Of a stretch of DNA of 55,518 nucleotides, positions 1-55,518 are shown one piece after another. The stretch spans positions 255,492 through 311,009 of the forward strand of contig OY969116.1 of the NCBI GenBank assembly GCA_963698075.1, read 5' to 3'. The position numbers were made by a program, and so were the translations under genes. This DNA is from an uncultured Candidatus Berkelbacteria bacterium (GTDB taxonomy: Bacteria > Patescibacteriota > UBA1384 > UBA12157 > JAENIV01). The notes beneath the pieces are model-generated. The model did not search any database and had not been told where the DNA came from. It saw only the letters and a list, made by a program, of their open reading frames with translations. Positions within the stretch are counted from its first letter, which is position 1, and each line of letters begins with the position of its first letter.

Positions 1-1218
1 TTTCTCTTCTGGGTGATTCCTGGAACGTGGCTTGCTCGGGACTTGATCTCGACACTAAGGAAGGATGCGGCCTACCAGCGTGCGCACCCATATTCCAAGG
101 CAAAGCAGTTGGCCGCTAATGCCTTCGCTGATCAGTGTCTGGTCCGGGCCAGGAAGCTGGGTGATGCCTATGGTCCCAAGGAGTACTTTACGGATCTGAT
201 GGCCATCCACGACCACTCTGTTGGTGTTTTTCTCGCTCATGACCGCATCGGTCAGATGCAGATGGTTTTGACTAGAAACAGGAATGCCGGCCGGGTCTCC
301 GAGAGGGAGTTCAAGATCTATCAGCAAATCTCCTTGAAACACCTAGACCCGCCGGATCCAGAATGGGTAAACAAGGGCACAGGCCCCAAGATCCTCTACT
401 GGTTGGTCTTCGCCTACCTCAAGATGATGCTTATCGCCGGCTTCACCTACCTCCTGCGGATGGTTGATGATCGCGGGATCCTGGAGACAGTGCTGGCGGA
501 CAAGCGGAAGTTTATCTTCGCTTTGTTCGACTGGCCCCATCAATGGGATAAGTACCCGCGCAACGTCGTTCGCGAGATCGTGGTTGAAGCCGAGCTACGG
601 CGGATTGGTGGCTTCTTCAGACGGTTCAACCCGATCGAACGACTGGCGATTCGCGAGATCGCCAACGCCCCTGACTATCAGGAACGTCTGGCCGCTCTTC
701 GCCAAGCCCTCCAGCCTGAGTGGCAACGGGGAATCCTCTTGGCGCTTCTGGGAACGCTGTTTTGTCTGATGTTCTTACCCAGGAGCCAAGCCAAGGAGAC
801 GGTCCAATCAGAAAGGTCAGCTGTCCACACCCAGGACACCCGAGCCGGACCGATACTCTCGCTTGCCGAGAGTCATCCCGACCACCCGGAAAGCCAGAAC
901 TGGAGCCAAACGGCTAATCTGCCTGAACCAGTAATCTGGATAAGACAGAAAGTCATACAGCTCCTGGCAAGGTTCACCACGCTGGCGCGCCAAGAGGTAC
1001 TGCGTGCCATTGACCATGTCCCGCTCCTTATCGCTTGGTCCTTTACCCAGTTGTTCGTGGATCAAGCGAAAGGAGATCACCGTGAACGTGAGAACATGGT
1101 TGGTGGTTGCCAACCTTATCGGCTGGTTGTCGTTGGCTGGCCTCGCCCAAGCCGCCAATCCGGCGGACGCGACATCGCTCTTCCGCTACTGCCCGGAGCT
1201 CTACCAGTACGCCTATGA
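1..1218 (+). CDS. hypothetical membrane protein (5' end may lie outside window)
   Basis: Frame is open from nt 1; first start is GTG at 13. High-GC codon usage and hydrophobic stretches (ILYWLVFAYLKMMLIAGFTYLL, ILLALLGTLFCLMFL). No family recognised. The last ~135 nt overlap the next CDS, so the true 3' end is uncertain. Confidence 0.4.
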   Translation, partial: FLFWVIPGTWLARDLISTLRKDAAYQRAHPYSKAKQLAANAFADQCLVRARKLGDAYGPKEYFTDLMAIHDHSVGVFLAHDRIGQMQMVLTRNRNAGRVSEREFKIYQQISLKHLDPPDPEWVNKGTGPKILYWLVFAYLKMMLIAGFTYLLRMVDDRGILETVLADKRKFIFALFDWPHQWDKYPRNVVREIVVEAELRRIGGFFRRFNPIERLAIREIANAPDYQERLAALRQALQPEWQRGILLALLGTLFCLMFLPRSQAKETVQSERSAVHTQDTRAGPILSLAESHPDHPESQNWSQTANLPEPVIWIRQKVIQLLARFTTLARQEVLRAIDHVPLLIAWSFTQLFVDQAKGDHRERENMVGGCQPYRLVVVGWPRPSRQSGGRDIALPLLPGALPVRL

Positions 1219-1729
1219 TGGCGGACCGTGGCATCTCTTTGCCATCAAGCCGCTTGAAGGCGACTGGTCACTGATGGCCTACAACTGGCACAGCGAAGAT
1301 GGCGAGAAGCGCGAGATGGAACTCTCCTTGACTAAGCGCTTCCCCGAGAGTGGCGTCCAAGTGGCGGGCATCGTCGATAACTGGGACGGTGGTTCGGATA
1401 ACACCAAACTGATGGTTGACTGGGCACGTGGTCCAGTGGCCATCGGCACCCTTGTCCCCGTCTCGGGCGATACGCCAATCAAGGTCGGGCCCCGGCTGAC
1501 AATCGGTAACGTCACGAGCTTTGCGACGTTAGCCGAAAGCGGCTGTGAGCCGACCAAATACGGCGCAAGCTACATCGCTAAAGGCGCCAAGCTCGAGGTC
1601 GCCTATGGTGGCGAGACCTGGTACTTTCGGGCCTCTAAACGTAACGGACACGTTACGACTGAACTCAGGACCAGGTTCGCCGAGACTGAAAGCTTCGTTG
1701 GCTTCAGTCTCACCTACTACCCCCAGTAA
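1082..1729 (+). CDS. secreted hypothetical protein (signal peptide)
   Basis: GTG at 1082 lies 6 nt after SD aaaggag. N-terminus VNVRTWLVVANLIGWLSLAGLAQA-A looks like a Sec signal peptide. Followed by a strong terminator. The track ORF 1004..1729 is in the same frame. Confidence 0.55.
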   Translation: MNVRTWLVVANLIGWLSLAGLAQAANPADATSLFRYCPELYQYAYDGGPWHLFAIKPLEGDWSLMAYNWHSEDGEKREMELSLTKRFPESGVQVAGIVDNWDGGSDNTKLMVDWARGPVAIGTLVPVSGDTPIKVGPRLTIGNVTSFATLAESGCEPTKYGASYIAKGAKLEVAYGGETWYFRASKRNGHVTTELRTRFAETESFVGFSLTYYPQ

Positions 1730-1766
1730 CCTCGCTATCGGCGGGCTACTGGCTTTCGACCCCCTT

Positions 1767-1800
1767 GCAGGGTCCCGCCAAAGGCGGGACCCTGCTTTCG
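1767..1800 (+). terminator. rho-independent terminator
   Basis: 13-bp perfect stem gcagggtcccgcc / ggcgggaccctgc with loop aaa, followed by tttcgtattt. Confidence 0.8.
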
Positions 1801-1803
1801 TAT

Positions 1804-2767
1804 TTAGGCCAACTTTTCTAAAAGTTCTTTGATTCCAACACCCGAAACTGCGGAAATTAAGAGGACTTTTTTATCTAATTCTTTCGCTATAATATCGCAA
1901 ATTTTGGCTGCGGCTTTCTCGTCCATTGTGTCGGATTTATTCAAAACCACTATTTCTTTTCTTTCGTAATAATTTTTCGCTCCACAGAGCCAATTCTTGG
2001 CGGATAGTTTCATAATCTTGGACAATATGTTCTTTATTAATATCAATTAAATGGACTAAAACGTTGGTTCTTTCAGTATGACGCAGGAATTTATCGCCCA
2101 AACCTTTTCCTTTTGAGGCGCCTTCGATTAGACCGGGAATATCAGCAACCACAAACTGTTTCTCATGACACCTCACCACCCCTAAATTCGGCTCCAAAGT
2201 CGTGAAAGGATAGTCAGCGATTTTTGGCCGAGCGTTAGAAATTCGGGCCAAAAGAGTTGATTTGCCGGAATTAGGAAGGCCAATGAGACCAACATCGGCA
2301 ATTAATTTAAGTTCTAATTTTAAGGTTTTTGTCTCACCCGGCTCCCCTTTTTTAGCAAAAGCAGGGGACTGGCGAGTAGCCGTTGCAAAATGAACATTGC
2401 CCCAACCGCCGCGACCACCCTTGGCAATTAATACTCGCTCACCTATTTTGGTAAAATCATGAATTATTTTTTCATCAATCTTCATCACGGTCCCCCGCGG
2501 CACTCGCAATTCCAGATCTTGCCCCTGGCCACCCTTTTGTCTTTTTGGCTTACCCTTAACCCCATCCTCTGCCCGCCACTCTTTTTTTCGGGCGAATTCC
2601 GAAAGGGTATGGGTGTTATCATCACAAATGACAAAAATATCGCCACCATCTCCCCCATCGCCGCCGTCGGGGCCGCCCTTGGGAACATACTTTTCGTGGC
2701 GAAAAGAGACGAGTCCGTCCCCGCCTTTACCTGCGATTATTTTAATTGTCGCCTCATCGGTCAGCAT
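1804..2767 (-). pseudogene. obg: GTPase Obg/CgtA interrupted by a 1-nt frameshift (or sequencing error)
   Basis: ORF 2767..1937 has the Obg Gly-rich N-domain (GGPDGGDGGDGG), G1 GLPNSGKST and G3 DIPGLIEGA. ORF 2046..1804, in another frame, supplies G4 VVLNKSD and the C-terminus. The span is 964 nt, not a multiple of 3. The frames switch in the A-rich run near 1955-1965. Confidence 0.85.
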
Positions 2768-2833
2768 GTTTTAATTTTCAATTTTTAAATCTTAATTTAC
2801 AAAAAATATTCAAATCTCAATATCCAAACTTTA

Positions 2834-3187
2834 TTATTTAATTTTTGCAGAAATGCTTTGCAGAATTAAAGTTAGCTCATGACTTTCCTGCCACAGTATT
2901 TTAGCTTGTTTTCCTTCATTTGGCAAACATCTGATGATCATTCGAAGCCAATGTTTAGTCTCTTGAGCCTCTTTTTTAGAAATATTTATTTTGTTTTTGA
3001 AATCTTTTCTAGAACTGGCGGAATTAGCTTCCATATAATTGGCTCCGATACTTGTACCTGATCTTACAAGCTGACTTATTATTGGCCGAGTAATTATGTT
3101 TTGTGTTATGCTTTTACAAAAATCGATGATATTTTCGCCGAATTTGGCAGTTCTTTCCTCGAGATCATATTTTGAAATTTGAGGCAT
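2834..3187 (-). CDS. four-helix-bundle protein (23S rRNA intervening-sequence protein family)
   Basis: 117 aa with the typical pattern: FGENIIDFCKS, QLVRSGTSIGANYMEA, SRKDFKNKINISKKEAQETKHWL. Confidence 0.85.
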   Translation of the reverse strand: MPQISKYDLEERTAKFGENIIDFCKSITQNIITRPIISQLVRSGTSIGANYMEANSASSRKDFKNKINISKKEAQETKHWLRMIIRCLPNEGKQAKILWQESHELTLILQSISAKIK

Positions 3188-3228
3188 TGTAATTTAATTG
3201 TAAATTGTAAATTTGAAATTGAAATTTG

Positions 3229-4164
3229 TTAGTAGATATATCCCATAATTAATCCACCGCGAGCTGGAAGTGTTCTTCGGTCAACCATTCCCCAACCAAC
3301 ATAGTTCATCTCGGAAATGGTGATGCGTCCGCCACTGACGGCCTCGACATAAGCCACGTGACCCAGCCAAGACTCGTTAAGGACAACAATGGCGCCAGCT
3401 GCGGGCACGCTACCGGTTGAATAGCCGCTTCTCCTTGCCGAAGAAAGCCAGCTTCGGGCATTACCCCAGCCGCCAGGAACATATCGGCGCGTCGCCACAT
3501 AGTAAGTACACCAGCCATAGGGATAGGCGTTACTCTTCGAACCCGGAGCAGTTCGAACAGAGGCTCCGGCAACTTTCTTTTGCTGCAGGCTGGCTAATTG
3601 GGCTGGAGATAAATCCTGGGGCGGTAATTTCAGTTGTTGACCCGGCCGAACCAAATCTGAAGTTAAATTATTGGTCGCCTTGATGGTGGCAATCTTTAGT
3701 CCGTATCGCCAGCCAATAGAAGAGAGAGTATCCCCGCCAAGTACGGTATAAGTGATTGTTGTCGTTCTTTTGGTAGTAACCTGCGGCGCGACAGTCACAT
3801 TGGTGACTGCCAACACGGGTTTATCGAGGAAGCCCGAATCTTCCATGGCCAAGGCCACTGTCACCGGATCCTGCTCAATCCCGCCCGAAGCCGTATAGGG
3901 GCCAACTTCAGAAACCACTTGGGCAACTTCCGCTGGTGAAAGGTCCATCATCTCCGCTGAAGGTTGGTAGGTATAAGTTGTTTCCGCGGCTTTGGCAATA
4001 TCAGCCACTAAAGTAAAGGCAAAAACACCGACAATAGCCAAATAGGGAATGATTCTTCTTTGGGTAAAATCGACGAGACCTTCGGGGAGGCGGTTGCGAA
4101 GGCGCTTGGAAAAAATATTCAAACGTGAAGTAATTTTTTGACCAATTTGGGTAAAAATAGACAT
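3229..4164 (-). CDS. membrane-anchored LysM + CHAP domain peptidoglycan hydrolase
   Basis: N-terminal TM segment (IIPYLAIVGVFAFTLV). LysM (YTVLGGDTLSSIGWRYGLKIATIKATNNL..PGQQLKLP). CHAP (NAYPYGWCTYYV ... GHVAYVEAV). Confidence 0.85.
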   Translation of the reverse strand: MSIFTQIGQKITSRLNIFSKRLRNRLPEGLVDFTQRRIIPYLAIVGVFAFTLVADIAKAAETTYTYQPSAEMMDLSPAEVAQVVSEVGPYTASGGIEQDPVTVALAMEDSGFLDKPVLAVTNVTVAPQVTTKRTTTITYTVLGGDTLSSIGWRYGLKIATIKATNNLTSDLVRPGQQLKLPPQDLSPAQLASLQQKKVAGASVRTAPGSKSNAYPYGWCTYYVATRRYVPGGWGNARSWLSSARRSGYSTGSVPAAGAIVVLNESWLGHVAYVEAVSGGRITISEMNYVGWGMVDRRTLPARGGLIMGYIY

Positions 4165-4243
4165 AAGTATTCCTCGCCTCGTTAGAGGCGGGGGTACATT
4201 TCCCAGTGTATTTCAAGCAAGCAAGAACGTCAAGCCACGTGGC

Positions 4244-6127
4244 TTACTGTCCCAATTTCCGAGTTCTTTCTTCTTTTTTGAAGCATTCTAAAATATCACC
4301 AACTTGAATTTTGGTGGGAGTTTCGATTTTTAGCCCCGCTTCAAAATTTTCCGCCACCTCACTAACATCCTTTTTGTTCTGCTGCAAGTTAGTGATTTTA
4401 CCGGCGCCGATGGTATCTTTATCGCGAACAATTCTTGTTTGGGCGCCATTGGCAATTTTCCCGGTTGTCACTCTGCCGCCAACAATTTTTTCTTTTTTGG
4501 TGACACGGAAAACAGCCAAAACCTCCAACCGACCAAGCTCGACCTCGACAATTTCCGGTTCCAAAAGCCCGCTCAAAGCCGCTGAAAGATCATCAATCAA
4601 TTGATAAATAATTTCATAAATTTGAATTTTGATATTTTCCCGGCGTGCCAAATTCATCACTTCGGCAACGGCTTTAACCCTAAAACCAATGACGAGGGCT
4701 TCTGAGGCCACCGCCATGTTGATGTCTGATTCGGAAATATCCCCGACCCCCTCATGAATAACTTTGATTTTAACTTCTTGGGTTGATAAATTTCCAAGCG
4801 AATTTTTAATCGCCTCCAGTGACCCGTCAACGTCGGCTTTAAGCACAATCTTGAGTTCTTTGATTTTGCCCTTTTTGATATCTTGGGAAAGTTCGGTAAT
4901 CGAAAGCACCCGCCTTTTGATTGTTTTGGTCTTGGTCATCTCACGGGCTTCCTTTTCGTCTTCAAGAGCGATAAAGCGATCGCCAAAATTAGGCAGGTCT
5001 TGGAGGCCAGCGATTCTGACTGGCGTTGAGGGAAGGGCTTCACTTACGCGGCGGCCCAAATAATTTTCCATGATTCGGACTTTGCCATAGGTTTGACCGA
5101 TAACCAAAGGATCGCCGGTATGAAGCGTACCGTCTTGAATAAGGACGGTCGCAATCGGACCACGCCCGGCTTGCATATGGGATTCGATCACGACACCAGC
5201 TGCCGGCTGATTAGGATCAGCTTTGAGCTCACCCAAATCAGCCACCAGCAAAATCATTTCCAATAAGGCAGGAATGTTTTTGTTAAGCTTGGCACTCACC
5301 TCAACCATCGGCACTTTACCGCCCCACTCCTCGGCTAAAAGTCCAATATCCGATAATTGTCTTTTGGTCTTTTCAACATCAGCGTCAGGAAGATCGATTT
5401 TATTAATCGCCACCACCATCGGCACTTTAGCTTCTTTGGCATGATTGGCCGCCTCCACGGTCTGCGGTTTGACACCGTCATTGGCGGCCACTACCAAAAC
5501 GACCACGTCAGTGATGTTGGCGCCGTGAGCCCGCATTGCTGAAAAAGCTTCGTGACCCGGAGTGTCTAAAAAGGTAATGGTCCGCTCTTTTTGAGTTTTG
5601 TCCTTAATTTTTTTGGGCCTGATCGTCACTTGGTAGGCGCCGATGTGTTGAGTGATCCCGCCCGATTCGGTCGAGATGACATCAGTTTGGCGAATGGCGT
5701 CAAGTAATTTAGTTTTGCCATGGTCAACATGGCCCATCACTGTCACTACTGGCGGCCGGGTTTTTAAGTTCTTTTTGATTTTCTTTTCTTCTGTTTTTAC
5801 TTTTTCGCTTTGACTTTTTAGTTTAATTTCGTATCCCAGCTCATCGCCAATAATCGCCATGGTATCAAAATCAATTGATTCATTAATCGTTGCCATGACG
5901 CCGTTTTTCATCAAGGAGGCAATGACTTCGGTCACCGGCTGTTGCAAAGTTTCGGCAAACTCCCTTACCGTCAAAACTGAAGGAACCTCAATAATAACCT
6001 TGCTTACCGATGACTGACTACCGTCTACAGCGGTCTCATTTTCTGTAGTCTGTAGTCTGTTTGCGGTAGTCTTTGCCTGGGCTTTGGCTTCTTTTTTACT
6101 CAATTTTCTCTGTCGTCTTCTTGCCAT
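4244..6127 (-). CDS. infB: translation initiation factor IF-2
   Basis: 627 aa with G-domain motifs GHVDHGKT, DTPGHEAF and NKID, plus IF-2 C-terminal domains. Confidence 0.95.
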   Translation of the reverse strand: MARRRQRKLSKKEAKAQAKTTANRLQTTENETAVDGSQSSVSKVIIEVPSVLTVREFAETLQQPVTEVIASLMKNGVMATINESIDFDTMAIIGDELGYEIKLKSQSEKVKTEEKKIKKNLKTRPPVVTVMGHVDHGKTKLLDAIRQTDVISTESGGITQHIGAYQVTIRPKKIKDKTQKERTITFLDTPGHEAFSAMRAHGANITDVVVLVVAANDGVKPQTVEAANHAKEAKVPMVVAINKIDLPDADVEKTKRQLSDIGLLAEEWGGKVPMVEVSAKLNKNIPALLEMILLVADLGELKADPNQPAAGVVIESHMQAGRGPIATVLIQDGTLHTGDPLVIGQTYGKVRIMENYLGRRVSEALPSTPVRIAGLQDLPNFGDRFIALEDEKEAREMTKTKTIKRRVLSITELSQDIKKGKIKELKIVLKADVDGSLEAIKNSLGNLSTQEVKIKVIHEGVGDISESDINMAVASEALVIGFRVKAVAEVMNLARRENIKIQIYEIIYQLIDDLSAALSGLLEPEIVEVELGRLEVLAVFRVTKKEKIVGGRVTTGKIANGAQTRIVRDKDTIGAGKITNLQQNKKDVSEVAENFEAGLKIETPTKIQVGDILECFKKEERTRKLGQ

Positions 6128-6159
6128 AAGCTAATTTTAGCATTTTAAGATAAGGTTAT

Positions 6160-6200
6160 CAAGATAAACAAAACACTCCCGTACAAAGCACAGGAGTGTT
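6160..6200 (-). terminator. terminator downstream of purM-like gene
   Basis: Stem aacactcc / ggagtgtt. On the minus strand it is followed by tttgtttatctt. Confidence 0.5.
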
Positions 6201-6221
6201 AGACAGACTCATCAATGTATG

Positions 6222-7349
6222 TTATTCGCCCGGAGGCAGAAGAACTAGATCGCCAGCTGGTCCAAAGATTGTCTGGCGCTCGCCTTCCTCGACGCGACCG
6301 ACCTCCATGACTTCGTAGCCAGCCTTGGTACCAATTTCAATGGCACGGTCGGATTCAGACCTGGGTACGAAGATGTAGTAGCCCATACCCCAGTTGAAGG
6401 TGGTCAGACAGTCCATCAAGCTGACGCCCAACTCGCGCATGTATCGGAAAAGCAGAGGGATTCGGTCTTCGGGCAACCAGTCCGTAACTCGATATGTGAA
6501 GGGCCGCTTATCGTAGGCAAGCTTGGCGACGCCATCGCCGGTACCGGGAAGCAGCGCGTGGATATCGACTTTGGCTTCGAGCAAGGCTTCGACCAGGGCA
6601 ACGTAGGATCGGGTCGGAATGAGCGCTTCTTCGCCTAGGGTATTACCGTTCGGGAGCTTGGTCATGAAGACTTCTGACAAAGTTAGCGCTCTCTTAATCA
6701 CCAGTGAGATACCGTTGGCATGCAGTCCTGAAGCGGTCGCCCCGAGGATGATATCTCCCGCACTCAGCTTTTCGCCAGTCACCAGATTTCCGTATGGCAT
6801 AATGGCACCGGTAACACAGCCGGATAGCGACGGTGCGCTCTTGACGGGCGGCTCGGCCTTGATCAGATATCGCAGCGCCGGCGATTCGCCGGCCCCCAAA
6901 GCCATTCTGACTACTTTGCAAACCTGAAAATAGCTTTCGGCCAGATCCCGTGAGCGCTGTTGATCGGTAAACCAGTCGCTATCACCACCGGCAACTTCGT
7001 CAGTGTACATGACCGGCATAGCGCCGGCGGCAATACAATCGTTGACGGCCATCAGCGCCGTATCGATGCCGATGCCGTCGTAGAAGGTTCGTCCGGTGCC
7101 GGAAAACTGGTACATCCACTCGGCAATCCAGTTCTTATTGCCGAGTCCTTCCTGAGTGTTGTGCAAAAAGAAAGGAAGAGGACCGCTATAATGGTAGACG
7201 GCACCGTGGGAATGCGGTGTTTGAGTGATATACCAGCCACGGCGGTTGGGAAACCCAAGAGTCCTTCGGCCAGCCTCGGCCATCATGTCCTTGAAACCCT
7301 GAAGTTTGGTGTAATCGACTCCAGACTGCGCGTACTCACCTTTCGGCAT
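6222..7349 (-). CDS. purM: AIR synthase (PurM) family protein, phosphoribosylformylglycinamidine cyclo-ligase-like
   Basis: 375 aa, high GC. PurM-like blocks: YAQSGVDY, GIDTALMAVNDCIAAGA, GATASGLHANGISLV, LPGTGDG, TFNWGMGYYIF. SD aaggagag precedes the ATG. More divergent than canonical PurM. Confidence 0.7.
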   Translation of the reverse strand: MPKGEYAQSGVDYTKLQGFKDMMAEAGRRTLGFPNRRGWYITQTPHSHGAVYHYSGPLPFFLHNTQEGLGNKNWIAEWMYQFSGTGRTFYDGIGIDTALMAVNDCIAAGAMPVMYTDEVAGGDSDWFTDQQRSRDLAESYFQVCKVVRMALGAGESPALRYLIKAEPPVKSAPSLSGCVTGAIMPYGNLVTGEKLSAGDIILGATASGLHANGISLVIKRALTLSEVFMTKLPNGNTLGEEALIPTRSYVALVEALLEAKVDIHALLPGTGDGVAKLAYDKRPFTYRVTDWLPEDRIPLLFRYMRELGVSLMDCLTTFNWGMGYYIFVPRSESDRAIEIGTKAGYEVMEVGRVEEGERQTIFGPAGDLVLLPPGE

Positions 7350-7400
7350 CAGCCTCTCCTTGCGAAGTTCTTCCCCTACTTTTCTTTATATAGCAATTAA

Positions 7401-7751
7401 TTATTTCCATGTAAAGACTAAAGTTGTGGATACGAGAAGCGCGTTGGGACCGATTTCAATGACCGTCGGGTTCTCCAAAAACGTCTCATCACCAAAACCT
7501 TCTGGATCATAGGTCTTCCAAAGCAGCTCTTTGAGTTTCTGGTATTGCTCTTCCGAGATTGGGCCCGAAAGTCCAACATAGAATCCATGTTCGATATCAA
7601 TCAGCGGCTGAAAACCAAGAACTTTATAGATCTTGGCGGCGATTCGAAGGGCGGCACTATCAGAAAGTGCCTGGCGTCGAAAGAATCTGACGACGTCCAC
7701 TTCTTCACCTCTCAAGGTGCGAGATAGCCCAAAGGGCTCCGCGCCAATCAT
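7401..7751 (-). CDS. PurL N-terminal (PurS-like) domain protein; possible remnant of a large FGAM synthase
   Basis: Taken from the internal Met (MIGAEPF...). RFFRRQALSDSAALRIAAKI and IEHGFYVGLSGPISEEQYQKLKELLW..VIEIGP resemble the first ~110 aa of large-type PurL. The ORF stops right after the GP motif and abuts purM. Confidence 0.4.
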   Translation of the reverse strand: MIGAEPFGLSRTLRGEEVDVVRFFRRQALSDSAALRIAAKIYKVLGFQPLIDIEHGFYVGLSGPISEEQYQKLKELLWKTYDPEGFGDETFLENPTVIEIGPNALLVSTTLVFTWK

Positions 7752-8040
7752 AGCAAAAAAAATATTTGCATAGCAAGAGAAGACAAAATATTGAAAAAAA
7801 TGACGCCTCGTGTTAGCTTGAGAGCGAGACTGACAAGGGGAGCACCTAATGCCAGAGACCAAGGAATCTATGAGAGAGCTGTCTTATTACCTTCAGATGT
7901 TTGCGTTGGGTATCCTGACCGGCATTCTCATCACCAGCCGCCAACTGAGATCACCCTGGCTTATAGCCGCAACGATTAGTGCCGGCGTGTTAATCATCGC
8001 TACCAACCTCATCCTCCAAATCAGACACTGGCGGATAAGC

Positions 8041-8310
8041 TCACGCGCCTTGGCTCTTTGCCGCGAGCGCCACTATTCTCTTTGCTCTCGCCCCAAAGAT
8101 AAAGCCGGCGTCCACATTGTTGATTTCCAGGGTTTTTTTGACACCATGTGTGGTCAAAATGACCATCGCTTTGCCCCCGCCAACCTCGAAAGTATTCACG
8201 ACCCCACCCAACTTTGCTTTGAATGTTCGTTCCAACTCATCCAACTCGACCAATATGCCAACGAGCCCTAACGGCCGAGACACTGATAGTCTCGGCCTGA
8301 TTTGTATCAT
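8041..8310 (-). CDS. hypothetical protein
   Basis: C-terminal part of track ORF 8041..8724. ATG at 8310. The protein-like segment is LVELDELERTFKAKLGGVVNTFEVGGGKAMVILTTHGVKK... Start is uncertain. It competes with the overlapping plus-strand ORF 7849..8271. Confidence 0.4.
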   Translation of the reverse strand: MIQIRPRLSVSRPLGLVGILVELDELERTFKAKLGGVVNTFEVGGGKAMVILTTHGVKKTLEINNVDAGFIFGARAKRIVALAAKSQGA

Positions 8311-8341
8311 TAACAATAAACCGCCAGAGCTAGAGTTAGCT

Positions 8342-8662
8342 TCAGGCGGTTTCGGGCTCCCTGCGAGGGATCCCGTAGAGTGAGATCGCGGTGGAAATGA
8401 CATGGAGATGATCGACTGAAGAAGCCATCCTTTCTCGGTAAAGCTCGAGAAGCTCAACTTCGCAGCGAGGATCGTGAGGTGCCGGTACCCCGGCGCGATG
8501 AGACTTATCAGCATGAAGGAGGAATTCCTCAAGAAGCATGTCGGCAGCTTGTTCACTAATGAGAGCTGTTGCCCTCGCTTTACCCTCTTCGCCATGAGTG
8601 ACAATCGCCGAGGCAGCCTCCTTGAGGGCCTCAGCGGTGTAAGGGCAGTGATCCCAGAGCAT
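8342..8662 (-). CDS. hypothetical protein
   Basis: 106 aa. Strong SD gggagg lies 9 nt upstream of the ATG, and a consensus promoter is just upstream. Confidence 0.6.
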   Translation of the reverse strand: MLWDHCPYTAEALKEAASAIVTHGEEGKARATALISEQAADMLLEEFLLHADKSHRAGVPAPHDPRCEVELLELYRERMASSVDHLHVISTAISLYGIPRREPETA

Positions 8663-8696
8663 CCTCGTTCACCTCCCTTTGCGGGTATTAATGATA

Positions 8697-8724
8697 ATAT
8701 TAGACCTTTGAAAAAAATTGTCAA
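8697..8724 (-). promoter_or_regulatory. sigma70-type promoter
   Basis: Minus strand reads TTGACA, 16 nt, TAATAT upstream of the CDS ending at 8662. Confidence 0.5.
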
Positions 8725-8737
8725 ATATTAAACAGAA

Positions 8738-8765
8738 TCCGCCGCCCCATCCCGGGGGCGGCGGA
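8738..8765 (-). terminator. terminator of 8791..9111 gene
   Basis: Stem tccgccgcccc / ggggcggcgga. A T-rich run follows on the minus strand. Confidence 0.6.
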
Positions 8766-8790
8766 AACACTTGGACTTCGGGTTCGGTCT

Positions 8791-9111
8791 CTACTCTCGG
8801 TGAGGGTAGGGAGTGATTCCCTGTCCCTTCGGGTAGAAGGTCTTCGTGCCATGGGCCCAACGGGCCTCGACGTCGAGCCCTTCCTCGTGAACAATGAGAC
8901 ACAGCGCGTGGACGTGCTCGTCCAGTGTACCGGTGCTCCCGCCGATCTCCATGTATGGCGCCTTGCGGCCTAGAAGATCGATAGACTCAGACTGGATTGG
9001 GACGATGACGATCTCATCTTTGACCGGCTCCGGAACATCGGAGTCGACAATCCTCCGCATCACCGATCTTACCTTGGAGTCATCCATCCCATAACACTTA
9101 ACTGTCGGCAT
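8791..9111 (-). CDS. hypothetical small protein, possibly tautomerase-fold (DUF1904-like)
   Basis: 106 aa starting MPTVKCYG, with SD gggag upstream. It has a beta-alpha-beta-like pattern repeated twice. The fold assignment is tentative. Confidence 0.55.
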   Translation of the reverse strand: MPTVKCYGMDDSKVRSVMRRIVDSDVPEPVKDEIVIVPIQSESIDLLGRKAPYMEIGGSTGTLDEHVHALCLIVHEEGLDVEARWAHGTKTFYPKGQGITPYPHRE

Positions 9112-9183
9112 CTCGTGCTCCCGTGCATCAGAGTTACAGACACTTCATAATACCATATCTAGCAGCAAAAGTCAAGCTCAAAC

Positions 9184-9212
9184 TTGACCCATTTTAGGAC
9201 TCGTTATATAAT
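9184..9212 (+). promoter_or_regulatory. sigma70-type promoter of PfkB kinase gene
   Basis: TTGACC (9184-9189), 17 nt, TATAAT (9207-9212). Confidence 0.6.
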
Positions 9213-9254
9213 AAAAAGTCCGGGGCAGAAAGTTTTGCCCACGGAGGGATTGGT

Positions 9255-10398
9255 GTGACTGACACGCGTGAGATGTATGGTTTCGACCTCAGACCAGCTA
9301 GGGAATGTTGGACTGATATCCTCGGCTGCGGTGCCATGGGCATCAGGCTGAGTTCCGAAGAAGTCCCCTTGCAGGAAGCGACCACTCTCAAGATGTACGG
9401 TCCAACAGGCGCTGAGTTCAATCCGGTCGCCAACGCCGCCTACACCTTTGGTTTGCGGGCAGCTTTCTGCACCGCCCTCGTCGAAACCAAACCCGGTGAG
9501 AACCATCCTCTGGCTGACTGGATCGAGCAAGGCATGCGCCGCGTCGGCGTGCAGGGCATCTTCAAAAGGTATGTTGACAACGGTCGAGGCGACCCCTGCC
9601 ACGCGCTCGTCCTTTCCGATCAGGGCTATGGCGAGCGCGGGCCCGAGGTCTTCTACCAGCGCGCACCCGAGGCCGGCCGCTTGCTCAAACCTGGCGATTT
9701 CGACTGGGATCATCATTTCAGTCTGGCTGAATCAGCACGCTGGGCCCACAGTGGCGGACTCTTTGCCGCGCTCTCGCCTACCACTGCCGAACTCATCATC
9801 GAGATGGCCAAAGCCGCCGCGAAACACAGCGTTCCTTTCCTCCTTTGATATCAACTGGCGACCCAAGCTCTGGATCGATATCGGTGGTCTGGACTACGCC
9901 CAGGACGTCTACGCCAAGATTCTGCCTAATGTTACTGCCGGGTTCGGCAATGAGTCAGACTGGGCTGATGCCACTGGCCTTATGAAACCCCAGCATCCTG
10001 AAGGACAAGGTATCGATATCGAGCAGTATAAGGCCTTCATCCTCCAAGTGGCGGAACTCCTGCCCAACCTCAAGATCATCGGCACCTCGCTTAGAGAGAT
10101 GGTCGACACTAACCACCACCGCTGGAGTGGCCTGCTCTACGTCAACGGTCAGTTCTACCCGGCACCCTGGATGGATATCACTGTCCTTGACCGAGTTGGT
10201 GGCGGCGATGGTTTCCTCGGCGGCGTAGTCTCCGCCATTCTGATGGGGATGCCACCGCAAGCGGCGGTTCTCTGGGGCTGGGCTCTCGGTGCCCATGTCG
10301 CTTGCTCGCACGGCGACATGAGTCAGGTCAAGAAACGCCACGTAATGAAAACCGTGGCCAGCGCTGGCAGTGCTGAAGCTAAGCGCATCGAGCGCTGA
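9255..10398 (+). pseudogene. PfkB-family sugar kinase (2-dehydro-3-deoxygluconokinase-like) split by a 1-nt frameshift
   Basis: ORF 9255..9848 ends ...KHSVPFLL*. The next frame continues SFDINWRPKLW (the PfkB D-x-N-x-R-x-x-LW block) and carries DRVGGGDGFLGG (the GAGD-type ATP motif). The span is 1144 nt (3n+1). There is one extra base near 9840 in cctttcctcc. Confidence 0.8.
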
Positions 10399-10424
10399 AA
10401 GAAAGTAACCACGACTCTTCTATA

Positions 10425-10453
10425 GGCGAGGCCTCGAGGCCTCGCCTTTCTCG
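10425..10453 (+). terminator. rho-independent terminator
   Basis: ggcgaggcc tcga ggcctcgcc followed by tttctcg. Confidence 0.8.
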
Positions 10454-10535
10454 TATTAATTTGCTTTTTGCTCTCGTGATAGTTTATATAAATAGTAGAG
10501 CACTCCGTGCTCGCACCTTGTAACAAGGAGCTCCG

Positions 10536-11984
10536 ATGAACGAACGGCTGAATCTCACTCTACCCGGCAATCCCCGCTATCAACCCAAGAGTCTCCAAGA
10601 GTACTTCGGCTACGACAACCTCTACCGAGAACTCGCCAATGTCGAACTGACTACTCTCGCTGTCTTAAGTGAAATCGGCTTCTTTCCCAAAAGGGATTAT
10701 GACCTCCTGACCCCGGAAGTTCGGGAGGCGATTATGGCTATTCCCACCACTGGGATTGATCAAGTTGAGCGGGAAATCACCGGCCATGACGTTCGCGCCT
10801 GGATTCATCTTGCCAAAGGAAAACTACATCCTCGGTTAGCTCGATGGGTTCATGTTCCTCTGACCAGCTACGATCCCCTTGATACAGGCAGGATGATTCA
10901 ATTCGTTAAGGCCTATCAAGGGGTAGTCAAACCGCTCATCAGGGAAGCCGGTTTACTACTCGCTGATTTGGTCGAACGTTTTGCTGACCAGCTTCAGATC
11001 GGCCGAACTCATGGACAACACGCTTTGCCGATCACCGTTGGTTTCTGGATGGCCACTATCTTGAGCCGATATCTTTACAATTTCGAACAAATGGACATCC
11101 ACGCCGGAGGGCTGGTGGGAAAACTAAGCGGTGCTGTTGGCGCCTACAACGCCCAAGAAGGACTAAGAATCGAAGAACGTGTCAAGAAAATGACCATGGG
11201 CGATTGGACCTTTGAGAAGCTCGTACTTCGCAAGCTCGGACTGGAACCCGCAAGAATCAGCACCCAGATCTTGCCACCCGAACCCCTCGCCTATTTCCTA
11301 TTTTCTGCACTGATGCTTTCGGCGACAATTGCCCAGTTCGGCCGCGATGCCCGCCACTTGATGCGCTCCGAGATCGCCGAATTTGCCGAAGCTTTCGAGG
11401 AAACCCAAGATGGCTCTTCGACTATGGCCCACAAGCGCAACCCAATCACCTTTGAAAACCTCGAAGGCATGTTCTGGCGGACAAAAAACGAGTTCGGCAA
11501 GGTCTTAGACACCTTGATTTCCGAGCACCAGCGCGATTTGGTCGGCAGTTCGCCGGCCCGCGATTTTCCCATTATTATCATCAATCTCGTCCAACAACTA
11601 GGCACCCTGACAAGAAAAAAGAAGGACGTTCCGTTCCTCGCGCGGGTAACCATCAATCCTGAAGCCTGTCAGCGCAATTTCGAGATGTCCAAGCATCTGA
11701 TTCTTTCCGAACCGCTCTACATTGCGCTTCAAATGGCTGGCTACGAGGGCGATGCCCACAATTTCGTCAACCACGTCTTGACACCCAAAGCCCAGGCCAG
11801 CGGCAGGATGCTGGTAGAAATCCTCGAAGACTTCCCCGATGATGATCCGGCCAAGACGACCTACCTTCTGATCCCTGCCGAAATCCGCGAACTTCTCCAC
11901 CACCCCGAGCAATATACTGGTCGAGCCAAAGAAAAAGCCCTCGAGATCGCCGCTCTGGCGCGCGAGCAACTCGAGGCGTTCTAA
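10536..11984 (+). CDS. purB: adenylosuccinate lyase
   Basis: 482 aa with the fumarate-lyase signature GSSTMAHKRNP. SD aaggag is upstream. Confidence 0.9.
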   Translation: MNERLNLTLPGNPRYQPKSLQEYFGYDNLYRELANVELTTLAVLSEIGFFPKRDYDLLTPEVREAIMAIPTTGIDQVEREITGHDVRAWIHLAKGKLHPRLARWVHVPLTSYDPLDTGRMIQFVKAYQGVVKPLIREAGLLLADLVERFADQLQIGRTHGQHALPITVGFWMATILSRYLYNFEQMDIHAGGLVGKLSGAVGAYNAQEGLRIEERVKKMTMGDWTFEKLVLRKLGLEPARISTQILPPEPLAYFLFSALMLSATIAQFGRDARHLMRSEIAEFAEAFEETQDGSSTMAHKRNPITFENLEGMFWRTKNEFGKVLDTLISEHQRDLVGSSPARDFPIIIINLVQQLGTLTRKKKDVPFLARVTINPEACQRNFEMSKHLILSEPLYIALQMAGYEGDAHNFVNHVLTPKAQASGRMLVEILEDFPDDDPAKTTYLLIPAEIRELLHHPEQYTGRAKEKALEIAALAREQLEAF

Positions 11985-11985
11985 G

Positions 11986-12612
11986 ATGGATCCCCGAGTG
12001 CGAGCCCTTATCACCGGTTTTGAGAAATTCGGACCCTATCCCCTCAATCCCACCAGCGATCTCGCCCGCGAGTTCAAAGGAGTCGAGATCGGCAACGTCC
12101 AATTCTCGAGCCTCGTTTTACCAGCTACTTACTGCACTGCCGCTCGTGATTTGTTCGGCGCCATCGAGGAGCTTAAGCCGGCCATAGTAATCAGTTTCGG
12201 TCTGGCCTCGAGAATTCCTCGTCTCCGAATCGAGACCTATGGCCGCAACTGGATGGAAAGTAACTACGCCGATAATCGCGGCGTCCTCGCCACTGGCGAG
12301 ATAATCGACCCCGATGGCCCGAATTTCTGTCGAACCAACATTGATTCCATCGGTCTCGCTCATGCCCTTCATCAGGCGAGCGTGCCCGTAGATATCTCTG
12401 TCGATGCTGAAGCTTTCGTCTGCAACGCTTTGATCTATCAAATCATGCTGTGTCTCTGCCATTCGTCCCAGAAAGTGCTCTTCACCTACTTTCATACCCC
12501 GTGGCCAGATCGCTATCTCGACCGCATAACTCTTGAGCCAGGCAAGGTCACGATCCCTTGGGAGACGCTCGATAAGACCGTCAGGACCACCGCCCTCTAT
12601 CTGGCAGGATGA
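11986..12612 (+). CDS. pcp: pyroglutamyl peptidase I (peptidase C15) family protein
   Basis: LITGFEKFG..NPT N-terminus. Putative catalytic residues: Glu (RIETYGRN), Cys (AEAFVCNALIY) and His (YFHTPW). The start is 1 nt after the purB stop. Confidence 0.75.
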   Translation: MDPRVRALITGFEKFGPYPLNPTSDLAREFKGVEIGNVQFSSLVLPATYCTAARDLFGAIEELKPAIVISFGLASRIPRLRIETYGRNWMESNYADNRGVLATGEIIDPDGPNFCRTNIDSIGLAHALHQASVPVDISVDAEAFVCNALIYQIMLCLCHSSQKVLFTYFHTPWPDRYLDRITLEPGKVTIPWETLDKTVRTTALYLAG

Positions 12613-12627
12613 ACGATCCCATTACAA

Positions 12628-12660
12628 GGCGGGGCGCCTCATCGGCGCCCCGCCTTTCTC
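12628..12660 (+). terminator. rho-independent terminator
   Basis: ggcggggcgcc tcatc ggcgccccgcc followed by tttctcg. Confidence 0.8.
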
Positions 12661-12671
12661 GTATCTAATTA

Positions 12672-12700
12672 TTGACAAGAAGATTAACTTATCCTATACT
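12672..12700 (+). promoter_or_regulatory. sigma70-type promoter
   Basis: TTGACA (12672-12677), 17 nt, TATACT (12695-12700). It is followed by a ~115-nt GC-rich leader before the CDS at 12822. Confidence 0.6.
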
Positions 12701-12821
12701 TAACTCAACCCGAAACGGTACGCCGTGAGGGAATCCAACTGCGGAGGGTACGCCCGATGCGAACCGTATCAGATGTGCTGGTGCCTAAGCGCGAACCAAA
12801 AGATGATATAAAGGAGTAACT

Positions 12822-13760
12822 ATGGAGCCAAAGAAAATTGATCGTCCGAAAGAAAAAGAGTTAAATCTAACGGATTTTGCTGATTCGATTACTTTTTGGA
12901 GTCAATTTAAGAGAGATGATCAAAAAGGTATTAAAAATGCTGTTATTCAACAGATCAATAAGTTGATTAAAGATTCTGGAATAAATGAAAAATATAAAGT
13001 TATATTTTTAGTGCACGATGTCCTCGTACATGACGAAAAAAATTCTATAAATCGCTATGTTTTAGACCGAATTTACTCAACGTTGGTAAAAATCAAAAAA
13101 AGTGAAAGTATTCTTCTAATACTTAATAGTGGAGGAGGCGAAGTAGAGCCTGCTTATTTAATTTCTAAGTGTTGTAAACTTTATTCCCAGTTTCATGTGG
13201 CGGTTCCAAGAAAGGCGAAATCTGCTGCTACTTTGTTGTCTCTTGGAGCACACTCTATACATATGGGAGATATAAGCGAGTTGGGACCAATCGACCCACA
13301 GATTAAAGGACTTCCCGCATTAGCAATAGATGATGCTATTGAAGCAATAGCGAATATTGTAGAAAGTTATCCAAAATCTGCTGATTTATTCGCCCGCTAT
13401 TTAAGTTCCAATCTAGGTATTCAAGCCCTTGGCTATTATAAGCGTATTCCCGCCTCAGCTCTCGATTATGCCAGCAGGTTACTATCGGATAAAACATTTG
13501 AGAATACCTCGGCAGAAAATATTTCAAAGAAGCTAGTAAGGGGCTATAAAGATCATGGTTTTGTTATTGATAAGGACGAGGCAAAATCTATACTAGAAAA
13601 GATGGTGCAATACGATACTGAAGAATACAGACTTTCCGATAAAATTTACCGTTTGTTGGAAACATTTATAATTGTGTCATGGGCAGTTCATAAAAAAAGA
13701 TACTCGTTAGAATACCTAGGGGAAGTTGATGAAGGATTTTATCTTGGCGAAAAAGAATAA
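12822..13760 (+). CDS. SDH-family Clp-fold serine proteinase (ClpP/SppA-like)
   Basis: 312 aa, low GC. The block ILNSGGGEVEPAY...VAVPRKAKSAATLLSLGAHSIHMGDISELGPIDPQ matches the serine-dehydrogenase-proteinase/ClpP fold pattern. Confidence 0.7.
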   Translation: MEPKKIDRPKEKELNLTDFADSITFWSQFKRDDQKGIKNAVIQQINKLIKDSGINEKYKVIFLVHDVLVHDEKNSINRYVLDRIYSTLVKIKKSESILLILNSGGGEVEPAYLISKCCKLYSQFHVAVPRKAKSAATLLSLGAHSIHMGDISELGPIDPQIKGLPALAIDDAIEAIANIVESYPKSADLFARYLSSNLGIQALGYYKRIPASALDYASRLLSDKTFENTSAENISKKLVRGYKDHGFVIDKDEAKSILEKMVQYDTEEYRLSDKIYRLLETFIIVSWAVHKKRYSLEYLGEVDEGFYLGEKE

Positions 13761-13894
13761 ATCTATAACAATCACTTCTACTCTCCCCTTCCACTTCAAC
13801 GGCACGTTTCACAAACCGTCCCATTTTCCGGGCTGAATTGTTTAAAAACCTCTATATGCCACTTCTTAACTGAAAAGTATAGAAGTGATAAATC

Positions 13895-13916
13895 AAAGAG
13901 CTAAAGCTCTTTTTTG
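13895..13916 (+). terminator. terminator hairpin (also the left copy of a 19-nt direct repeat)
   Basis: aaagagc taa gctcttt followed by tttgg. Confidence 0.6.
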
Positions 13917-13920
13917 GTAA

Positions 13921-13955
13921 AAAAAATACCGGCAGACCAGATGGTCAACCGGCGG
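13921..13955 (-). terminator. terminator of 13984..14238 gene
   Basis: On the minus strand, ccggttgacc atct ggtctgccgg (imperfect) followed by tattttttt. Confidence 0.5.
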
Positions 13956-13983
13956 AATGGATGATGCGGTTGCGACAATAATA

Positions 13984-14238
13984 TTAAGACTTTCGTCTAA
14001 CCCTGAGTACAGCTTTCTCCGGCGAGAACTCAAGGATTTCCCACTGCTCGACACTCATACTGACTACTCTCTCGCCTTTCAGCATGAGTGTCCAAGCGAC
14101 AAACTCAGATAGAGGCATTGGGTCATTGGTATCAACGATTTCAGTGATTTCAGTGCCACCGGCTTCGACAATGACGGTAAGTCTACCTGTGACAAGTGTT
14201 CCCATCAGCGTAACACCCGGTGGATAGTTTGCTGTCAT
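13984..14238 (-). CDS. hypothetical small protein
   Basis: 84 aa, high GC. SD gaggtg lies 5 nt upstream of the ATG. Confidence 0.55.
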   Translation of the reverse strand: MTANYPPGVTLMGTLVTGRLTVIVEAGGTEITEIVDTNDPMPLSEFVAWTLMLKGERVVSMSVEQWEILEFSPEKAVLRVRRKS

Positions 14239-14435
14239 TTGTCACCTCGTCTCTTCGAGTTTGAGATAACAATAGCAAAAAGTATTATATTAGTCAATCC
14301 GATTTAGAGCGAAAGGTATTTTTTAATTTACGGGTACAAGATAATTAAATAATCCCCAAAATGTGCTGGAGCATAAATTAGGGATTAATCACAAATATGC
14401 TGGAAGTGTATATAGAGACGAAAATTCTTTTTTGA

Positions 14436-14464
14436 TTGACTTTTTTAAAAAATTATGCTATATT
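14436..14464 (+). promoter_or_regulatory. sigma70-type promoter
   Basis: TTGACT (14436-14441), 17 nt, TATATT (14459-14464). Confidence 0.6.
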
Positions 14465-14505
14465 GCTTTTAGTTGTTCAAGAGAAAGTTCCAAGGAGAAC
14501 GGCCG

Positions 14506-15027
14506 ATGCCCGCGGAAGTTCGTTCGGTCTGGTTGCATTGCTGGGTACCATTTGTCCAGACTGCTCTCTCTGAAGTTCTGGAACACATTGAGGCTGACGG
14601 AGCCCATCGGGGCGGTTTTTTCTGCAGCGTTGACACCGCTTTGACTTTGAATGTCCCGACTCTCGTCATCAGGGTCGGCAACTTTCCACGAGATCGCGCT
14701 GAACGGCGGTTTCGACTATCCATCGAAAAGCCAACGCGACTGCTCGCTAATCCGACTCATATCAGCAGTGAACAATCTAGATGTGATGAGAAGGAACAAT
14801 TCGGAGGCGCAATCCGAACGAGTGCGGGGATGGCTTTCTCTTTCTCCGGGCTTCCGCGTGGTATCGACGACGAGGCGGTCTGCCTCCTTACTGCCGAGCG
14901 GACTGGCCAGATCTTGCCGGAGCTGATCGAGAGAATCGTCGCCATTAGCAACAACGATGTCTACCGGCGCATTCGGGCCTTCCACCCTCTGAGTCCAGTG
15001 GGGCACCGCAGGCAAATACCGACATGA
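14506..15027 (+). CDS. hypothetical protein
   Basis: Start moved to the ATG at 14506, preceded by SD aaggag. 173 aa. No family recognised. Confidence 0.55.
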   Translation: MPAEVRSVWLHCWVPFVQTALSEVLEHIEADGAHRGGFFCSVDTALTLNVPTLVIRVGNFPRDRAERRFRLSIEKPTRLLANPTHISSEQSRCDEKEQFGGAIRTSAGMAFSFSGLPRGIDDEAVCLLTAERTGQILPELIERIVAISNNDVYRRIRAFHPLSPVGHRRQIPT

Positions 15028-15037
15028 GGAGGTAGCA

Positions 15038-15136
15038 ATGAGCCAGCTTCAGATTAACCCAACCTACAAGTGGTTGGCACTGGGCTGTTTCGTGGTTATC
15101 GTGCTCGTTGTCGCCCTCGTCCGGGGCTGGATCTGA
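15038..15136 (+). CDS. 32-aa single-pass membrane peptide (not in ORF track)
   Basis: SD gaggagg, then ATG at 15038. Product MSQLQINPTYKWLALGCFVVIVLVVALVRGWI. It begins 8 nt after the stop of the preceding CDS and is followed by a terminator. Confidence 0.4.
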   Translation: MSQLQINPTYKWLALGCFVVIVLVVALVRGWI

Positions 15137-15168
15137 TCTAGAACGGCGCGGTGACAACGCCATCTGTG

Positions 15169-15200
15169 GTGGGCGGGATTCTATCCCGCCCACTCTTAGT
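15169..15200 (+). terminator. rho-independent terminator
   Basis: gtgggcgggat tct atcccgcccac followed by tcttagttt. Confidence 0.7.
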
Positions 15201-15306
15201 TTAAACACTAATCACCAGTCGCTAGTTACTGGCTTCTGGCGACTATCTTGGGAGCGAAAGCTCTTTTTTGTTTTCTGAAAAAGTTTTGCTATGATAAAAA
15301 CGAATT

Positions 15307-15930
15307 ATGACGAAAGTTCAACTTTTTAAAAAGTTTTACAATTTAAATAAATCGCTTTACCAAAAAGCGAAAAATCCGCTCAAATGCCACGGTCCAGATC
15401 ACCATTGGCGGACTTTCAAAAACGCCGAATACATTATCGGCAAACTCAAAATCAAGCCCGATTATGAAGTTTTGATTCCGGCGATATTTTTGCATGATAT
15501 TACCGCCTTTGAGCCTGACGCCCATGATCCATGGAATCATCAGGAAGATTTAAATGAAGCCAAAAGAGAACTTAAAAAATTAAAATATTCTCCGGAAAAA
15601 TCAGAACAAATATTAAGACTAATTGCCGTCCACGGCTCGGATCCCCAAAAAATCAAAAAAAACGAACCGATTGAGGCGACATTACTTCGCGACGCCGACA
15701 AGATGGATGTGATGGGCCCGATTGGCATTGGCCGAATTTTTATGGCCCTTACCAAAAGTTGCGGCTATGATCTTAAAGATTTTGCCCAAAAATATCACCG
15801 CGAAGCCACAATCCGCCAAAAATATCAAGCCATCAAAACAAAGTTCGCCCGCGATTTAGTTCGTAAAGATTATGAATACTCGCTCAAATTTTTTAAAGAA
15901 TTAGATGAGAAATTAAAAGAAAGTAGGTGA
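15307..15930 (+). CDS. HD-domain phosphohydrolase
   Basis: HGPDHHWRTF ... IFLHDITAFE ... LRDADKMDVMG (the H..HD..D pattern). Confidence 0.8.
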   Translation: MTKVQLFKKFYNLNKSLYQKAKNPLKCHGPDHHWRTFKNAEYIIGKLKIKPDYEVLIPAIFLHDITAFEPDAHDPWNHQEDLNEAKRELKKLKYSPEKSEQILRLIAVHGSDPQKIKKNEPIEATLLRDADKMDVMGPIGIGRIFMALTKSCGYDLKDFAQKYHREATIRQKYQAIKTKFARDLVRKDYEYSLKFFKELDEKLKESR

Positions 15931-15977
15931 TTTTATCATTGTTCGAAAAATCGAAGAGCTCTATAATAATCGCTAAC

Positions 15978-18869
15978 TTATAATGGGCCGCCCCAATAAT
16001 TCGGCTCCTCCTCCTTCGCCGAGGCTTCGGAGGACAAGTCCGGTTTAGGCGGTTTTTTAAGATCTTTTAAGGGCAGTTTTTCTTTTGATTCTTTTTCTTG
16101 ATAGTCGTGAATTTTAATATCTTTTCGCGGTTTAAAAACACCCGGCTCGCGCCAAGTATCAGTGTGCACTTTAGCCCAGGCGGGAAGCCCCTTCTCCTTT
16201 GTAATTTCTTTGGGGGCAGGGGACTGGGGAGGAATTTTTTTAGTCGGCTTTTTTGCCGTTGCTTTTGGTTCTTCCCGCCTAGACTCGGCGAGGCTGGCCG
16301 GCCCGCTGGGTTCCTCGGGGATATCTTCCAATTTATCGGTTTTGTCTTTACGGACAACGGTCACCGAGGTTACTTTATCCCCTTTGTTTAAGCGAATTAA
16401 AGCCACCCCTTGGGTATCACGCTGCAATCTCTTAATCGTCTTGAGCGCCATCCGAATCATTTGACCTTTACTTGAAGCCAAAATGACATCGTAATCATCG
16501 CCATAAACAATTCTCATCCCCACGATTGTCCCAGTCCGCGTTGTCACTTGCGCCGCCCGAATACCCATCCCCCCGCGGAGTTGCATTTTAAATTGAGGCA
16601 AAGGCGTCCGTTTACCCAACCCTTTTTCCATAATAATCAAGGCGTCAGCTTCCTTCTCGCGGCCGGCGGCAATGACATCGCAGGAAACCGCGTAATCTTC
16701 CCCACGTAGGTGAATCCCCCGCACGCCAGCGGCAGTCCGGCCCATTGGCCGAATATCAGCCTCGCGGTAAAAAATTGATTGGCCCTTAGCCGAAACTTGG
16801 AAAATATTGTCAGTGCCGGTGGTAAATTTGACCCACCGCAGACGATCATCGCCCTTGAGTCTTATTGCCAAAATCCCGGTTTGTCGGACTTTCTGATACA
16901 TCGTTAAAGCTGTCTTTTTGACCAACCCTTTGGCGGTGGCCAGTAAAATATATTTATATTGAGCCGCCACTTTACTCGAAAGAGTAATCATCGCCGTCAC
17001 TTTTTCTTCCGGTGAAATTTGCAAAATGTTAACAATCGCCTGCCCCTTGGCAATGCGGGAGGCCGCGGGAATTTCGTAAACTTTGGTGTGAAAAATGCGG
17101 CCGCGGTCGGTGAAAAAATAAATATCATCGTGGGTATTGGCCGCCACCAAATGCTCAATCATGTCCTCTTCTTTAGTTCCCATCCCCATCACACCTTTGC
17201 CCCCGCGAATTTGTGAACGGTAAGAGGTCACTGGCATTCGTTTAATATAATTGCCGCGAGTCAAAATGATAATCACTTGCTCTGAGGGAATAAGATCTTC
17301 GGCCGAAAATCTGCCCAAAGATTCGGCGTAAATTTTTGTCCGGCGATCGCTCGGGTATTTTTCTTTGATTTCTTTTAATTCATTTTTGATAATTTCTCGG
17401 ATTTTTGGCTCCGATTTGAGAATGGCTTCGCATTCAGAAATAAACTGCAGTTTTTCTTTGTATTCGCTTTCGACTTTCTCACGCTCAAGAGCCGCCAAGG
17501 CGGCTAAACGCATCTCTAAAATCGCATTGGCTTGGACATCAGTCAGTTTAAACTTTGACTTCAGAAGTTTATGGGCCTCTTCCCGATCAGCGGACTTGCG
17601 AATGGTTGAGACCACTTCATCAATCGATTTGAGAGCAATCCGCAAACCCTCCAAAATATGGGCTCGCTCTTTGGCCCGCCCCCAAAGATATTGGGTGCGG
17701 CGGCGAACCACATTTTGGCGATGCTTAAGATATTCTTCCAAAACATTTTTTAAGGTCAATACTCGTGGCTGAATCCCATCAACCAAAGCCAGCATATTGA
17801 CATAAAAGGTTGTCTGCATGTCGGTCAGTTCATAGAGGCGGTTGAGAATTTTCTTAGGATAAGCCGAAGCTCTAAGATCTATCACAATTCGCACACCTTC
17901 TTTGCGATCCGATTCATCGCGTAAATCAGCGATACCCTCTAACTTTTTCTCTTTGACAAGATCAGCAATCTTGGCAATTAATTCGGCTTTATTGACTTGG
18001 TAGGGCAGCTCGGAGACAATGATGCGAAAGCCGCGCTTATTTTCTTCAATCGCTGCCACTGAGCGCATCACAATCGCGCCTTTACCACTGGCGTAAGCGG
18101 CGGTAATTTGTTCGGCGCCGAAAATCTCCGCGCCAGTGGGAAAATCCGGGCCCTTGATGAATTCAAGTAAATCTTCAATTGTACAGTCAGGATGATCAAT
18201 CAAATGAATCGTCGCTTCGGCCACCTCACCCAAATTGTGCGGCGGGATGTTAGTCGCCATTCCCACCGCAATCCCCATCGAACCATTAACTAATAAATTG
18301 GGAATTTTAGCTGGAAGAACCTTGGGCTCATTGCGCGAAGAATCATAATTAGGCACAAAATCAACTGTCCCTTTATCAATATCAGCGAGGATTTCCTCGG
18401 CGACAGCGGTCATCCGCGCTTCGGTGTAGCGCATTGCTGCCGGTTGATCGCCGTCCATCGAGCCAAAGTTACCTTGGCCGTCAACGAGCGGCTGGCGCAT
18501 TGAAAACCCTTGAGCCATTCTCACCAAACTATCATAAACCGCAATATCGCCGTGAGGGTGGTATTTTCCTAAAACATCACCCACGACCGTGGCTGATTTA
18601 CGATATTTAGCTGCGTGCGTCAGTCCCATTTCATACATTGAATATAAAACGCGCCGATGAACCGGCTTGAGACCGTCGCGAACATCAGGCAAGGCCCGAG
18701 CGATTATCACCGACATCGCGTAATCCAAATACGACTCGCGCATTTCATCTTCCAAAATGCGCGCTCTCACCAGTCCAAACTCCGTCTTTTCATCGCGAAC
18801 TACATGACTGGCATGTTCATTGGAAAAATTTTCCGCAACCGAATCTAAATTTTCCTCTTTTTTGGGCAT
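15978..18869 (-). CDS. gyrA: DNA gyrase subunit A with ~140-aa Lys/Pro/Glu-rich C-terminal extension
   Basis: 963 aa. [20 protein letters not shown] (active-site Tyr region) and C-terminal beta-pinwheel repeats, followed by a low-complexity tail. Confidence 0.97.
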
Positions 18870-18893
18870 AATAGTTATGTTAACGTCTCGCGC

Positions 18894-19064
18894 TCATCGA
18901 TGATGATGTTTCTGGAACTCACCTTTTTTCTTGGCAATTTTTGGCGGCACCGCCTTGGGTTTGCCGCGTTGTTTGCCCATCATCCCCACTTCATACCATT
19001 TCTTGTGTTCTTTCTGGGTTTCCAAATAATAATTACTGTGCTCGGTTTTTTTAGTTTTAGGCAT
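18894..19064 (-). CDS. 56-aa highly basic small protein between gyrB and gyrA (not in ORF track)
   Basis: Product MPKTKKTEHSNYYLETQKEHKKWYEVGMMGKQRGKPKAVPPKIAKKKGEFQKHHHR. Co-directional with gyrB/gyrA. aaggaa lies upstream of the ATG. Confidence 0.45.
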   Translation of the reverse strand: MPKTKKTEHSNYYLETQKEHKKWYEVGMMGKQRGKPKAVPPKIAKKKGEFQKHHHR

Positions 19065-19075
19065 AATGTTCCTTT

Positions 19076-21028
<1,953 letters not shown>

Positions 21029-21113
21029 CTACCTAAAATGGGGAAAATCCCCTAATTTTATTCTTATTTACCTAATTTAATTATATCAAAAATCGAATAT
21101 CAATGAAAGCTAT

Positions 21114-22499
21114 TTAAAGCTTTCTGTCTCCATCCAAAACGCCATTATATAGCAGCTCATTTTGACGCAAAATCGTCAATTTATCCCCCACCACGCCCGG
21201 TTGTTTTTGAATCAAAAGATGATAGGAATCGGTTTTGAGTGGTAATAAATAGGAAAATTCCAAAATGTTAGCTTGGCCGGGATTAGTAAAAATTTGATAG
21301 CCAAAAAAGGTTTTTTCCGCCTCAGCGCCTACCACCACCTCACCACTGATATCTTTTTCATTCAATTTAGCCGAAAGCAACATCGAACCCTCGGGAACAA
21401 AGACCCTCAACCAATTATCGTTTGGTCCATCCGGCCAGACATAGGAACCGGTATGAATGCGGGTAATTTTTAAATCGGCTTGGAGTTTGCCATCGGCTCG
21501 AGTCTCAACCCGGTAATCCAAACTTTCTTTAATTTTGATTGATGATTTATCGCCCGAATAGCTATTACTATTTATATATAGATAGTCAATATCCTTGTTA
21601 GTTTCAAATAAATCCTCGAGCTCTTGTTTGGTGGGAATTTTGCCCGCCCAATTTTGTTCCTCAGCAACCTGTTCTTTGGTGGGATCGTTAAAATAAAAAA
21701 TAATCTCTTTTTGATTAAGTTCTCTTTTGAGCAATTTCAGAAATTCTATTTTATTGGCCATTGCCCGCTTAATAATTTCCGGATACAAATCCTTCAAAAA
21801 TGTCTTGGGTTCATTGATGACCCAATTGGCCGGATCTTGCCAGTAAGCTTTTTCCACTTGATATTGAGTCGTTTCATAAAAATTATCGGCCGATATCACG
21901 AGATTGTATTGATCTAAATGAATCGGCCCAGTAGTTTTTAAAAGGTCAACCATCACCTGGGCGTTTAAAGCGATAACACCATCAACATTTTCGCCAGTTT
22001 CTTTTTGGTAAAAAGACAAAATATCCTGCGATGCTTCCGGAAATGAAGCATCGTAGTTCGAATCACGTAACTCCCAGCTTTTGCCTTTGAGAAATTTCGC
22101 CAATGGCGCCGGTGCCTGGACAAACCCTGCATCACTAAATTGACGATCAAGGGCGATGATATTGGTGTTAAATGTTAAATTTTCGATTTTCAGATTATGA
22201 ATCTCGGCAACCGCATACGAACCGATAAAGCCGCCGGAGGAACGAATCTCAGCATTGTTTTGAAAAAGGATTAAATATTTGCCATCACGGAATAAAGAAA
22301 TCGGCTCAACCTTATTTAAAATAAAACTGGCTCCCAGGCGACCGAAAAAGAAGAAGCCACTAATGAGACTCGCCAAAATCAAAAAGAGAAGCCAGAGTTT
22401 AAAAAATTTTTTCTTTTGAACTTTTTTTAGTCTTCGGTTAATAGTATCAACTAGGATTAACCCTCCTTTGATATAATTATGACTTTCGGAAATATTCAA
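21114..22499 (-). CDS. DUF4012 domain-containing membrane protein
   Basis: N-terminal TM segment, the motif NNAEIRSSGGFIGSYA, and a setting next to polysaccharide genes. Confidence 0.65.
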   Translation of the reverse strand: MNISESHNYIKGGLILVDTINRRLKKVQKKKFFKLWLLFLILASLISGFFFFGRLGASFILNKVEPISLFRDGKYLILFQNNAEIRSSGGFIGSYAVAEIHNLKIENLTFNTNIIALDRQFSDAGFVQAPAPLAKFLKGKSWELRDSNYDASFPEASQDILSFYQKETGENVDGVIALNAQVMVDLLKTTGPIHLDQYNLVISADNFYETTQYQVEKAYWQDPANWVINEPKTFLKDLYPEIIKRAMANKIEFLKLLKRELNQKEIIFYFNDPTKEQVAEEQNWAGKIPTKQELEDLFETNKDIDYLYINSNSYSGDKSSIKIKESLDYRVETRADGKLQADLKITRIHTGSYVWPDGPNDNWLRVFVPEGSMLLSAKLNEKDISGEVVVGAEAEKTFFGYQIFTNPGQANILEFSYLLPLKTDSYHLLIQKQPGVVGDKLTILRQNELLYNGVLDGDRKL

Positions 22500-23094
22500 C
22501 CGCCAAACAAATAATCACGCCCAATAAAATCCCTCCTACCAGTCCGATAATCGTATTAAGCCATAAATTGGCAGTGGTTTCATTGACGATTGGAGGAAAA
22601 GTCACCATATCATAAACATTTTCCGTATCGGTACGACCCAATTCATTGGTCTTCGCCTGCACCACATCCAAGGATGCATTTATTAATTTGGTAATTGCCT
22701 CTTTATCGGAACCAGTGATCGAAACGTTAATCGTCGCCGGCTCAACTCGACCAGCCCTGAAAGTTTTCGCCAAAGCTTTCTGGGATATATCAGGTACGGG
22801 AATACCTGCCTTATCATAGATTTCTTTAACCACCGCCGCCGAGCTATACCATGAGGTGACAATCATTGAAAAAAGCGAGGATGATTGGACATTGTAGTAA
22901 TTATCATAAAGATAATAATTGACCTGAGATTGTTTTAAGCTTGAAGCCTTGTTGACTGTCAAAATTGTCGACGCCAAAAAGCTGCGTGGTTGAGTTTTGG
23001 TAAAAACAAAAGCCCCCAGCGTCAAAACGATGACGGTTATCCAAAAAATCACTTTGTACTTACCAATGATGCGAAAATATTCTTTCAGTTCCAT
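22477..23094 (-). CDS. Wzz-like polysaccharide chain-length determinant N-terminal domain protein
   Basis: MELKEYFRIIGKYKVIFWITVIVLTLGAFVF, plus a C-terminal TM segment (IIGLVGGILLGVIICLAV). Confidence 0.65.
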   Translation of the reverse strand: MELKEYFRIIGKYKVIFWITVIVLTLGAFVFTKTQPRSFLASTILTVNKASSLKQSQVNYYLYDNYYNVQSSSLFSMIVTSWYSSAAVVKEIYDKAGIPVPDISQKALAKTFRAGRVEPATINVSITGSDKEAITKLINASLDVVQAKTNELGRTDTENVYDMVTFPPIVNETTANLWLNTIIGLVGGILLGVIICLAVEYFRKS

Positions 23095-24284
23095 TTTTCC
23101 CTTTCATCTTTATTTTGTAATTTGACATTTGAACTTTGAACTTTATTTAGAATATACTCTAAAATCCGTCTCTTGAAAAGCTTTTTGTCAAATTTTTTGG
23201 CCTGTTGCCGTATTAATTGCTGTTTAAACTTGCCTAACCGCATGCTTTTTTGGAATCTTTTAATCGCCGCCATTAGACCCTTAACAGTCTGCGGCTGAAA
23301 TAAAACCCCAGTTTTGCCATCAATTATTGACTCCAAAACGCCGCCTTTGGCATAGGCGATCACTGGTCTTCCCGTTGCCATTGATTCCAAGGGAACAATG
23401 CCAGCGTCTTCTTCCTGCGGGAAAATAGTCGCGTTAGCATTTTGATAGTATTTTGCTAAATCTTCGTCAGAGACGCGACCGATAAGTTCGATATTTTCTT
23501 TAAGCCGATTTTTATATTCATCTAACCTTGTACCGCCGCCGACAATCTTCAAGGACAAATTTAATTTTTTAAATGCCTCAATCATCAAATCAACTTTTTT
23601 GTATGGTTCAATTCTAGAAACAATTAAATAATATTGGCCAGGAGTATCTTTCGGCCTAAAACGTTTAATATCCACCGGCGGAAAAATCGGAAAAGAATCA
23701 CGGTTGTAATATTTTTTAATCCGTTTTTGAACATTAACCGAATTGGCAATATAAAAATCAGGCCGCTGGGAAGCTTTTAAATCCCATTTTCTTAAGAATT
23801 TAATCACGATCGGCATAATTGGGCGGATAAAATTCGGAATCGGCGCATTTTTAAGATAATCGGGGCTATCAAACCAGAGCCATCTTGTCGGCGTATTGCA
23901 ATAACAAATATGAACAGTTGGTTTTTTGGTTTTAACGCCTTTGACCAAAGCCGAGGTTACTGACAAAACCACATCGTATTTTTTGAAATCAAATGATTCG
24001 ATCGCCCAAGGCATCAACGGCAAGTACCATTTATAGTTTTTGATGCCGAAGGGCAGTTTTTGGATAAAACTTGTCCGGATATCATGCTTGGCATATTTGC
24101 CGCCGGTTTTTTGATTATCCCAAACCAATGTATAAACCGGCGCCTTAGGAAAGAGCTCAATTAAACAATCGAGGACCCTTTCGGCTCCTCCTAATTGCGT
24201 TAACTCTTCGGCCACCAAGGCCACTTTCAGATTGTCTAACGAATTACGAATCATACTAATTGTACTAATAAACAAGCGAGCCAT
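23085..24284 (-). CDS. glycosyltransferase family 4
   Basis: GT-B C-terminal motif: FPQEEDAGIVPLESMATGRPVIAYAKGGVLESIIDGKTGVLF. Confidence 0.85.
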   Translation of the reverse strand: MARLFISTISMIRNSLDNLKVALVAEELTQLGGAERVLDCLIELFPKAPVYTLVWDNQKTGGKYAKHDIRTSFIQKLPFGIKNYKWYLPLMPWAIESFDFKKYDVVLSVTSALVKGVKTKKPTVHICYCNTPTRWLWFDSPDYLKNAPIPNFIRPIMPIVIKFLRKWDLKASQRPDFYIANSVNVQKRIKKYYNRDSFPIFPPVDIKRFRPKDTPGQYYLIVSRIEPYKKVDLMIEAFKKLNLSLKIVGGGTRLDEYKNRLKENIELIGRVSDEDLAKYYQNANATIFPQEEDAGIVPLESMATGRPVIAYAKGGVLESIIDGKTGVLFQPQTVKGLMAAIKRFQKSMRLGKFKQQLIRQQAKKFDKKLFKRRILEYILNKVQSSNVKLQNKDEREKWN

Positions 24285-24423
24285 ATACCCTCAAAAGTGG
24301 CTCTCGCAGGCCAAAAAGCACGGTCCCAGAGCGAAGCGGCGGGTTTTTGGCCGAGAGCGCAGGCACCGATTGCGCGCTGGAGCAATCGTAGTGCCGGCAT
24401 CTTTTGACGGATACTGGCGAGCG
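24274..24423 (+). repeat. ~150-nt GC-rich structured repeat, copy A
   Basis: Near-identical to 41768..41918. Arms match 32/33 and 66/67 nt around a divergent ~24-nt centre. Contains hairpin ggcaccgattgc/gcaatcgtagtgcc, stem ggccaaaaa/tttttggcc and closing stem cctcaaaag/cttttgacgg. Confidence 0.85.
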
Positions 24424-24429
24424 TAAAAA

Positions 24430-25833
24430 TTAATAAGCTCCCCTTCCCTTAATCACCACCAAAATCGTCTTTAAAAAAATCTGAAAATCGAGCCACAAAG
24501 ACCAGTTTTCAATGTAATAGGCATCAAGCCGCACCCATTCATCAAAGGAAACTTCCGATCTTCCGGAAACCTGCCAAAGACCGGTAATCCCCGGTTTAAG
24601 TCCCAAACGGCGTTTTTGCCAATTAGTGTATTGAGCCACCTCCGATGCGAGCGGTGGTCTTGGACCAATTAAGCTCATTTGACCTTTTAAACAATTAAAA
24701 AACTGCGGTAATTCATCCAAGGATGTTTGGCGGATAAATTTGCCAACAACTGTCAGTCGGGGATCATTTTTAAGCTTGAAAACTGGACCGTCGGCCTCGC
24801 TTTTTTTGGCTAATTTTTGCAAAATTTCAGCGGCTTTTTTACCGCCATATTCATCGCCCGTACAATATTCAACCCGCATCGAACGAAATTTCAGCAAATT
24901 AAATCGTTTATTCTCAAAACCGACCCGTTCCTGCTTATAAAATATTGGTCCTCTTGAAGTAATCTTGACCAGAATCGCCGTCAAAATCATCAACGGTGAA
25001 GTTAAAATAATCAAAACGATTGAGCCGAAAAGATCAGTGATACGTTTAATTATTCTTCCCCAGCCATCAAGCGGCGAACGTTTAAAATCCATAATCGGGA
25101 CATTGGCTAAGGTTTCGATGCCAACATGAGAAGAACGAACCAAAAACAAATCCGGAGTCATTTTAAAACCAATGTGATGAGCCCGCGAGAATTCCAATAT
25201 ATCGGAGATTTTCTTCTGCGTTAGATGAGTATTGGCAACAATAATTTCTTCCGCCTTATATTTGGCAAAGATTGATCCGAGCTTGTCGACTGCATCTTCA
25301 TCAACGACACGAACTAAATTATAACCGAGACTGCGGTTTCGACGAATTTCCTCGATCAAACTTTTCGACGAAGAATTGCCCCCTAGAATAATCACCCGAT
25401 GAGCGCCGATTTCCCAGCGGTATAAAAATTTTTGGATAAAATGCATTAGGAATCTCGCGGCGGTAATTAAAATGATTGCAATAAACCAAACATAAATAAT
25501 AATTAAACGCGAGAAAAAAGTCGTTTTTGATAAAAATATCCAAGCCAAAACAACGGCCACAGCGGCAGAGACCGCCACCACAATTTTGCCGAATTCCACA
25601 AACCGGCCATAGCGCTCCTTGCTCGAATAAAGACCATTAAAAATAAAGACGACAAACCAGATTGGCAAGGTCAGAAAGACAAACTGTAAATAGCCGGGCA
25701 AGGGCTCAACATAAATCACCGGCACGAAGGTAAAAAAGGTTCTGATTTTATAGGCCAAAAAGAACGATAAAAGGACCATCGCTAAATCGATGGGAATTTG
25801 TAAAAACGTAAAAATTAGCTCGGAACGCTTCAT
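24430..25833 (-). CDS. polyprenyl glycosylphosphotransferase (bacterial sugar transferase, WbaP/EpsB-like)
   Basis: Multi-TM N-terminus. The C-terminal domain has GPIFYKQERVG, RPGITGLWQVSGR and similar blocks (SLIGPRPP, KPGITGLWQVSGRS). Confidence 0.9.
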   Translation of the reverse strand: MKRSELIFTFLQIPIDLAMVLLSFFLAYKIRTFFTFVPVIYVEPLPGYLQFVFLTLPIWFVVFIFNGLYSSKERYGRFVEFGKIVVAVSAAVAVVLAWIFLSKTTFFSRLIIIYVWFIAIILITAARFLMHFIQKFLYRWEIGAHRVIILGGNSSSKSLIEEIRRNRSLGYNLVRVVDEDAVDKLGSIFAKYKAEEIIVANTHLTQKKISDILEFSRAHHIGFKMTPDLFLVRSSHVGIETLANVPIMDFKRSPLDGWGRIIKRITDLFGSIVLIILTSPLMILTAILVKITSRGPIFYKQERVGFENKRFNLLKFRSMRVEYCTGDEYGGKKAAEILQKLAKKSEADGPVFKLKNDPRLTVVGKFIRQTSLDELPQFFNCLKGQMSLIGPRPPLASEVAQYTNWQKRRLGLKPGITGLWQVSGRSEVSFDEWVRLDAYYIENWSLWLDFQIFLKTILVVIKGRGAY

Positions 25834-25942
25834 AAGCTTAGTTTCACGTAATTTTTAATACTACCTTCTAATTTAGCAGATTATCAAATAAAAATCAATC
25901 AATTATTTCCGATTTTCCCCAACAAGAAAACCCGCCTTGCGT

Positions 25943-25968
25943 AGAAGACTACGCTCGACGAGTCTTCT
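25943..25968 (-). terminator. hairpin downstream of 25987..26187 gene
   Basis: agaagact / agtcttct 8-bp stem with a 10-nt loop. The T-tract is weak. Confidence 0.35.
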
Positions 25969-25986
25969 TGATTACTTTCCTAAATT

Positions 25987-26187
25987 TTAGCCTTTCTTAA
26001 GCATCGGGAGACCTGTTCGGCTATTCTCCATTACCACCATCCCGGCTGGTAAATCATCCATAGCACCTTCTTTCTCGGTACGAGCAAAATAGTAGATGGT
26101 TTGTTTGCGGCCGCCGCGAAGGGTAACATCTTTTGAGTGGAGATAATAGGTCTCTCCAGTCTTCTTCGATTGAACTGAATACGCCAT
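25987..26187 (-). CDS. hypothetical small protein
   Basis: 66 aa. Strong SD aaggagg lies 7 nt upstream of the ATG. Confidence 0.6.
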   Translation of the reverse strand: MAYSVQSKKTGETYYLHSKDVTLRGGRKQTIYYFARTEKEGAMDDLPAGMVVMENSRTGLPMLKKG

Positions 26188-26397
26188 TTAAATCACCTCC
26201 TTTACTTTTTTGATTTAACCTGTTTCAAGGTTACATATCTATTATCAGGAGGGGTTTTCTGGTTGTCAAGAGGCAAACTGATTTAACAGGTTAATTTACT
26301 AATTTTAAGGTTTATTTTGGCGTGTTTTTGATCTTAAAACTCAAAAGATATCCACAGGGAAGAATATTTGATTTTTAAAATTTTATGTGCTGATTAT

Positions 26398-26441
26398 AGG
26401 ATTAGCTAGTCTATAGCTTAGGATTAGCTGGTCTGTAGCTT
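26398..26441 (+). repeat. tandem 22-bp direct repeat (4 TAGCT boxes phased every 11 bp), putative operator
   Basis: aggattagctagtctatagctt / aggattagctggtctgtagctt, 20/22 identical. It ends 5 nt before the SD of the ThyA-like gene. Confidence 0.8.
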
Positions 26442-26459
26442 GACAAAGGAGGTTCGAAG

Positions 26460-27410
26460 GTGAAAGTTGACAATCTCTCTGATGAGTTTGTTTTGGGAGA
26501 AAATGGCGAACGAGTAGCCACGGTGGACTGGATCAATATTCCCGATCGTCCGTTCATCCAAGGACAGACGCCCCGGATTGAGATTATCGGTCAGACCCTT
26601 CCTGAGGTTTGGGAGCGATCAGTCCTAGCTAACTGGTTTTACGGCGGTCTGGCTGCGACTCAATACGACAAACCTGACGAGCCGCCAAGTCGAGACTGCA
26701 CGATTGAGCTGACCATTCTTGAGCCATTGACAGAGCCAAGAATCCACAAGTGTTTTCCCGGCGCGTTTGAAGACCTGGAGATCTATCGTCAGGAAGTTGT
26801 TATTGGCATCCACGATCACTGGATTGATTTGACACCAGGCAGTACTAAATGGCCCTATACCTACCATGACCGCCTGTTCAACTATAATCCACGTTATCCT
26901 GAACCGGGTCCTGGGATCGATCAAATTGATCAGATTATTCGCACCTTGGCTGAAACACCCTACTCCCGGCGCGCTAATGCCGTCACCTGGTATCCGTGGT
27001 TTGATCCTCAAAGAACCGACCCGCCCTGTCTCCAACGGGTCTGGTGTCGGCTCATCCCTAATGAAAATGGTCAGTTGGTGCTCAACATGAACTTCAGCAT
27101 GCGTTCTTGGGATGCTTACAAGGCTGCTCTCATGAATATCTTCGCTTTCATTGATCTTGAAGAGCTGATTGCTCGAGAGATTGCCAAACTAAGAAATGAG
27201 GAAATCCTCGTCGGACCTCTCTCGGGCTATGGTGACAGTTTCCATATCTATGGTAAAGATTTCCAAAATCCAGAACTAGTCCTTTCTTTCCAAGGTTTCC
27301 TCCACGCCTTGAGGATCAGACCATGGGTGGAAAGGGTTTGTCGCCTTGACAACCCAATCGTTCAAGAATGCTTCGAAGAAGCCAGAGAACGAATCAAAAA
27401 AGAACAATAA
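26460..27410 (+). CDS. thymidylate synthase (ThyA) superfamily protein, divergent/archaeal-like
   Basis: GTG start after SD aaggagg. SRRANAVTWYP, DPPCLQRVWCRL (nucleophile Cys), SMRSWDAY, GDSFHIYG. Confidence 0.7.
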   Translation: MKVDNLSDEFVLGENGERVATVDWINIPDRPFIQGQTPRIEIIGQTLPEVWERSVLANWFYGGLAATQYDKPDEPPSRDCTIELTILEPLTEPRIHKCFPGAFEDLEIYRQEVVIGIHDHWIDLTPGSTKWPYTYHDRLFNYNPRYPEPGPGIDQIDQIIRTLAETPYSRRANAVTWYPWFDPQRTDPPCLQRVWCRLIPNENGQLVLNMNFSMRSWDAYKAALMNIFAFIDLEELIAREIAKLRNEEILVGPLSGYGDSFHIYGKDFQNPELVLSFQGFLHALRIRPWVERVCRLDNPIVQECFEEARERIKKEQ

Positions 27411-27432
27411 ACACAAATTCGGCATCCCGCTC

Positions 27433-27460
27433 GCCTTTTGGCAGCGGGATTTCGCATATT
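27433..27460 (+). terminator. terminator-like hairpin
   Basis: atcccgct / agcgggat stem followed by ttcgcatatt. Confidence 0.5.
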
Positions 27461-27540
27461 AGGTTGCAAATTATGGAACCATCATTTATTCTCTGTTTAG
27501 TGGCAGAATGGCTGGCCGCAAAACCAAGGGAGGTCGCACC

Positions 27541-28272
27541 TTGAAACGACTGGCAATGTTGATTTCAGGAGGCGGAACTACCATGGCCGCCATCATTGAA
27601 GCCTGCAAGACAGGACCACTCCAGGGCTTGATCGAACCAGCGCTAGTGATTGCTAGCAAGCCAGAGATCAAGGGGATCGATCGGGCTATCGAAGCTGGTA
27701 TCGACCCCGATCGTGTTCTGATCTGGAGTCCGAAGATGGCCCAAGGATGGGAGGCATTCGGTACCAGGCTCATCGCGCTGTTTGAATACCACAAGATCGA
27801 CCTCATCGGCCAGTACGGCTGGCTGCCGTACACACCTGCCAATGTCATCGCCGCTTTCGAGGGCCGAATCGTCAACCAGCACAATGCGCCTCTCGATCCC
27901 GGCCGGCCGCACTTCGGGGGCGATGGCTGCTATGGCCGACGTAATGTCTGCGCCCGTCTCTACTACGTTCGGAAAATCGGCTGTCCAGAAGATCAGTTCA
28001 CCGAGGCGACCGCCCATTACGTCACCACCGAAGTGGATGGCGGCGCGGTCATCGGGAGGACAAGAGTAGATATCCTACCCAGCGATGATGTTTTCTCTCT
28101 TCAACAACGGCTGCTCGCGGTTGAACACCAGCTACAAATAGAGGTCCTGGAACGGCTCGGCCGAGGAACTGCCGTGCCGCTTATTCGCGAAAAGCCACTC
28201 GTTCCAAAGTGGCGTGTCCCATTGCTTGAGAAGTCCAAGTACATCGCCAGTCTGCTCTTCCCGCACGGCTGA
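27541..28272 (+). CDS. purN: phosphoribosylglycinamide formyltransferase-like (formyl transferase N-domain)
   Basis: Start set at the TTG at 27541, 7 nt after SD gggagg, giving MKRLAMLISGGGTT. VNQHNAPLDP (N..H) and EVDGGAVIG (Asp). There is an insertion relative to canonical PurN. The track ORF starts at 27508. Confidence 0.65.
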   Translation: MKRLAMLISGGGTTMAAIIEACKTGPLQGLIEPALVIASKPEIKGIDRAIEAGIDPDRVLIWSPKMAQGWEAFGTRLIALFEYHKIDLIGQYGWLPYTPANVIAAFEGRIVNQHNAPLDPGRPHFGGDGCYGRRNVCARLYYVRKIGCPEDQFTEATAHYVTTEVDGGAVIGRTRVDILPSDDVFSLQQRLLAVEHQLQIEVLERLGRGTAVPLIREKPLVPKWRVPLLEKSKYIASLLFPHG

Positions 28273-28297
28273 AAAACCGAAGTAAAAGGAGTAGAAA

Positions 28298-29545
28298 ATG
28301 AATGCACTGGTCATCGGTGGTGGTGGCCGAGAGCATGCCCTCGTCTGGAAACTCGCGCAATCACCAAACGTCAGGGAAGTGATTTGTGCCCCGGGAAATG
28401 CTGGTACCAGTCGAGGGAAAAGCCGTAACACCCCGATCAAAGCTGATGATCTAGCGTCACTGATTGCTTTCGCCGAGAGAGAACGGCCTGATCTGACCGT
28501 CGTCGGCCCGGAGTTGCCGCTCACTATGGGTATTGTCGATCGCTGGCCCAAGGGTCTGCGGATTTGGGGACCGAAAGCCAAGCAAGCTGAACTTGAAGGC
28601 AGCAAAGCCTCTGCGGTGACCCTCTGCCAGCAACTGGGGATACCGATTCCCCGCTCTATCATCTGCCGCCACGGCTCCGACGCCTACCATGCCATCAGCA
28701 CCTTCCCGAACGGTCGCTGTGTCGTCAAGGCCGATGGCCTGGCCGGCGGTAAAGGTGCCAAGATGTGTCCCAGCGAGATGATTGCCCGCGAAGAAGCCGC
28801 TAAAATGCTGGCCGGGAGCCTCGGGGATGCTGGCCGGTGCCTCGTCATTCAGGAATGGCTCGAGGGCTGGGAAACTTCGCTGATGGTCCTCTGTGCCGGC
28901 GGTCAGGTTATTCCACTAGAAACCGCCCAGGACTACAAGCGGATCCATGATGGTGATCAAGGTCCAAACACCGGGGGTATGGGTGCCTATTCACCAGTCG
29001 AACACTTCACCCCCGAACTCCTCGCTCAAACGATGGAGACGATTGTTCGACCAATTGTCGCCGCTACCGGTTTCCAAGGCGTCCTCTATGTCGCTTTGAT
29101 GGTCACCAAAGATGGTCCGAAGGTCCTCGAGTTCAACGTCCGCTTTGGCGATCCGGAACTCCAGGTCGTCCTGCCGCGACTGGAATCCGACCTCTATCAG
29201 ATTCTCTATGAAGGCGCTGCTGGCCGGTTCCCGACGACCGAACTTGAGTGGTCGACCAACGCCTGTGTCTGTGTTGTCATGGCTTCCGAGGGCTACCCGG
29301 GCAAGCCACGCACCGGTGACGTCATTCTCGGACTTGAAGACCTCAAGAAAGATCGGCCGCGAATCATCGTCTTTCATGCCGGCACCAAACTCGATGAGAA
29401 TGGCCGATTGGTCACCAGCGGCGGCCGCGTTCTCAATGTCGTCGCCATGGCTGCCAGTCGACCGCTCGCCCACGCTGATGTCTATTATGCCACCAGCTAT
29501 ATCGTCTGGCGGGGAGAACAGCACCGCCACGACATCGCCGCTTAA
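28298..29545 (+). CDS. purD: phosphoribosylamine--glycine ligase
   Basis: 415 aa. MNALVIGGGGREHALVWKL, an ATP-grasp core, and the C-terminal GGRVLNVVA. Confidence 0.93.
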   Translation: MNALVIGGGGREHALVWKLAQSPNVREVICAPGNAGTSRGKSRNTPIKADDLASLIAFAERERPDLTVVGPELPLTMGIVDRWPKGLRIWGPKAKQAELEGSKASAVTLCQQLGIPIPRSIICRHGSDAYHAISTFPNGRCVVKADGLAGGKGAKMCPSEMIAREEAAKMLAGSLGDAGRCLVIQEWLEGWETSLMVLCAGGQVIPLETAQDYKRIHDGDQGPNTGGMGAYSPVEHFTPELLAQTMETIVRPIVAATGFQGVLYVALMVTKDGPKVLEFNVRFGDPELQVVLPRLESDLYQILYEGAAGRFPTTELEWSTNACVCVVMASEGYPGKPRTGDVILGLEDLKKDRPRIIVFHAGTKLDENGRLVTSGGRVLNVVAMAASRPLAHADVYYATSYIVWRGEQHRHDIAA

Positions 29546-29566
29546 CCGCATCCTAGAGAGTCAACC

Positions 29567-29597
29567 GAGCGCTGTCACCAGACAGCGCTCTTTCTTT
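29567..29597 (+). terminator. rho-independent terminator
   Basis: gagcgctgtc acca gacagcgctc followed by tttcttt. Confidence 0.8.
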
Positions 29598-29603
29598 ATA
29601 TTC

Positions 29604-29637
29604 AAAAAACGACCCGAATTTTGAGGGTCGTTTTTTG
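29604..29637. terminator. bidirectional terminator
   Basis: aaaaaacgaccc ... gggtcgtttttt, with an A-tract and a T-tract flanking the stem. Confidence 0.7.
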
Positions 29638-29660
29638 CGTGGCGTCCGCCAGCTGGCGGA

Positions 29661-29741
29661 TTAGGGCTTGCCGCAAGGACAATCGGTCCCTGGACAAGTG
29701 CAACCTTTACAACCACCACATCCACCTTTATCTGGTCCCAT
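29661..29741 (-). CDS. 26-aa Cys-rich metallothionein-like peptide (not in ORF track)
   Basis: SD ggaggtaaat, then ATG. Product MGPDKGGCGGCKGCTCPGTDCPCGKP (7 Cys). Followed by the tccgcc agct ggcgga hairpin and lies beside the CopB ATPase. Confidence 0.5.
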   Translation of the reverse strand: MGPDKGGCGGCKGCTCPGTDCPCGKP

Positions 29742-29887
29742 ATTTACCTCCGCTCCTGAATTCTGCTCCTGCGAAAGCAGGAAAGAAGTTCAGGAAGTCC
29801 GCCGTAGGGCGCAATGCAATAACGCTATGTAATAGGTTTTGCAGTAAGCCTGTAGGCGGACGTTATTTCTATTTTTCAACCAAACAT

Positions 29888-29914
29888 ATTATACCACGCA
29901 CGCATTATACCACA
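29888..29914 (-). promoter_or_regulatory. 27-nt promoter/operator motif, copy 1 (two TGGTATAAT boxes)
   Basis: Minus strand tgtggtataatgcgtgcgtggtataat. It matches the motif at 32245..32271 at 24/27 positions. Confidence 0.6.
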
Positions 29915-29915
29915 A

Positions 29916-31892
29916 TTATTTAATTTTTAAAAGTCTGGCGTTTATGGCCACAATAATAGTGCTAAGCGACATTAACGCCGCCCCAATGGCTGGCGAAAGC
30001 AGAATCCCAAACCGATGGAGAACACCGGCGGCTAAAGGAATGGCGACGATATTGTAGCCAGCACCCCAGATCAAATTTTGGATCATTTTAGCATAGGTGC
30101 GCTTGGCCAATTGGATTATTTTTACCACATCTAAGGGGTTATTTTTGACTAAAACAATATCAGCTGCGGCTTGGGCGACATCAGTTCCGGCGCCGATAGC
30201 GATCCCAATATCGGCTTGAGCCAAAGCCGGAGCATCGTTGACGCCATCGCCGACCATCGCGACTTTGAGACCCTTGGCCTGCAATTCTTGGATTTTTTGC
30301 GATTTTTTATCAGGCAAAACTTCGCCAAAAAATTGATTAATTTTAAGTTTTTGGGCCACCTTTTTAGCCACCGCAAAGCTATCGCCGGTCAAAAGCACGG
30401 TTTTAATGCCCATTGCCTTAAGTCGTTTAATCGCCTCAAATGATTCGGATCTGATCCTGTCCTCCAAAACCAGCACCGCTACTGGTTTTTTATCAATAAT
30501 TAAATAAATAACCGTCCCGCTTTGGGCCTTCTTATCATAGCCAATCTTATTTTCAAGCAAATAATTTTCGCCGACGACTTGAATTTTTTGTTTTCCGATG
30601 ACTCCCTCCACCCCGCGACCAGGCAGGGCGCGAAAATTTTCAACTTCAAAACGCGCCTTGGTTGAGGCGGCAATTACTTTTGCCATCGGGTGCTCGGACC
30701 TCGCCTCCAAAGAAGCCGCGTATTTTAGAATTTGCGTTTGGTTAAATTTTGAATCCAGCACTCTAATCTCCGCAATCGTAAACCGACCCAGCGTCAAGGT
30801 ACCAGTTTTATCAAAAACGACAGTATCAATTGCCCTTGAAGACTCAAAGGCGCTGCGATTTTTAATGATAAAACCGTTTTTGGCCGCCAAGGTGATGGAG
30901 ATGGCCACAACCAAAGGAATCGCCAATCCTAAAGCGTGCGGACAGGCGATTACCACGACCGTAATTGCTCTTTCAAGAATAAAGGGGGTTGTTTGGTGAG
31001 TCGCCAAAAACCAAGCTAAAAAAGTTAAGACGCCGCATAGCGTGGCAATTATTACCAGATACATCGCCGCTTTATCGGCTAAATTTTGAGTTTTTGATTT
31101 GCTGCTTTGGGCTTGTCTTACCAATTTAATTACCTCGGCCAAATACGAACCCTCGCCTATTTTTCTCACTTCGGCCGTAACCGACCCTTCAGCATTAATC
31201 GAACCGGCGATAAGTTCGTCTCCGATTTTTTTGACGATAGGTTTTGATTCACCGGTCAGCATCGCTTCGTCAACCGTTGTTTCTCCTTTGAGAATGAGGC
31301 TATCAGCCGGAATTTTTTCGCCGGGCTTAATTAAAATTTTATCGCCGATTTTTAAGTCCCTTAAAGCAATATCGCTCGATCGTCCATTATCCAATCGATG
31401 AGCCAATGCCGGCAATAATTTGGCTAATTCCTCAAGGGCACCGCCGGCACTGGTCACCGACCGCATTTCCAACCAGTGCCCCAAAAGCATCACGTCAATT
31501 AAAGTGGCAAGCTCCCAATAAAAAACCATTCCGGAAAGCCCAAAAGTAATCGCCGCGCTATAAAGATAAGCCACGGTAATTGCTTCAGCCACCAGCATCA
31601 TCATGCCCGGTTTTTTGGCTTTAAGTTCAGCAATAAAACCCTTTGAAAATGGCCAGCCGCCGTAGAAAAATATTATTGAGGCCAAAATAAATAAGAGATA
31701 TTTATCGCCTAAAAAAGAGAGTTTGAAATGGAAAAAAACTTGAATTGTTTCGGAAAGAACCAGGACCGGGATTGTTAAAATCAGCGAGACCCAGAATCTT
31801 TTTTTAAAATCCGCCACCGAATGTCCGGCGTGACGATCGTGGGCGACATTTTGCTCGTGATGATGATGCTCTGAGTGATCCATTGAAGCCAA
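29916..31892 (-). CDS. copB: heavy-metal (copper) translocating P1B-type ATPase, CopB-like
   Basis: His-rich N-terminus (HSEHHHHEQNVAHDRHAGHS), CPH motif (ACPHALGLA), DKTGTLT, GDGVNDAPAL. The track start is a TTG; the ATG 9 nt downstream is an alternative. Confidence 0.9.
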   Translation of the reverse strand: MASMDHSEHHHHEQNVAHDRHAGHSVADFKKRFWVSLILTIPVLVLSETIQVFFHFKLSFLGDKYLLFILASIIFFYGGWPFSKGFIAELKAKKPGMMMLVAEAITVAYLYSAAITFGLSGMVFYWELATLIDVMLLGHWLEMRSVTSAGGALEELAKLLPALAHRLDNGRSSDIALRDLKIGDKILIKPGEKIPADSLILKGETTVDEAMLTGESKPIVKKIGDELIAGSINAEGSVTAEVRKIGEGSYLAEVIKLVRQAQSSKSKTQNLADKAAMYLVIIATLCGVLTFLAWFLATHQTTPFILERAITVVVIACPHALGLAIPLVVAISITLAAKNGFIIKNRSAFESSRAIDTVVFDKTGTLTLGRFTIAEIRVLDSKFNQTQILKYAASLEARSEHPMAKVIAASTKARFEVENFRALPGRGVEGVIGKQKIQVVGENYLLENKIGYDKKAQSGTVIYLIIDKKPVAVLVLEDRIRSESFEAIKRLKAMGIKTVLLTGDSFAVAKKVAQKLKINQFFGEVLPDKKSQKIQELQAKGLKVAMVGDGVNDAPALAQADIGIAIGAGTDVAQAAADIVLVKNNPLDVVKIIQLAKRTYAKMIQNLIWGAGYNIVAIPLAAGVLHRFGILLSPAIGAALMSLSTIIVAINARLLKIK

Positions 31893-31896
31893 TATT

Positions 31897-32229
31897 TTAG
31901 AACTTTATTTCTATTTCATTTTGCCACAACCCGTGGAGATTACAGAATTCGTAAGCGATAATTTTATCCGGCTTTTGAGCGAAAATTTCAAATTCCGCCT
32001 CTGGCTTGTCGCCAGGTTTTAAGAACTTTTTTCCAATCGGCCGACTGCCGTAGAATAGCTCAATGTAGACAATCTGATGTTCCGATGTCATTGGATGTTC
32101 GACTTTCCCAACTTTCACTTTAACCGAAAATTTAATGCCGACCCTGGGTTTATACGGCTCAATTTGCGGCCAGTGTTTTTGCTCGAGCTCACTTAGATTT
32201 TTGGGGTCTTTCGGTTTTTGCGCTTCCAT
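31897..32229 (-). CDS. superoxide reductase (desulfoferrodoxin/neelaredoxin family)
   Basis: 110 aa. [29 protein letters not shown] (Fe-ligand His/Cys pattern). Confidence 0.85.
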
Positions 32230-32244
32230 TCTGCCTCGATCTTT

Positions 32245-32271
32245 ATTTTACCACGTACGCATGATACCACA
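32245..32271 (-). promoter_or_regulatory. 27-nt promoter/operator motif, copy 2
   Basis: Minus strand tgtggtatcatgcgtacgtggtaaaat, located 15 nt upstream of the SOR start codon. Confidence 0.6.
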
Positions 32272-32272
32272 A

Positions 32273-32294
32273 AGCCCCGCCGTAAGGCGGGGCT
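32273..32294 (-). terminator. terminator of gpsA
   Basis: agccccgcc gtaa ggcggggct. Confidence 0.7.
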
Positions 32295-32309
32295 AAGAAA
32301 GGATCGAAG

Positions 32310-33293
32310 TTAACCTTCATACTTGATTGGTCTGGCCATGATTTGCTTCATGGCCTCCATTGGGGTGGACTGACCAGAAATAATCTGCCAGATAGCATAC
32401 GAAATCGGCATCGTCTCCGCAAAGTCAGAGCAAACCTGGGCCAAGGTAAGGGTTGTATGTATTCCCTCGACTGTTCCAATGATGCTCAAGCGTGCCTCCT
32501 GGACGGTTTTGGTCGCTAAGGCCTGACCGAACTTGAGGTTGCGCGAGTAAGGACTAAAGCAAGTCGCCCCGAGATCAGTCATGATCGTCGTCCCAGGCCC
32601 GAAAGTCTCAGGATGGCCAAGATGGCGCGAGGCAAAATCGCGAATTTCTTTGAGCCCCCGACTGGCGATCGCCATCCGAGTAGTCTCATCAAACCCAAGA
32701 CCAGCGGCTATCCCTGAGGCGATGGCAATCGTGTTCTTGAGGGCGCTGCCGATTTGACCGCCGTTAACATCACGAGAGTGATACGGCCTGATAAGCGTCT
32801 GTTGAAAGAGACCAACAACGCGTTTAGCTGACGATTCGTCGCTTGAGTAGGCCGTCCCGATCGTTGGTGAACCCCTAAGTAAACCTTGAGGAAAAGCGGC
32901 ACAGGCAAAATGAACAAACTTATATCTTTCGGAGTCAACGATGTGACTTGGCAAAATCAAACCCTGCTCATGACAATCGATCATCTTGGCAACATTAACG
33001 ACAATCGTCTTCGGAGAAATCGACTGTCGCCAGCTTTCCCAAGCAGCCGCCAGAGCCTCTCCCGGGAGCGCCAAGATCACCAATTCCAGGTCATCACCAT
33101 CACCAGAGCAAGTAATCGCCACCTGCTCAGGGATAGGGAATCCTGGCAGATTTTGACTTTCTCGCTCGTTGATGAGCTGTTCAACCTCTGATGTCAGACA
33201 GAATAAGGTCACCTGGTGGTTAACTTGGGATAGCAAAATCGCCAGCGCGGTCCCCCAGCGACCGGCTCCGATAATGCCGACTTTAGCTCTCAT
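32310..33293 (-). CDS. gpsA: NAD(P)H-dependent glycerol-3-phosphate dehydrogenase
   Basis: IGAGRWGTALA Rossmann N-terminus and ALKNTIAIASGIAAGLG. The start overlaps the upstream stop (ATGA). Confidence 0.9.
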   Translation of the reverse strand: MRAKVGIIGAGRWGTALAILLSQVNHQVTLFCLTSEVEQLINERESQNLPGFPIPEQVAITCSGDGDDLELVILALPGEALAAAWESWRQSISPKTIVVNVAKMIDCHEQGLILPSHIVDSERYKFVHFACAAFPQGLLRGSPTIGTAYSSDESSAKRVVGLFQQTLIRPYHSRDVNGGQIGSALKNTIAIASGIAAGLGFDETTRMAIASRGLKEIRDFASRHLGHPETFGPGTTIMTDLGATCFSPYSRNLKFGQALATKTVQEARLSIIGTVEGIHTTLTLAQVCSDFAETMPISYAIWQIISGQSTPMEAMKQIMARPIKYEG

Positions 33294-35056
33294 GACCTTA
33301 CCCTCCCTAGCCAGATGCCGCGCTCATCAAGATCTGAGGCATGGACAATCATGCCATACTTCTCGCCCTCCTCAATGAACCAGTCGATCAGATTATGATC
33401 AATACTGGCCAGACTCGCATTTTCGTAACGTCCAGTGCTTGCCAAGATTAGACACTCAGCCAAACACGCCGGAACAAGCGGATGTCTGACGCCATCGACT
33501 TCGACAAAACCGAAGTGGAAGTCAACATCGCTCTTGGCATGTCCTGGCAGCTGAATCAGTCCGCAACGAATGAACGTGACGTCAGGCCGAAGAGGCTGAA
33601 CTTCTTCGATTAGCACGTCCACCGGCACGGCAATATCCAATACGATCGCGCCGGGCTTAAGAACGTGGGCGTTCTTGGCGGTCATTAGCGGCTTTTCTGA
33701 ACTCGTGCCGAAGATGACAACATCGGCTTCTGCCAACTCGGCAAGTTCCTCAGTGGAAAGAACCGTCTCGATGTCGTCTGCTTGAACCACTTTCGATTTA
33801 GTCCGAGCAAACTGCAGGAGACGACCGACGAGATGACGACGGGCTCGGAAGTAGAAGATTAGCGCTTTGCAGATAACGCCAGAGGCGCCGACGAAAGCGA
33901 CAGTCAAGCCCGTCAAATCTGGCCTGAATTTGCGCAGCGCCTCGAGCGTGGCCGCCGCCGTATAGGCACCGCCATTACTGATGGTGATGGCAAGTTTTCT
34001 TTCCTTACGCGCCCATTCTTGAAGCGTGGCCCCACCTCCGGCAGATGAGGAAAGACGCGCCCCTAGACCTTCAATAGTGGCTCCTAAGCGCTGAGCCATC
34101 ACTGCGCCTCGCTTGAGAAAGCCATCGAGAATCCTGGCGAGCAGTCTTTCTTCTTCGGTTGCAGTTTCTTCCCTACCTCGCTTTGCCGCCGCAAGTTGAT
34201 CAGGAAGCATTGGGACTGCCAACAGCGCTACCGTCGCAGGCCGACCAGAGGCCTCAACCACACCCGTAATCTCGCCGGCGTTCATGATCGGCGCGTGCGC
34301 AACGATCCAGCGCATCGAACGTTCCGAAAGCCAGCCGCGCTTTAGCGCCTTAGTGATCCAACGCGAGATACGGTTTTGAGCGTAGTCATCGCTTGAAAGC
34401 GGGTGGACCTTAAACGCCACGCGCACGCCGTGTTTTTCACCGTGAACGGCAAATGTTTGGCCGAACTTATGTTCCGAGCCAGAAATGAGATTGCCGATAT
34501 TTCGGCGATGGGTCCAGAGGATGAAGAGGGCCAGTAACTCCGTCGTCCAGATCCAAAATGGCCCCTTGTGAAACGCCCATGCCATCACGAACGCTGTGAT
34601 CGCTCCAAGCATGGAGCCAAGTGAAAGGTATCTGGTTGTTCCTAAAACCAGAAGAAAGACAGCCGCTGCTATACCTGCAATCAGCGGTTGCAGGGCCATC
34701 ATTCCGCCGAAAGCAGTCGCCACAGACTTGCCTCCGCTGAAGCGACCTTCGCGGATGTACATCACGAAGGAATAGGCGTGACCCAAGACGGCCGATGCCA
34801 TCGCAGCCAGACCCCATTCCAAGCCGCCGAGTTTATAGGCCAGTAAGGCCGGTAGATAACCCTTAAGGAAGTCGGCCAGAAACACTGGTAAGCCAACTTT
34901 CCATCCGAGAATCCGAAGCACGTTTGTCGCCCCAATGTTACCACTACCATGATCTCTAATGTCAAAGTCCTTCCCCTTGACTTTCTTCGCGATCCAAAGA
35001 CCCATTGGCAACGAACCCAGCACGTACGCTAATAAAACTAGCAGAACACCAATCAC
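33290..35056 (-). CDS. plsY: fusion protein: PlsY glycerol-3-phosphate acyltransferase (N) + acyl-ACP reductase-like / COG5322 Rossmann domain (C)
   Basis: aa 1-~197 match PlsY (GSLPMGLWIAK, HGSGNIGATNVLR, FLKGYLP). aa ~205-588 resemble cyanobacterial acyl-ACP reductase (VAFKVHPLS, SNGGAYTAAAT, VAFVGASGVICKAL, VPACLAECLIL). GTG start follows SD gaggagg. Confidence 0.8.
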   Translation of the reverse strand: MIGVLLVLLAYVLGSLPMGLWIAKKVKGKDFDIRDHGSGNIGATNVLRILGWKVGLPVFLADFLKGYLPALLAYKLGGLEWGLAAMASAVLGHAYSFVMYIREGRFSGGKSVATAFGGMMALQPLIAGIAAAVFLLVLGTTRYLSLGSMLGAITAFVMAWAFHKGPFWIWTTELLALFILWTHRRNIGNLISGSEHKFGQTFAVHGEKHGVRVAFKVHPLSSDDYAQNRISRWITKALKRGWLSERSMRWIVAHAPIMNAGEITGVVEASGRPATVALLAVPMLPDQLAAAKRGREETATEEERLLARILDGFLKRGAVMAQRLGATIEGLGARLSSSAGGGATLQEWARKERKLAITISNGGAYTAAATLEALRKFRPDLTGLTVAFVGASGVICKALIFYFRARRHLVGRLLQFARTKSKVVQADDIETVLSTEELAELAEADVVIFGTSSEKPLMTAKNAHVLKPGAIVLDIAVPVDVLIEEVQPLRPDVTFIRCGLIQLPGHAKSDVDFHFGFVEVDGVRHPLVPACLAECLILASTGRYENASLASIDHNLIDWFIEEGEKYGMIVHASDLDERGIWLGRVRS

Positions 35057-35132
35057 TGTCGTTCCTCCTCGAGAGAATCGCTAGCTCAATCTTAAGAGTT
35101 CAAAAATAAATAGTCAAATTCAAATATTTATT

Positions 35133-35369
35133 TTATTCTGATTTTTTTGAAAAAATAAAAATGTAAAGAATTTCCAAAATGCCAACCGTATTTACTATTA
35201 ATAGTACTATAAACCAGGCTTTCGCACTGTTACGCGCCGCTTTCCAAAGCGCTATCCCCTTCCAGGTCAAAGACCAGAGAATCAAAATTGTTAGCAAAAC
35301 ATTTAATAAAACCAAGTTTGTTGCCAAATTCGCTGGCCCAAATAATTGGAGCCATTCTTGTTGACTCAT
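35133..35369 (-). CDS. DUF5652 family small membrane protein
   Basis: Start moved to the ATG at 35369 after SD taggaggtaa. WKGIALWKAARNSAKAWFIVLLIVNTVGILEILYIF. Confidence 0.7.
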   Translation of the reverse strand: MSQQEWLQLFGPANLATNLVLLNVLLTILILWSLTWKGIALWKAARNSAKAWFIVLLIVNTVGILEILYIFIFSKKSE

Positions 35370-35477
35370 TTTACCTCCTAAATTTAGTATAGCATTTTTT
35401 TTGAAAAAATTTGCTAAAAAATGATATATTAAAGCTAAGGGGTTGAACACGAACACATGGGTGTCAGGGGGTGACCA

Positions 35478-36044
35478 ATGGACGTAGCGGTATCACATCA
35501 GATCTGGAACTATATTGGCATGCTTGGGGTCGATAGGGAAACCGCTCGCGATCTCTATCAAGAGGCGGAGACCGCGATTTGGGAGGCATCGGCTTACCGA
35601 GCGACTCACGAGTGCCATTCGTATCTTGTCAAAACCGGCGTTGGCGCCATGCGACATTGGCTCCGGGACCGCTACTCGATCATCCGGGTTCCCGGCTATC
35701 TCCATGACCGGGGACAAGCAGCCGAGCACATGAAAGTGATTCTGCCGCTTGAGGAGGCCACCGAAACTGTCGGCCATCACTTCGAGGACGACCTGCTCGA
35801 ACAAATCACGATCCATTCCAAGCGGGCCGAGATCCTCGCCCTGCTCCCTCGGCTTACTCGCGCCGAGCGCCAGGTGATGGAATCCTTATTAGCGGGTCAA
35901 AGTATCCGCGATATCGCCCGTCGTCGTCGAGTCCGAGTCGGTTGCGTTTATGCTCAGCGAAGCAAAGCGATCACCAAACTCCGAAAGCTCGTGAAGAAAC
36001 AGGCCAAAACAACTCCATCTGAAGTTGTGACCGTGGCCGCTTAA
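35478..36044 (+). CDS. RNA polymerase sigma factor (sigma-70 family)
   Basis: Region 2-like (RHWLRDRYSIIRVPGY) and region 4 HTH (LTRAERQVMESLLAGQSIRDIARRRRV..VYAQRSKAITKLR). Confidence 0.75.
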   Translation: MDVAVSHQIWNYIGMLGVDRETARDLYQEAETAIWEASAYRATHECHSYLVKTGVGAMRHWLRDRYSIIRVPGYLHDRGQAAEHMKVILPLEEATETVGHHFEDDLLEQITIHSKRAEILALLPRLTRAERQVMESLLAGQSIRDIARRRRVRVGCVYAQRSKAITKLRKLVKKQAKTTPSEVVTVAA

Positions 36045-36061
36045 GACCGATCGTTCTTACG

Positions 36062-36088
36062 TCTCCACCACCCCGGTGGAGATTTTGC
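36062..36088 (+). terminator. rho-independent terminator
   Basis: tctccacc / ggtggaga stem followed by ttttgc. Confidence 0.7.
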
Positions 36089-36100
36089 TTATATCTATAT

Positions 36101-36136
36101 AAAGAAAAGGGGCGGCTGGCGCCGCCCCCAAAAAAT
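36101..36136. terminator. bidirectional terminator (serves purH)
   Basis: ggggcggc tggc gccgcccc flanked by aaagaaaa and aaaaaa. Confidence 0.65.
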
Positions 36137-36149
36137 GAGGACTGTTCGT

Positions 36150-37757
36150 TTAGTGACCGAAGAAACCGCGAGCTTCGGCGTCGGGATAGAGAACCAAGAT
36201 AATGCCGTTATCGCGGCAGAACTTCTTGACTTCGGCGTCTTTGACCGAGCCGCTTGAGGCAAGAATCGCCTTGATGCCAGCCTTCGCCAGGGTTTCCGGA
36301 CCGTCCGGGAAGGGGAAGAAGCTGTCGGAGTAGGCAACCGCTCCAGTAGTATCGTGACCGGCATCCCGAGCGCGGGCAATAGCCAGCTTGCAGCAACTGA
36401 CCCGATCTTGCTGACCAACACCATTGCCAATCAGCATCCCATCCTTGACCAAAGTCACGGTATTACTGTTGGAGGTTGAACCGATTCCCCAAGCAAGCAG
36501 GAGTTGTTGTATCGTTACGAGCAGAATAGCAGATTCACACACAACCTTATTCATATTAGGAACAAAAGTGTAGTTGGGCTGGGCAAGAAATCCGCCTCTG
36601 ACTTGGCGCAGTCTCCTGGTTGGATCGAGCCCGTACTGCTCTACGCGATACAATGCTTCAAATTGTCCAGGAACAAGCAATCGGCACTTATCGCCTTTTC
36701 GTTTGAGCATTGCCACTGCTTCATCGGTGAAAGCGGGAGCAACAATACCATCGAGAATTCGTCGTCCTTCAGACTCATAGGTTAAAAGAAGTTCTGCTAG
36801 AGCCTCATCGATCCCGAAGTTAACCATCACAAACCCGCCAAAGATTGCGCGCTTGTCACCGATGACCATCTTCTGGATAACCTCTGGCGGAGAACCGGAT
36901 ATTGCCGCACCGCAAGGATTACCGTGCTTGACCGCAATTCCAATAAACGGCACTCGGGGACAGTTACGATCGAAGGCTACAGCTATATGAGACATGGTTT
37001 GCAGCATCCGATCAATATCACAGTAATTGTTGTAGCTCGGCGGAGTGCCGGCAACAAGCTGGAACTTATCAACCGCCAGCGGATCATCAGAATCGGTGGT
37101 ATAGAGCGCCGCCGGCGTCTGCCAAGCATTCTCGCCGTACTTGCACTCGGCAACGCGACGACCGAGCATGCCATCATAAAGACCTTTACCGTGATAGCGG
37201 GCTGACGTGAAACAATAATCAGCGACTGTGTATTCGGCCTTTACCGCCAGCCAGAGACGATAGTCATCCGTCATCGTATCACTCTTGAGTCTCTGGATGA
37301 CCTCGTCGCAATCATCGAAGTCACAAACTACGATCCGATCACTCATGAACGAGGCCTTGAAACCGGCTCGGAGCATGGTCGGGCCACCAATATCGGTCGC
37401 TTCGATAACCGAGGCTGTCGTAGCATCCGGCTTGGCGATCGCTTCTTCGAGATGGTACATATCGCAGCGGATCAAACCGATTTTGTGAATACCCATCGCT
37501 TCTATCTCATCAATATCTGAGGATAGTATGGCTGTGTAAGTCTGGCGAGCAAGAGAAACAACCAAGTGTCCCTTGGTCGCATCACCACCAACCCACTCAG
37601 CGATGTCAGTGACCGGTACTCCTGCTTCAGCTATCTTATTGGCTGTGTTGCCAGTGGAAATGATCTTCCAGCCCAAACCAACCAACTCGCGGGCGAAGTC
37701 TTCGATGCCGCGTTTATCCGTAACAGAAAGTAGCGCGTACGATGGTTCCATCTCCAC
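36150..37757 (-). CDS. purH: bifunctional AICAR transformylase / IMP cyclohydrolase
   Basis: 535 aa. MGS-like N-domain (ALLSVTDKRGIEDFA) and C-terminus AYSDSFFPFPDG...GFFGH. The start could be the GTG at 37757 or the ATG at 37751. Confidence 0.92.
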   Translation of the reverse strand: MEMEPSYALLSVTDKRGIEDFARELVGLGWKIISTGNTANKIAEAGVPVTDIAEWVGGDATKGHLVVSLARQTYTAILSSDIDEIEAMGIHKIGLIRCDMYHLEEAIAKPDATTASVIEATDIGGPTMLRAGFKASFMSDRIVVCDFDDCDEVIQRLKSDTMTDDYRLWLAVKAEYTVADYCFTSARYHGKGLYDGMLGRRVAECKYGENAWQTPAALYTTDSDDPLAVDKFQLVAGTPPSYNNYCDIDRMLQTMSHIAVAFDRNCPRVPFIGIAVKHGNPCGAAISGSPPEVIQKMVIGDKRAIFGGFVMVNFGIDEALAELLLTYESEGRRILDGIVAPAFTDEAVAMLKRKGDKCRLLVPGQFEALYRVEQYGLDPTRRLRQVRGGFLAQPNYTFVPNMNKVVCESAILLVTIQQLLLAWGIGSTSNSNTVTLVKDGMLIGNGVGQQDRVSCCKLAIARARDAGHDTTGAVAYSDSFFPFPDGPETLAKAGIKAILASSGSVKDAEVKKFCRDNGIILVLYPDAEARGFFGH

Positions 37758-37936
37758 CCTTTCGGACCGAGGTTTTCAAGGGTCACTGACCCGCCACTAA
37801 CATACTATATAGATAGCTCGTAATGCAAATCGAGTCTCCCTAAATCCTAGTCACTATCTATCATAGCGAACAAAAAGCGAACGCGTCAAGCCCGCGTTTG
37901 ACATCTTCAAACAATAGTATAATAATAGTATCACTC

Positions 37937-37965
37937 TTGACTTTTTCGATAATTTATGCTACAAT
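37937..37965 (+). promoter_or_regulatory. sigma70-type promoter
   Basis: TTGACT, 17 nt, TACAAT. Confidence 0.55.
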
Positions 37966-37993
37966 AACAAGTTATAAAATTAGAGGAGTCAAA

Positions 37994-38716
37994 ATGCAAA
38001 AATTCATTATTGGTTTACTTCTTCTTACCTTAATTTCTTGGGGATTTTTAGCTGATGCCAAAACCGCCCAAGCTAAAGGTAATCTCAAAGAAAAGATTTT
38101 TGTCCACTATCCCAAAGAGCCTGGCAAACCCACCCCCAGGACTTGTAATGTAACTACTAACGACCAAGTTCCCGATTACCTTTTAGTTGGCTGGCATATG
38201 CCGACTGAAGGTATGAGTTATAAAATCAATTTGTCCTCAAAATCAAAGGGTTTAAATAATAATCAGATAACCACTGCAGTGGCCAATGCCTTTAATACCT
38301 GGGCTGCGGTTGACGGCAAGCAAATTTTCCGCTATGGCGGAACAACCTCGGTTAAAAACCCTAAATACGACGGTACTAATGCCATTCTTTGGAAACCGCT
38401 AAACTCACAAGCCATTGCCATCACTTATGTTTGGTACTGGCCTGATACCGGTCTTTTAGCCGAAGCCGACACTGTCTATAACAGTAATTACAAATGGAGT
38501 TATACACCCTATCGAACCAGTGAATGCGGGGTTCAAGGAACTTATGACGTTCAAGATATCGGTACCCATGAATTTGGTCACTGGGTTGGTTTAGACGATC
38601 TTTACAACAGCATCGACCAAGACCTTACTATGTATGGTTATGGTAGTACTGCCGAGCTTAAAAAAGACACTTTAGGTTTAGGTGATATTTTAGGCGTTAA
38701 TTCAGTCGCGCCTTAA
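37994..38716 (+). CDS. secreted zinc metalloprotease (matrixin/metzincin-like)
   Basis: Start at the ATG at 37994 after SD agaggag. Signal peptide MQKFIIGLLLLTLISWGFLADA. Zinc motif HEFGHWVGLDD. Confidence 0.8.
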   Translation: MQKFIIGLLLLTLISWGFLADAKTAQAKGNLKEKIFVHYPKEPGKPTPRTCNVTTNDQVPDYLLVGWHMPTEGMSYKINLSSKSKGLNNNQITTAVANAFNTWAAVDGKQIFRYGGTTSVKNPKYDGTNAILWKPLNSQAIAITYVWYWPDTGLLAEADTVYNSNYKWSYTPYRTSECGVQGTYDVQDIGTHEFGHWVGLDDLYNSIDQDLTMYGYGSTAELKKDTLGLGDILGVNSVAP

Positions 38717-38717
38717 A

Positions 38718-40484
38718 CTACCAACCTCCGCCACCCCCTCCGCCGCCACCCCCTCCAGAAAATCCGCCGCCACCAGCCCCTGAGGAGGAGGGTGACGATG
38801 AGATCGTTGAGGACATATTACTCGATAAACTCGAGATTGCCGTATTAAAGCTATCAACATTAAAAGAGGCCAAGGCTACACCCGTAAACCAAACCGGATG
38901 GTAAGTTGTAAAATAGTCTTCACCATAAATTATTTTCATTTTATTAATCCACTCTTTCGTTATCCCGAAGACCATTGCATAAGGTAAAAATTTTTCAAAA
39001 ATGTTCTCCTTTTCGTTAAATCTCTGACGATATTTTTCAGCTGTATTCATATAAAGTTTGAAGCCCTCAATCCTCCGAAAAAGTTCGGCTTCTTCTTTAG
39101 TTCTTTGGCGCATCAGTAAACCAAAAACAATCAAGAGGCCTGCCGTCAAAAAACAACTGACGATGGTATAAAATTTGTGAGCTTCGACTAAAATAAAAAA
39201 TAAAATAATCGCAATTGTAATATAAAACTTAAAGAATTTCCGACTGCGCGGTTGAAGCCATTTTTTAGACTTAAGATCATCACGAATAAAATCACGAAGG
39301 TCCGGAATTTCTCTATAAAACTTATTTTTAAGATTGGAAATTTTCTTTTGATCACTGCTACCAAAAATTTTTTCCATTAAAAGTTTTTCCGATCCGGTCA
39401 AATCATTTTGGTTTTTACTAGTAATTGTTAATTGATAATCATCTTTCGATCCTAGAAAACCTTTGGTTTGAATTTTTTCAATCTTAATTTTACCTTTGAC
39501 GGCCAGATTAATAATGGCTGCGGAAATGTAACTTCCGCTTAACTCGCCATCAGAAATAATCATTCCCATTTCCATTGGCTGAAGTTTTTCGGGAATTTCA
39601 AATTCGGGAACAATTGTTTTGTTTATTTTCGGATCGCGGCCATACAAAACCCATAAGACAAAACTGATCAGCAAAACTAGACCGGGTAGTAAAAACCAAT
39701 ACGGACTGCCGAAATCATCTTTCGAATTGCCGGTAGAGCTAGAACCACCTTGATAATATTGCTGATCAGCGGTGGTCAATTGATAAGGGCTGATAATATT
39801 TTTGGGGAAAGTGACTGAGGCGGTTATTCCTTCCTTCGTTTTCAGTGTCCCAGTTGAAGTAAATTCAAGAATATTATTAGTCGACCAAGCGTAATTGGCG
39901 AGTGTTTTATCTTTTGAACCAAACTGGCCGGTATAATAATCAACAGTTGAATTGGTTTTGGTAATTTCGGTGGGAAGGGTAATCTGAGACTTAAAATTGT
40001 CAATTTCAATGTCCCAAAAATTGCCATTTAGATTCCAGTAGAACTCATCAAATTGGGCATTATCAAAGCGGAGGGTATTCTTGACTTGATATTTAATCTG
40101 ATAATAATTAACACCTTTAACGGTTTTGTTGGGATCGCCAATTTCCCAGGTGATAGTGTAATTATTATTATCTTTTATTTCCTGATATTTGATAGATTTA
40201 CCATTAAAGTCCGTAATACTTTCAAGATAAATTGGGGTCAAGACCGCTTCGGTTGAAGTCTTTTGGTAGCGGGTTGAAAGCACGCGAAAAATTCCGTGTT
40301 TCCCGCTCGCATTGCCGCAGTCAGCAGTTATTTTCTCCGTAATCGAAAGCGACGAATCATAATTTACGACAATTTCTTGCTGAAAATCCCTAACATACCA
40401 ATAATTAACATTTTCCCGGGCCAAACATCGCCAAGGAATTATTAAAATGACTAAAATCAATAATAAAGATCTAAAAATCTTCAT
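38718..40484 (-). CDS. DUF2207 domain-containing membrane protein
   Basis: 588 aa. N-terminal signal, extracellular domain and TM cluster, plus the characteristic Gly-rich C-terminus SSGAGGGGFSGGGGGGGGGGGW. Confidence 0.85.
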   Translation of the reverse strand: MKIFRSLLLILVILIIPWRCLARENVNYWYVRDFQQEIVVNYDSSLSITEKITADCGNASGKHGIFRVLSTRYQKTSTEAVLTPIYLESITDFNGKSIKYQEIKDNNNYTITWEIGDPNKTVKGVNYYQIKYQVKNTLRFDNAQFDEFYWNLNGNFWDIEIDNFKSQITLPTEITKTNSTVDYYTGQFGSKDKTLANYAWSTNNILEFTSTGTLKTKEGITASVTFPKNIISPYQLTTADQQYYQGGSSSTGNSKDDFGSPYWFLLPGLVLLISFVLWVLYGRDPKINKTIVPEFEIPEKLQPMEMGMIISDGELSGSYISAAIINLAVKGKIKIEKIQTKGFLGSKDDYQLTITSKNQNDLTGSEKLLMEKIFGSSDQKKISNLKNKFYREIPDLRDFIRDDLKSKKWLQPRSRKFFKFYITIAIILFFILVEAHKFYTIVSCFLTAGLLIVFGLLMRQRTKEEAELFRRIEGFKLYMNTAEKYRQRFNEKENIFEKFLPYAMVFGITKEWINKMKIIYGEDYFTTYHPVWFTGVALASFNVDSFNTAISSLSSNMSSTISSSPSSSGAGGGGFSGGGGGGGGGGGW

Positions 40485-40485
40485 T

Positions 40486-40875
40486 CTACTTTAGATAATT
40501 TTTTATTCGCTCGGCAAGTTTAGACGGCGTGATGCTTTCTTTGAGCACATACTCTTTGGCCCCTAATTCAATCGCCTCGGCGATTTTCTCGTCATGGGCA
40601 TAATTTGTCAAAATAATCACTGGCATGGTTAACAATCCTTCTTCTTTCATCTTCTTGAGCATCCCCAGTCCATCCATTTCCGGCATTCTAATATCAACCA
40701 GCGCCAAATCGGGTCTTTCGTGTTCGATTAAATCTAAACCCTCCTTGCCGTTATTCGCGGTCAAAACTTCAAATTCTTTGGCCAATCCCCGCGAATAGAG
40801 ATCCAAAATCATTTGCTCATCGTCAATGAGAACAATTTTACGTCCGCCAGAGGCGGATTTCGCGTCGCTCAACAT
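40486..40875 (-). CDS. response regulator, receiver domain only (CheY-like)
   Basis: KIVLIDDE ... DLALVDIRMPEMDG ... VIILTN ... GAKEYVLK. Confidence 0.9.
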   Translation of the reverse strand: MLSDAKSASGGRKIVLIDDEQMILDLYSRGLAKEFEVLTANNGKEGLDLIEHERPDLALVDIRMPEMDGLGMLKKMKEEGLLTMPVIILTNYAHDEKIAEAIELGAKEYVLKESITPSKLAERIKNYLK

Positions 40876-40947
40876 TTTTGCCTCCTTAATTTAATTATAC
40901 TCTTGAGTTTCTGGGTTGTCCATTCTAGAATCAAGTTAGGAGGAAAT

Positions 40948-41763
40948 ATGAGCGTAGAGCATGCAATGCGACCGATTTGGTCTGGTACTATCAGTTTTGT
41001 ACTCGTTAATATCCCCGTGCGGCTATATACCGCCACTGAGGAGCGGTCAATTAATTTTAATCTATTACACAAAGATGATCTCTCCCGCATCCGTTATTCG
41101 CGGATTTGTGAGGTAGAAAACAAAGAAGTTCCTTATGAGGAATTAGTCCGAGGGTATGAATATCAAAAGGGCGAATACGTCGTCATTGACGACGAGGATT
41201 TGGCCAAAGCCGATCCCAAACGCTCCAAATCAATCGAAATTGTTGATTTTGTCAACGCTAGCGATATCGATACAATTTATTATGCTCATCCTTATTATCT
41301 TGAGCCGGAAGAAGGGGCGGAAAAAGCTTACGGATTACTCAGAGGAGCTTTGGTTAAATCCGATAAAGTCGCGGTCGCCAAATTCGTCTTAAAGGACAAA
41401 GAACATCTGGCAGTTCTGCGGCCGGATGCCAATATTATTGTTCTTCAGCAACTCCGTTTTGACCATGAAGTTCGAAAACCGGAGGGCCTAAAATTGCCGA
41501 AGACGAGCGAAGCAAAGTCCGCCGAAGCTTCAGCGAAGGCGGAAAAAGAACTTCAGCTGGCTTTGTCTTTAATCGAAAAACTCACCGGCAAATTTGATCC
41601 TAAAGCATTCAAAGATGACTATTATGACACTTTAATGAAAATCATTGAAACCAAAGCTAAAGGCAAATTAATTAAGCCTTTGTCCGCCGAACCAACCCCC
41701 ACCGAATTTGCCGATTTAATGGCCAAGTTGAAAGAAAGTTTGGAGAAAGAACCTACTAAATAA
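40948..41763 (+). CDS. ku: Ku protein (NHEJ)
   Basis: Start at the ATG at 40948 after SD aggagg. IWSGTISFVLVNIPVRLYTAT and a Lys-rich C-terminal tail. Confidence 0.92.
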   Translation: MSVEHAMRPIWSGTISFVLVNIPVRLYTATEERSINFNLLHKDDLSRIRYSRICEVENKEVPYEELVRGYEYQKGEYVVIDDEDLAKADPKRSKSIEIVDFVNASDIDTIYYAHPYYLEPEEGAEKAYGLLRGALVKSDKVAVAKFVLKDKEHLAVLRPDANIIVLQQLRFDHEVRKPEGLKLPKTSEAKSAEASAKAEKELQLALSLIEKLTGKFDPKAFKDDYYDTLMKIIETKAKGKLIKPLSAEPTPTEFADLMAKLKESLEKEPTK

Positions 41764-41767
41764 CTAG

Positions 41768-41918
41768 GAAGCGAAGCCAAATGCCCTCAAAAGTGGCTAT
41801 CGCAGGCCAAAAAGCATGGCTCCGAGGTAGTCCGAGGATTTTTGGCCGAGATCGCAGGCACCGATTGCGCGCTGGAGCAATCGTAGTGCCGGCATCTTTT
41901 GACGGGTGTTGGCGAGCG
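41768..41918 (+). repeat. ~150-nt GC-rich structured repeat, copy B
   Basis: Same orientation and architecture as 24274..24423. It occupies the Ku-LigD intergenic spacer. Confidence 0.85.
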
Positions 41919-41942
41919 ACATCTCCGAGTTGAAACATTATA

Positions 41943-43436
41943 ATGCTCAAACAGTATCAATCAAAACGAAAATTCGCCCAAACGCCAGAACCCCGCGGCG
42001 CCGCCCCAGAGGGGGCTCTGCCCCGGCGGGGTAAAATATTGAAATCCGTTACTAAGCATGCTAAGGCTGTTTTTGTCGTCCAAAAACATCAGGCGCGCAA
42101 TTTACATTACGATCTTCGTCTCGAAATGGATGGTGTCTTAAAATCTTGGGCGGTACCCAAAGGCCCAAGTATGAATCCGGCTGACAAACGTTTAGCGATG
42201 ATGGTCGAAGATCATCCGCTTGAGTATAAAGATTTCGAAGGCATGATCCCCGAAGGCCAGTACGGCGCGGGGAAAGTGGAAATTTGGGATAAAGGCACAG
42301 TTGAATTTATCAATCGTGATCTTTCGCATGCTATTTCCGGCGGGCATCTCACTTTTGTTTTAAATGGCAAAAAATTAAATGGCGAATTTGCCTTGGTCAA
42401 AATTAAAAGGCCTCGGACCAAAGGCGGCGAACCCTGGCTTTTAATTAAAGCCCACAATAAATCACCTAACAACCCAAAGACCACCTACGCGGTGGTCTCT
42501 AACAGGTTAAAAATACCACATCACATCAAACCGATGCTCGCCACTTTGGTCGACGAACCGTTTGATAAAAAAGACTGGATTTTTGAAATCAAATGGGATG
42601 GCTATCGGGCAATTGCTGAGATCGATAAAGAAATTAAACTCTACTCGCGCTATGGCAATCTTTTTAACGACAAATATCCGGCAATTGTTGAGGGTTTAAA
42701 AAAGGTGGGTCATCGGGCGGTTCTGGATGGGGAGATCGTGGCCTTAGATACTGAGGGACGTTCGCAGTTCCAACTATTACAAGACTATCAAAAAAGTCAT
42801 CACGGAAATCTCATCTATTACGTATTTGATATTCTGTGGCTTGACGGCAAGGATTTAAGAAAACTGCCGCTCATTGAACGCAAAAAGATCTTAAAAGATT
42901 CTCTACCGGAAATTGCCAATATTAAATACAGCGACCACGTCGAAGAAAACGGCAAAGAGTTTTTTGAGGCCGCGACTAAAAAAGGGCTGGAAGGTATCAT
43001 CGCCAAAGATGGTACGAGTCTGTATGTCGAAAGTCGCGCCAAAGCTTGGCAAAAAATTAAAAACATCAATGAGCAGGAAGTGGTCATTGCCGGCTTTACC
43101 GAGCCGCGCGAATCCCGAAAATATTTCGGAGCTTTGGTTTTGGGTGTTTATGAACGCGGGAAGTTAATTTATGTCGGCCATTCCGGCAGCGGTTTTAATG
43201 AAGCGTCTTTAAAAGAAATCTATGGCAAAATGAAACCGCTTATTATCGAAAAAAGTCCATTCGATATTGAGCCGAAAACTAACGAGCCGGCAACATGGAT
43301 TAAGCCAAAACTTGTCGGCCAAGTTAAATTCGCCGGATGGACCCGCGACGGCCTCATGCGCCAACCGATATTTTTGGGCCTACGCGATGATAAAGAGGCG
43401 AAGGAAGTTAAAAGAGAAGGATATCATGACCGATAA
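41943..43436 (+). CDS. ligD: ATP-dependent DNA ligase LigD, phosphoesterase + ligase domains
   Basis: PE domain FVVQKHQARNLHYDLRLE..SWAVPKGPS. Ligase domain KPMLATL and FEIKWDGYR (KxDG adenylation). Confidence 0.9.
   Translation: MLKQYQSKRKFAQTPEPRGAAPEGALPRRGKILKSVTKHAKAVFVVQKHQARNLHYDLRLEMDGVLKSWAVPKGPSMNPADKRLAMMVEDHPLEYKDFEGMIPEGQYGAGKVEIWDKGTVEFINRDLSHAISGGHLTFVLNGKKLNGEFALVKIKRPRTKGGEPWLLIKAHNKSPNNPKTTYAVVSNRLKIPHHIKPMLATLVDEPFDKKDWIFEIKWDGYRAIAEIDKEIKLYSRYGNLFNDKYPAIVEGLKKVGHRAVLDGEIVALDTEGRSQFQLLQDYQKSHHGNLIYYVFDILWLDGKDLRKLPLIERKKILKDSLPEIANIKYSDHVEENGKEFFEAATKKGLEGIIAKDGTSLYVESRAKAWQKIKNINEQEVVIAGFTEPRESRKYFGALVLGVYERGKLIYVGHSGSGFNEASLKEIYGKMKPLIIEKSPFDIEPKTNEPATWIKPKLVGQVKFAGWTRDGLMRQPIFLGLRDDKEAKEVKREGYHDR
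41991..42031 (+). repeat. GC-rich palindromic in-frame element (copy 1)
   Basis: ccccgcggcgccgccccagagggggctctgccccggcgggg, encoding PRGAAPEGALPRRG. Its reverse complement aligns with 43958..43992. Confidence 0.7.
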
Positions 43437-44352
43437 AATTGTCATCATTGACGGGAAAAAATTGAAGCTGACGAATTTAGAGAAAGGATTATTTCCCAAT
43501 ATTACTAAACTTGATTTGATTAATTATTTCGATGAAATGGCCGAATATATTTTGCCGTATTTAAAAGATCGGGCACTTTCAATGCACCGGTTTCCTGATG
43601 GAATTAGTGGCGAGGGATTTTTCCAAAAAAATGTCGAGGATTTGGCGCCTGACTGGGCGACAACAAAAAAGATCAAGGATGAGGAAGGTAAAACCATCGA
43701 ATATTTAGTTTGCAACGATAAAGCCACGCTAATCTATCTTGCCAATCTTGCCTGCATCGAACTCCATCCCTGGCTTTCAAAAATTGAGGATTTAAAACAT
43801 CCGGATTTTTTGGTTTTGGATTTGGATCCCGAGGATGTACCCTTTTCGAAAGTTGTTGAGGTCGCCCTGGCCGCCAAGAAGGTTTTGGATAAACTTGATA
43901 TTACGGCTTATATCAAAACCTCCGGCGCCCGCGGCCTGCATATTTTTATCAATGTCGGAGCCCGCCGGGCAGAGCCCTCTGGGGCGGAGCCCAAATACAC
44001 CTACGATCAAGTCAAAGATTTTGCGGAAATTTTAGCCCGTTTAATCAACAAAGAAATCCCCGAAATCACCTCGCTCGAACGTCTGCCCGAAAAACGAAAA
44101 CACAAAGTTTATATTGACTGGCTCCAAAACGCCGAAGCGCAGACTGTCGTTGCCCCTTACTCCCCCCGCCCCACCAAAGAAGCGTCGGTTTCCGCACCCC
44201 TGGGGTGGGATGAGATAGGTTCAAAAATTAAACCTTCAGATTTTACTATCCATAATATCCAAACCCGCCTCAAATCCAAAGGCGATATTTTCAAAAAACT
44301 CCTCGACGAAAAAGCAATTGACATTAAAAAAATAGTCGAGAGAGTTAAATGA
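43426..44352 (+). CDS. LigD polymerase/primase domain protein (separate ORF)
   Basis: Start at the ATG at 43426, overlapping the ligase stop by 11 nt. HPWLS, LVLDLDP, IKTSGARGLHIF. Confidence 0.88.
   Translation: MTDKIVIIDGKKLKLTNLEKGLFPNITKLDLINYFDEMAEYILPYLKDRALSMHRFPDGISGEGFFQKNVEDLAPDWATTKKIKDEEGKTIEYLVCNDKATLIYLANLACIELHPWLSKIEDLKHPDFLVLDLDPEDVPFSKVVEVALAAKKVLDKLDITAYIKTSGARGLHIFINVGARRAEPSGAEPKYTYDQVKDFAEILARLINKEIPEITSLERLPEKRKHKVYIDWLQNAEAQTVVAPYSPRPTKEASVSAPLGWDEIGSKIKPSDFTIHNIQTRLKSKGDIFKKLLDEKAIDIKKIVERVK
43958..43992 (+). repeat. GC-rich palindromic in-frame element (copy 2)
   Basis: gagcccgccgggcagagccctctggggcggagccc, encoding ARRAEPSGAEP inside the polymerase domain. Confidence 0.7.
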
Positions 44353-44990
44353 AAAAAATTATTTTTACTATTATAGTTCTTTTCGCCATCGGCTTAGTTG
44401 CCTACTATTTTTTTTATTTTAGAAATAAACAATCATCAACAATAACATCAGCAACTTCGCCATCCCTCACAACTTCATCCAGCCCGACTATCTCGCTTCA
44501 ATCTCAACTGGCCGAGCCGGTCAAAGATTTTAAAGCGCGAGTGACCAAAAAACCGTTTGGAATTTATGTGACGCCGCAGGATTCGCCAATCCAGCCGGAA
44601 AGGTTCACCGGTTATCACACCGGCGCTGACGCCGAGTACGGCGATGTTACGGCTGATGTTCCAATTTTCGCGGTTGCTGATGGTACAATCACCCACTCTC
44701 AATGGACCTCCGGCTACGGCGGCTGTTTTATCTTAAAAGTGGAAATTAATGGCTCACCCCATTCGTCTCTCTACGGCCACATTCGACCTTCAACCCTACC
44801 GAGTCTCGGCCAACAATTTAAAAAAGGCGACCAAATCGCTGTTTTGGGCACGGCTTATTCAACCGAAACCGATGGCGAACGCCGCCATTTACATTTAGGA
44901 ATTTTATCTGATGATAGAATCGATGTTAAAGGATATGTGAGTTCTCAATCCCAACTTTCCGGCTGGCTTGATCCGTTGAGTTTTTATTAA
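44349..44990 (+). CDS. M23 family peptidase (LytM-like), membrane anchored
   Basis: N-terminal TM segment. HTGADAEYG, YGHIRPS, RRHLHLGI. Confidence 0.85.
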   Translation: MKKIIFTIIVLFAIGLVAYYFFYFRNKQSSTITSATSPSLTTSSSPTISLQSQLAEPVKDFKARVTKKPFGIYVTPQDSPIQPERFTGYHTGADAEYGDVTADVPIFAVADGTITHSQWTSGYGGCFILKVEINGSPHSSLYGHIRPSTLPSLGQQFKKGDQIAVLGTAYSTETDGERRHLHLGILSDDRIDVKGYVSSQSQLSGWLDPLSFY

Positions 44991-45087
44991 TTTGATAATT
45001 TTATTTGAACTCTGTCAAAGAATTTGCTATTATTTATAGTCGCAACCGAGTTGCTCGCGACAATACCCCGGACAAGGAGCAAGGGCC

Positions 45088-45486
45088 TTGAAAACCTATC
45101 GCTTTTCCGGCCGAATCGCTGTCATCGGCTACGGCGCCGAAACACCCATTGGGACGCTTGGCCCAGGAGACGAAAGCTTCTGGAAGGCTCTACTTGCTTG
45201 CCAGACGGCAATCAAGCCCCTTTCCTTCAAACCAGCCGACTACGGGATTGAAGCTAAGGTTGCCTCAGAACACACTGATTTCGATTTCGGACCTTATGCC
45301 AAACAGATTACAGCCCTCACTGGACAAGCCATTACCGGCCCTATCCCAGCCTCCATTGATAAAGCCATCCAACTCGGCCTTGCTTCAACTCTCCTAGCTT
45401 GTCAAATGGCCGAAATTGACCTAACCCAACCTAACAGAATGATCGGCGTCAAGGGTGGTACTGGTCTCGGTGCGGGCGCGGAGTAG
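45088..45486 (+). pseudogene. N-terminal fragment (~130 aa) of beta-ketoacyl-ACP synthase (FabF/FabB-like)
   Basis: TTG start after SD aaggag. RIAVIGYGAETPIG, FWKALLACQTAIKPL, IGVKGGTGLG. It stops before the catalytic Cys region; full-length enzymes are ~410 aa. Confidence 0.7.
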
Positions 45487-45824
45487 AGGACGTTGCCACT
45501 CTTGTCCAGGATGAGCAGGTCCTCGTAGCCGAGCCTGTTCTTGCCGTCGGTGGCGAAGACGTAGTCGGCCTGGTCCCTCGCGGCGTATCTTGCGCCGTGG
45601 GCGATGAAGACCTCGGCCGCCGCGGTGGCGAGCCGATTGCTCGAGGCCAGATAGACCGTCTTGTCCGAGGCGAACCGGTCCATCTGTTTCATCAGGACCA
45701 CCAGCTCCGCGTCGGCCTTCTTGGAGGCCTCCTTGTTGTAGTTGCCGATCGCGATGCCGATCATCAGTCCGACCACCAAACCAACAACACACCCCAACGC
45801 TACCAGCGACACTGCTTTCCTCAT
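45402..45824 (-). CDS. hypothetical membrane-anchored protein (3' end runs antisense into the ketosynthase fragment)
   Basis: SD aaggag and TM anchor AVSLVALGCVVGLVVGLMIGIAIG. Very GC-rich. The last ~27 codons are antisense to the KAS fragment. Confidence 0.5.
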   Translation of the reverse strand: MRKAVSLVALGCVVGLVVGLMIGIAIGNYNKEASKKADAELVVLMKQMDRFASDKTVYLASSNRLATAAAEVFIAHGARYAARDQADYVFATDGKNRLGYEDLLILDKSGNVLYSAPAPRPVPPLTPIILLGWVRSISAI

Positions 45825-45941
45825 CGTCCGCTCCTTGTCGCGTTCTCCTCGCTTGAGGGAATCCTAGCTACCAATCTGTGATTGCCAACCAGGTTTCCAC
45901 CAAGGAAATCCTATCTCTACTATAAGGTTTAAAACTTTATT

Positions 45942-45970
45942 AGTATACCATAAAATATACCTGATGTCAA
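45942..45970 (-). promoter_or_regulatory. sigma70-type promoter with extended -10
   Basis: Minus strand reads TTGACA, 17 nt, TATACT, preceded by TGG. Confidence 0.55.
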
Positions 45971-46002
45971 GGGGAGGCAAAAGAGGAGTTCTTCGGCGCT
46001 TT

Positions 46003-46049
46003 CTTTTTTGATATGAAAATGCGCCAGCCGGGGAAACCCAGCTGGCGCA
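46003..46049 (-). terminator. rho-independent terminator of 46076 gene
   Basis: tgcgccagc / gctggcgca 9-bp stem. ttttcatatcaaaaaag follows on the minus strand. Confidence 0.7.
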
Positions 46050-46075
46050 CTCGTTCGCCGCGACTGCGGCTGTTG

Positions 46076-46474
46076 TCAATCAAGCGCTGTCCTCTCGAAT
46101 ACGTCTTCCTCTCCAGGACCCTTCAGATACATGGTCAACTCACCAGGTTCCATGGTGTAGGCGACGGATGCCTCAACCGACCTGCACTCGCTCAGCCATT
46201 GGTTGGCGAATGCAATCAGCACCGCGCAGATCGTCTCGCGGAGCTTGGCGAAGATCTCTGGCGTCCGCTCTGGGCGTCGGAAGATGCCGCGCACCTCCGC
46301 GACGAGAGCACCTCCTACCTTGCCCTGATCGCCGGGGACAAACACCAGCACCTCATCAGCTTCGATGATCAGCTCCTCCACCCTGGCCACGGCTTGTCGG
46401 AGACCAAGTTTGAGATCCTCGATCGGTTCATCTCCAACGTCTCTGGGAACTCCCGACACATTCAGTATCGGCAC
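46076..46474 (-). CDS. hypothetical protein, possibly tandem tautomerase-fold
   Basis: Preferred start is the GTG at 46474 after aaagga, giving MPILNVSGVP...; the track start is 46489. A beta-alpha-beta pattern occurs twice. The assignment is tentative. Confidence 0.5.
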   Translation of the reverse strand: MPILNVSGVPRDVGDEPIEDLKLGLRQAVARVEELIIEADEVLVFVPGDQGKVGGALVAEVRGIFRRPERTPEIFAKLRETICAVLIAFANQWLSECRSVEASVAYTMEPGELTMYLKGPGEEDVFERTALD

Positions 46475-46508
46475 GGCAGTCCTTTCCACATCAGAATAAC
46501 GGCCTTAA

Positions 46509-46537
46509 ATAATATCACAAAAACAAGCCCTCGTCAA
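46509..46537 (-). promoter_or_regulatory. sigma70-type promoter
   Basis: Minus strand reads TTGACG, 17 nt, TATTAT. Confidence 0.5.
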
Positions 46538-46641
46538 AGAATGTATCTGATGAGCACCGACACCTTGGAAGTGTAAGAGGGGAATATTTATCCACTTTCG
46601 TATTGACGCCCCACCCCTGGTGCGTTTGGAGAAATAAATCC

Positions 46642-46699
46642 CCACCACCGAACTTATACGATTTTTTATTAGTACTTTTTGTATTCTTTGGCGCTTTCT
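46642..46699 (+). repeat. direct repeat copy 1 (58 nt)
   Basis: ccaccaccgaacttatacgatttttta...attctttggcgctttct. The first 27 and last 17 nt are identical to the copy at 46778..46833. Confidence 0.85.
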
Positions 46700-46777
46700 T
46701 TGATATTACATCTAAATAATCCTCCAATATTCTGCAGAATGTCGGAGTGTTTTTCTAGAACATTTTACTATCGTGCT

Positions 46778-46833
46778 CCACCACCGAACTTATACGATTT
46801 TTTAGGTATATTTTAAATTCTTTGGCGCTTTCT
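46778..46833 (+). repeat. direct repeat copy 2 (56 nt)
   Basis: See copy 1. The period is 136 nt. Confidence 0.85.
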
Positions 46834-46861
46834 CAAGGGTTTCATTAAACTCTCCTATTAT

Positions 46862-47776
46862 CTAATTTTTGTTCATCTTTTTTCCCGGGATTTCTGACAT
46901 AATTGATTGCATTGTGATAGAAAAGGTCGCTTTTGCCTGCTCGAGCGTTAATTCTGTTGGCTTACTGTTTTTTTGGATTTCGTAAGGCGTTATCTTATCG
47001 GTTTTTAGGTTCCCATATGCTTGAAAAGAGCCACTATTTGCGTCGAAAAGACCATTGGCTTCAATGATTTTAACTTTTGAAAGATGATTGCGCATTGCTA
47101 CCTCATAAAATATTTTTACATTGTCTACAACAATCGGTTTTTTCTCATCCTTTGCAAATACAAACACATCACTGGTAATTCTAGTAGGATGATATATGTA
47201 TCTTCCAGGTTTTTTAATAAGATCATTGCTATCATTCCAAATATTGCGCACTACTGCATAACCTGACAAAGAAAAATTTGGAGGGCCATCAAAATAAATT
47301 TGAGTAGGCGGAATTTGGGTAAGTTTGTATGCTTCGGGATCAGAACTTTGAAATAAAAAAGAAAAAGACTTCAGATAAGTATCTTGAAGAAAAACAGAAG
47401 CATATATCCGCGGAAGAATATTTGTATCCTTTGTGTCTATTAAATTATACAAGGATATTCCTAGTTCTTTTGCAGTTCTCATGGCGCCACTTGTGTATCG
47501 TGAGTTAGAAACAACAGCACCCCTTTTTGCACCGACGTTCATGAGTTTTCCGTATAATTCTTCAATTTTAGGCGTGTCTAAAAGTCTTTTTAAGTCTTTA
47601 CATTCGTAAATTAAAAAGTCATTAGGAAGGTGTCTGTTAATTGAGACATCAATTTGTCTGGGGGTTTCTGATAGTTTTCCTTTTATTTTTATGTTGTGTT
47701 CCACATTTTCTTTGGGATGTAGCAATCTAACTGTTTCATACACCTTCGTTTCATAATTTTTCCATTTTTTAGCCAT
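46862..47776 (-). CDS. Mrr-like PD-(D/E)xK restriction endonuclease domain protein with unknown C-terminal domain
   Basis: 304 aa. The N-terminal ~115 aa read QIDVS...LIYECKD...GAKRGAVVSNSRYTSGA (the D...E-x-K pattern of Mrr_cat). The remaining ~180 aa match nothing I recognise. Confidence 0.65.
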   Translation of the reverse strand: MAKKWKNYETKVYETVRLLHPKENVEHNIKIKGKLSETPRQIDVSINRHLPNDFLIYECKDLKRLLDTPKIEELYGKLMNVGAKRGAVVSNSRYTSGAMRTAKELGISLYNLIDTKDTNILPRIYASVFLQDTYLKSFSFLFQSSDPEAYKLTQIPPTQIYFDGPPNFSLSGYAVVRNIWNDSNDLIKKPGRYIYHPTRITSDVFVFAKDEKKPIVVDNVKIFYEVAMRNHLSKVKIIEANGLFDANSGSFQAYGNLKTDKITPYEIQKNSKPTELTLEQAKATFSITMQSIMSEIPGKKMNKN

Positions 47777-47787
47777 CCGTCTCCTAA

Positions 47788-48642
47788 CTATTTCTTAGGT
47801 GGCCAATAAACCCCAAGAACTACAAAGGCGTTATAAGGAAAGATTGTGCCTACGATAAGATAAGAATCTCTTGTGTCTGCCCACATAACTTTTAAAAACT
47901 TTTCTTTGATTTTCGATAATATTACGTCGATAGAATATTCATAATTATTTTTTAATGAACGATATAGCTCATAGATTTCCCAATCGATTATTCGAAGTGC
48001 ATGCGTCTTCTTACATTTTGGGTCATCACAACTAAATTTGTAACTAAATTCGTATGGACAAGTTTCGAGTTCTTTAGTTTGTTTTGTAAAGCCGAGCGTA
48101 AGCTGATTTTTGATAGCCTTTTTCCTTGGGTTCAAATCAGATTTAGCCGGTTTAATCAGAAGATCATGCATTATCGAGGGCTTAAATATGCCTAATGATT
48201 TTTTACTGGTGCCGTAATCCTCAGTTATTTTTTCTAAACTTTTAGAAATCGTCGGTAAAACAACCTTATTTCTTTCGTCCCAGCCATTCTTGCCACTTGT
48301 GGATAGTAAATTAAGCAGCTTAATGGAATCTTCTTTTGGCCTAAAGCTGTCCACTCTCTTATCCCGTTTGGGATCGTGCTTCTTTACTTCGATTTCGATC
48401 CACTGATACTTCTTATACAATTTATCGCGATCGAGATAACGGTAAGAAATGGGGTACAGCCTAATCCATTCGCCTTTATCGGTTATCCCTGCAGTACAAA
48501 CAGTCTCTCGGTATTTTTTCGAGAGATTGGGGATTGTCTTTGCCACAATGAGGATTTTTTTTATTTGGTAATCTAAATCGGCGCCACCATCAGGCTTTTC
48601 TGATTCTGCTGTAATTCGCTTGCTATTATCGAACGATGACAT
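47788..48642 (-). CDS. hypothetical protein with Cys/His cluster (CPYEFSYKFSCDDPKCKKTH)
   Basis: 284 aa, long clean ORF lying 11 nt upstream of the nuclease gene. No family recognised. The conserved-looking N-terminus is ETVCTAGITDKGEWIRLYPISYRYL. Confidence 0.6.
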   Translation of the reverse strand: MSSFDNSKRITAESEKPDGGADLDYQIKKILIVAKTIPNLSKKYRETVCTAGITDKGEWIRLYPISYRYLDRDKLYKKYQWIEIEVKKHDPKRDKRVDSFRPKEDSIKLLNLLSTSGKNGWDERNKVVLPTISKSLEKITEDYGTSKKSLGIFKPSIMHDLLIKPAKSDLNPRKKAIKNQLTLGFTKQTKELETCPYEFSYKFSCDDPKCKKTHALRIIDWEIYELYRSLKNNYEYSIDVILSKIKEKFLKVMWADTRDSYLIVGTIFPYNAFVVLGVYWPPKK

Positions 48643-49007
48643 AGATCACTTTCTTTTTCGTAGCACATTAACAAAGTAACATTGCCATTCAATAATCCAA
48701 TAAGTGTTTTCATGTCTTCTACCTGGCCTCTTATATATTTACGATACTCTCTAAAAAATCTCGGGTAGTCGCTTGTGGCTTTAAGTTGATTTCTAATCTC
48801 CGTAGGGCTACCTAAGCGGCCAAGGTGATAGTATACTATTCCTTTTTTTGTTAGCGCCTCGGACAGTGCGGTTTTAGAAAATCCTTTTTTCCTACTCAGC
48901 GGAATTTCTCTGACATCAATCAGAATCTGAACATTATTCGTCTTAACCTTGACCAGAAACTCGTCCAGTGTTTCACCCTCATAACCAGCGAGATAAACTT
49001 TTGTTAT
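48573..49007 (-). CDS. DUF488 family protein lacking a canonical start codon (ATA at the expected position)
   Basis: Absent from the ORF track. 144 codons: ITKVYLAGYEGETLDEFLVKVKTNNVQILIDVREIPLSRKKGFSK..LGSP..LLMCYEKESDLCHRSIIA. SD ggagg lies 5 nt before the ATA, and an in-frame TAG sits 4 codons upstream. Confidence 0.7.
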   Translation of the reverse strand: MTKVYLAGYEGETLDEFLVKVKTNNVQILIDVREIPLSRKKGFSKTALSEALTKKGIVYYHLGRLGSPTEIRNQLKATSDYPRFFREYRKYIRGQVEDMKTLIGLLNGNVTLLMCYEKESDLCHRSIIASELQQNQKSLMVAPI

Positions 49008-49024
49008 ATTCCCCTCCTATATAA

Positions 49025-49053
49025 ATAATACAACCATAACCAAATATCTTCAA
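49025..49053 (-). promoter_or_regulatory. sigma70-type promoter of the DUF488 cassette
   Basis: Minus strand reads TTGAAG, 17 nt, TATTAT, ending ~17 nt before the ATA codon. Confidence 0.5.
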
Positions 49054-49069
49054 GATTTGGCATAATTTT

Positions 49070-49657
49070 TTATTTTTCCACTTTAAAAATCTTCCCATGC
49101 CCCGGGATAATGTAGTCGGCATGTTCTAAAATATTTTCCCGAGATTTTTTAAGCTCTTCTGTATTCTTCGCATATTCATCAGATTTATTCATTAAACTTT
49201 CGCGATCGGTTTTTTGTTCTTCCTCATCCCACCACCAAAACACATCTTCGGCGACAACGATGGTCCCATTATCGGTTTTTACCACGACCGAGCAATGAAA
49301 CGGATCGTGACCGGGTGTTTTAATAACTTTTATATCGTCGCTCGGGAAGGGCTTGTCAGCGACATAATCCTCGTAACCACCTTCGAAAGTATAAATTGCC
49401 CCATCATCCACTAATTTGGCTTTTTCAAAAATGCCAGCCAAACCGCAATGGTCGAGATGCGTGTGCGAAATCACGACATAATTAATATCGCGAGGCATTA
49501 GATTCTCTTTGGCCAAACCATCAAGCAGTTTTGTCCGATCCATCCCCGGGTCAACGATGATTTTCGTATCCTTATCAATAATTAACACGCAGCTTGAGGT
49601 CGCTTTGCCAGATTTTTTGATTGCGTAACCTTCGACTAAAATTTTTACTTCAGCCAT
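49070..49657 (-). CDS. MBL-fold metallo-hydrolase
   Basis: VISHTHLDHCG (HxHxDH) and later His/Asp ligands (TPGHDPFH, IPGHG). Confidence 0.88.
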   Translation of the reverse strand: MAEVKILVEGYAIKKSGKATSSCVLIIDKDTKIIVDPGMDRTKLLDGLAKENLMPRDINYVVISHTHLDHCGLAGIFEKAKLVDDGAIYTFEGGYEDYVADKPFPSDDIKVIKTPGHDPFHCSVVVKTDNGTIVVAEDVFWWWDEEEQKTDRESLMNKSDEYAKNTEELKKSRENILEHADYIIPGHGKIFKVEK

Positions 49658-49844
49658 ACTTTACTTCCCAGAAATCACTAATTGTTAATCCATCTCACTC
49701 CCATTATACCTGCCACCATAAAACAAATACAACCACATCACACATTACCTAAGTAAACATTCTTAAATTCTTAAGAAATTGAGAATAGTCCATCAAGTTG
49801 TTTTTTTTCTGAATTCAGAGTATTTTTAATAAAGAGGAGGGAAA

Positions 49845-51893
49845 TTGTCACGAACAACTAAGATCTTATTTGCTATTATTGTTATTATTGTTCTTGCCGG
49901 ACTTTTAGTGGGTATTTATTTCTTAGGCAAATCAAAAAGTTCTTCGACGTATAAATCTGTTAGTAGTAAGCCAAACGGTTGGTTTAGTACCGGCCAAGAT
50001 GCCGATTTGATGCTTTCCGGAATTGATTTTAACAATACTGGCGGAGCGCTGCTGTTTAACCACCAAGGTGGCATCGCTAGCGACGGAAAACATCTACTCC
50101 TAGCGGACCGCAACAATAACCGTATTTTAATTTGGAACTCTCTACCGCAAGGCAATACCAAGCCAGATCTTGTGCTTGGTCAAAAAGATTTTATTACCAA
50201 TAACCCGGGCAGTGGGCCGGATGGATTAAACTGGCCGGTGGCAGTGGCAACCAACGGCACGCATATAGTCGTGGCCGATACCAACAATAATCGCATCTTA
50301 ATTTGGAACTCTTTTCCCAGTAAAAATGACCAACCAGCTGACCTTGCCATTACCAATGCCGGCGGCGGCACCGGACCTGCTCCTAAGCAAATTTCCATTA
50401 ACGATCTAAAACGGACTATTGTTTGGCCCTGGGCGGTTTGGACGAATGGCGAAAAACTGGTTGTTACATCCACTTCAACATCATCAGTGCTGATTTGGAA
50501 CTCTTTTCCCAGTCAAAATGACCAACCGGCTGACATTGCGCTCAAGGCCCAAGACAAGTTTGGCACTCCCCGTTCCATTGCCAGTGATGGTAATCATTTG
50601 ATGATTGGCGACCATAATGCCAGAGCCAATGGCAACAATCCCGGCAACTTTTTCTGGAAAACCTTCCCGACGAAAGACGACCAGCCATATGATTTTTTTA
50701 TAACCAGCGCGATGAGCAACAACAAGCAAGGGGAAAGCGCGCACGGTGAAATTTTTTGGGGCGGCGCATTTACGCCAGAAGGAAAATTCATCACTATGGG
50801 CGACTCGTTGGATATTTGGAACGCCTTCCCGCAAAATGAAAAAGACTTGCCGACATTGATCGTCGGTAACTCGGGGCCTACTGACAACAGCGCTTATAGA
50901 TTTATGGCTGGCGACGGCAGTGGCATTGTTCTAGCTGATAAGACGCTTTATATCTCTACTACCAACGGCAATAAAATTGTGGTTTATAAAAATCTCCCCA
51001 CAGCCGCCTCTCAAAAACCAGATTTTGCCATTGGCTCACCGGATATCAACACCAACACGCTCGATACTAATTTTATTATGAGCAATCCAGTACCGGCAAC
51101 CGACGGTAAAAGTCTGTTTGTCAGCTCCGATTTTGACAACAAACTCTATGTCTATAAAAATTTGCCCGACCAAGCCAACGCGCATCCTGATTATGTTTAT
51201 CCTTACGGAGGTTGGGATAACGCACTTTACCAGAACACCTTCGCCGAGGCCAATTCCAGAACAGTTTATATCTGGAAGACACTTCCTACTAATGGCAACG
51301 AACCCGACATTGTCTTAAACGACCATATCGGCAATATCCAGTTACAAGAGGCCAAGGGCGTGGCGATCGATGAAAAATATTTTTATCTTTCCGACGCGAA
51401 TGCCAATAAAATCTACGTCTTTGAAGGTATCCCCACTCAAAATAGCACGCCCAAATTCACGCTAAATTCCGACCGGCCCTTAAGACTTTCCAGTGACGGC
51501 AGTTATTTAGTAGTCGCCAATACGGAGTCATCAAAAGATAACGGCAATGTTCGCGTTTATCAAGTTGATAAATTGCAAAATGATGCCCAGCCGCAAATTC
51601 TAAAATTCCAAAGTCCGGGCACCAATCTACCCCAAAGCGCGGAAGTCAGCCATGGCAGTCTGTTTGTTGCTGACACCGGTTTTAATCGCGTTCTCGTTTG
51701 GAAAAAAATAGAAGATGCTCTTTCTGACAAACAACCCGATGTCGTATTAGGACAAAGCAATCTCAACGATACTGCGCCAGCGATTGGCAAGAACAAAACT
51801 TTTTGGCCGGCCAATACCGCGTTTGATGGCAGTTTTCTTTGGGTTGGAGAATTTAAATTTTCAGAACGTTTATTGCGCTTCGATGTGCATTAA
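49845..51893 (+). CDS. membrane-anchored NHL-repeat beta-propeller protein
   Basis: TTG start after SD gaggaggg, then an N-terminal TM segment. Repeated D(R/T)NNNRILIWNS-type NHL motifs. Confidence 0.8.
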   Translation: MSRTTKILFAIIVIIVLAGLLVGIYFLGKSKSSSTYKSVSSKPNGWFSTGQDADLMLSGIDFNNTGGALLFNHQGGIASDGKHLLLADRNNNRILIWNSLPQGNTKPDLVLGQKDFITNNPGSGPDGLNWPVAVATNGTHIVVADTNNNRILIWNSFPSKNDQPADLAITNAGGGTGPAPKQISINDLKRTIVWPWAVWTNGEKLVVTSTSTSSVLIWNSFPSQNDQPADIALKAQDKFGTPRSIASDGNHLMIGDHNARANGNNPGNFFWKTFPTKDDQPYDFFITSAMSNNKQGESAHGEIFWGGAFTPEGKFITMGDSLDIWNAFPQNEKDLPTLIVGNSGPTDNSAYRFMAGDGSGIVLADKTLYISTTNGNKIVVYKNLPTAASQKPDFAIGSPDINTNTLDTNFIMSNPVPATDGKSLFVSSDFDNKLYVYKNLPDQANAHPDYVYPYGGWDNALYQNTFAEANSRTVYIWKTLPTNGNEPDIVLNDHIGNIQLQEAKGVAIDEKYFYLSDANANKIYVFEGIPTQNSTPKFTLNSDRPLRLSSDGSYLVVANTESSKDNGNVRVYQVDKLQNDAQPQILKFQSPGTNLPQSAEVSHGSLFVADTGFNRVLVWKKIEDALSDKQPDVVLGQSNLNDTAPAIGKNKTFWPANTAFDGSFLWVGEFKFSERLLRFDVH

Positions 51894-51930
51894 AGTAACA
51901 TATTTGGTAACCCAAACGAGATGAGGGAAA

Positions 51931-52854
51931 ATGAGTCGTTTGACTAAAATATTGCTTATTGTTTTGGGGATTCTTATTTTTGCGGGAATTTTGCTCGGAG
52001 TTTATTTTTTCACTAAGTCAAAAAGTTTCTCCACTCCGTCGAAGTCCAACACCGTGGCGCAAGATCCCAATGGTCCCTATTACCATAAAATTTATCTGGC
52101 AACTTCAAAAGACGGCCTGACTTGGCAAAAGCAAGATAAAGTTCTCTTTGATCACGCTTCGGTTCCGGGAGCAGTTATTAAAGATGATGTCATTTACCTT
52201 TATTTTGTAGATGCTTCAGGCGATTTAAGTGATCAACTCTCGGTTGGCATAAGTAAAGATTTAGGTAAAAGTTTTAATAAACAAAAAATAGTAATAAAAG
52301 GCGCTACCTTAGCTGCCGTTGATCCAAATCCGGTTTTGTTAGACAATGGCCAAATCCGGCTTTATTATTTTGCTAGTCCTGTTACTGCCGGCGACCCGGC
52401 TGCGGCCTCGGGGCCACACAAAATTATATCCGCCCAGTCAAGCGATGGTATTAATTTTGATAGTCCCCGCGAGGTTTTTGCCGAAGAAAATATTACTGAT
52501 CCGGACGTCTTTAAAACCGCCAAAGATTGGCGATTATTCGTTTCTCACGGCACCTCTTTGGATTTGGCTATTTCTAGCGATAATGGAATCACTTTTACCA
52601 AGCAGAATGATTTTTCGTGGAATAACGGCGGTGTTTCCAGCACCGATGATATTTCTGGAACATTACGGACCTACTATTGCGGCCAAGGCGGAATTGGTAG
52701 CGCCATCGGCGCCGACACCGGTAAATTAACGGCTGAAGCCGGTATTCGGGTGGCCGAAAGCAATAAAATTGTTTGCGATCCCTCTGTGATTCAACTTCCC
52801 GACGGTACCTATATGATGTTTTACAAAGTTCAGGAACTAACTCAAAATAAATAG
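51931..52854 (+). CDS. membrane-anchored BNR/Asp-box (sialidase-like) beta-propeller protein
   Basis: N-terminal TM segment. Asp-boxes TSKDGLTW, SKDLGKSF, SSDGINF, SSDNGITF. Confidence 0.7.
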   Translation: MSRLTKILLIVLGILIFAGILLGVYFFTKSKSFSTPSKSNTVAQDPNGPYYHKIYLATSKDGLTWQKQDKVLFDHASVPGAVIKDDVIYLYFVDASGDLSDQLSVGISKDLGKSFNKQKIVIKGATLAAVDPNPVLLDNGQIRLYYFASPVTAGDPAAASGPHKIISAQSSDGINFDSPREVFAEENITDPDVFKTAKDWRLFVSHGTSLDLAISSDNGITFTKQNDFSWNNGGVSSTDDISGTLRTYYCGQGGIGSAIGADTGKLTAEAGIRVAESNKIVCDPSVIQLPDGTYMMFYKVQELTQNK

Positions 52855-52965
52855 AAAAATCTTGTTCTCACTTGAATATCTTCTCAAAAAAAGAGTATAA
52901 TGAGCCCAAATTAAGAATGCTTTAGCCCGCTAAACGCGGGTCCGCGATAGCGGAAAAGGAGCAAA

Positions 52966-53724
52966 ATGAATTATCTCTATGGTGTAATTGCGTTTGTGGT
53001 TCTACTTATTATTTTTCGGGCATTTCGGGTAATTCAGCAATACGAAAAGGGAGTGGTTTTTCGTTTGGGAAAAGTCTGGGGTGAGAAAAATCCCGGCTTT
53101 CGGTTCATTATTCCAATTATTGATCGGCTAAGAAAAGTCTCGCTCCGGATTGTGACGATGCCGGTACCGGCGCAAAAAATTATCACCAAAGACAATGTTT
53201 CCATTGATGTCGCGGCAGTGGCTTACTATCGGGTCAAAAATGCCACCAAATCTTTGGTGGCGATTCAAAATGTGGATTCGGCCATTAATCAGATCGCCCA
53301 GACAACGGTTCGCAACATTGTCGGCCAGTTTATGCTCGACCAGGTGCTTTCTGAAACAGTCAAGATTAATGAAAAAATCAAGGAAATCATTGATGTTCAT
53401 ACCGAAGCCTGGGGCGTGGAAGTCACCACCGTGGAAATTAAAGATATCCAACTGCCGGAGACAATGCAAAGAGCAATGGCCAAACAAGCTGAAGCCGAGC
53501 GTGAGAAACGAGCAAAAATTATTGCGGCTGAAGGCGAGCTTTTGAGTGCCAAAAATTTGGGAGCGGCGGCGGATATTATTTCTGCGCACCCGATTGCTTT
53601 ACAGCTTCGTAATTTACAAGTTCTAACCGAAATTGCGGTCGAAAAAAACTCAACGATTGTTTTTCCAAATTCATTTTTTTCAACCATCAACGACGTCAAA
53701 AAGTTTTTGAATTTGGAAAAATAG
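52966..53724 (+). CDS. SPFH/band 7 (stomatin-like) protein
   Basis: N-terminal TM segment, [15 protein letters not shown], and C-terminal coiled coil [17 protein letters not shown]. Confidence 0.92.
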
Positions 53725-53755
53725 GTTTTTCTCCCGGGCAGGGTATGAAGTTAAG

Positions 53756-53826
53756 CTGCGGGGGCTGGATTCGAACCAGCGCAACGGCCTCCAAAGGGCC
53801 GCGTCCTACCGCTAGACGACCCCGCA
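53756..53826 (-). tRNA. tRNA-Gln (anticodon UUG)
   Basis: 71-nt cloverleaf read on the minus strand. Acceptor UGCGGGG/CCCCGCA (U1-A72), anticodon loop CUUUGGA, T-arm GCUGG UUCGAAU CCAGC. CCA is not encoded. Confidence 0.9.
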
Positions 53827-53834
53827 TTACCCCA

Positions 53835-53863
53835 ATCTTATCATTTTCACCTTGATTTTTCAA
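53835..53863 (-). promoter_or_regulatory. promoter of tRNA-Gln
   Basis: Minus strand reads TTGAAA, 17 nt, TAAGAT, ending 8 nt before the tRNA 5' end. Confidence 0.55.
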
Positions 53864-53871
53864 CCAAAAAA

Positions 53872-54213
53872 GCCCTAAGTAATCGATAAGCCAGGTTTTG
53901 TTTTGGCGATATCTATCTAAGCGTCGGAACTCCGGGACATCGGGTCGAGCAGACCTTGATGATATTTGGAGTCCATCCGACTTGCACCACGTAGGGTTTT
54001 CACCGCACCATGTCACCATGGTTGCGCGTGGGCTCTTACCCCACGATTTCAACCTTACTCTTACCTTGCCGGCAGTGAGCGGTGTGTTTCTGTTGCACTA
54101 TTCCCTAGGTCACCCTTGGTCGCCTTATGGCGACTACGTTGCTCTATGGTGCCTGGACTTTCCTCCCCATCCGCCAGTTGGCGGACAGAGCATTCGCCTC
54201 GATTACTTAAGGC
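53872..54213 (-). ncRNA. rnpB: RNase P RNA, bacterial type A
   Basis: Minus strand contains GGAGGAAAGUCCAGGC, GUGCAACAGAAACA, GGUAAGAGCCCACG and ACAAAACCUGGCUUAUCG. P1 pairs GCCUUAAGUAAUCGA with UCGAUUACUUAGGGC. Confidence 0.9.
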
Positions 54214-54219
54214 AACCTT

Positions 54220-54247
54220 ATTATACCATAAAAAAAGCATTTGTCAA
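54220..54247 (-). promoter_or_regulatory. promoter of rnpB (extended -10)
   Basis: Minus strand reads TTGACA, 16 nt, TATAAT, with TGG immediately 5' of the -10. The predicted TSS coincides with the P1 5' end. Confidence 0.65.
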
Positions 54248-54274
54248 TCAAAAAAGAGCAAATCCCTAAACTTA

Positions 54275-54303
54275 TTGACATCAAGGATTTCTTCTGCTAT
54301 AGT
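54275..54303 (+). promoter_or_regulatory. promoter of pilin-like gene
   Basis: TTGACA, 17 nt, TATAGT. Confidence 0.6.
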
Positions 54304-54415
54304 ATTGTTGACTTTTGAAACGGTCCAAAATCCACAAGAAAGGAGGTCTGTACCTTCCTATCGACGTCGGATTGGGACCGGATCCGACGATCAAAGCTGC
54401 AGCAAGGAGAAAGCC

Positions 54416-55432
54416 GTGAGAAGGCGTAAGGGTTTCACCCTGATCGAGCTGCTAGTGGTCATCGCGATTATCGCGATCCTGGCAGCGATGCTGTTCCCGG
54501 TCTTTGCGCGCGCTCGTGAGTCGGCGCGCAAAATCCAGTGTCTCTCGAACGTCAAGAACATCGCCATCGCGGTCCAGATGTACCTGACGGACTATGACAG
54601 GTTCCCGCCCTGTGAGCATAGTCCGGAGGCGAACGCGTACTTCCAGACCGCTCCTGGCGGCGGAACCGACGCGCCCAACGACTGCTGCAACCGTAAGCCA
54701 CAGGCTAACCCCTTCCTCCGCTGGCCGGTAATCATGGACGAATACACCAAGAACCGCGATGTCTACCGTTGCCCGAGCGCCAAGCGCGCCATCGTGGCAA
54801 GGTGGATCGTGCCCAACTACGGCCGCGGCTACCTGGACTATCTCAAGCAGAGTGAGGGTCACTGGGGCCGGAACGATCCTGACTGTGGCGGAGGACCCTG
54901 TTGTCTGGCTTTCCCACCGGGCTGGGGAGGTTCGGTCACTGACTCCATCGCCCAGCACCAGGAGTCTGGCACAGACACTGGGGCCGCGGAAACCACCATC
55001 TGCTTCGCCGAGAACGCTTTGACCAACTCCAAGGAGTCACAGGTCTCTGACCCGGCATACTGCGTTGTTGCCGGCGACTCCTCGATCTACGCCAATATCC
55101 TCGGCGTAGACGACATGATGTACAACCTCTGCGGTCTAAGCTGTGGTAATGCTGACTGGGCGAACTGTCCGGACACGCAGACCTGCGGACTCGACTCGCA
55201 CTTGGTTGACAAGTGGGCGACAGACCCGTCCTTCCGTGCCAAGTACACCCGGCATATGGGCGGTGGCAACGTCGGTTTCGCCGACGGCCATGCGGCCTGG
55301 TTCAACGCCGAAGCCCTGGCCGCGATCACCCCCGACTGCGTGTGCTGCTCGCCTGAGACGGGCGGCACCGGCTCGACCATGCACACCGAGGGCCGGCCGA
55401 TCCGCGGCCTCTGCCCCTACGGGCTGGGCTAG
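54416..55432 (+). CDS. prepilin-type N-terminal cleavage/methylation domain protein with H-X9-DG (DUF1559-like) C-terminus
   Basis: GTG at 54416 after SD aaggag. RRRKGFTLIELLVVIAIIAILAAMLFP and HMGGGNVGFADGH. The upstream 150 codons of the track ORF overlie rnpB and are rejected. Confidence 0.85.
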   Translation: MRRRKGFTLIELLVVIAIIAILAAMLFPVFARARESARKIQCLSNVKNIAIAVQMYLTDYDRFPPCEHSPEANAYFQTAPGGGTDAPNDCCNRKPQANPFLRWPVIMDEYTKNRDVYRCPSAKRAIVARWIVPNYGRGYLDYLKQSEGHWGRNDPDCGGGPCCLAFPPGWGGSVTDSIAQHQESGTDTGAAETTICFAENALTNSKESQVSDPAYCVVAGDSSIYANILGVDDMMYNLCGLSCGNADWANCPDTQTCGLDSHLVDKWATDPSFRAKYTRHMGGGNVGFADGHAAWFNAEALAAITPDCVCCSPETGGTGSTMHTEGRPIRGLCPYGLG

Positions 55433-55455
55433 TGATGTCGATCGTACTGACGTTT

Positions 55456-55489
55456 GGGACGCGCTGCTAAGCGCGTCCCTTCTTTTTTT
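55456..55489 (+). terminator. rho-independent terminator
   Basis: gggacgcgc tgctaa gcgcgtccc followed by ttcttttttt. Confidence 0.85.
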
Positions 55490-55518
55490 AATGAGATCTT
55501 CTTAATGGTTGATAAAAA

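What the first reader, a model, noticed from the sequence alone, without database searches (positions are those of the whole stretch)
1..55518. Fine-grained mosaic of two compositional classes (about 15 alternations in 55 kb)
Judged by eye from third codon positions and A/T runs (I did not compute GC), the window switches repeatedly. High-GC blocks lie at about 1-1800, 6150-12800, 13920-15245, 25980-29640, 32275-35060, 35460-37860, 45020-46510 and 54300-end, with low-GC blocks between them. Switches fall in intergenic spacers, usually at a terminator. The low-GC class holds informational and envelope genes typical of CPR/Patescibacteria (DUF4012, DUF5652, four-helix-bundle protein, DUF2207). 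The high-GC class holds metabolic genes those lineages usually lack (purine synthesis, gpsA/plsY, ThyA-like, sugar kinase, KAS). Both classes use the same TTGACA-N17-TATAAT promoters and GGAGG SD sites in AT-rich spacers. This could be cassette-wise acquisition of foreign genes by a reduced genome, or a chimeric or artificial assembly. The two readings have very different consequences.
Basis: partly seen in the sequence, partly recalled or inferred. Interest (0 to 1): 0.75.

Follow-up and report, generated by a model that had tools for sequence, protein, structure and literature searches.

The report
GC-rich gene islands in CPR genome
This 55-kb stretch of a tiny-genome (Patescibacteria/CPR) bacterium really is a patchwork of GC-rich gene islands set into a GC-poor conserved backbone; the patchwork is biological, not an assembly error, and is best explained by gene acquisition at different times, some of it old enough to be shared with distant relatives.

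Summary
The compositional mosaic is real. GC in 500-bp windows runs from 0.30 to 0.62, with sd 0.071 against 0.022 for a homogeneous sequence. It is not bimodal: there are three tiers, about 0.29-0.40, 0.44-0.47 and 0.52-0.61.

It is not a chimera. Three contigs from another assembler are 100% identical over 30.4 kb and span 11 of the 18 segmentation borders. Five assemblies of related Patescibacteria from other samples carry the same purine cassette at the same site, with the same GC step.

Relatives share the order BacTransf-GT1-Wzz-DUF4012-GyrB-GyrA-IF2-CHAP-Obg. In the window, high-GC blocks sit in variable gaps of that backbone.

Ages differ:
- The pilin-like DUF1559 gene is 84% nucleotide-identical to genes of GC-rich, 4.6-Mb-genome bacteria.
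- The purine cassette predates the split from relatives and still has GC3 of 0.63-0.80 against 0.40-0.49 for the backbone.

This is a known kind of feature (horizontally acquired islands in CPR), unusually dense at 36% of the window. The persistence of the GC contrast is only partly explained.

The parts
1..1795 (+). High-GC block A (GC 0.574). It holds the 3' part of a 430-aa orphan membrane protein (ends at 1218), a secreted protein of about 216 aa (1081-1729) and a terminator hairpin at 1767-1795.
   Evidence: The family has only 11 members. A homologous gene pair (36-37% identity) is also a GC 0.53-0.57 island in a GC 0.31-0.44 CPR-like contig, L026.
1937..6127 (-). Backbone genes: Obg (1937-2767), a 23S-IVP four-helix-bundle protein (2834-3187, GC 0.33), a CHAP/LysM protein (3229-4164) and IF-2 (4244-6127).
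   Evidence: Pfam. The order IF2-CHAP-Obg is conserved in L004-L008.
6227..12797 (.). High-GC block B (GC 0.537). Genes: PurM-like (6222-7349, -), a homologue of the PurL N-terminal/PurS domain (7401-7862, -), unknown ORFs (8041-9433, -), a PfkB kinase (9448-10398, +), adenylosuccinate-lyase-like (10536-11984, +) and pyroglutamyl peptidase (11986-12612, +).
   Evidence: The block lies in the GyrA-IF2 gap, which is only about 60-470 bp in L006-L008. ASL and PurM have orthologues inside the purine cassette of L018. The right border is spanned by Logan contig L027.
12798..14489 (.). Low-GC insert (GC 0.368): a ClpP-like SDH-type protease (12822-13760, +) and an 84-aa ORF (13984-14238, -).
   Evidence: Absent from the GyrA-IF2 gap of relatives.
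14490..15191 (+). High-GC block C (GC 0.568): one ORF of unknown function (14506-15027) and a terminator at 15168-15194.
   Evidence: Both borders are spanned by L027 at 100% identity.
15192..26504 (-). Backbone: an HD protein (15307-15930, +; inserted relative to relatives), GyrA, GyrB, DUF4012, Wzz, GT1, the sugar transferase and a 66-aa protein (25987-26187).
   Evidence: The order is conserved in L003-L007 and L017 at 51-89% amino-acid identity.
26505..29588 (+). High-GC block D (GC 0.549): ThyA-like (26460-27410), PurN-like formyltransferase (27583-28272), PurD (28298-29545) and a terminator at 29567-29590.
   Evidence: PurN-PurD sit at the same site (between the 66-aa gene and the P-type ATPase) in L014-L018, with GC 0.56-0.63. 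In L003 the 66-aa gene is adjacent to the ATPase. Spanned by L001.
29589..32273 (-). Backbone: P-type ATPase (29916-31883) and superoxide reductase (31897-32229).
32274..35060 (-). High-GC block E1: GpsA (32310-33293) and a PlsY fusion protein (33290-35056).
   Evidence: Not present at this position in L014, L017 or L018, which carry DUF498 and BNR genes there. The nearest homologue of the PlsY fusion is 61% identical, the next 46%. Spanned by L001.
35133..35369 (-). Low-GC inset: the DUF5652 gene (GC about 0.33) between two high-GC blocks.
   Evidence: It is also low-GC and adjacent to the GC-rich PurH in L017, and to the GC-rich sigma-like gene and PurH in L018.
35461..37797 (.). High-GC block E2: a sigma-70-like/LuxR-like 188-aa protein (35478-36044, +) and PurH (36150-37751, -).
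   Evidence: The sigma-like gene has orthologues in L014 and L018 (69-73% identity). PurH has a full-length orthologue in L018 (45%) and only truncated 198-210-aa ORFs in L014 and L017 (32-36%). All are GC 0.60-0.64.
37798..45038 (.). Backbone and accessory genes: matrixin-like, DUF2207, a response regulator, Ku, LigD phosphoesterase-ligase, LigD primase-polymerase and an M23 peptidase.
45039..46650 (.). High-GC block F (GC 0.551): a remnant of the FabF N-terminus (45088-45486, +), a 140-aa membrane-anchored ORF (45402-45824, -) and uninterpretable ORFs.
   Evidence: Only about the first 110 residues of FabF are recognisable. The right border is spanned by L019.
46651..53724 (.). Low and mid-GC accessory genes: Mrr-like nuclease, a 284-aa ORF, a metallo-beta-lactamase-fold protein, an NHL-repeat protein, a BNR-like protein and a Band-7 protein.
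53756..54209 (-). tRNA-Gln (53756-53826) and RNase P RNA (53872-54209), directly upstream of the last island.
54362..55480 (+). High-GC block G: a single gene (54416-55432, GC 0.626, GC3 0.79) for a protein with a prepilin-type N-terminal methylation motif and a DUF1559 domain, plus a terminator at 55456-55480. AT-rich DNA flanks it on both sides.
   Evidence: Protein identity is 78-88% to proteins on GC 0.61-0.67 contigs with non-CPR gene context. Nucleotide identity of 84-85% is confined to the CDS.

Best explanation
The window comes from a 929-kb contig of a Patescibacteria (CPR) genome; relatives are labelled Berkelbacteria or 'Patescibacteria group'.

Its backbone of informational and envelope genes has GC of about 0.37-0.47 and is syntenic with relatives. 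At a few variable intergenic gaps (GyrA|IF2, 66-aa gene|P-ATPase, SOR|DUF5652, next to Obg, next to tRNA-Gln/RNase P) accessory DNA has accumulated. Some of it is AT-rich (protease, HD, Mrr and others). Much of it is GC-rich DNA taken up at different times from GC-rich bacteria:
- Oldest: the purine cassette (PurN, PurD, PurH, PurM-like, ASL and the sigma-like gene). It entered before the window lineage split from the L014/L017/L018 lineages. It has since been inherited vertically, rearranged and partly eroded, and is drifting toward AT without having reached the backbone's composition.
- Youngest: the pilin-like DUF1559 gene, which is still compositionally indistinguishable from its homologues in large GC-rich genomes.

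Shown: the mosaic, its reproducibility, the presence/absence pattern at conserved sites, the close foreign homologues of DUF1559, and the excess of GC-to-AT changes in the cassette.

Inferred: direction and number of transfers, uptake mechanism (probably natural transformation and illegitimate recombination, because no mobility genes or repeats flank the blocks), and donor identity.
For: (1) Taxonomy and backbone. GyrA is 68-77% identical to Patescibacteria MAGs, and those loci share the gene order.

(2) Insertion pattern.
- The GyrA-IF2 gap is about 60-470 bp in L006-L008 and 9.85 kb in the window.
- In L003 the 66-aa gene is adjacent to the P-ATPase; in the window 3.7 kb of ThyA-like/PurN/PurD lies between them.
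- The GyrA-IF2 gap varies in every relative.
- L007 has an unrelated 592-aa gene of GC about 0.55 next to Obg, the gene that also borders window block A.

(3) Not an artefact.
- Logan contigs are 100% identical across 11 of the 18 segmentation borders.
- The same cassette and the same GC step occur in ENA, JGI, NCBI and Logan assemblies of other samples.

(4) Recent transfer.
- DUF1559 has 78-88% amino-acid and 84% nucleotide identity to genes on GC 0.61-0.67 contigs with AraC, GAF-kinase and ROK neighbours and several DUF1559 paralogues.
- One of those contigs is 4.66 Mb; another member of the same 90% cluster lies on a 4.56-Mb contig.
- Homology stops at the CDS ends.
- The gene is flanked by an AT-rich promoter region and by a terminator followed by AT-rich DNA.

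(5) Old transfer.
- The PurD clade of 8 proteins is 59-76% identical internally and 46-54% identical to everything else.
- Cassette divergence is comparable to backbone divergence.

(6) Decay toward AT.
- Polarised four-fold-site changes in PurD plus PurN are 23-26 GC-to-AT against 2-4 AT-to-GC on the window lineage. Backbone changes are roughly balanced.
- Window cassette GC3 is 0.63, against 0.72-0.80 in relatives.

(7) Erosion.
- Only a FabF N-terminal remnant survives.
- Of PurL only an N-terminal fragment survives.
- PurH is truncated in L014 and L017.

(8) Block-level composition includes non-coding DNA. Spacers inside H blocks have GC 0.49, against 0.39 for backbone spacers.

(9) HGT and genomic islands in Patescibacteria, up to 13% of genome length, have been described (PMC12455944).
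Against: - No integrase, transposase, flanking direct repeats or att-like sites lie at any block border.
- No donor closer than about 50% identity is known for PurD. The nearest PlsY-fusion homologue is 61% identical, the next 46%. The block A proteins have at most 44%. For most blocks, foreign origin therefore rests on composition and presence/absence only.
- Four-fold sites between lineages are close to saturation (normalised excess identity 0.1-0.3), yet cassette GC3 stays at 0.70-0.80 in three lineages. A rough two-state relaxation estimate (my inference) would need an ancestral GC3 of 1 or more. Simple neutral amelioration toward the backbone value therefore fits poorly.
- The block A gene pair is GC-rich in two contigs whose proteins are only 36% identical.
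- The junctions at 1795, 6227, 45039 and 54362 were not covered by the independent contigs I could retrieve.
- The Logan run may be the same read set as the source assembly.
Confidence: 0.68

Rival explanations
1. The GC-rich blocks are compositional domains held at high GC by a force acting on those genes or regions. Candidates are selection on codon or amino-acid usage, GC-biased gene conversion in frequently recombining accessory loci, or continual replacement by fresh GC-rich DNA at the same hot spots. On this reading the high GC is not a fading donor signature.
For: - The contrast persists across lineages whose four-fold sites are near saturation. Cassette GC3 is 0.70-0.80 in L014, L017 and L018 against 0.40-0.48 for their backbones.
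- In L018 the polarised changes are nearly balanced, 7-12 against 4-11.
- The orphan gene pair of block A is GC-rich in both the window and L026 at 36% protein identity.
- PurL of L014 and L017 is only 37% identical while PurD next to it is 71% identical, which suggests gene replacement inside the island.
- Cassette content differs between relatives at the same site.
Against: - The window lineage shows a strong GC-to-AT excess and a lower GC3, as expected for decay.
- Spacers inside the blocks are also GC-enriched, which argues against selection on coding sequence only.
- Housekeeping genes that should be highly expressed (IF2, GyrA/B) are not GC-rich.
- A contrast this large goes beyond what I recall gene-conversion studies in bacteria reporting (own knowledge).
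- The saturation estimates are rough, and parsimony is biased when base composition is skewed.
Confidence: 0.18
2. Chimeric or mis-joined metagenome assembly: the high-GC and low-GC DNA belong to different organisms.
For: - The closest DUF1559 homologues are on GC-rich contigs with non-CPR gene context, at least one from a 4.66-Mb genome. One such contig (L022) comes from a JGI sample that also yielded a CPR relative, L015.
- Logan contig L019 stops at 53895, inside RNase P RNA, so it does not confirm the last junction.
Against: - Three Logan contigs are 100% identical across 11 of the 18 segmentation borders.
- The same architecture occurs in five other assemblies from other samples.
- The borders fall at gene edges, not at random.
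- The DUF1559 gene has AT-rich DNA on both sides, so a chimera would need two mis-joins within 1.2 kb.
- Homology to the GC-rich contigs is limited to the CDS.
Confidence: 0.03
3. The GC-rich metabolic genes are ancestral to this Patescibacteria group and were lost in the relatives that lack them. The pattern would then be differential loss, not gain.
For: - Backbone identities place the window, L007, (L003, L005, L006) and (L014, L017) about equally far apart, at 67-70%. Polarity is therefore not resolved.
- Cassette genes are eroding in several lineages.
- The PurD clade has no close outgroup.
Against: - It does not explain why these genes, their spacers and their proteins are GC-rich (GARP-rich) in GC-poor genomes.
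- The 66-aa protein and GT1 group the window with the cassette-bearing L014/L017, which fits a single gain.
- Most CPR lack de novo purine synthesis (own knowledge).
Confidence: 0.1
4. The blocks are parts of a classical mobile element: an integron cassette array, an ICE, a prophage or a transposon.
For: - Hairpins sit at several block ends.
- Block G lies next to a tRNA gene.
- L014 has an IS200-type transposase near the locus.
Against: - The window has no integrase, transposase, relaxase or phage genes.
- The hairpins differ in sequence and are followed by T-runs, so they are ordinary terminators.
- No direct repeats flank the blocks.
- The two H proteins I tried (the block A orphan and DUF1559) have no relatives in IMG/VR viral contigs.
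Confidence: 0.02

Closest known systems
Horizontally acquired genes and genomic islands in Patescibacteria/CPR (Genetic exchange shapes ultra-small Patescibacteria metabolic capacities, mSystems 2025, PMC12455944)
   Same: A reduced CPR genome carries islands and single transferred genes that add metabolic functions. Donors include non-CPR community members, and most detected transfers are not recent.
   Different: [quoted passage not shown]
- They are small (0.7-6.6 kb), lack mobility genes and sit in conserved variable gaps.
- The largest cassette is shared at the same site by related genomes from other samples.
- That paper assumes old transfers become undetectable through amelioration. Here the GC signal survives near-saturation of synonymous sites.
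Amelioration model of transferred DNA (Lawrence and Ochman 1997; own knowledge)
   Same: Transferred genes start with the donor's composition and drift to the recipient's. Third codon positions move fastest. Window PurD has a GC3 (0.63) lower than its GC1 and GC2 would predict, and shows an excess of GC-to-AT changes.
   Different: In the relatives the cassette GC3 (0.72-0.80) shows little sign of relaxation despite about 0.5 or more synonymous substitutions per site per lineage (my estimate). This is slower than the neutral model predicts.
Host-derived or community-derived adaptive genes in episymbiotic Saccharibacteria, for example the arginine deiminase system (own knowledge, not checked here)
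   Same: CPR bacteria gain metabolic or surface functions by lateral transfer.
   Different: No host is known here. The genes concerned are for purine synthesis, GpsA/PlsY and a pilin-like DUF1559 protein. The link to a host is speculation.
Integron gene-cassette arrays
   Same: Short gene cassettes, often bounded by an imperfect hairpin, are stacked at one locus.
   Different: There is no IntI and no attC consensus. Orientations are mixed, cassettes have their own promoters, and they are dispersed over several loci.

Membership tests
Horizontally acquired genomic island | Base composition and codon usage deviate from the rest of the genome | tested here: met
   H segments have GC 0.52-0.61, against 0.29-0.47 elsewhere. 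GC3 is 0.50-0.79 against 0.27-0.49. Proteins are GARP-rich.
Horizontally acquired genomic island | Present or absent at a conserved site among related genomes | tested here: met
   The GyrA-IF2 gap and the gap between the 66-aa gene and the P-ATPase are empty or differently filled in L003-L008. The purine cassette is present at the same site in L014-L018.
Horizontally acquired genomic island | Closest homologues lie outside the recipient's lineage | tested here: inconclusive
   Met for DUF1559: 78-88% identity to proteins on GC-rich contigs with non-CPR gene context, at least one from a 4.66-Mb genome. Not resolvable for PurD, where everything outside the clade of 8 is about 50% identical and spread over many phyla. 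The nearest homologue of the PlsY fusion is 61% identical, the next 46%. Block A orphans have at most 44%. No trees were built.
Horizontally acquired genomic island | Mobility signatures: integrase or transposase, flanking direct repeats, tRNA target | tested here: not met
   No mobility genes and no flanking repeats. Only block G lies near tRNA-Gln and RNase P RNA.
Chimeric / misassembled contig | Junctions between classes are not reproduced by independent assembly or data | tested here: not met
   Logan contigs L001, L019 and L027 are 100% identical across 11 of the 18 segmentation borders. Relatives from other samples show the same junction types. The borders at 1795, 6227, 45039 and 54362 are among those not covered.
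Two-class (bimodal) compositional mosaic | Bimodal GC or k-mer distribution | tested here: not met
   BIC favours one component. The dip test gives p = 0.90-0.95. Segments form three tiers. Tetranucleotide z-scores do not separate the classes.
Integron cassette array | IntI integrase, attI and attC recombination sites, promoterless co-oriented cassettes | tested here: not met
   No integrase. Hairpins differ in sequence and are followed by T-runs. Orientations are mixed, and promoter-like sites occur inside the blocks.
De novo purine synthesis operon | A complete set of pathway enzymes | tested here: not met
   Only PurD, a PurN-like protein, a PurM-like protein (130 bits, below the TIGR00878 cut-off of 236), PurH, an ASL-like protein and a fragment resembling the PurL N-terminus are in the window. 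PurF, PurL/Q, PurE/K and PurC were not seen. The rest of the genome is not available.

The most novel reading that the evidence does not exclude
In this Patescibacteria clade a set of accessory metabolic loci is kept at GC3 of about 0.7-0.8 inside genomes whose backbone sits at 0.25-0.5. The contrast is at or near equilibrium rather than a fading donor signal. That would mean a locus-specific force operates in a sub-megabase bacterial genome and produces stable, isochore-like domains at the scale of single genes. Candidates are biased gene conversion at recombination hot spots, selection on GC, or continual re-supply of GC-rich DNA at fixed uptake sites.
Probability: 0.18. Interest if true: 0.8.

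Novelty: new member of a known kind. Interest (0 to 1): 0.45.

Why it matters
- It shows that a striking GC patchwork in a CPR genome is biology, not misassembly. This matters for binning and curation, because composition-based tools would split or discard such contigs.
- It gives a concrete, site-resolved example of how a reduced symbiont-like genome gains, keeps, reshuffles and loses metabolic modules (purine synthesis, glycerolipid precursors). It also shows such a genome picking up a pilin-like surface protein from a large-genome neighbour that could be a host or a close associate.
- The long persistence of the GC contrast offers a natural test of amelioration rates, and of whether GC-biased processes act in CPR bacteria.

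Tried and rejected
- Bimodality tests (Gaussian mixtures, dip test) rejected the two-class description.
- GC-corrected tetranucleotide signatures were too noisy at these lengths to separate the classes.
- The search for flanking repeats or att sites found none at the block borders. It found only an unrelated 150-nt repeat.
- The metagenome scan with PurD returned only PurDs 40-52% identical and none of the clade, so it gave no extra context.
- Viral-contig scans for the block A orphan and for DUF1559 found nothing.
- Look-ups of the DUF1559 protein with two alternative start codons found no record, so no independent contig for the last junction was obtained.
- PDB, Pfam and NCBIfam searches of the unknown ORFs in blocks A, B, C and F gave nothing beyond the FabF N-terminal remnant.
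- Literature searches found no description of this clade's GC mosaic.
- The idea that only coding sequence is GC-rich (selection on codons) was rejected, because spacers inside the blocks are also GC-enriched.

Full report
**Observation.** The window has an overall GC of 0.467, but GC in 500-bp windows ranges from 0.298 to 0.624. The sd of 500-bp GC is 0.071. That compares with 0.022 for a homogeneous sequence and 0.033-0.054 in comparable loci of relatives without islands. Recursive likelihood-ratio segmentation, at a threshold well above the maximum of 100 shuffles, gives 19 segments. The high-GC segments are 1-1795, 6227-12797, 14490-15191, 26505-29588, 32274-37797 (with a low-GC inset for the DUF5652 gene), 45039-46650 and 54362-end. 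Borders lie a median 38.5 bp from a gene edge against 217 bp at random, and 83% are within 100 bp against 29%. Several 3' edges carry strong terminator-like hairpins.

The distribution is not bimodal. BIC prefers one broad Gaussian at every window size tried, and the dip test gives p of about 0.9. The segments form three tiers:
- H, about 0.52-0.61, 36% of the window.
- M, about 0.44-0.47, 37% of the window: GyrA/B, IF2, Obg, Ku/LigD and others.
- L, about 0.29-0.40, 27% of the window: DUF4012, glycosyltransferases, DUF2207, Mrr and the IVP protein.

The first axis of codon usage is simply GC3 (r = 0.96). GC-corrected tetranucleotide signatures do not separate the tiers beyond noise. The contrast reaches the protein level: GARP is 0.27-0.34 in nearly all H-block proteins against 0.17-0.27 in nearly all backbone proteins. 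It also reaches the spacers inside H blocks, at 0.49 against 0.39.

**Gene content.** Pfam, NCBIfam, ARAGORN and Rfam give the annotation listed under 'parts'. H blocks hold purine genes (PurD, PurN-like, PurH, PurM-like, ASL-like, a homologue of the PurL N-terminal domain), GpsA and a PlsY fusion, a PfkB kinase, pyroglutamyl peptidase and a ThyA-like protein. They also hold a sigma-like protein, a remnant of the FabF N-terminus, a pilin-like DUF1559 protein and several orphans.

**Whose genome.** GyrA is 68-77% identical to MAGs labelled Berkelbacteria, Patescibacteria group or Saccharibacteria. The window's PurD lies on a 929,420-bp contig. In the relatives the order (P-ATPase)-66-aa gene-sugar transferase-GT1-Wzz-DUF4012-GyrB-GyrA-IF2-CHAP-Obg is conserved, and their loci have GC of 0.36-0.42.

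**Not an assembly artefact.** Three contigs assembled by Logan from run ERR10755944 are 100% identical to 9840-15355, 24394-40863 and 45473-53895. They cross 11 of the 18 segmentation borders. One contig end falls in a 150-nt repeat. The read set may be the one used for the source assembly, so this is an independent assembler, not necessarily independent data.

Independent data come from relatives. PurD has seven homologues at 58-66% identity, and then a drop to about 50% in many phyla. I looked up three of the seven. They lie on five contigs from ENA, JGI, NCBI and Logan, all at the same site: 66-aa gene, then [ASL / PurL / PurN / PurD], then P-ATPase, SOR, DUF5652, the sigma-like gene and PurH. 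The cassette has GC of 0.56-0.63 in a 0.33-0.46 backbone. The mosaic is therefore a heritable property of a subclade.

**Insertions in a conserved backbone.**
- The GyrA-IF2 gap is about 60-470 bp in L006-L008, 1.9-5 kb of low-GC genes in L005 and L004, and 9.85 kb in the window. There it holds block B, a low-GC protease, block C and an HD gene.
- In L003 the P-ATPase abuts the 66-aa gene. In the window, block D lies between them.
- Between SOR and DUF5652 the relatives carry DUF498 and BNR genes, where the window has GpsA and PlsY.
- L007 has its own unrelated 592-aa gene of GC about 0.55 next to Obg, the gene that also borders window block A.
- The block A gene pair recurs at 36-37% identity as a GC 0.53-0.57 island in another CPR-like contig of GC 0.31-0.44.
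- No integrase, transposase or flanking repeat marks any border.
- The two H proteins I tried have no relatives in viral contigs.

**Ages.** Block G is young.
- The DUF1559 protein falls in a 90% cluster that also includes a protein on a 4.56-Mb contig.
- It is 78-88% identical to proteins on contigs of GC 0.61-0.67 (one of them 4.66 Mb). Those contigs carry AraC regulators, a GAF kinase, ROK, SIS, FBP aldolase and several DUF1559 paralogues.
- Nucleotide identity of 84-85% is confined to the CDS.
- Its GC3 (0.79) equals that of its homologues, with no excess of GC-to-AT changes.
- It is flanked upstream by an AT-rich region with divergent promoter-like sites and downstream by a terminator followed by AT-rich DNA. 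A chimera would therefore need two mis-joins in 1.2 kb.
- Even so, this junction was not covered by an independent contig.

The purine cassette is old.
- The backbone lineages differ by about 30% in protein sequence.
- Four-fold degenerate sites show a normalised excess identity of only 0.1-0.3.
- Cassette proteins are 50-64% identical between the window and its relatives.
- Content has been reshuffled. ASL and PurM sit in the cassette in L018 but in the GyrA-IF2 gap in the window. Where the relatives have PurL, the window has a ThyA-like gene. PurL of L014 and L017 is only 37% identical. PurH is truncated in L014 and L017.

**Is the GC contrast fading?** Cassette GC3 is 0.63 in the window and 0.72-0.80 in L014, L017 and L018. 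Backbone GC3 is 0.40-0.49 in all four. Polarised four-fold changes in PurD plus PurN are 23-26 GC-to-AT against 2-4 AT-to-GC on the window lineage. The ratio is 3-4 to 1 in L014 and L017 and near balance in L018. Backbone changes are roughly balanced. This fits decay toward AT, furthest advanced in the window. Parsimony does exaggerate such an excess when G and C are common.

There is a quantitative difficulty. By my rough two-state estimate, about 0.5 substitutions per synonymous site per lineage should have halved the excess. A GC3 of 0.77-0.80 would then need an ancestral GC3 of about 1 or more. Either the divergence is overestimated, or decay is slower than neutral, or the islands are re-supplied. 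I keep this as the main rival and the novel case (about 0.18).

**Comparison with what is known.** Islands and single transferred genes in Patescibacteria, reaching up to 13% of genome length and mostly not recent, have been described (PMC12455944). I found no report of a gene-scale GC mosaic conserved among related CPR genomes. The feature is a dense and well-resolved example of a known kind. The one aspect standard models explain only partly is the persistence of the contrast.

**Verdict.**
- Observation: partly confirmed. The blocks and borders hold; bimodality does not.
Chimera reading: rejected for most borders.
- Best explanation: multi-epoch acquisition of GC-rich DNA into variable gaps of a conserved CPR backbone, followed by vertical inheritance, slow amelioration and erosion (confidence about 0.68).
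- Interest: 0.45.

Noticed in passing
window 24274-24423 and 41769-41918: A 150-nt repeat in two direct copies, about 87-94% identical, in the GT1/sugar-transferase spacer and the Ku/LigD spacer. Both spacers are unusually GC-rich (0.58 and 0.54). It folds into a stable multi-helix structure (z from -3.2 to -4.6), and the differences between copies fall in one hairpin. There is no Rfam match above noise, and it is absent from the relatives' loci. It could be a small RNA or a miniature mobile element. One Logan contig ends inside it.
   Followed up: partly
window 33290-35056 (-): PlsY is fused to a C-terminal region of about 380 aa with a Rossmann-type (shikimate-DH-like) domain. The family is rare: 54 representatives at E<=1e-30 among 1.84 billion, about three dozen of them full-length. 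The best hit is 61% identical. The gene overlaps GpsA by 4 bp.
   Followed up: partly
window 45088-45486 (+): Only about the first 110 residues of a FabF-type ketoacyl-ACP synthase are recognisable, and the rest of the 1.6-kb GC-rich block has no detectable homology. It looks like a decayed acquired gene.
   Followed up: partly
window 40813-44352: A non-homologous end-joining set in a CPR genome: Ku, then LigD split into a phosphoesterase-ligase protein (41943-43436) and a separate primase-polymerase protein (within ORF 43267-44352).
   Followed up: no
window 53756-54345: tRNA-Gln and RNase P RNA (338 nt, 178 bits) lie directly upstream of the DUF1559 island. The spacer at 54210-54345 carries a near-consensus TTGACA-N17-TATAAT on the minus strand facing RNase P RNA, and a plus-strand promoter-like site plus an AAAGGAGG motif about 70 nt before the foreign gene's own SD and GTG start.
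   Followed up: partly
L014, L017, L018 (PurL genes): The large PurL of L014 and L018 (87% identical to each other) is only 37% identical to PurL of L017 at the same position, while the neighbouring PurD is 69-76% identical. This suggests replacement of one gene inside the cassette. The window has a ThyA-like gene at that position.
   Followed up: partly
L007 16103-17881: A relative without the purine cassette carries a single unrelated 592-aa secreted-protein gene of GC about 0.55 right after Obg, the gene that also borders window block A.
   Followed up: partly
window 46642-46668 and 46778-46804: A perfect 27-nt direct repeat, with further partial repeats, in the spacer at the right edge of GC-rich block F, before the Mrr-like nuclease gene.
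   Followed up: no
window 46862-49657: An Mrr-like restriction nuclease, a 284-aa orphan and a metallo-beta-lactamase-fold protein. The precomputed Pfam list for the last one includes a weak Anti-Pycsar Apyc1 hit. This may be a defence/anti-defence corner of the AT-rich tier.
   Followed up: no
window 50076-50700: Internal tandem repeats of about 160-190 nt within the 682-aa NHL-repeat protein gene.
   Followed up: no

What the first reader, a model, noticed from the sequence alone, without database searches (positions are those of the whole stretch)
33290..35056. PlsY fused to an acyl-ACP-reductase-like (COG5322) Rossmann domain: possible PlsX substitute
Residues 1-~197 (nt ~34466-35056) are a normal PlsY. 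Residues ~205-588 (nt 33290-~34444) align by eye with cyanobacterial acyl-ACP reductase: VAFKVHPLS vs FGLIGHLTS, SNGGAYTAAAT vs TTGNTHTAYV, VAFVGASGVICKAL vs VAVVGATGDIGSAV, and VPACLAECLIL vs FACFAEAMLL, which holds the acyl-accepting Cys. PlsY needs acyl-phosphate, normally made from acyl-ACP by PlsX. A covalently linked domain that forms an acyl-Cys intermediate from acyl-ACP could hand the acyl group to phosphate or directly to PlsY. The gene overlaps gpsA (ATGA), so the unit would make lysophosphatidate from DHAP and acyl-ACP. I am not aware of a described fusion of this kind.
Basis: inference. Interest (0 to 1): 0.7.

Follow-up and report, generated by a model that had tools for sequence, protein, structure and literature searches.

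The report
PlsY fused to acyl-reductase-like domain
This gene really does join the membrane enzyme that starts bacterial phospholipid synthesis (PlsY) to a soluble domain related to cyanobacterial acyl-ACP reductase; the fusion is conserved across several phyla, nobody has studied it, and it might explain how tiny Patescibacteria supply PlsY with its acyl donor.

Summary
ORF 33290-35056 (-) encodes a 588-aa protein. Residues 1-199 are a canonical PlsY: above the curated equivalog cutoff, with all catalytic residues present. Residues about 211-580 have the acyl-ACP reductase (AAR/COG5322) fold: profile E about 1e-30 to AAR and the PigE N-domain, Foldseek TM 0.65-0.74. Cys531 aligns with AAR Cys294, and the nucleotide/phosphopantetheine cleft is retained. 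It is not an artefact. All 85 fused C-domains sampled form one clade, found in Patescibacteria, Deinococcota (essentially all Deinococcus, plus Truepera), Armatimonadota and Bacillota MAGs. Databases name it only as PlsY, and no paper found describes it. The fused clade has its own active-site signature: xNG(G/A)A instead of T(T/S)GN(S/T), and PAC instead of (Y/F)AC. The clade has two types. Type I, which includes the window protein, keeps a canonical PlsY and has His514. Type II (Deinococcus and others) has lost essential PlsY residues. Function is inferred, not shown. My best guess (about 0.4) is that an acyl-S-Cys intermediate is resolved by phosphate to give acyl-phosphate, which passes to PlsY. 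The main rival is a reductase making fatty aldehyde. Whether carrier genomes have plsX or ACP could not be tested here.

The parts
33290..35056 (-). Whole fusion gene (588 aa plus stop codon; GTG start)
   Evidence: ORF list; translation check; full-length homologues; full-length AF2 model with pLDDT 90.4 and pTM 0.87
34460..35056 (-). PlsY domain, residues 1-199 (helical membrane domain; the solved homologue aaPlsY has 7 TM helices)
   Evidence: PF02660 1.3e-46; TIGR00023 154.4 bits vs cutoff 137.2; 5xj5 8.6e-33; helices in the model
34913..34948 (-). PlsY motif GSGNIGATNVLR. S38, N40, A43/T44 and R48 correspond to aaPlsY S35, N37, A40/T41 and R45.
   Evidence: Alignment to 5xj5; residue roles from PMC5700162; coordinates
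34715..34762 (-). PlsY loop MYIREGRFSGGKSVAT. It contains the phosphate-hole Lys110 (aaPlsY K104), preceded by a 5-residue insertion found only in fused PlsYs; His93 (aaPlsY H92) lies just upstream of it, at 34778-34780.
34499..34510 (-). PlsY G3P-binding residues His183 and Asn186 (aaPlsY H177/N180)
34418..34480 (-). Linker, residues 193-213 (coil, lower pLDDT). It continues the cytoplasmic C-terminal end of PlsY.
   Evidence: Secondary structure and pLDDT of the full-length model; alignment
33293..34426 (-). AAR-superfamily (COG5322-like) domain, residues 211-588
   Evidence: Profile vs PDB: PigE-N 2.6e-31, AAR 4e-30, GluTR 4e-11; AF2 pLDDT 89.4; Foldseek AAR TM 0.65-0.74, CarI TAD next
33959..33982 (-). 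Motif ISNGGAYT, the fused-clade version of the T-T/S-G-N-S/T loop that packs against the catalytic Cys in TAD/AAR. Asn361 is present in 83/85 fusions; relatives have T or S.
   Evidence: Column statistics; position of the TTG motif relative to the Cys from the TAD structure paper
33869..33892 (-). Dinucleotide / phosphopantetheine-ADP binding loop VGASGVIC (GxxGxxG/A/C type)
   Evidence: Aligned to AAR 162-GATGDIG-168
33803..33805 (-). Arg418, equivalent to AAR Arg189 (pocket for the 2'-phosphate of NADPH or the 3'-phosphate of CoA)
   Evidence: R in 59/85 fusions
33623..33640 (-). LDIAVP. Asp474 to Pro478 form the nicotinamide-ribose loop (TAD D2169...cisP2173; AAR D-G-G-Y247-P). Both end residues are invariant.
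33563..33568 (-). Arg497-Cys498. Specific to the Patescibacteria group; non-fused relatives have Asp/Glu-Gly here.
33509..33523 (-). DFHFG motif. His514 is present in 34 of the 35 fusions that keep the four canonical PlsY residues S35, T41, H177 and N180.
33464..33466 (-). Cys531 codon (TGT), the predicted acyl-accepting nucleophile, equivalent to AAR Cys294. It is preceded by the fused-clade-specific Pro529.
32310..33293 (-). gpsA (NAD(P)H-dependent glycerol-3-phosphate dehydrogenase). Its start overlaps the fusion's stop codon (ATGA).
   Evidence: the same adjacency occurs in L002, L055 and L056

Best explanation
The gene encodes one bifunctional membrane enzyme.

Shown:
- The N-terminal half is a canonical acyl-phosphate:glycerol-3-phosphate acyltransferase (PlsY).
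- From its cytoplasmic C-terminal end, a short linker leads to a roughly 380-residue domain with the acyl-ACP-reductase (AAR/COG5322) fold.
- That domain has an invariant nucleophilic Cys531 sitting at the bottom of a conserved nucleotide/phosphopantetheine cleft.
- This fused subfamily forms a single clade with its own active-site signature.

Inferred:
- Instead of reducing the acyl-S-enzyme, it lets inorganic phosphate attack it, giving acyl-phosphate.
- The labile acyl-phosphate passes directly to the adjacent PlsY site. PlsY releases phosphate again when it makes lysophosphatidate.
- With the translationally coupled gpsA, the unit would turn DHAP plus an acyl donor into lysophosphatidate without PlsX.
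For: Identity of the two halves and the real fusion.

The PlsY half needs acyl-phosphate. All acyl-phosphate and G3P binding residues defined in PMC5700162 are present, and the equivalog score is above the cutoff.

The C-domain chemistry starts with an acyl-S-Cys intermediate. Cys531 is invariant and aligns with AAR C294. The ADP cleft is conserved (G-loop, R418, D474...P478), and in AAR this same cleft binds both CoA and NADPH.

The fused clade replaces the T-T/S-G-N-S/T loop that abuts the Cys in the proven or presumed reductases (AAR, PigE) and in TAD. It also replaces the aromatic residue before the Cys. Both changes are consistent with a change of the group that resolves the thioester.

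His514 is present in 34 of the 35 fusions that keep the four canonical PlsY residues S35, T41, H177 and N180. The Patescibacteria group also has Arg497 where relatives have Asp/Glu. These are candidate phosphate ligands.

Precedents:
- A PlsY-DegV (FakB-like acyl-donor escort) fusion at the same C-terminal position has been interpreted as acyl-phosphate channelling (PMC5700162).
- TAD is an AAR-fold domain proposed to resolve its acyl-S-Cys with a non-hydride nucleophile.

Other support:
- The full-length model has pTM 0.87, suggesting a fixed inter-domain arrangement.
- CPR genomes are reported to have PlsY and PlsC but no PlsX (PMC7242380).
- gpsA is directly downstream in 4 of 7 type I loci.
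- The annotated ORFs of the 55-kb window include no plsX, acpP, fab or fak genes.
Against: - No biochemical evidence exists, and phosphorolysis by an AAR-fold enzyme has never been shown.
- The nicotinamide-ribose loop (D474...P478) and the 2'-phosphate Arg are conserved, which would equally fit retained NADPH-dependent reduction.
- CPR are reported to lack ACP as well as PlsX, so the acyl donor is unclear. CoA chemistry was seen in only one related locus (L054).
- The fusion is universal in Deinococcus, which from general knowledge (not tested here) has type II fatty acid synthesis. There the PlsY half is non-canonical (32-57 bits on TIGR00023, with S35, T41 and H177 replaced). The ancestral role of the pair therefore need not be PlsX plus PlsY.
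- Non-fused relatives sit with aminotransferases and lipid-binding SRPBCC proteins, pointing to aldehyde formation as the family's default chemistry.
Confidence: 0.4

Rival explanations
1. Branch-point reductase. The C-domain keeps the family's NADPH-dependent chemistry and reduces an acyl group, taken from acyl-phosphate or from an acyl thioester via acyl-S-Cys531, to a fatty aldehyde. It sits on PlsY because both use the same membrane-delivered acyl donor. The aldehyde would feed alkylamine, fatty alcohol or ether-type lipid synthesis.
For: - The Cys, G-loop, 2'-phosphate Arg and nicotinamide-ribose loop are all conserved.
- The characterised or structurally studied relatives are AAR (a proven thioester reductase), the PigE N-domain (matches only; its activity was not checked here) and TAD (NAD-binding, activity undetermined).
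- A free-standing relative lies in an aminotransferase-SRPBCC-AAR-like cassette, and some relatives are fused to class-III aminotransferases.
- Deinococcus and Thermus major lipids contain long-chain alkylamines (PMC3398001), and the fusion is universal in Deinococcus.
Against: - The fused clade has lost the T-T/S-G-N-S/T loop that is conserved in the reductases.
- No aminotransferase or alcohol-forming gene recurs next to the fusion in 44 loci.
- Genome-reduced Patescibacteria have no known use for fatty aldehydes.
- In type I the partner is a canonical PlsY followed by gpsA, a context that points to plain phospholipid synthesis.
Confidence: 0.25
2. Phosphorylating fatty-aldehyde dehydrogenase, working like GAPDH or aspartate-semialdehyde dehydrogenase in the oxidative direction. 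Fatty aldehyde plus NAD(P)+ gives acyl-S-Cys, and phosphate then releases acyl-phosphate for PlsY.
For: - It uses every conserved element: the Cys, the NAD(P) cleft, and possible phosphate ligands H514 and R497.
- It needs no ACP, CoA or ATP, which fits the reported gene content of CPR.
Against: - No source of fatty aldehydes is known in these organisms.
- There is no sequence membership in the phosphorylating dehydrogenase families (Semialdhyde_dh E 0.062, below cutoff).
- The characterised relative AAR runs in the reductive direction.
Confidence: 0.1
3. Non-catalytic or carrier role. The domain binds or covalently holds an acyl chain (a built-in acyl carrier or escort, like the DegV fusion), or senses NADPH or acyl-CoA to regulate PlsY. 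It would not make acyl-phosphate itself; acyl-phosphate would come from FakAB or PlsX encoded elsewhere.
For: - The PlsY-DegV precedent, where the fused partner is a binding protein.
- The presence of Fak or PlsX elsewhere in the genomes could not be excluded.
- The hydrophobic acyl tunnel is a family feature.
Against: The Cys and the whole cleft are invariant over about 30% identity and four phyla. That is more typical of catalysis than of binding alone.
Confidence: 0.1
4. Assembly or frameshift artefact that joins two separate genes.
For: None found.
Against: - Continuous ORF.
- Same architecture in well over a hundred independent sequences, including complete Deinococcus chromosomes.
- Conserved linker.
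- All fused C-domains form one clade.
Confidence: 0.01

Closest known systems
Cyanobacterial acyl-ACP reductase AAR (PDB 6jzq/6jzu/6jzy; TIGR04058)
   Same: Same three-part fold (TM 0.65-0.74). The catalytic Cys is at the N-terminus of the same helix. Also shared: the GxxGxxG loop, the Arg for the 2'/3'-phosphate, the D...P nicotinamide-ribose loop and the N-terminal FxxH motif.
   Different: About 20% identity, and 30 bits against a 450-bit equivalog cutoff. T-T-G-N-T is replaced by S/D/T-N-G-G/A-A, and F-A-C by P-A-C. It is fused to a membrane protein. No ADO partner gene was seen. AAR R314 has no equivalent in the window protein.
PigE N-terminal domain (prodigiosin MAP pathway; PDB 4ppm)
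   Same: The best sequence match (profile E 2.6e-31 over residues 4-335). It is likewise an AAR-like domain fused to the enzyme of a neighbouring step.
   Different: PigE's partner is a class-III aminotransferase at the C-terminus. PigE keeps the T-S-G-N-S loop. The window protein's partner is PlsY at the N-terminus.
CarI terminal amidation domain, TAD (PDB 9e4s-9e56)
   Same: AAR-like fold with an invariant Cys at the end of the NAD/phosphopantetheine tunnel. Its acyl-S-Cys is proposed to be resolved by a nucleophile other than hydride.
   Different: TAD is NAD-specific (Asp2102), keeps the T-T-G motif, has a macrodomain-like N-lobe that dimerises, and sits at the end of NRPS modules. Its activity is also still undemonstrated.
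PlsX (acyl-ACP:phosphate transacylase, PF02504)
   Same: This is the function proposed here: making acyl-phosphate for PlsY from an acyl thioester.
   Different: No homology. No PF02504 or PlsX model hit was found for the C-domain. As far as I know, PlsX is not thought to use a Cys acyl-enzyme intermediate or a Rossmann cleft.
PlsY-DegV (FakB-like) fusions noted by Li et al. 2017
   Same: The partner is attached to the cytoplasmic C-terminus of PlsY, and the fusion is interpreted as delivery or channelling of the labile acyl-phosphate.
   Different: DegV is a fatty-acid/acyl-phosphate binding protein that needs the kinase FakA. The domain here is an enzyme-like Cys/Rossmann fold.
Glutamyl-tRNA reductase (HemA; PDB 1gpj)
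   Same: The Rossmann part is related (profile E 4e-11). From general knowledge, not checked here, GluTR also works through a Cys acyl-enzyme thioester that NADPH reduces.
   Different: Only the NADPH-binding domain aligns. The substrate and the overall architecture are different.

Membership tests
PlsY (TIGR00023 / PF02660) | Score above the curated equivalog cutoff | tested here: met
   154.4 bits vs 137.2; PF02660 159 bits vs 24.1
PlsY (TIGR00023 / PF02660) | Acyl-phosphate and G3P binding residues (aaPlsY S35, N37, A40/T41, R45, H92, K104, S142, H177, N180) | tested here: met
   All are present in the window protein: S38, N40, A43/T44, R48, H93, K110, S145, H183, N186
PlsY (TIGR00023 / PF02660) | Acyl-phosphate-dependent acylation of G3P | not testable with these tools
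   Needs an enzyme assay
PlsY, applied to the type II fusions (Deinococcota, Armatimonadota, Bacillota MAGs) | Equivalog score and catalytic residues | tested here: not met
   31.9-57.3 bits vs 137.2. S35 becomes A/P, T41 becomes E/G, K104 becomes R, H177 becomes F/Q or N180 becomes H/S.
Long-chain acyl-ACP reductase AAR (TIGR04058) | Score above the equivalog cutoff | tested here: not met
   29.8 bits vs 449.7; other fusions score 31-56 bits
Long-chain acyl-ACP reductase AAR (TIGR04058) | AAR fold with the catalytic Cys at the equivalent position | tested here: met
   Foldseek TM 0.65-0.74; C531 aligned to C294; invariant in 85+108 sequences
Long-chain acyl-ACP reductase AAR (TIGR04058) | NADPH site: GxxGxxG loop plus the R189/R193/R314 pocket | tested here: inconclusive
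   The loop is present. R418 and K422 are present. The R314 equivalent is deleted in the window protein and variable in the clade. In AAR the same pocket also binds CoA.
Long-chain acyl-ACP reductase AAR (TIGR04058) | T-T/S-G-N-S/T loop next to the Cys, shared by AAR, PigE, TAD (T-T-G) and 90/108 non-fused relatives | tested here: not met
   The window has S-N-G-G-A. N361 is present in 83/85 fusions.
Long-chain acyl-ACP reductase AAR (TIGR04058) | Partner aldehyde-deformylating oxygenase gene nearby | tested here: not met
   No such family appears among the annotated genes of the window or of the type I loci. This covers only the stretches available.
PlsX (PF02504) | Sequence homology to PlsX | tested here: not met
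   No PF02504 or PlsX model among the Pfam and NCBIfam hits. Any PlsX-like role would be by analogy only.
Phosphorylating aldehyde dehydrogenases (ASADH/ArgC type, PF01118) | Family score above cutoff | tested here: not met
   Semialdhyde_dh 14.1 bits vs 26, E 0.062
PigE-type reductase-aminotransferase | Fused or adjacent class-III aminotransferase | tested here: not met
   None in the protein, and none among the recurring neighbour clusters in 44 fusion loci, which were identified by similarity only. One is present next to the free-standing relative P0060.

The most novel reading that the evidence does not exclude
An AAR-fold domain has been converted from a thioester reductase into a Cys-dependent acyl-thioester:phosphate transacylase. 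This would be a second, non-homologous way to make acyl-phosphate. It is hard-wired to PlsY, and it would be how Patescibacteria (which are reported to lack PlsX and ACP) start phospholipid synthesis. The Deinococcus/Armatimonadota version, with its remodelled PlsY-like half, would be a further neofunctionalised pair, possibly acting in alkylamine-lipid synthesis.
Probability: 0.3. Interest if true: 0.85.

Novelty: new variant of a known kind. Interest (0 to 1): 0.65.

Why it matters
PlsY needs acyl-phosphate, and only two sources are known: PlsX and the FakAB kinase. A published analysis of CPR genomes explicitly asks where their acyl-phosphate comes from (PMC7242380). A catalytic-looking domain welded to PlsY in exactly these organisms gives a concrete, testable candidate.

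The fusion also occurs in cultivable, genetically tractable Deinococcus species, where it is annotated simply as glycerol-3-phosphate acyltransferase even though it lacks essential PlsY residues. It therefore also flags a probable systematic mis-annotation, and a possible entry point into the unknown biosynthesis of Deinococcus alkylamine phosphoglycolipids.

If phosphorolysis of an acyl-S-Cys in an AAR fold were shown, it would add a new reaction type to this enzyme superfamily.

Tried and rejected
1. Artefact or frameshift: rejected.

2. Gene-neighbourhood inference. I clustered up to six neighbours for 44 fusion loci. The only recurrent genes look, by sequence similarity (they were not scanned against Pfam), like housekeeping genes: SHMT, dCMP deaminase, RpiB, Upp, GlnA, CysK. 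Apart from gpsA in Patescibacteria-type loci, no lipid, ACP, Fak or aminotransferase partner recurs.

3. plsX/acpP/fakAB co-occurrence. It could not be tested. Literature searches for plsX in Deinococcus and for DegV in Patescibacteria gave nothing useful.

4. The first locus scan with the 21-sequence alignment failed because no conserved stretch was available. It was repeated with a tighter alignment. That scan returned no close Patescibacteria relatives, only type II carriers.

5. Spatial test of whether N361, R497 and H514 surround Cys531. The model coordinates are not exposed, so I used published descriptions of equivalent loops in AAR and TAD instead. The position of R497 and H514 relative to the Cys remains unverified.

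6. His514 as a universal fused-clade residue: rejected. It is present in only 43/85 fusions, though it tracks the canonical PlsY state.

7. Context of the closest free-standing relatives. P0057 is on too short a contig. P0058 and P0026 sit in a PatA_N-GTPase-hydrolase-hexapeptide-GGDEF cassette with no obvious lipid meaning.


Full report

The window holds an uninterrupted 588-codon ORF on the minus strand, 33290..35056, with a GTG start.

Residues 1-199 match Pfam G3P_acyltransf (1.3e-46). They match the NCBIfam PlsY equivalog TIGR00023 at 154.4 bits, above its 137.2-bit cutoff, and the solved Aquifex aeolicus PlsY (5xj5, 8.6e-33).

Every residue that Li et al. (PMC5700162) identified as binding acyl-phosphate or glycerol-3-phosphate is present. 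These are aaPlsY S35, N37, A40/T41, R45, H92, K104, S142, H177 and N180, which correspond to S38, N40, A43/T44, R48, H93, K110, S145, H183 and N186 in the window protein.

The gene's stop codon overlaps the start of a bona fide gpsA as ATGA.

**2. The C-terminal domain**

Alone, residues about 200-588 give only weak hits: Shikimate_DH 2e-6, PigE N-terminal region 4.5e-12, AAR 3.7e-7 and GluTR 9e-5.

A profile of 21 homologous C-domains hits the PigE N-domain (4ppm) at 2.6e-31, cyanobacterial acyl-ACP reductase (6jzq/6jzu) at about 4e-30 over almost the whole domain, and GluTR at 4e-11.

An AlphaFold model built with that alignment is confident (pLDDT 89.4, pTM 0.89). Its best PDB matches are the AAR structures (TM 0.65-0.74, E about 1e-18). 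Next comes the AAR-like terminal amidation domain (TAD) of CarI.

In particular Cys531 (P-A-C-L-A-E) aligns with the acyl-accepting Cys294 of AAR, and VGASGVIC aligns with AAR's 162-GATGDIG-168.

The D474...P478 loop corresponds to the loop that contacts the nicotinamide ribose in TAD (2169-DDSG-cisP-2173) and to D-G-G-Y247-P in AAR. It is invariant.

The family assignment is therefore right at superfamily level. The domain is nonetheless far below the AAR equivalog cutoff (29.8 vs 449.7 bits).

**3. The fusion is real and widespread**

- The first protein search found 23 full-length fusions at 30-71% identity, one named Candidatus Berkelbacteria.
- An exhaustive profile search found 1217 clusters (at 50% identity) of the wider family at E<1e-30. 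The top-scoring roughly 40 are PlsY fusions.
- A scan of GTDB representative genomes returned 40 loci. At least 38 encode the fusion; two are cut by contig ends. They come from Deinococcus (including cultured species and complete chromosomes), other Deinococcales, Armatimonadota, Candidatus Nitrosymbiomonas and a Bacillota MAG.
- A Deinococcus query gave 621 hits. The 120 listed are almost all full-length fusions (one 416-aa fragment), from dozens of named Deinococcus species and Deinobacterium. A cluster look-up added Truepera radiovictrix and a 'Patescibacteria group' MAG.
- Source names are 'glycerol-3-phosphate acyltransferase', 'predicted amino acid dehydrogenase', 'Quinate/shikimate 5-dehydrogenase...' or 'DUF205'. 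None recognises a second function.
- In a neighbour-joining tree of 195 C-domains, all 85 fused domains form one clade. The five apparently unfused members inside it are ORFs that start mid-domain, so they are probably fragments.
- The full-length AlphaFold model is confident as a whole (pLDDT 90.4, pTM 0.87) with only the linker (residues 193-213) weak. This suggests a fixed arrangement of the two halves.

**4. What distinguishes the fused subfamily**

I compared the 85 fused domains with 108 non-fused relatives, AAR and PigE.

Shared with relatives: F215, H218, G325, L331, G332, G362, T366, the G-loop, T451, D474, P478, G499 and C531.

Different from relatives:
- The loop that packs against the catalytic Cys in TAD (T-T-G) reads T-[TS]-G-N-[ST] in relatives but [TDS]-N-G-[GA]-A in fusions. 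N361 occurs in 83/85 fusions, while 90/108 relatives have T or S.
- The residue two before the Cys is Pro in 84/85 fusions, while 91/108 relatives have Tyr or Phe.
- GLGA-x-T-S becomes GLGA-x-[WL]-S.

These differences lie at or near the site where the thioester is resolved. They argue that the fused clade does not simply repeat AAR chemistry. They do not say what it does instead.

**5. Two types of fusion**

The PlsY halves differ sharply.

Type I comprises the Patescibacteria group, including the window protein, and a small high-GC soil group (P0019-21, P0050). It keeps all canonical PlsY residues and scores 129-154 bits on TIGR00023.

Type II comprises Deinococcus, Truepera, Armatimonadota and Bacillota MAGs. 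S35 is replaced by A or P, T41 by E or G, K104 by R, and H177 by F or Q, or N180 by H or S. In aaPlsY, mutating any of these residues lowers activity: alanine at S35 or K104 costs more than 92%, no substitute worked for H177, T41A is severe, and K104R keeps about 25%. Type II scores only 32-57 bits. It is probably not a glycerol-3-phosphate acyltransferase, despite its database name.

The C-domain co-varies with this split. His514 (D-F-H-F-G) is present in 34 of the 35 fusions that keep the four canonical PlsY residues S35, T41, H177 and N180, but is variable in the other fusions. The Patescibacteria group additionally has Arg497-Cys498 where relatives have Asp/Glu-Gly.

All fused PlsY halves carry 3-5 extra residues just before the phosphate-hole loop, compared with three unfused PlsYs.

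**6. Context**

gpsA follows the fusion directly in 4 of 7 type I loci. No other lipid gene recurs. In 44 loci the recurrent neighbours look like housekeeping genes, judged by sequence similarity only.

The annotated ORFs of the 55-kb window include no plsX, acpP, fab, fak or plsC genes, but the window is only about 6% of a 929-kb contig.

One related Patescibacteria locus carries pyruvate:ferredoxin oxidoreductase and an ADP-forming acyl-CoA synthetase, so CoA thioesters exist there.

Elsewhere in the wider family, the domain is fused to SRPBCC/START-like lipid-binding domains, to PilZ, to class-III aminotransferases and to an unassigned N-domain of about 310 residues. One free-standing relative lies in an aminotransferase-SRPBCC-AAR-like cassette. 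This points to aldehyde-to-amine chemistry as a common theme of the non-fused relatives.

**7. Mechanism**

Shown:
- A canonical PlsY that needs acyl-phosphate.
- A covalently attached cytoplasmic domain with the AAR acyl-enzyme machinery (Cys plus an ADP/phosphopantetheine cleft).
- A subfamily-specific active-site remodelling.

Inferred (best explanation, about 0.4): the domain loads an acyl group from a thioester donor onto Cys531. Phosphate, not hydride, resolves the thioester, and the resulting acyl-phosphate is handed to PlsY, which regenerates phosphate.

Support comes from several sides:
- The logic of fused consecutive enzymes.
- The PlsY-DegV precedent and the argument of Li et al. 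that labile acyl-phosphate benefits from channelling.
- TAD as an AAR-fold domain proposed to use a non-hydride nucleophile.
- The report that CPR genomes have PlsY and PlsC but no PlsX.
- The fact that in AAR the 'NADPH' cleft is also the CoA cleft, so its conservation does not by itself demand redox chemistry.

Against it:
- No enzyme of this fold is known to do phosphorolysis.
- CPR are also reported to lack ACP.
- The nicotinamide-ribose loop is intact.
- Type II fusions show that the pair exists where the PlsY half is not canonical.

The main rival (about 0.25) is a retained NADPH-dependent reductase that makes fatty aldehyde from acyl-phosphate or an acyl thioester. It is attractive for Deinococcus, whose major lipids contain N-glyceroyl alkylamines.

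Less likely are a GAPDH-like phosphorylating aldehyde dehydrogenase (about 0.1) and a purely binding or regulatory role (about 0.1).

**8. Novelty**

Both domain families are known. The architecture is visible in databases as PF02660+PF01488.

I found no paper that describes it. The one paper that looked for PlsX/PlsY and PlsY/PlsC fusions in Pfam reported only PlsY-DegV.

I rate it a new variant of known kinds. The biochemical question is open and testable, and it bears on a published open problem in CPR lipid metabolism.

The decisive missing piece is a census of plsX, acpP and fakAB in complete genomes that carry each type, followed by a simple acyl-phosphate versus aldehyde assay.

Noticed in passing
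L014, L015, L021, L022 and other loci; proteins P0175-P0293: In Deinococcus, Truepera, Armatimonadota and Bacillota MAGs the fused 'PlsY' half lacks residues essential in canonical PlsY (S35, T41, H177 and/or N180). It scores 32-57 bits against a 137-bit cutoff, yet NCBI names it glycerol-3-phosphate acyltransferase. This is probably a neofunctionalised paralogue and a systematic mis-annotation. A link to the alkylamine phosphoglycolipids of Deinococcus is possible but untested.
   Followed up: partly
Proteins P0071, P0075, P0077, P0080, P0088, P0120; locus L052 1273-4069: The wider AAR-like family (1217 clusters at E<1e-30) has several uncharacterised architectures: SRPBCC+AAR-like (about 516 aa), PilZ+SRPBCC+AAR-like (781 aa), class-III aminotransferase+AAR-like (815 aa), and many proteins of about 700 aa with an unassigned N-domain of about 310 residues. 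There is also an operon-like cassette of aminotransferase, SRPBCC and AAR-like genes.
   Followed up: partly
L007 5657-12886, L051 3420-10114: Free-standing AAR-like genes sit in a conserved cassette: PatA_N protein, small Ras/Arf-like GTPase, alpha/beta hydrolase, an unassigned ORF (weak V4R match in L007 only), hexapeptide-repeat protein, the AAR-like gene, then GGDEF response regulators and a giant multi-GAF protein. The function of the cassette is unknown.
   Followed up: no
window 34715-34762: All fused PlsY domains carry 3-5 extra residues (here Y-I-R-E-G) just before the GGK phosphate-hole loop, compared with three unfused PlsYs. This could be a docking element for the C-domain.
   Followed up: partly
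window 40813-44352: A Ku protein plus LigD split into two genes (3'-phosphoesterase+ligase, and primase-polymerase). This looks like a full NHEJ set in what appears to be a small Patescibacteria-type genome (929-kb contig).
   Followed up: no
window 29916-32229; L056 9790-10119: A desulfoferrodoxin-family gene lies directly downstream of gpsA in the window, followed there by a P-type ATPase, all on the same strand. The desulfoferrodoxin position is conserved in the closest related locus.
   Followed up: no
window 35133-35456; L056 5686-5925: A small DUF5652 membrane protein lies upstream of the fusion in the window and again in a 59%-identical relative's locus.
   Followed up: no
window 38718-40484: The DUF2207 protein ends in a long Gly run (GGGGFSGGGGGGGGGGGW). 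The adjacent gene 37898-38716 has only a faint Peptidase_M10 match.
   Followed up: no
window 2834-3187: A gene for a 23S rRNA-intervening-sequence protein family member (PF05635) lies next to obg.
   Followed up: no
whole window: G+C varies strongly along the window, from 0.38-0.39 at 22-24 kb, 38-40 kb and 48-50 kb to 0.55 at 0-2, 8-10 and 28-30 kb. The low-GC stretches coincide with glycosyltransferase/Wzz genes, the DUF2207 gene and restriction-like genes.
   Followed up: no
L006 2806-3102: An acylphosphatase gene lies about 7 kb upstream of a type I fusion in a high-GC soil contig. This is probably coincidental.
   Followed up: no

Follow-up and report, generated by a model that had tools for sequence, protein, structure and literature searches.

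The three consecutive minus-strand genes described here are real, but they are not conserved as a triad. In the 55,518-nucleotide stretch of DNA that was analysed (the window), gene A (48573..49007, 144 aa) encodes a DUF488 protein, gene B (47788..48642, 284 aa) encodes a member of the PDC-M19B family, and gene C (46862..47776, 304 aa) encodes a solitary nuclease with an Mrr_cat domain. It seems fairly probable that these are two independent units lying side by side: A and B would constitute a short form of the PDC-M19 pair, and C would be an unrelated, rare nuclease. The preliminary description had placed all three in one module within a mobile defence island. A small defence-type island, with a composition unlike that of its surroundings, is indeed present, whereas its three genes do not make up a single module. 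The finding as first put forward is mostly explained by a catalogued candidate pair with an unrelated restriction-type nuclease beside it. The value that is left lies in the A–B pair, whose second protein has no Pfam family, and in features that are new and give rise to hypotheses, namely a predicted tandem OB fold, a candidate Cys3-His site, a putative clamp-binding tail linked to a Panacea-like domain and PIP-like tails in two archaeal copies.

Genes A and B are an obligate pair. A DUF488 gene lies directly upstream of B, on the same strand, at 74 of 80 B loci, and B follows directly in all three close homologues of gene A that were sampled. In the window, the two genes share a strand and either overlap by 70 nt or abut; the 70-nt overlap reported earlier holds if B starts at the ATG at 48642. 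The combination had been thought undescribed and the middle protein without a recognizable family, but together the two genes map to the candidate system PDC-M19 listed in PADLOC-DB. Gene B matches PDC-M19B (PDLC04508) at 1.5e-67, with residues 27–283 aligned to profile positions 3–262 of 269, as well as PHROG 25907 at 9e-56; gene A matches PDC-M19A (PDLC04505) at 2.3e-38 (130 bits), over profile positions 150–286 of 294 only. The long-form A of another locus (L012) covers the same M19A model end to end (positions 1–292 of 294). The window pair thus matches both models strongly, and its genes are adjacent and on one strand, but it differs from the reference in two respects. The reference M19A has about 290 aa and an N-terminal Panacea-like domain, whereas the window protein is DUF488 alone, without the N-terminal domain of ~150 aa; and window gene B ends in WPPKK, lacking the C-terminal, putatively clamp-binding QxxLF tail that most members have. 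The window locus offers a natural minimal form of PDC-M19 for comparison. PDC-M19 is one of 145 predicted defence candidates, a set obtained through ‘guilt-by-embedding’, its source being genes that lie inside BREX, DISARM and type I RM systems (Payne et al., bioRxiv 10.1101/2024.01.29.577857); our literature search found no paper naming it. An MBL-fold gene was considered as a fourth component and rejected, since, beyond the window, only the closest relative (L081) retains it and none lies near the 80 M19 loci.

Gene C stands apart from this pair. The 11-nt gap between B and C noted earlier is there, a Shine-Dalgarno sequence precedes C, no convincing terminator separates the two genes, and C is probably carried on the same transcript as B. 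Together with the shared strand, this layout speaks for a single system in which B would be the sensor or modifier and the Mrr-like nuclease its effector; moreover, one M19 locus (L047) has an Mrr_cat–NACHT protein 2.7 kb downstream. We nevertheless regard such a three-gene system as very improbable. When co-occurrence of the triad was checked across the loci with gene B, a homologue of C was found at none of the 80. The closest relative has MBL, A and B in synteny with the window (83% identity) and no gene C. Only four homologues of C were found (54–60% identity), giving a family of five members, and neither DUF488 nor B adjoins any of the four; their contexts are HEPN_AbiV with a methyltransferase, an AlwI restriction-modification system or DUF3800. 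Gene C is also the lowest of the three in GC (0.344, against 0.370 for B, 0.396 for A and a window mean of 0.467), and a duplicated flank borders it on the distal side, which is how an insertion would look. The earlier remark that the lowest GC of the window is found here is correct, the 1-kb bin 47001–48000 having a value of 0.338. The duplicated flank is a direct repeat of ~60 nt in two copies (46642–46701 and 46778–46835; families D1–D3 of the repeat search), within which a 27-mer occurs exactly twice where 0 are expected. These repeats had been said to flank the module, but both copies lie downstream of C and none lies upstream of A. Since copy 1 is the sequence found directly 3' of gene B in the relative (L081 8819–8894 corresponds to window 46680–46606 at 84% identity), the repeats delimit the insertion of C on its distal side. 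Tandem Repeats Finder reported nothing around them, and repeat motifs were not found across 88 loci. Gene C is an independent insertion that lies beside A and B in this lineage only.

The assignment of C as a nuclease holds. The QIDVS..YECKD signature is present, Pfam Mrr_cat is matched at 1.2e-7 (32.3 bits; cut-off 21 bits), and D43, E58 and K60 of the catalytic motif D43 ... E58-C-K60 (47597..47650, minus strand) are invariant in all five family members. Residues 41–110 are the only part that matches any Pfam model. The C-terminal ~180 aa, earlier called unrecognized, do comprise 179 aa without a Pfam or PDB match, and PDB searches with gene C and with the profile of its family returned nothing meaningful. 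C resembles Mrr and other type IV enzymes in its intact PD-(D/E)xK core (D...ExK) and in its setting, as no methylase domain was detected among the principal ORFs Pfam-scanned within 43.2–52.9 kb. On the other hand, its catalytic domain is N-terminal, the Mrr_N winged helix of E. coli Mrr is lacking, and the C-terminal domain, in so small a family, has no known relatives. C is probably a restriction enzyme in its own right, of a type IV-like kind that has no methyltransferase.

The DUF488 identity of gene A was confirmed. The frame is real and matches PF04343 (DUF488) at 5.5e-28 (98.5 bits; cut-off 22.2 bits) and Pfam DUF488-N3a at 5.8e-7 (30.3 bits; cut-off 27). No ATG, GTG or TTG occurs in this frame downstream of an in-frame TAG at 49019–49017, and the ORF listing shows only an internal ORF of 46 aa. 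The sole in-register start is an ATA at 49007–49005, 5 nt past an AGGAGG (49018–49013), and in the closest relative a TTG is aligned to it. The AF2 model (pLDDT 91.3) places a C-x-E-x5-C-H-R motif, the candidate active site (48633..48665, minus strand), where strand 4 ends and the next helix begins; C116, E118, C124, H125 and R126 are invariant in an alignment of 32 sequences. Fold matches were weak (all E > 1e-3) and involved Cys phosphatases of the PTP fold as well as tetrapyrrole methylases, the latter with their N-terminal half. A PTP-type phosphatase was considered and rejected, the C-X5-R P-loop signature being absent and the fold matches having E values of at least 0.019. The Pfam scan detected no Panacea domain (PF13274) in window gene A, and PDB sequence and profile searches gave nothing meaningful. 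Our literature search on DUF488 found only passing references to it, together with CTP-binding ParB-CTPase-DUF488 fusions. To our knowledge, this large family has no known activity.

The 284-aa second gene was also borne out, and ETVCTAGITDKGEWIRLYPISYRYL and CPYEFSYKFSCDDPKCKKTH are both present in it. It has no match in Pfam or NCBIfam, and PDB sequence and profile searches with it found nothing meaningful. The C-X9-C-X4-C-X3-H cluster proposed earlier survives in part: C205, C210 and H214 are invariant in a 31-sequence alignment, but C195 is not conserved. The invariant portion, C205-x4-C210-x3-H214 (48001..48030, minus strand), forms part of a candidate CCCH zinc site, of which the distant invariant C49 (48496–48498) is the likely fourth ligand. 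The AF2 model (pLDDT 86.6) gave its best PDB matches in Foldseek with RPA, Teb1 and HIN-200 (E 1.8e-4 to 5.5e-4, probability 0.9–0.99) and its best viral match with baculovirus LEF-3 (E 1.6e-5), all at low TM-scores of 0.2–0.34. Two distant members matched Pfam DuOB at 2e-3 and 1 of 31 did so at 0.07, in each case below threshold; a search of the DuOB literature found nothing relevant. Gene B is predicted to be a tandem OB-fold DNA-binding protein with a candidate Cys3-His site. Its predicted tandem β-barrels recall those of RPA, Teb1, the telomere end-binding protein, HIN-200 proteins (AIM2/IFI16), LEF-3 and DuOB, and archaeal and eukaryotic RPA likewise have a zinc site, yet B shares no sequence similarity with these multi-OB binders.

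The tail that window B lacks is distributed in a distinctive way among its relatives. A QxxLF motif occurs in the last 16 residues of 45 of the 80 B genes (41 of 73 loci with both genes called), whereas among the roughly 1020 other ORFs of the same loci only about 2 have it. Two archaeal copies of B, those of pSOG2 and Methanothermococcus, end in a PIP-like [IL]xx[WY][LF] tail. QL(S/D)LF is the bacterial β-clamp motif, through which SocB acts (PMC9690074). Of the 62 B proteins whose partner is a long A, 61 have a tail; of the 11 whose partner is a short co-directional A, 10 have none (Fisher p = 2e-10, without correction for phylogeny). In the convergent pairs of a Gordonia phage and a Massilia plasmid, B is tailed though A is short, so that this co-variation is not universal. 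The sole recurrent Pfam match of the long-A N-terminal domain is Panacea-like, seen in 7 of 17 sequences with a best value of 1.2e-4 and always below the cut-off, and PDB searches with this domain gave nothing meaningful. The tail of B tracks the SocA/Panacea-like N-terminal domain of A where the genes are co-directional. Both are missing from the window copy, which has either lost them or never possessed them. The gp44 repressor of Nymphadora was examined as a split-off Panacea-like domain and rejected (hhalign probability 0.1). SocA is a Panacea protein, and an antitoxin-first gene order is typical of its class (PMC8832971); the portion of the PanAT supplements available to us has no entry for DUF488.

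Genes A and B are most likely a mobile module of toxin-antitoxin-like or defence type that acts on DNA as it replicates, a reading of the family that we modelled on the SocAB toxin-antitoxin of Caulobacter. B, as the putative toxin, would engage DNA at the replisome, either single-stranded or at the fork, and could arrest replication. Gene A, first in order and tightly coupled to B, would encode a DUF488 enzyme of alpha/beta fold, with an invariant Cys/Glu/Cys-His-Arg pocket, that restrains or reverses the action of B. If this control were lost upon infection or upon loss of the element, replication of both invader and host would be blocked, with abortive defence or addiction as the possible outcome. 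In the window, where the form is short, control would have to rest on a direct interaction between DUF488 and B or on DUF488 chemistry alone. The likeness to SocAB and PanAT is that the first gene of the wider family is Panacea-like and the second ends in a β-clamp motif; SocB arrests replication through the clamp. The differences are that A has an invariant DUF488 enzyme domain that SocA does not have, and that the Panacea match is sub-threshold. Since the window copy has neither the Panacea-like domain nor the clamp motif, the SocAB analogy rests on its relatives and not on the window locus. A precedent for clamp-targeting mobile toxin-antitoxin or defence modules is the Rosmer toxin RipA of S. 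pneumoniae, which acts on DnaN but belongs to an unrelated protein family (PMC12795458). PDC-M19 might even represent a new class of replisome-directed conflict system, in which a dual-OB zinc-binder sits on the sliding clamp (the beta clamp of bacteria or the PCNA of archaea), a hitherto uncharacterised DUF488 enzyme controls it or is under its control, and the CPR form of the window is stripped-down and untethered, although we hold this broader proposal to be doubtful. If true, it would provide the first biochemical role for DUF488 and would mean that the clamp is a target of immune or addiction modules in both prokaryotic domains.

Some observations sit awkwardly with A as an antitoxin. The invariant part of A is DUF488 and not the Panacea-like domain, which a simple binding antitoxin fails to explain, and the ATA start would yield little A. 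Both would be easier to accommodate if the roles were reversed, with B sensing foreign replication intermediates, at the clamp in most lineages, and activating a toxic DUF488: the conserved pocket looks catalytic, and a weak start is better tolerated by a toxin. Gene A also matches the DUF488-N3a model, named ‘Active DUF488-N3 subclade’, which we take to be derived from effector domains of NTPase conflict systems. Such a reversal seems unlikely, however, given that the A-first order and the fusions of DUF488 to N-terminal Panacea-like, HTH_59 and MazE/AbrB domains are typical of antitoxins, and that we know of no substrate or toxicity for DUF488.

The toxin-antitoxin-like or defence reading also has to be weighed against an ordinary role in DNA maintenance, in which B would be a clamp-tethered single-stranded DNA binder and DUF488 a DNA- or nucleotide-processing enzyme, with no conflict involved. 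Indeed, ordinary repair enzymes, too, typically have clamp-binding tails, with C-terminal motifs of the QL(S/D)LF type being characteristic of repair proteins (PMC9690074), and the predicted fold of B is RPA-like. In both the window and the closest relative, the A–B pair lies 3–6 kb from Ku, the LigD ligase and the LigD primase-polymerase, and at one locus (L092) it adjoins rpsF-ssb-rpsR-dnaB. The distribution of the pair makes this role distinctly improbable. Gene B (437 homologues; clusters at 50% identity, 2960) is spread patchily over many phyla, in 338 of 185,579 species genomes. It is carried by 24 plasmids, some of them conjugative, and by 7 temperate Gordonia phages, within the immunity region. 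Its surroundings vary from locus to locus and abound in integrases, RM genes, TIR and PLD (within two genes at 37 loci: integrases 6, PLD 4, DNA methylases 3+2, TIR 3 and ResIII 2), and the pair is embedded in RM or BREX systems by the way in which PADLOC derived its candidates.

Regarding expression of the locus, an Rfam search of 44–51 kb gave no match. The single promoter proposed earlier corresponds to a hexamer pair, TTGAAG-17-TATTAT (49025..49053, minus strand, 5' of gene A), which exists and agrees with the consensus at 9/12 positions, but the number of promoter-like matches in the region (14, compared with 10.9 +/- 3.5 in shuffled sequences) is at chance level. Both hexamers are roughly preserved in the closest relative.

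Three reading frames lie on the minus strand of 46862-49053. The peptides quoted earlier for the 284-aa gene B (47788-48642, minus strand) and the 304-aa gene C (46862-47776, minus strand) match the listed ORFs exactly, and the DUF488 frame, gene A, was borne out by a Pfam DUF488 match at 5.5e-28. Against the PADLOC-DB models, A matched PDC-M19A at 2.3e-38 and B matched PDC-M19B at 1.5e-67 over its full length; both also have families in PHROGs, and for B none was found in Pfam or NCBIfam. The preliminary description had not recognised the combination as a described system, whereas A and B are already catalogued: on sequence grounds they are a short-form member of the candidate PDC-M19. The PDC set comprises 145 'phage defence candidates', described by their authors as untested and selected because homologues are embedded within BREX, DISARM or type I RM loci (bioRxiv 10.1101/2024.01.29.577857). 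Our literature search found no paper naming PDC-M19, and later validation studies took up other PDCs.

Relatives of B turned up in 338 of the 185,579 species genomes scanned, and 80 loci were fetched from them. In 74 of these, a DUF488 gene directly precedes B on the same strand; in the remaining six, B is mostly at or near a contig edge, and one of them, L075, has a convergent DUF488 downstream of B. No DUF488 was seen near B in locus L074. Conversely, a B homologue lies directly downstream of all three close A homologues sampled (E 1e-46 to 1e-77). The pair occurs on 24 plasmids (11 conjugative), among them plasmids of Rhizobium, Streptomyces and Sulfolobus, the last being pSOG2, on which an integrase adjoins the pair; it also occurs in seven temperate Gordonia phages. 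In phage Nymphadora (4048-6295) the M19B homologue gp43, with tail QISLF, follows the immunity repressor gp44, which places the pair in the lysogeny and immunity region; gp42 converges on gp43, and the two are bracketed by cro and the integrase. The annotation of gp42 as 'HipA toxin' was set aside, since the protein is a DUF488 (Pfam 1.2e-29). Counting up to two genes away from 37 chromosomal pairs, we found 134 different Pfam families, led by Phage_integrase (6 loci), PLDc_2 (4), N6_N4_Mtase and TIR_2 (3 each), and N6_Mtase, ResIII and Uma2 (2 each); ordinary metabolic genes are found there too. The distribution is patchy and mobile, and the context is typical of an accessory cassette rather than of a housekeeping operon. 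In one locus (L047), a 1420-aa Mrr_cat-NACHT (STAND NTPase) protein at 11496-15755, 2.7 kb downstream of the pair, is another defence-type neighbour, unrelated to gene C.

Gene C does not belong with the pair. Its assignment as an Mrr-type nuclease holds: the N-terminal Mrr_cat match (1.2e-7) exceeds the Pfam cut-off, and the catalytic-type residues D43, E58 and K60 are invariant across its small family, which has four other members only (54-60% identity). No relatives of its C-terminal half were found in Pfam or the PDB. Yet the three-gene module proposed earlier fails, as C homologues were found in 0 of the 80 loci carrying B relatives and lie elsewhere, beside HEPN_AbiV and a LexA-methylase fusion, a DUF3800 protein with an unknown 345-aa protein, or an AlwI-type restriction-modification system. 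C is also absent from the closest relative, L081, which shares with the window the order NHL protein, MBL, A, B (87% identical) and, further on, M23, LigD and Ku. There, the 76 nt after B correspond to window 46680-46606, so that 47780-46702, comprising C and one repeat copy, is an insertion, and the triad is not a system. A direct repeat of about 60 nt (46642-46701 and 46778-46835, with a partial third copy at 45989-46006) contains an exact 27-mer (CCACCACCGAACTTATACGATTTTTTA) twice and was found in no other fetched locus. Rather than flanking the module, as had been proposed, both copies sit downstream of C; copy 1 and the stretch directly after B in L081 are homologous, which gives the repeat the look of a duplicated flank edging the nuclease insertion. 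Judged from these comparisons, C is a rare nuclease in its own right that hops between islands. The window ORFs tested from 43.2 to 52.9 kb include no methyltransferase, which fits a methyltransferase-less, possibly modification-dependent enzyme. The window's lowest GC does fall within the proposed module, over C (0.338 for 47001-48000); A, B and C have 0.396, 0.370 and 0.344, and the window mean is 0.467. The earlier observation was thus largely correct, its interpretation only partly so. Across the whole window, 1-kb bins range from 0.34 to 0.58 GC, unusually patchy for a contig reported at 929 kb.

The start of gene A is irregular. No ATG, GTG or TTG follows the in-frame TAG at 49019-49017, so that the ORF listing gives just a 46-aa internal piece. 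Direct reading finds AGGAGG at 49018-49013 and, after 5 nt, ATA (49007-49005) followed by T-K-V-Y; L081 has TTG in place of this ATA, and its A gene is called at 144 aa. Either initiation occurs at the rare ATA or A is poorly translated. The segment 49005-49019 points to a rare non-canonical start or to a recently weakened gene. The promoter proposed at 49053-49025 exists as a site (9/12 matches), but the number of sites of this kind is at the level of shuffled sequence (14 versus 10.9 +/- 3.5). A and B overlap by 70 nt, provided that B begins at ATG 48642. CPR-type relatives retain this long start (-63 or -66 from the end of A to the start of B), and 66 of the 70 overlap positions are identical in L081, against 83% identity across the whole block. 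On the other hand, residues 1-20 are disordered in the AlphaFold2 model of B, and non-CPR homologues begin around residue 25. B and C are separated by 11 nt, and a Shine-Dalgarno sequence precedes C.

Gene A gave a confident model (pLDDT 91.3) with no PDB match as good as 1e-3; the nearest folds, at TM about 0.45-0.5, are tetrapyrrole methylases (N-terminal half) and PTP-fold Cys phosphatases. The invariant DUF488 set in the alignment (G-Y-E, D-V-R, S-x-K-x-G-F-S, Y-x-H, R, C-x-E-x5-C-H-R) resembles an enzyme pocket with many phosphate-binding residues. A PTP assignment was rejected, because C-x-E-x5-C-H-R differs from the PTP signature C-X5-R. Within this clade DUF488 is also found fused to HTH_59 and MazE/AbrB-type domains; CTP binding is a property of ParB-CTPase-DUF488 fusions. 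In 62 of 73 co-directional loci with both genes called, A is a long form of ~290 aa with a ~150-aa N-terminal domain, for which SocA_Panacea was the only recurrent Pfam match (7/17 sequences, best 1.2e-4, all below cut-off). In the other 11, from CPR, some Firmicutes and Omnitrophota, it is DUF488 alone, the form found in the window. The Panacea-like domain of one long A (L012, 7108-7977) matches the PADLOC type I RM specificity-subunit model PDLC03184 at its extreme C-terminus (positions 431-553 of 554, 2e-11), which suggests that some HsdS proteins carry the same domain.

B belongs to a large family (2960 clusters at 50% identity, E <= 1e-3). Its AlphaFold2 model is confident (pLDDT 86.6, pTM 0.84), and the best PDB matches are multi-OB DNA binders: archaeal RPA filaments (1.8e-4), Teb1, HIN-200 domains (probability 0.97-0.99), telomere end-binding protein and RecO, with baculovirus LEF-3 ssDNA-binding proteins (1.6e-5) the best viral ones; TM-scores of 0.2-0.34 make this a fold-class assignment only. 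Pfam DuOB ('dual OB') was touched by two distant family members at 2e-3 and, among 31 closer ones, by one, at 0.07. Invariant residues include C49, R61-L-Y-P64, R68, W81, D94, R96, C205, C210, H214 and W221-E222. In the C-X9-C-X4-C-X3-H cluster noted previously, C205, C210 and H214 are invariant, while the first Cys (C195) is not conserved; C49/C205/C210/H214 is a candidate zinc site.

The bacterial beta-clamp-binding motif is a C-terminal QL(S/D)LF (PMC9690074). A C-terminal tail is present on 61 of 62 B proteins paired with long A; it ends LF in 54 and most commonly reads QxxLF (41/62; QGTLF, QQSLF, QLSLF), whereas B with a short co-directional A ends FWPPK in 10 of 11 (Fisher p = 2e-10 for the tail and long-A association, uncorrected for shared ancestry). 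The fetched loci contain 1099 ORFs of 150 aa or more; QxxLF occurs in the last 16 residues of 47, and 45 of these are B genes. Co-variation of tail and N-domain is not universal, since convergent pairs with short DUF488 (Gordonia phages, a Massilia plasmid, L075) keep the tail (QISLF, QPSLF). Two archaeal copies, in Sulfolobus pSOG2 (L088, 4995-5861, ...SSGIDKWLQ) and Methanothermococcus (L090, 4516-5286, ...CNSLHDYFK), end [IL]xx[WY][LF], which we take to resemble the PCNA-interacting motif (n = 2) and which would parallel the bacterial clamp motif. A housekeeping repair role for the pair is kept alive by the clamp motif and by an end-joining cluster (Ku, LigD ligase, LigD primase-polymerase, M23 peptidase; 42066-45139 in the window, 13613-16756 in L081) 3-6 kb from the pair in both; it is nevertheless less likely, as the distribution of the pair speaks against it.

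By analogy, a replication-stalling module appears the most likely mechanism. Replication arrest by the Caulobacter toxin SocB goes through the beta-clamp-binding site (PMC9690074), and SocA, the matching antitoxin, has a Panacea domain (PMC8832971); relatives of the pair have a putative clamp-binding tail and a Panacea-like domain, and the window copy has neither. B would bind single-stranded or fork DNA, the clamp would hold it at the replisome in most lineages, and A, encoded first and translationally coupled, would control it; uncontrolled B would stall replication, leading to abortive defence or post-segregational killing. A pure binding antitoxin leaves the invariant DUF488 enzyme domain unexplained. 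Its target for modification may be B, DNA or a nucleotide; alternatively, in a sensor-effector arrangement, the domain may itself be the effector. If the pair is a replication-stalling module, the window form, with neither tail nor Panacea-like domain, would have to rely on the basic interplay of DUF488 and B and on nothing else. For the characterisation of PDC-M19 and DUF488, the findings on the clamp motif, the Panacea-like domain and the predicted dual OB fold offer useful leads, drawn mainly from relatives rather than from the window locus.

Directly upstream of the pair, a 195-aa MBL-fold hydrolase (49070-49657, minus strand) is syntenic only in L081, where the precomputed Pfam list includes Anti-Pycsar_Apyc1 (PF23023); a homologue scan found none near any of the other 80 loci. 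On the other side, 45088-46600 is a rearranged hotspot relative to L081: a beta-ketoacyl synthase, 442 aa long in L081, is reduced to its first ~87 residues, after which come two ORFs without a family (GC 0.59-0.60, both on the minus strand, at 45402-45824 and 46076-46489). At this position L081 carries small ORFs, an ABC transporter gene and a DsbA-like gene.
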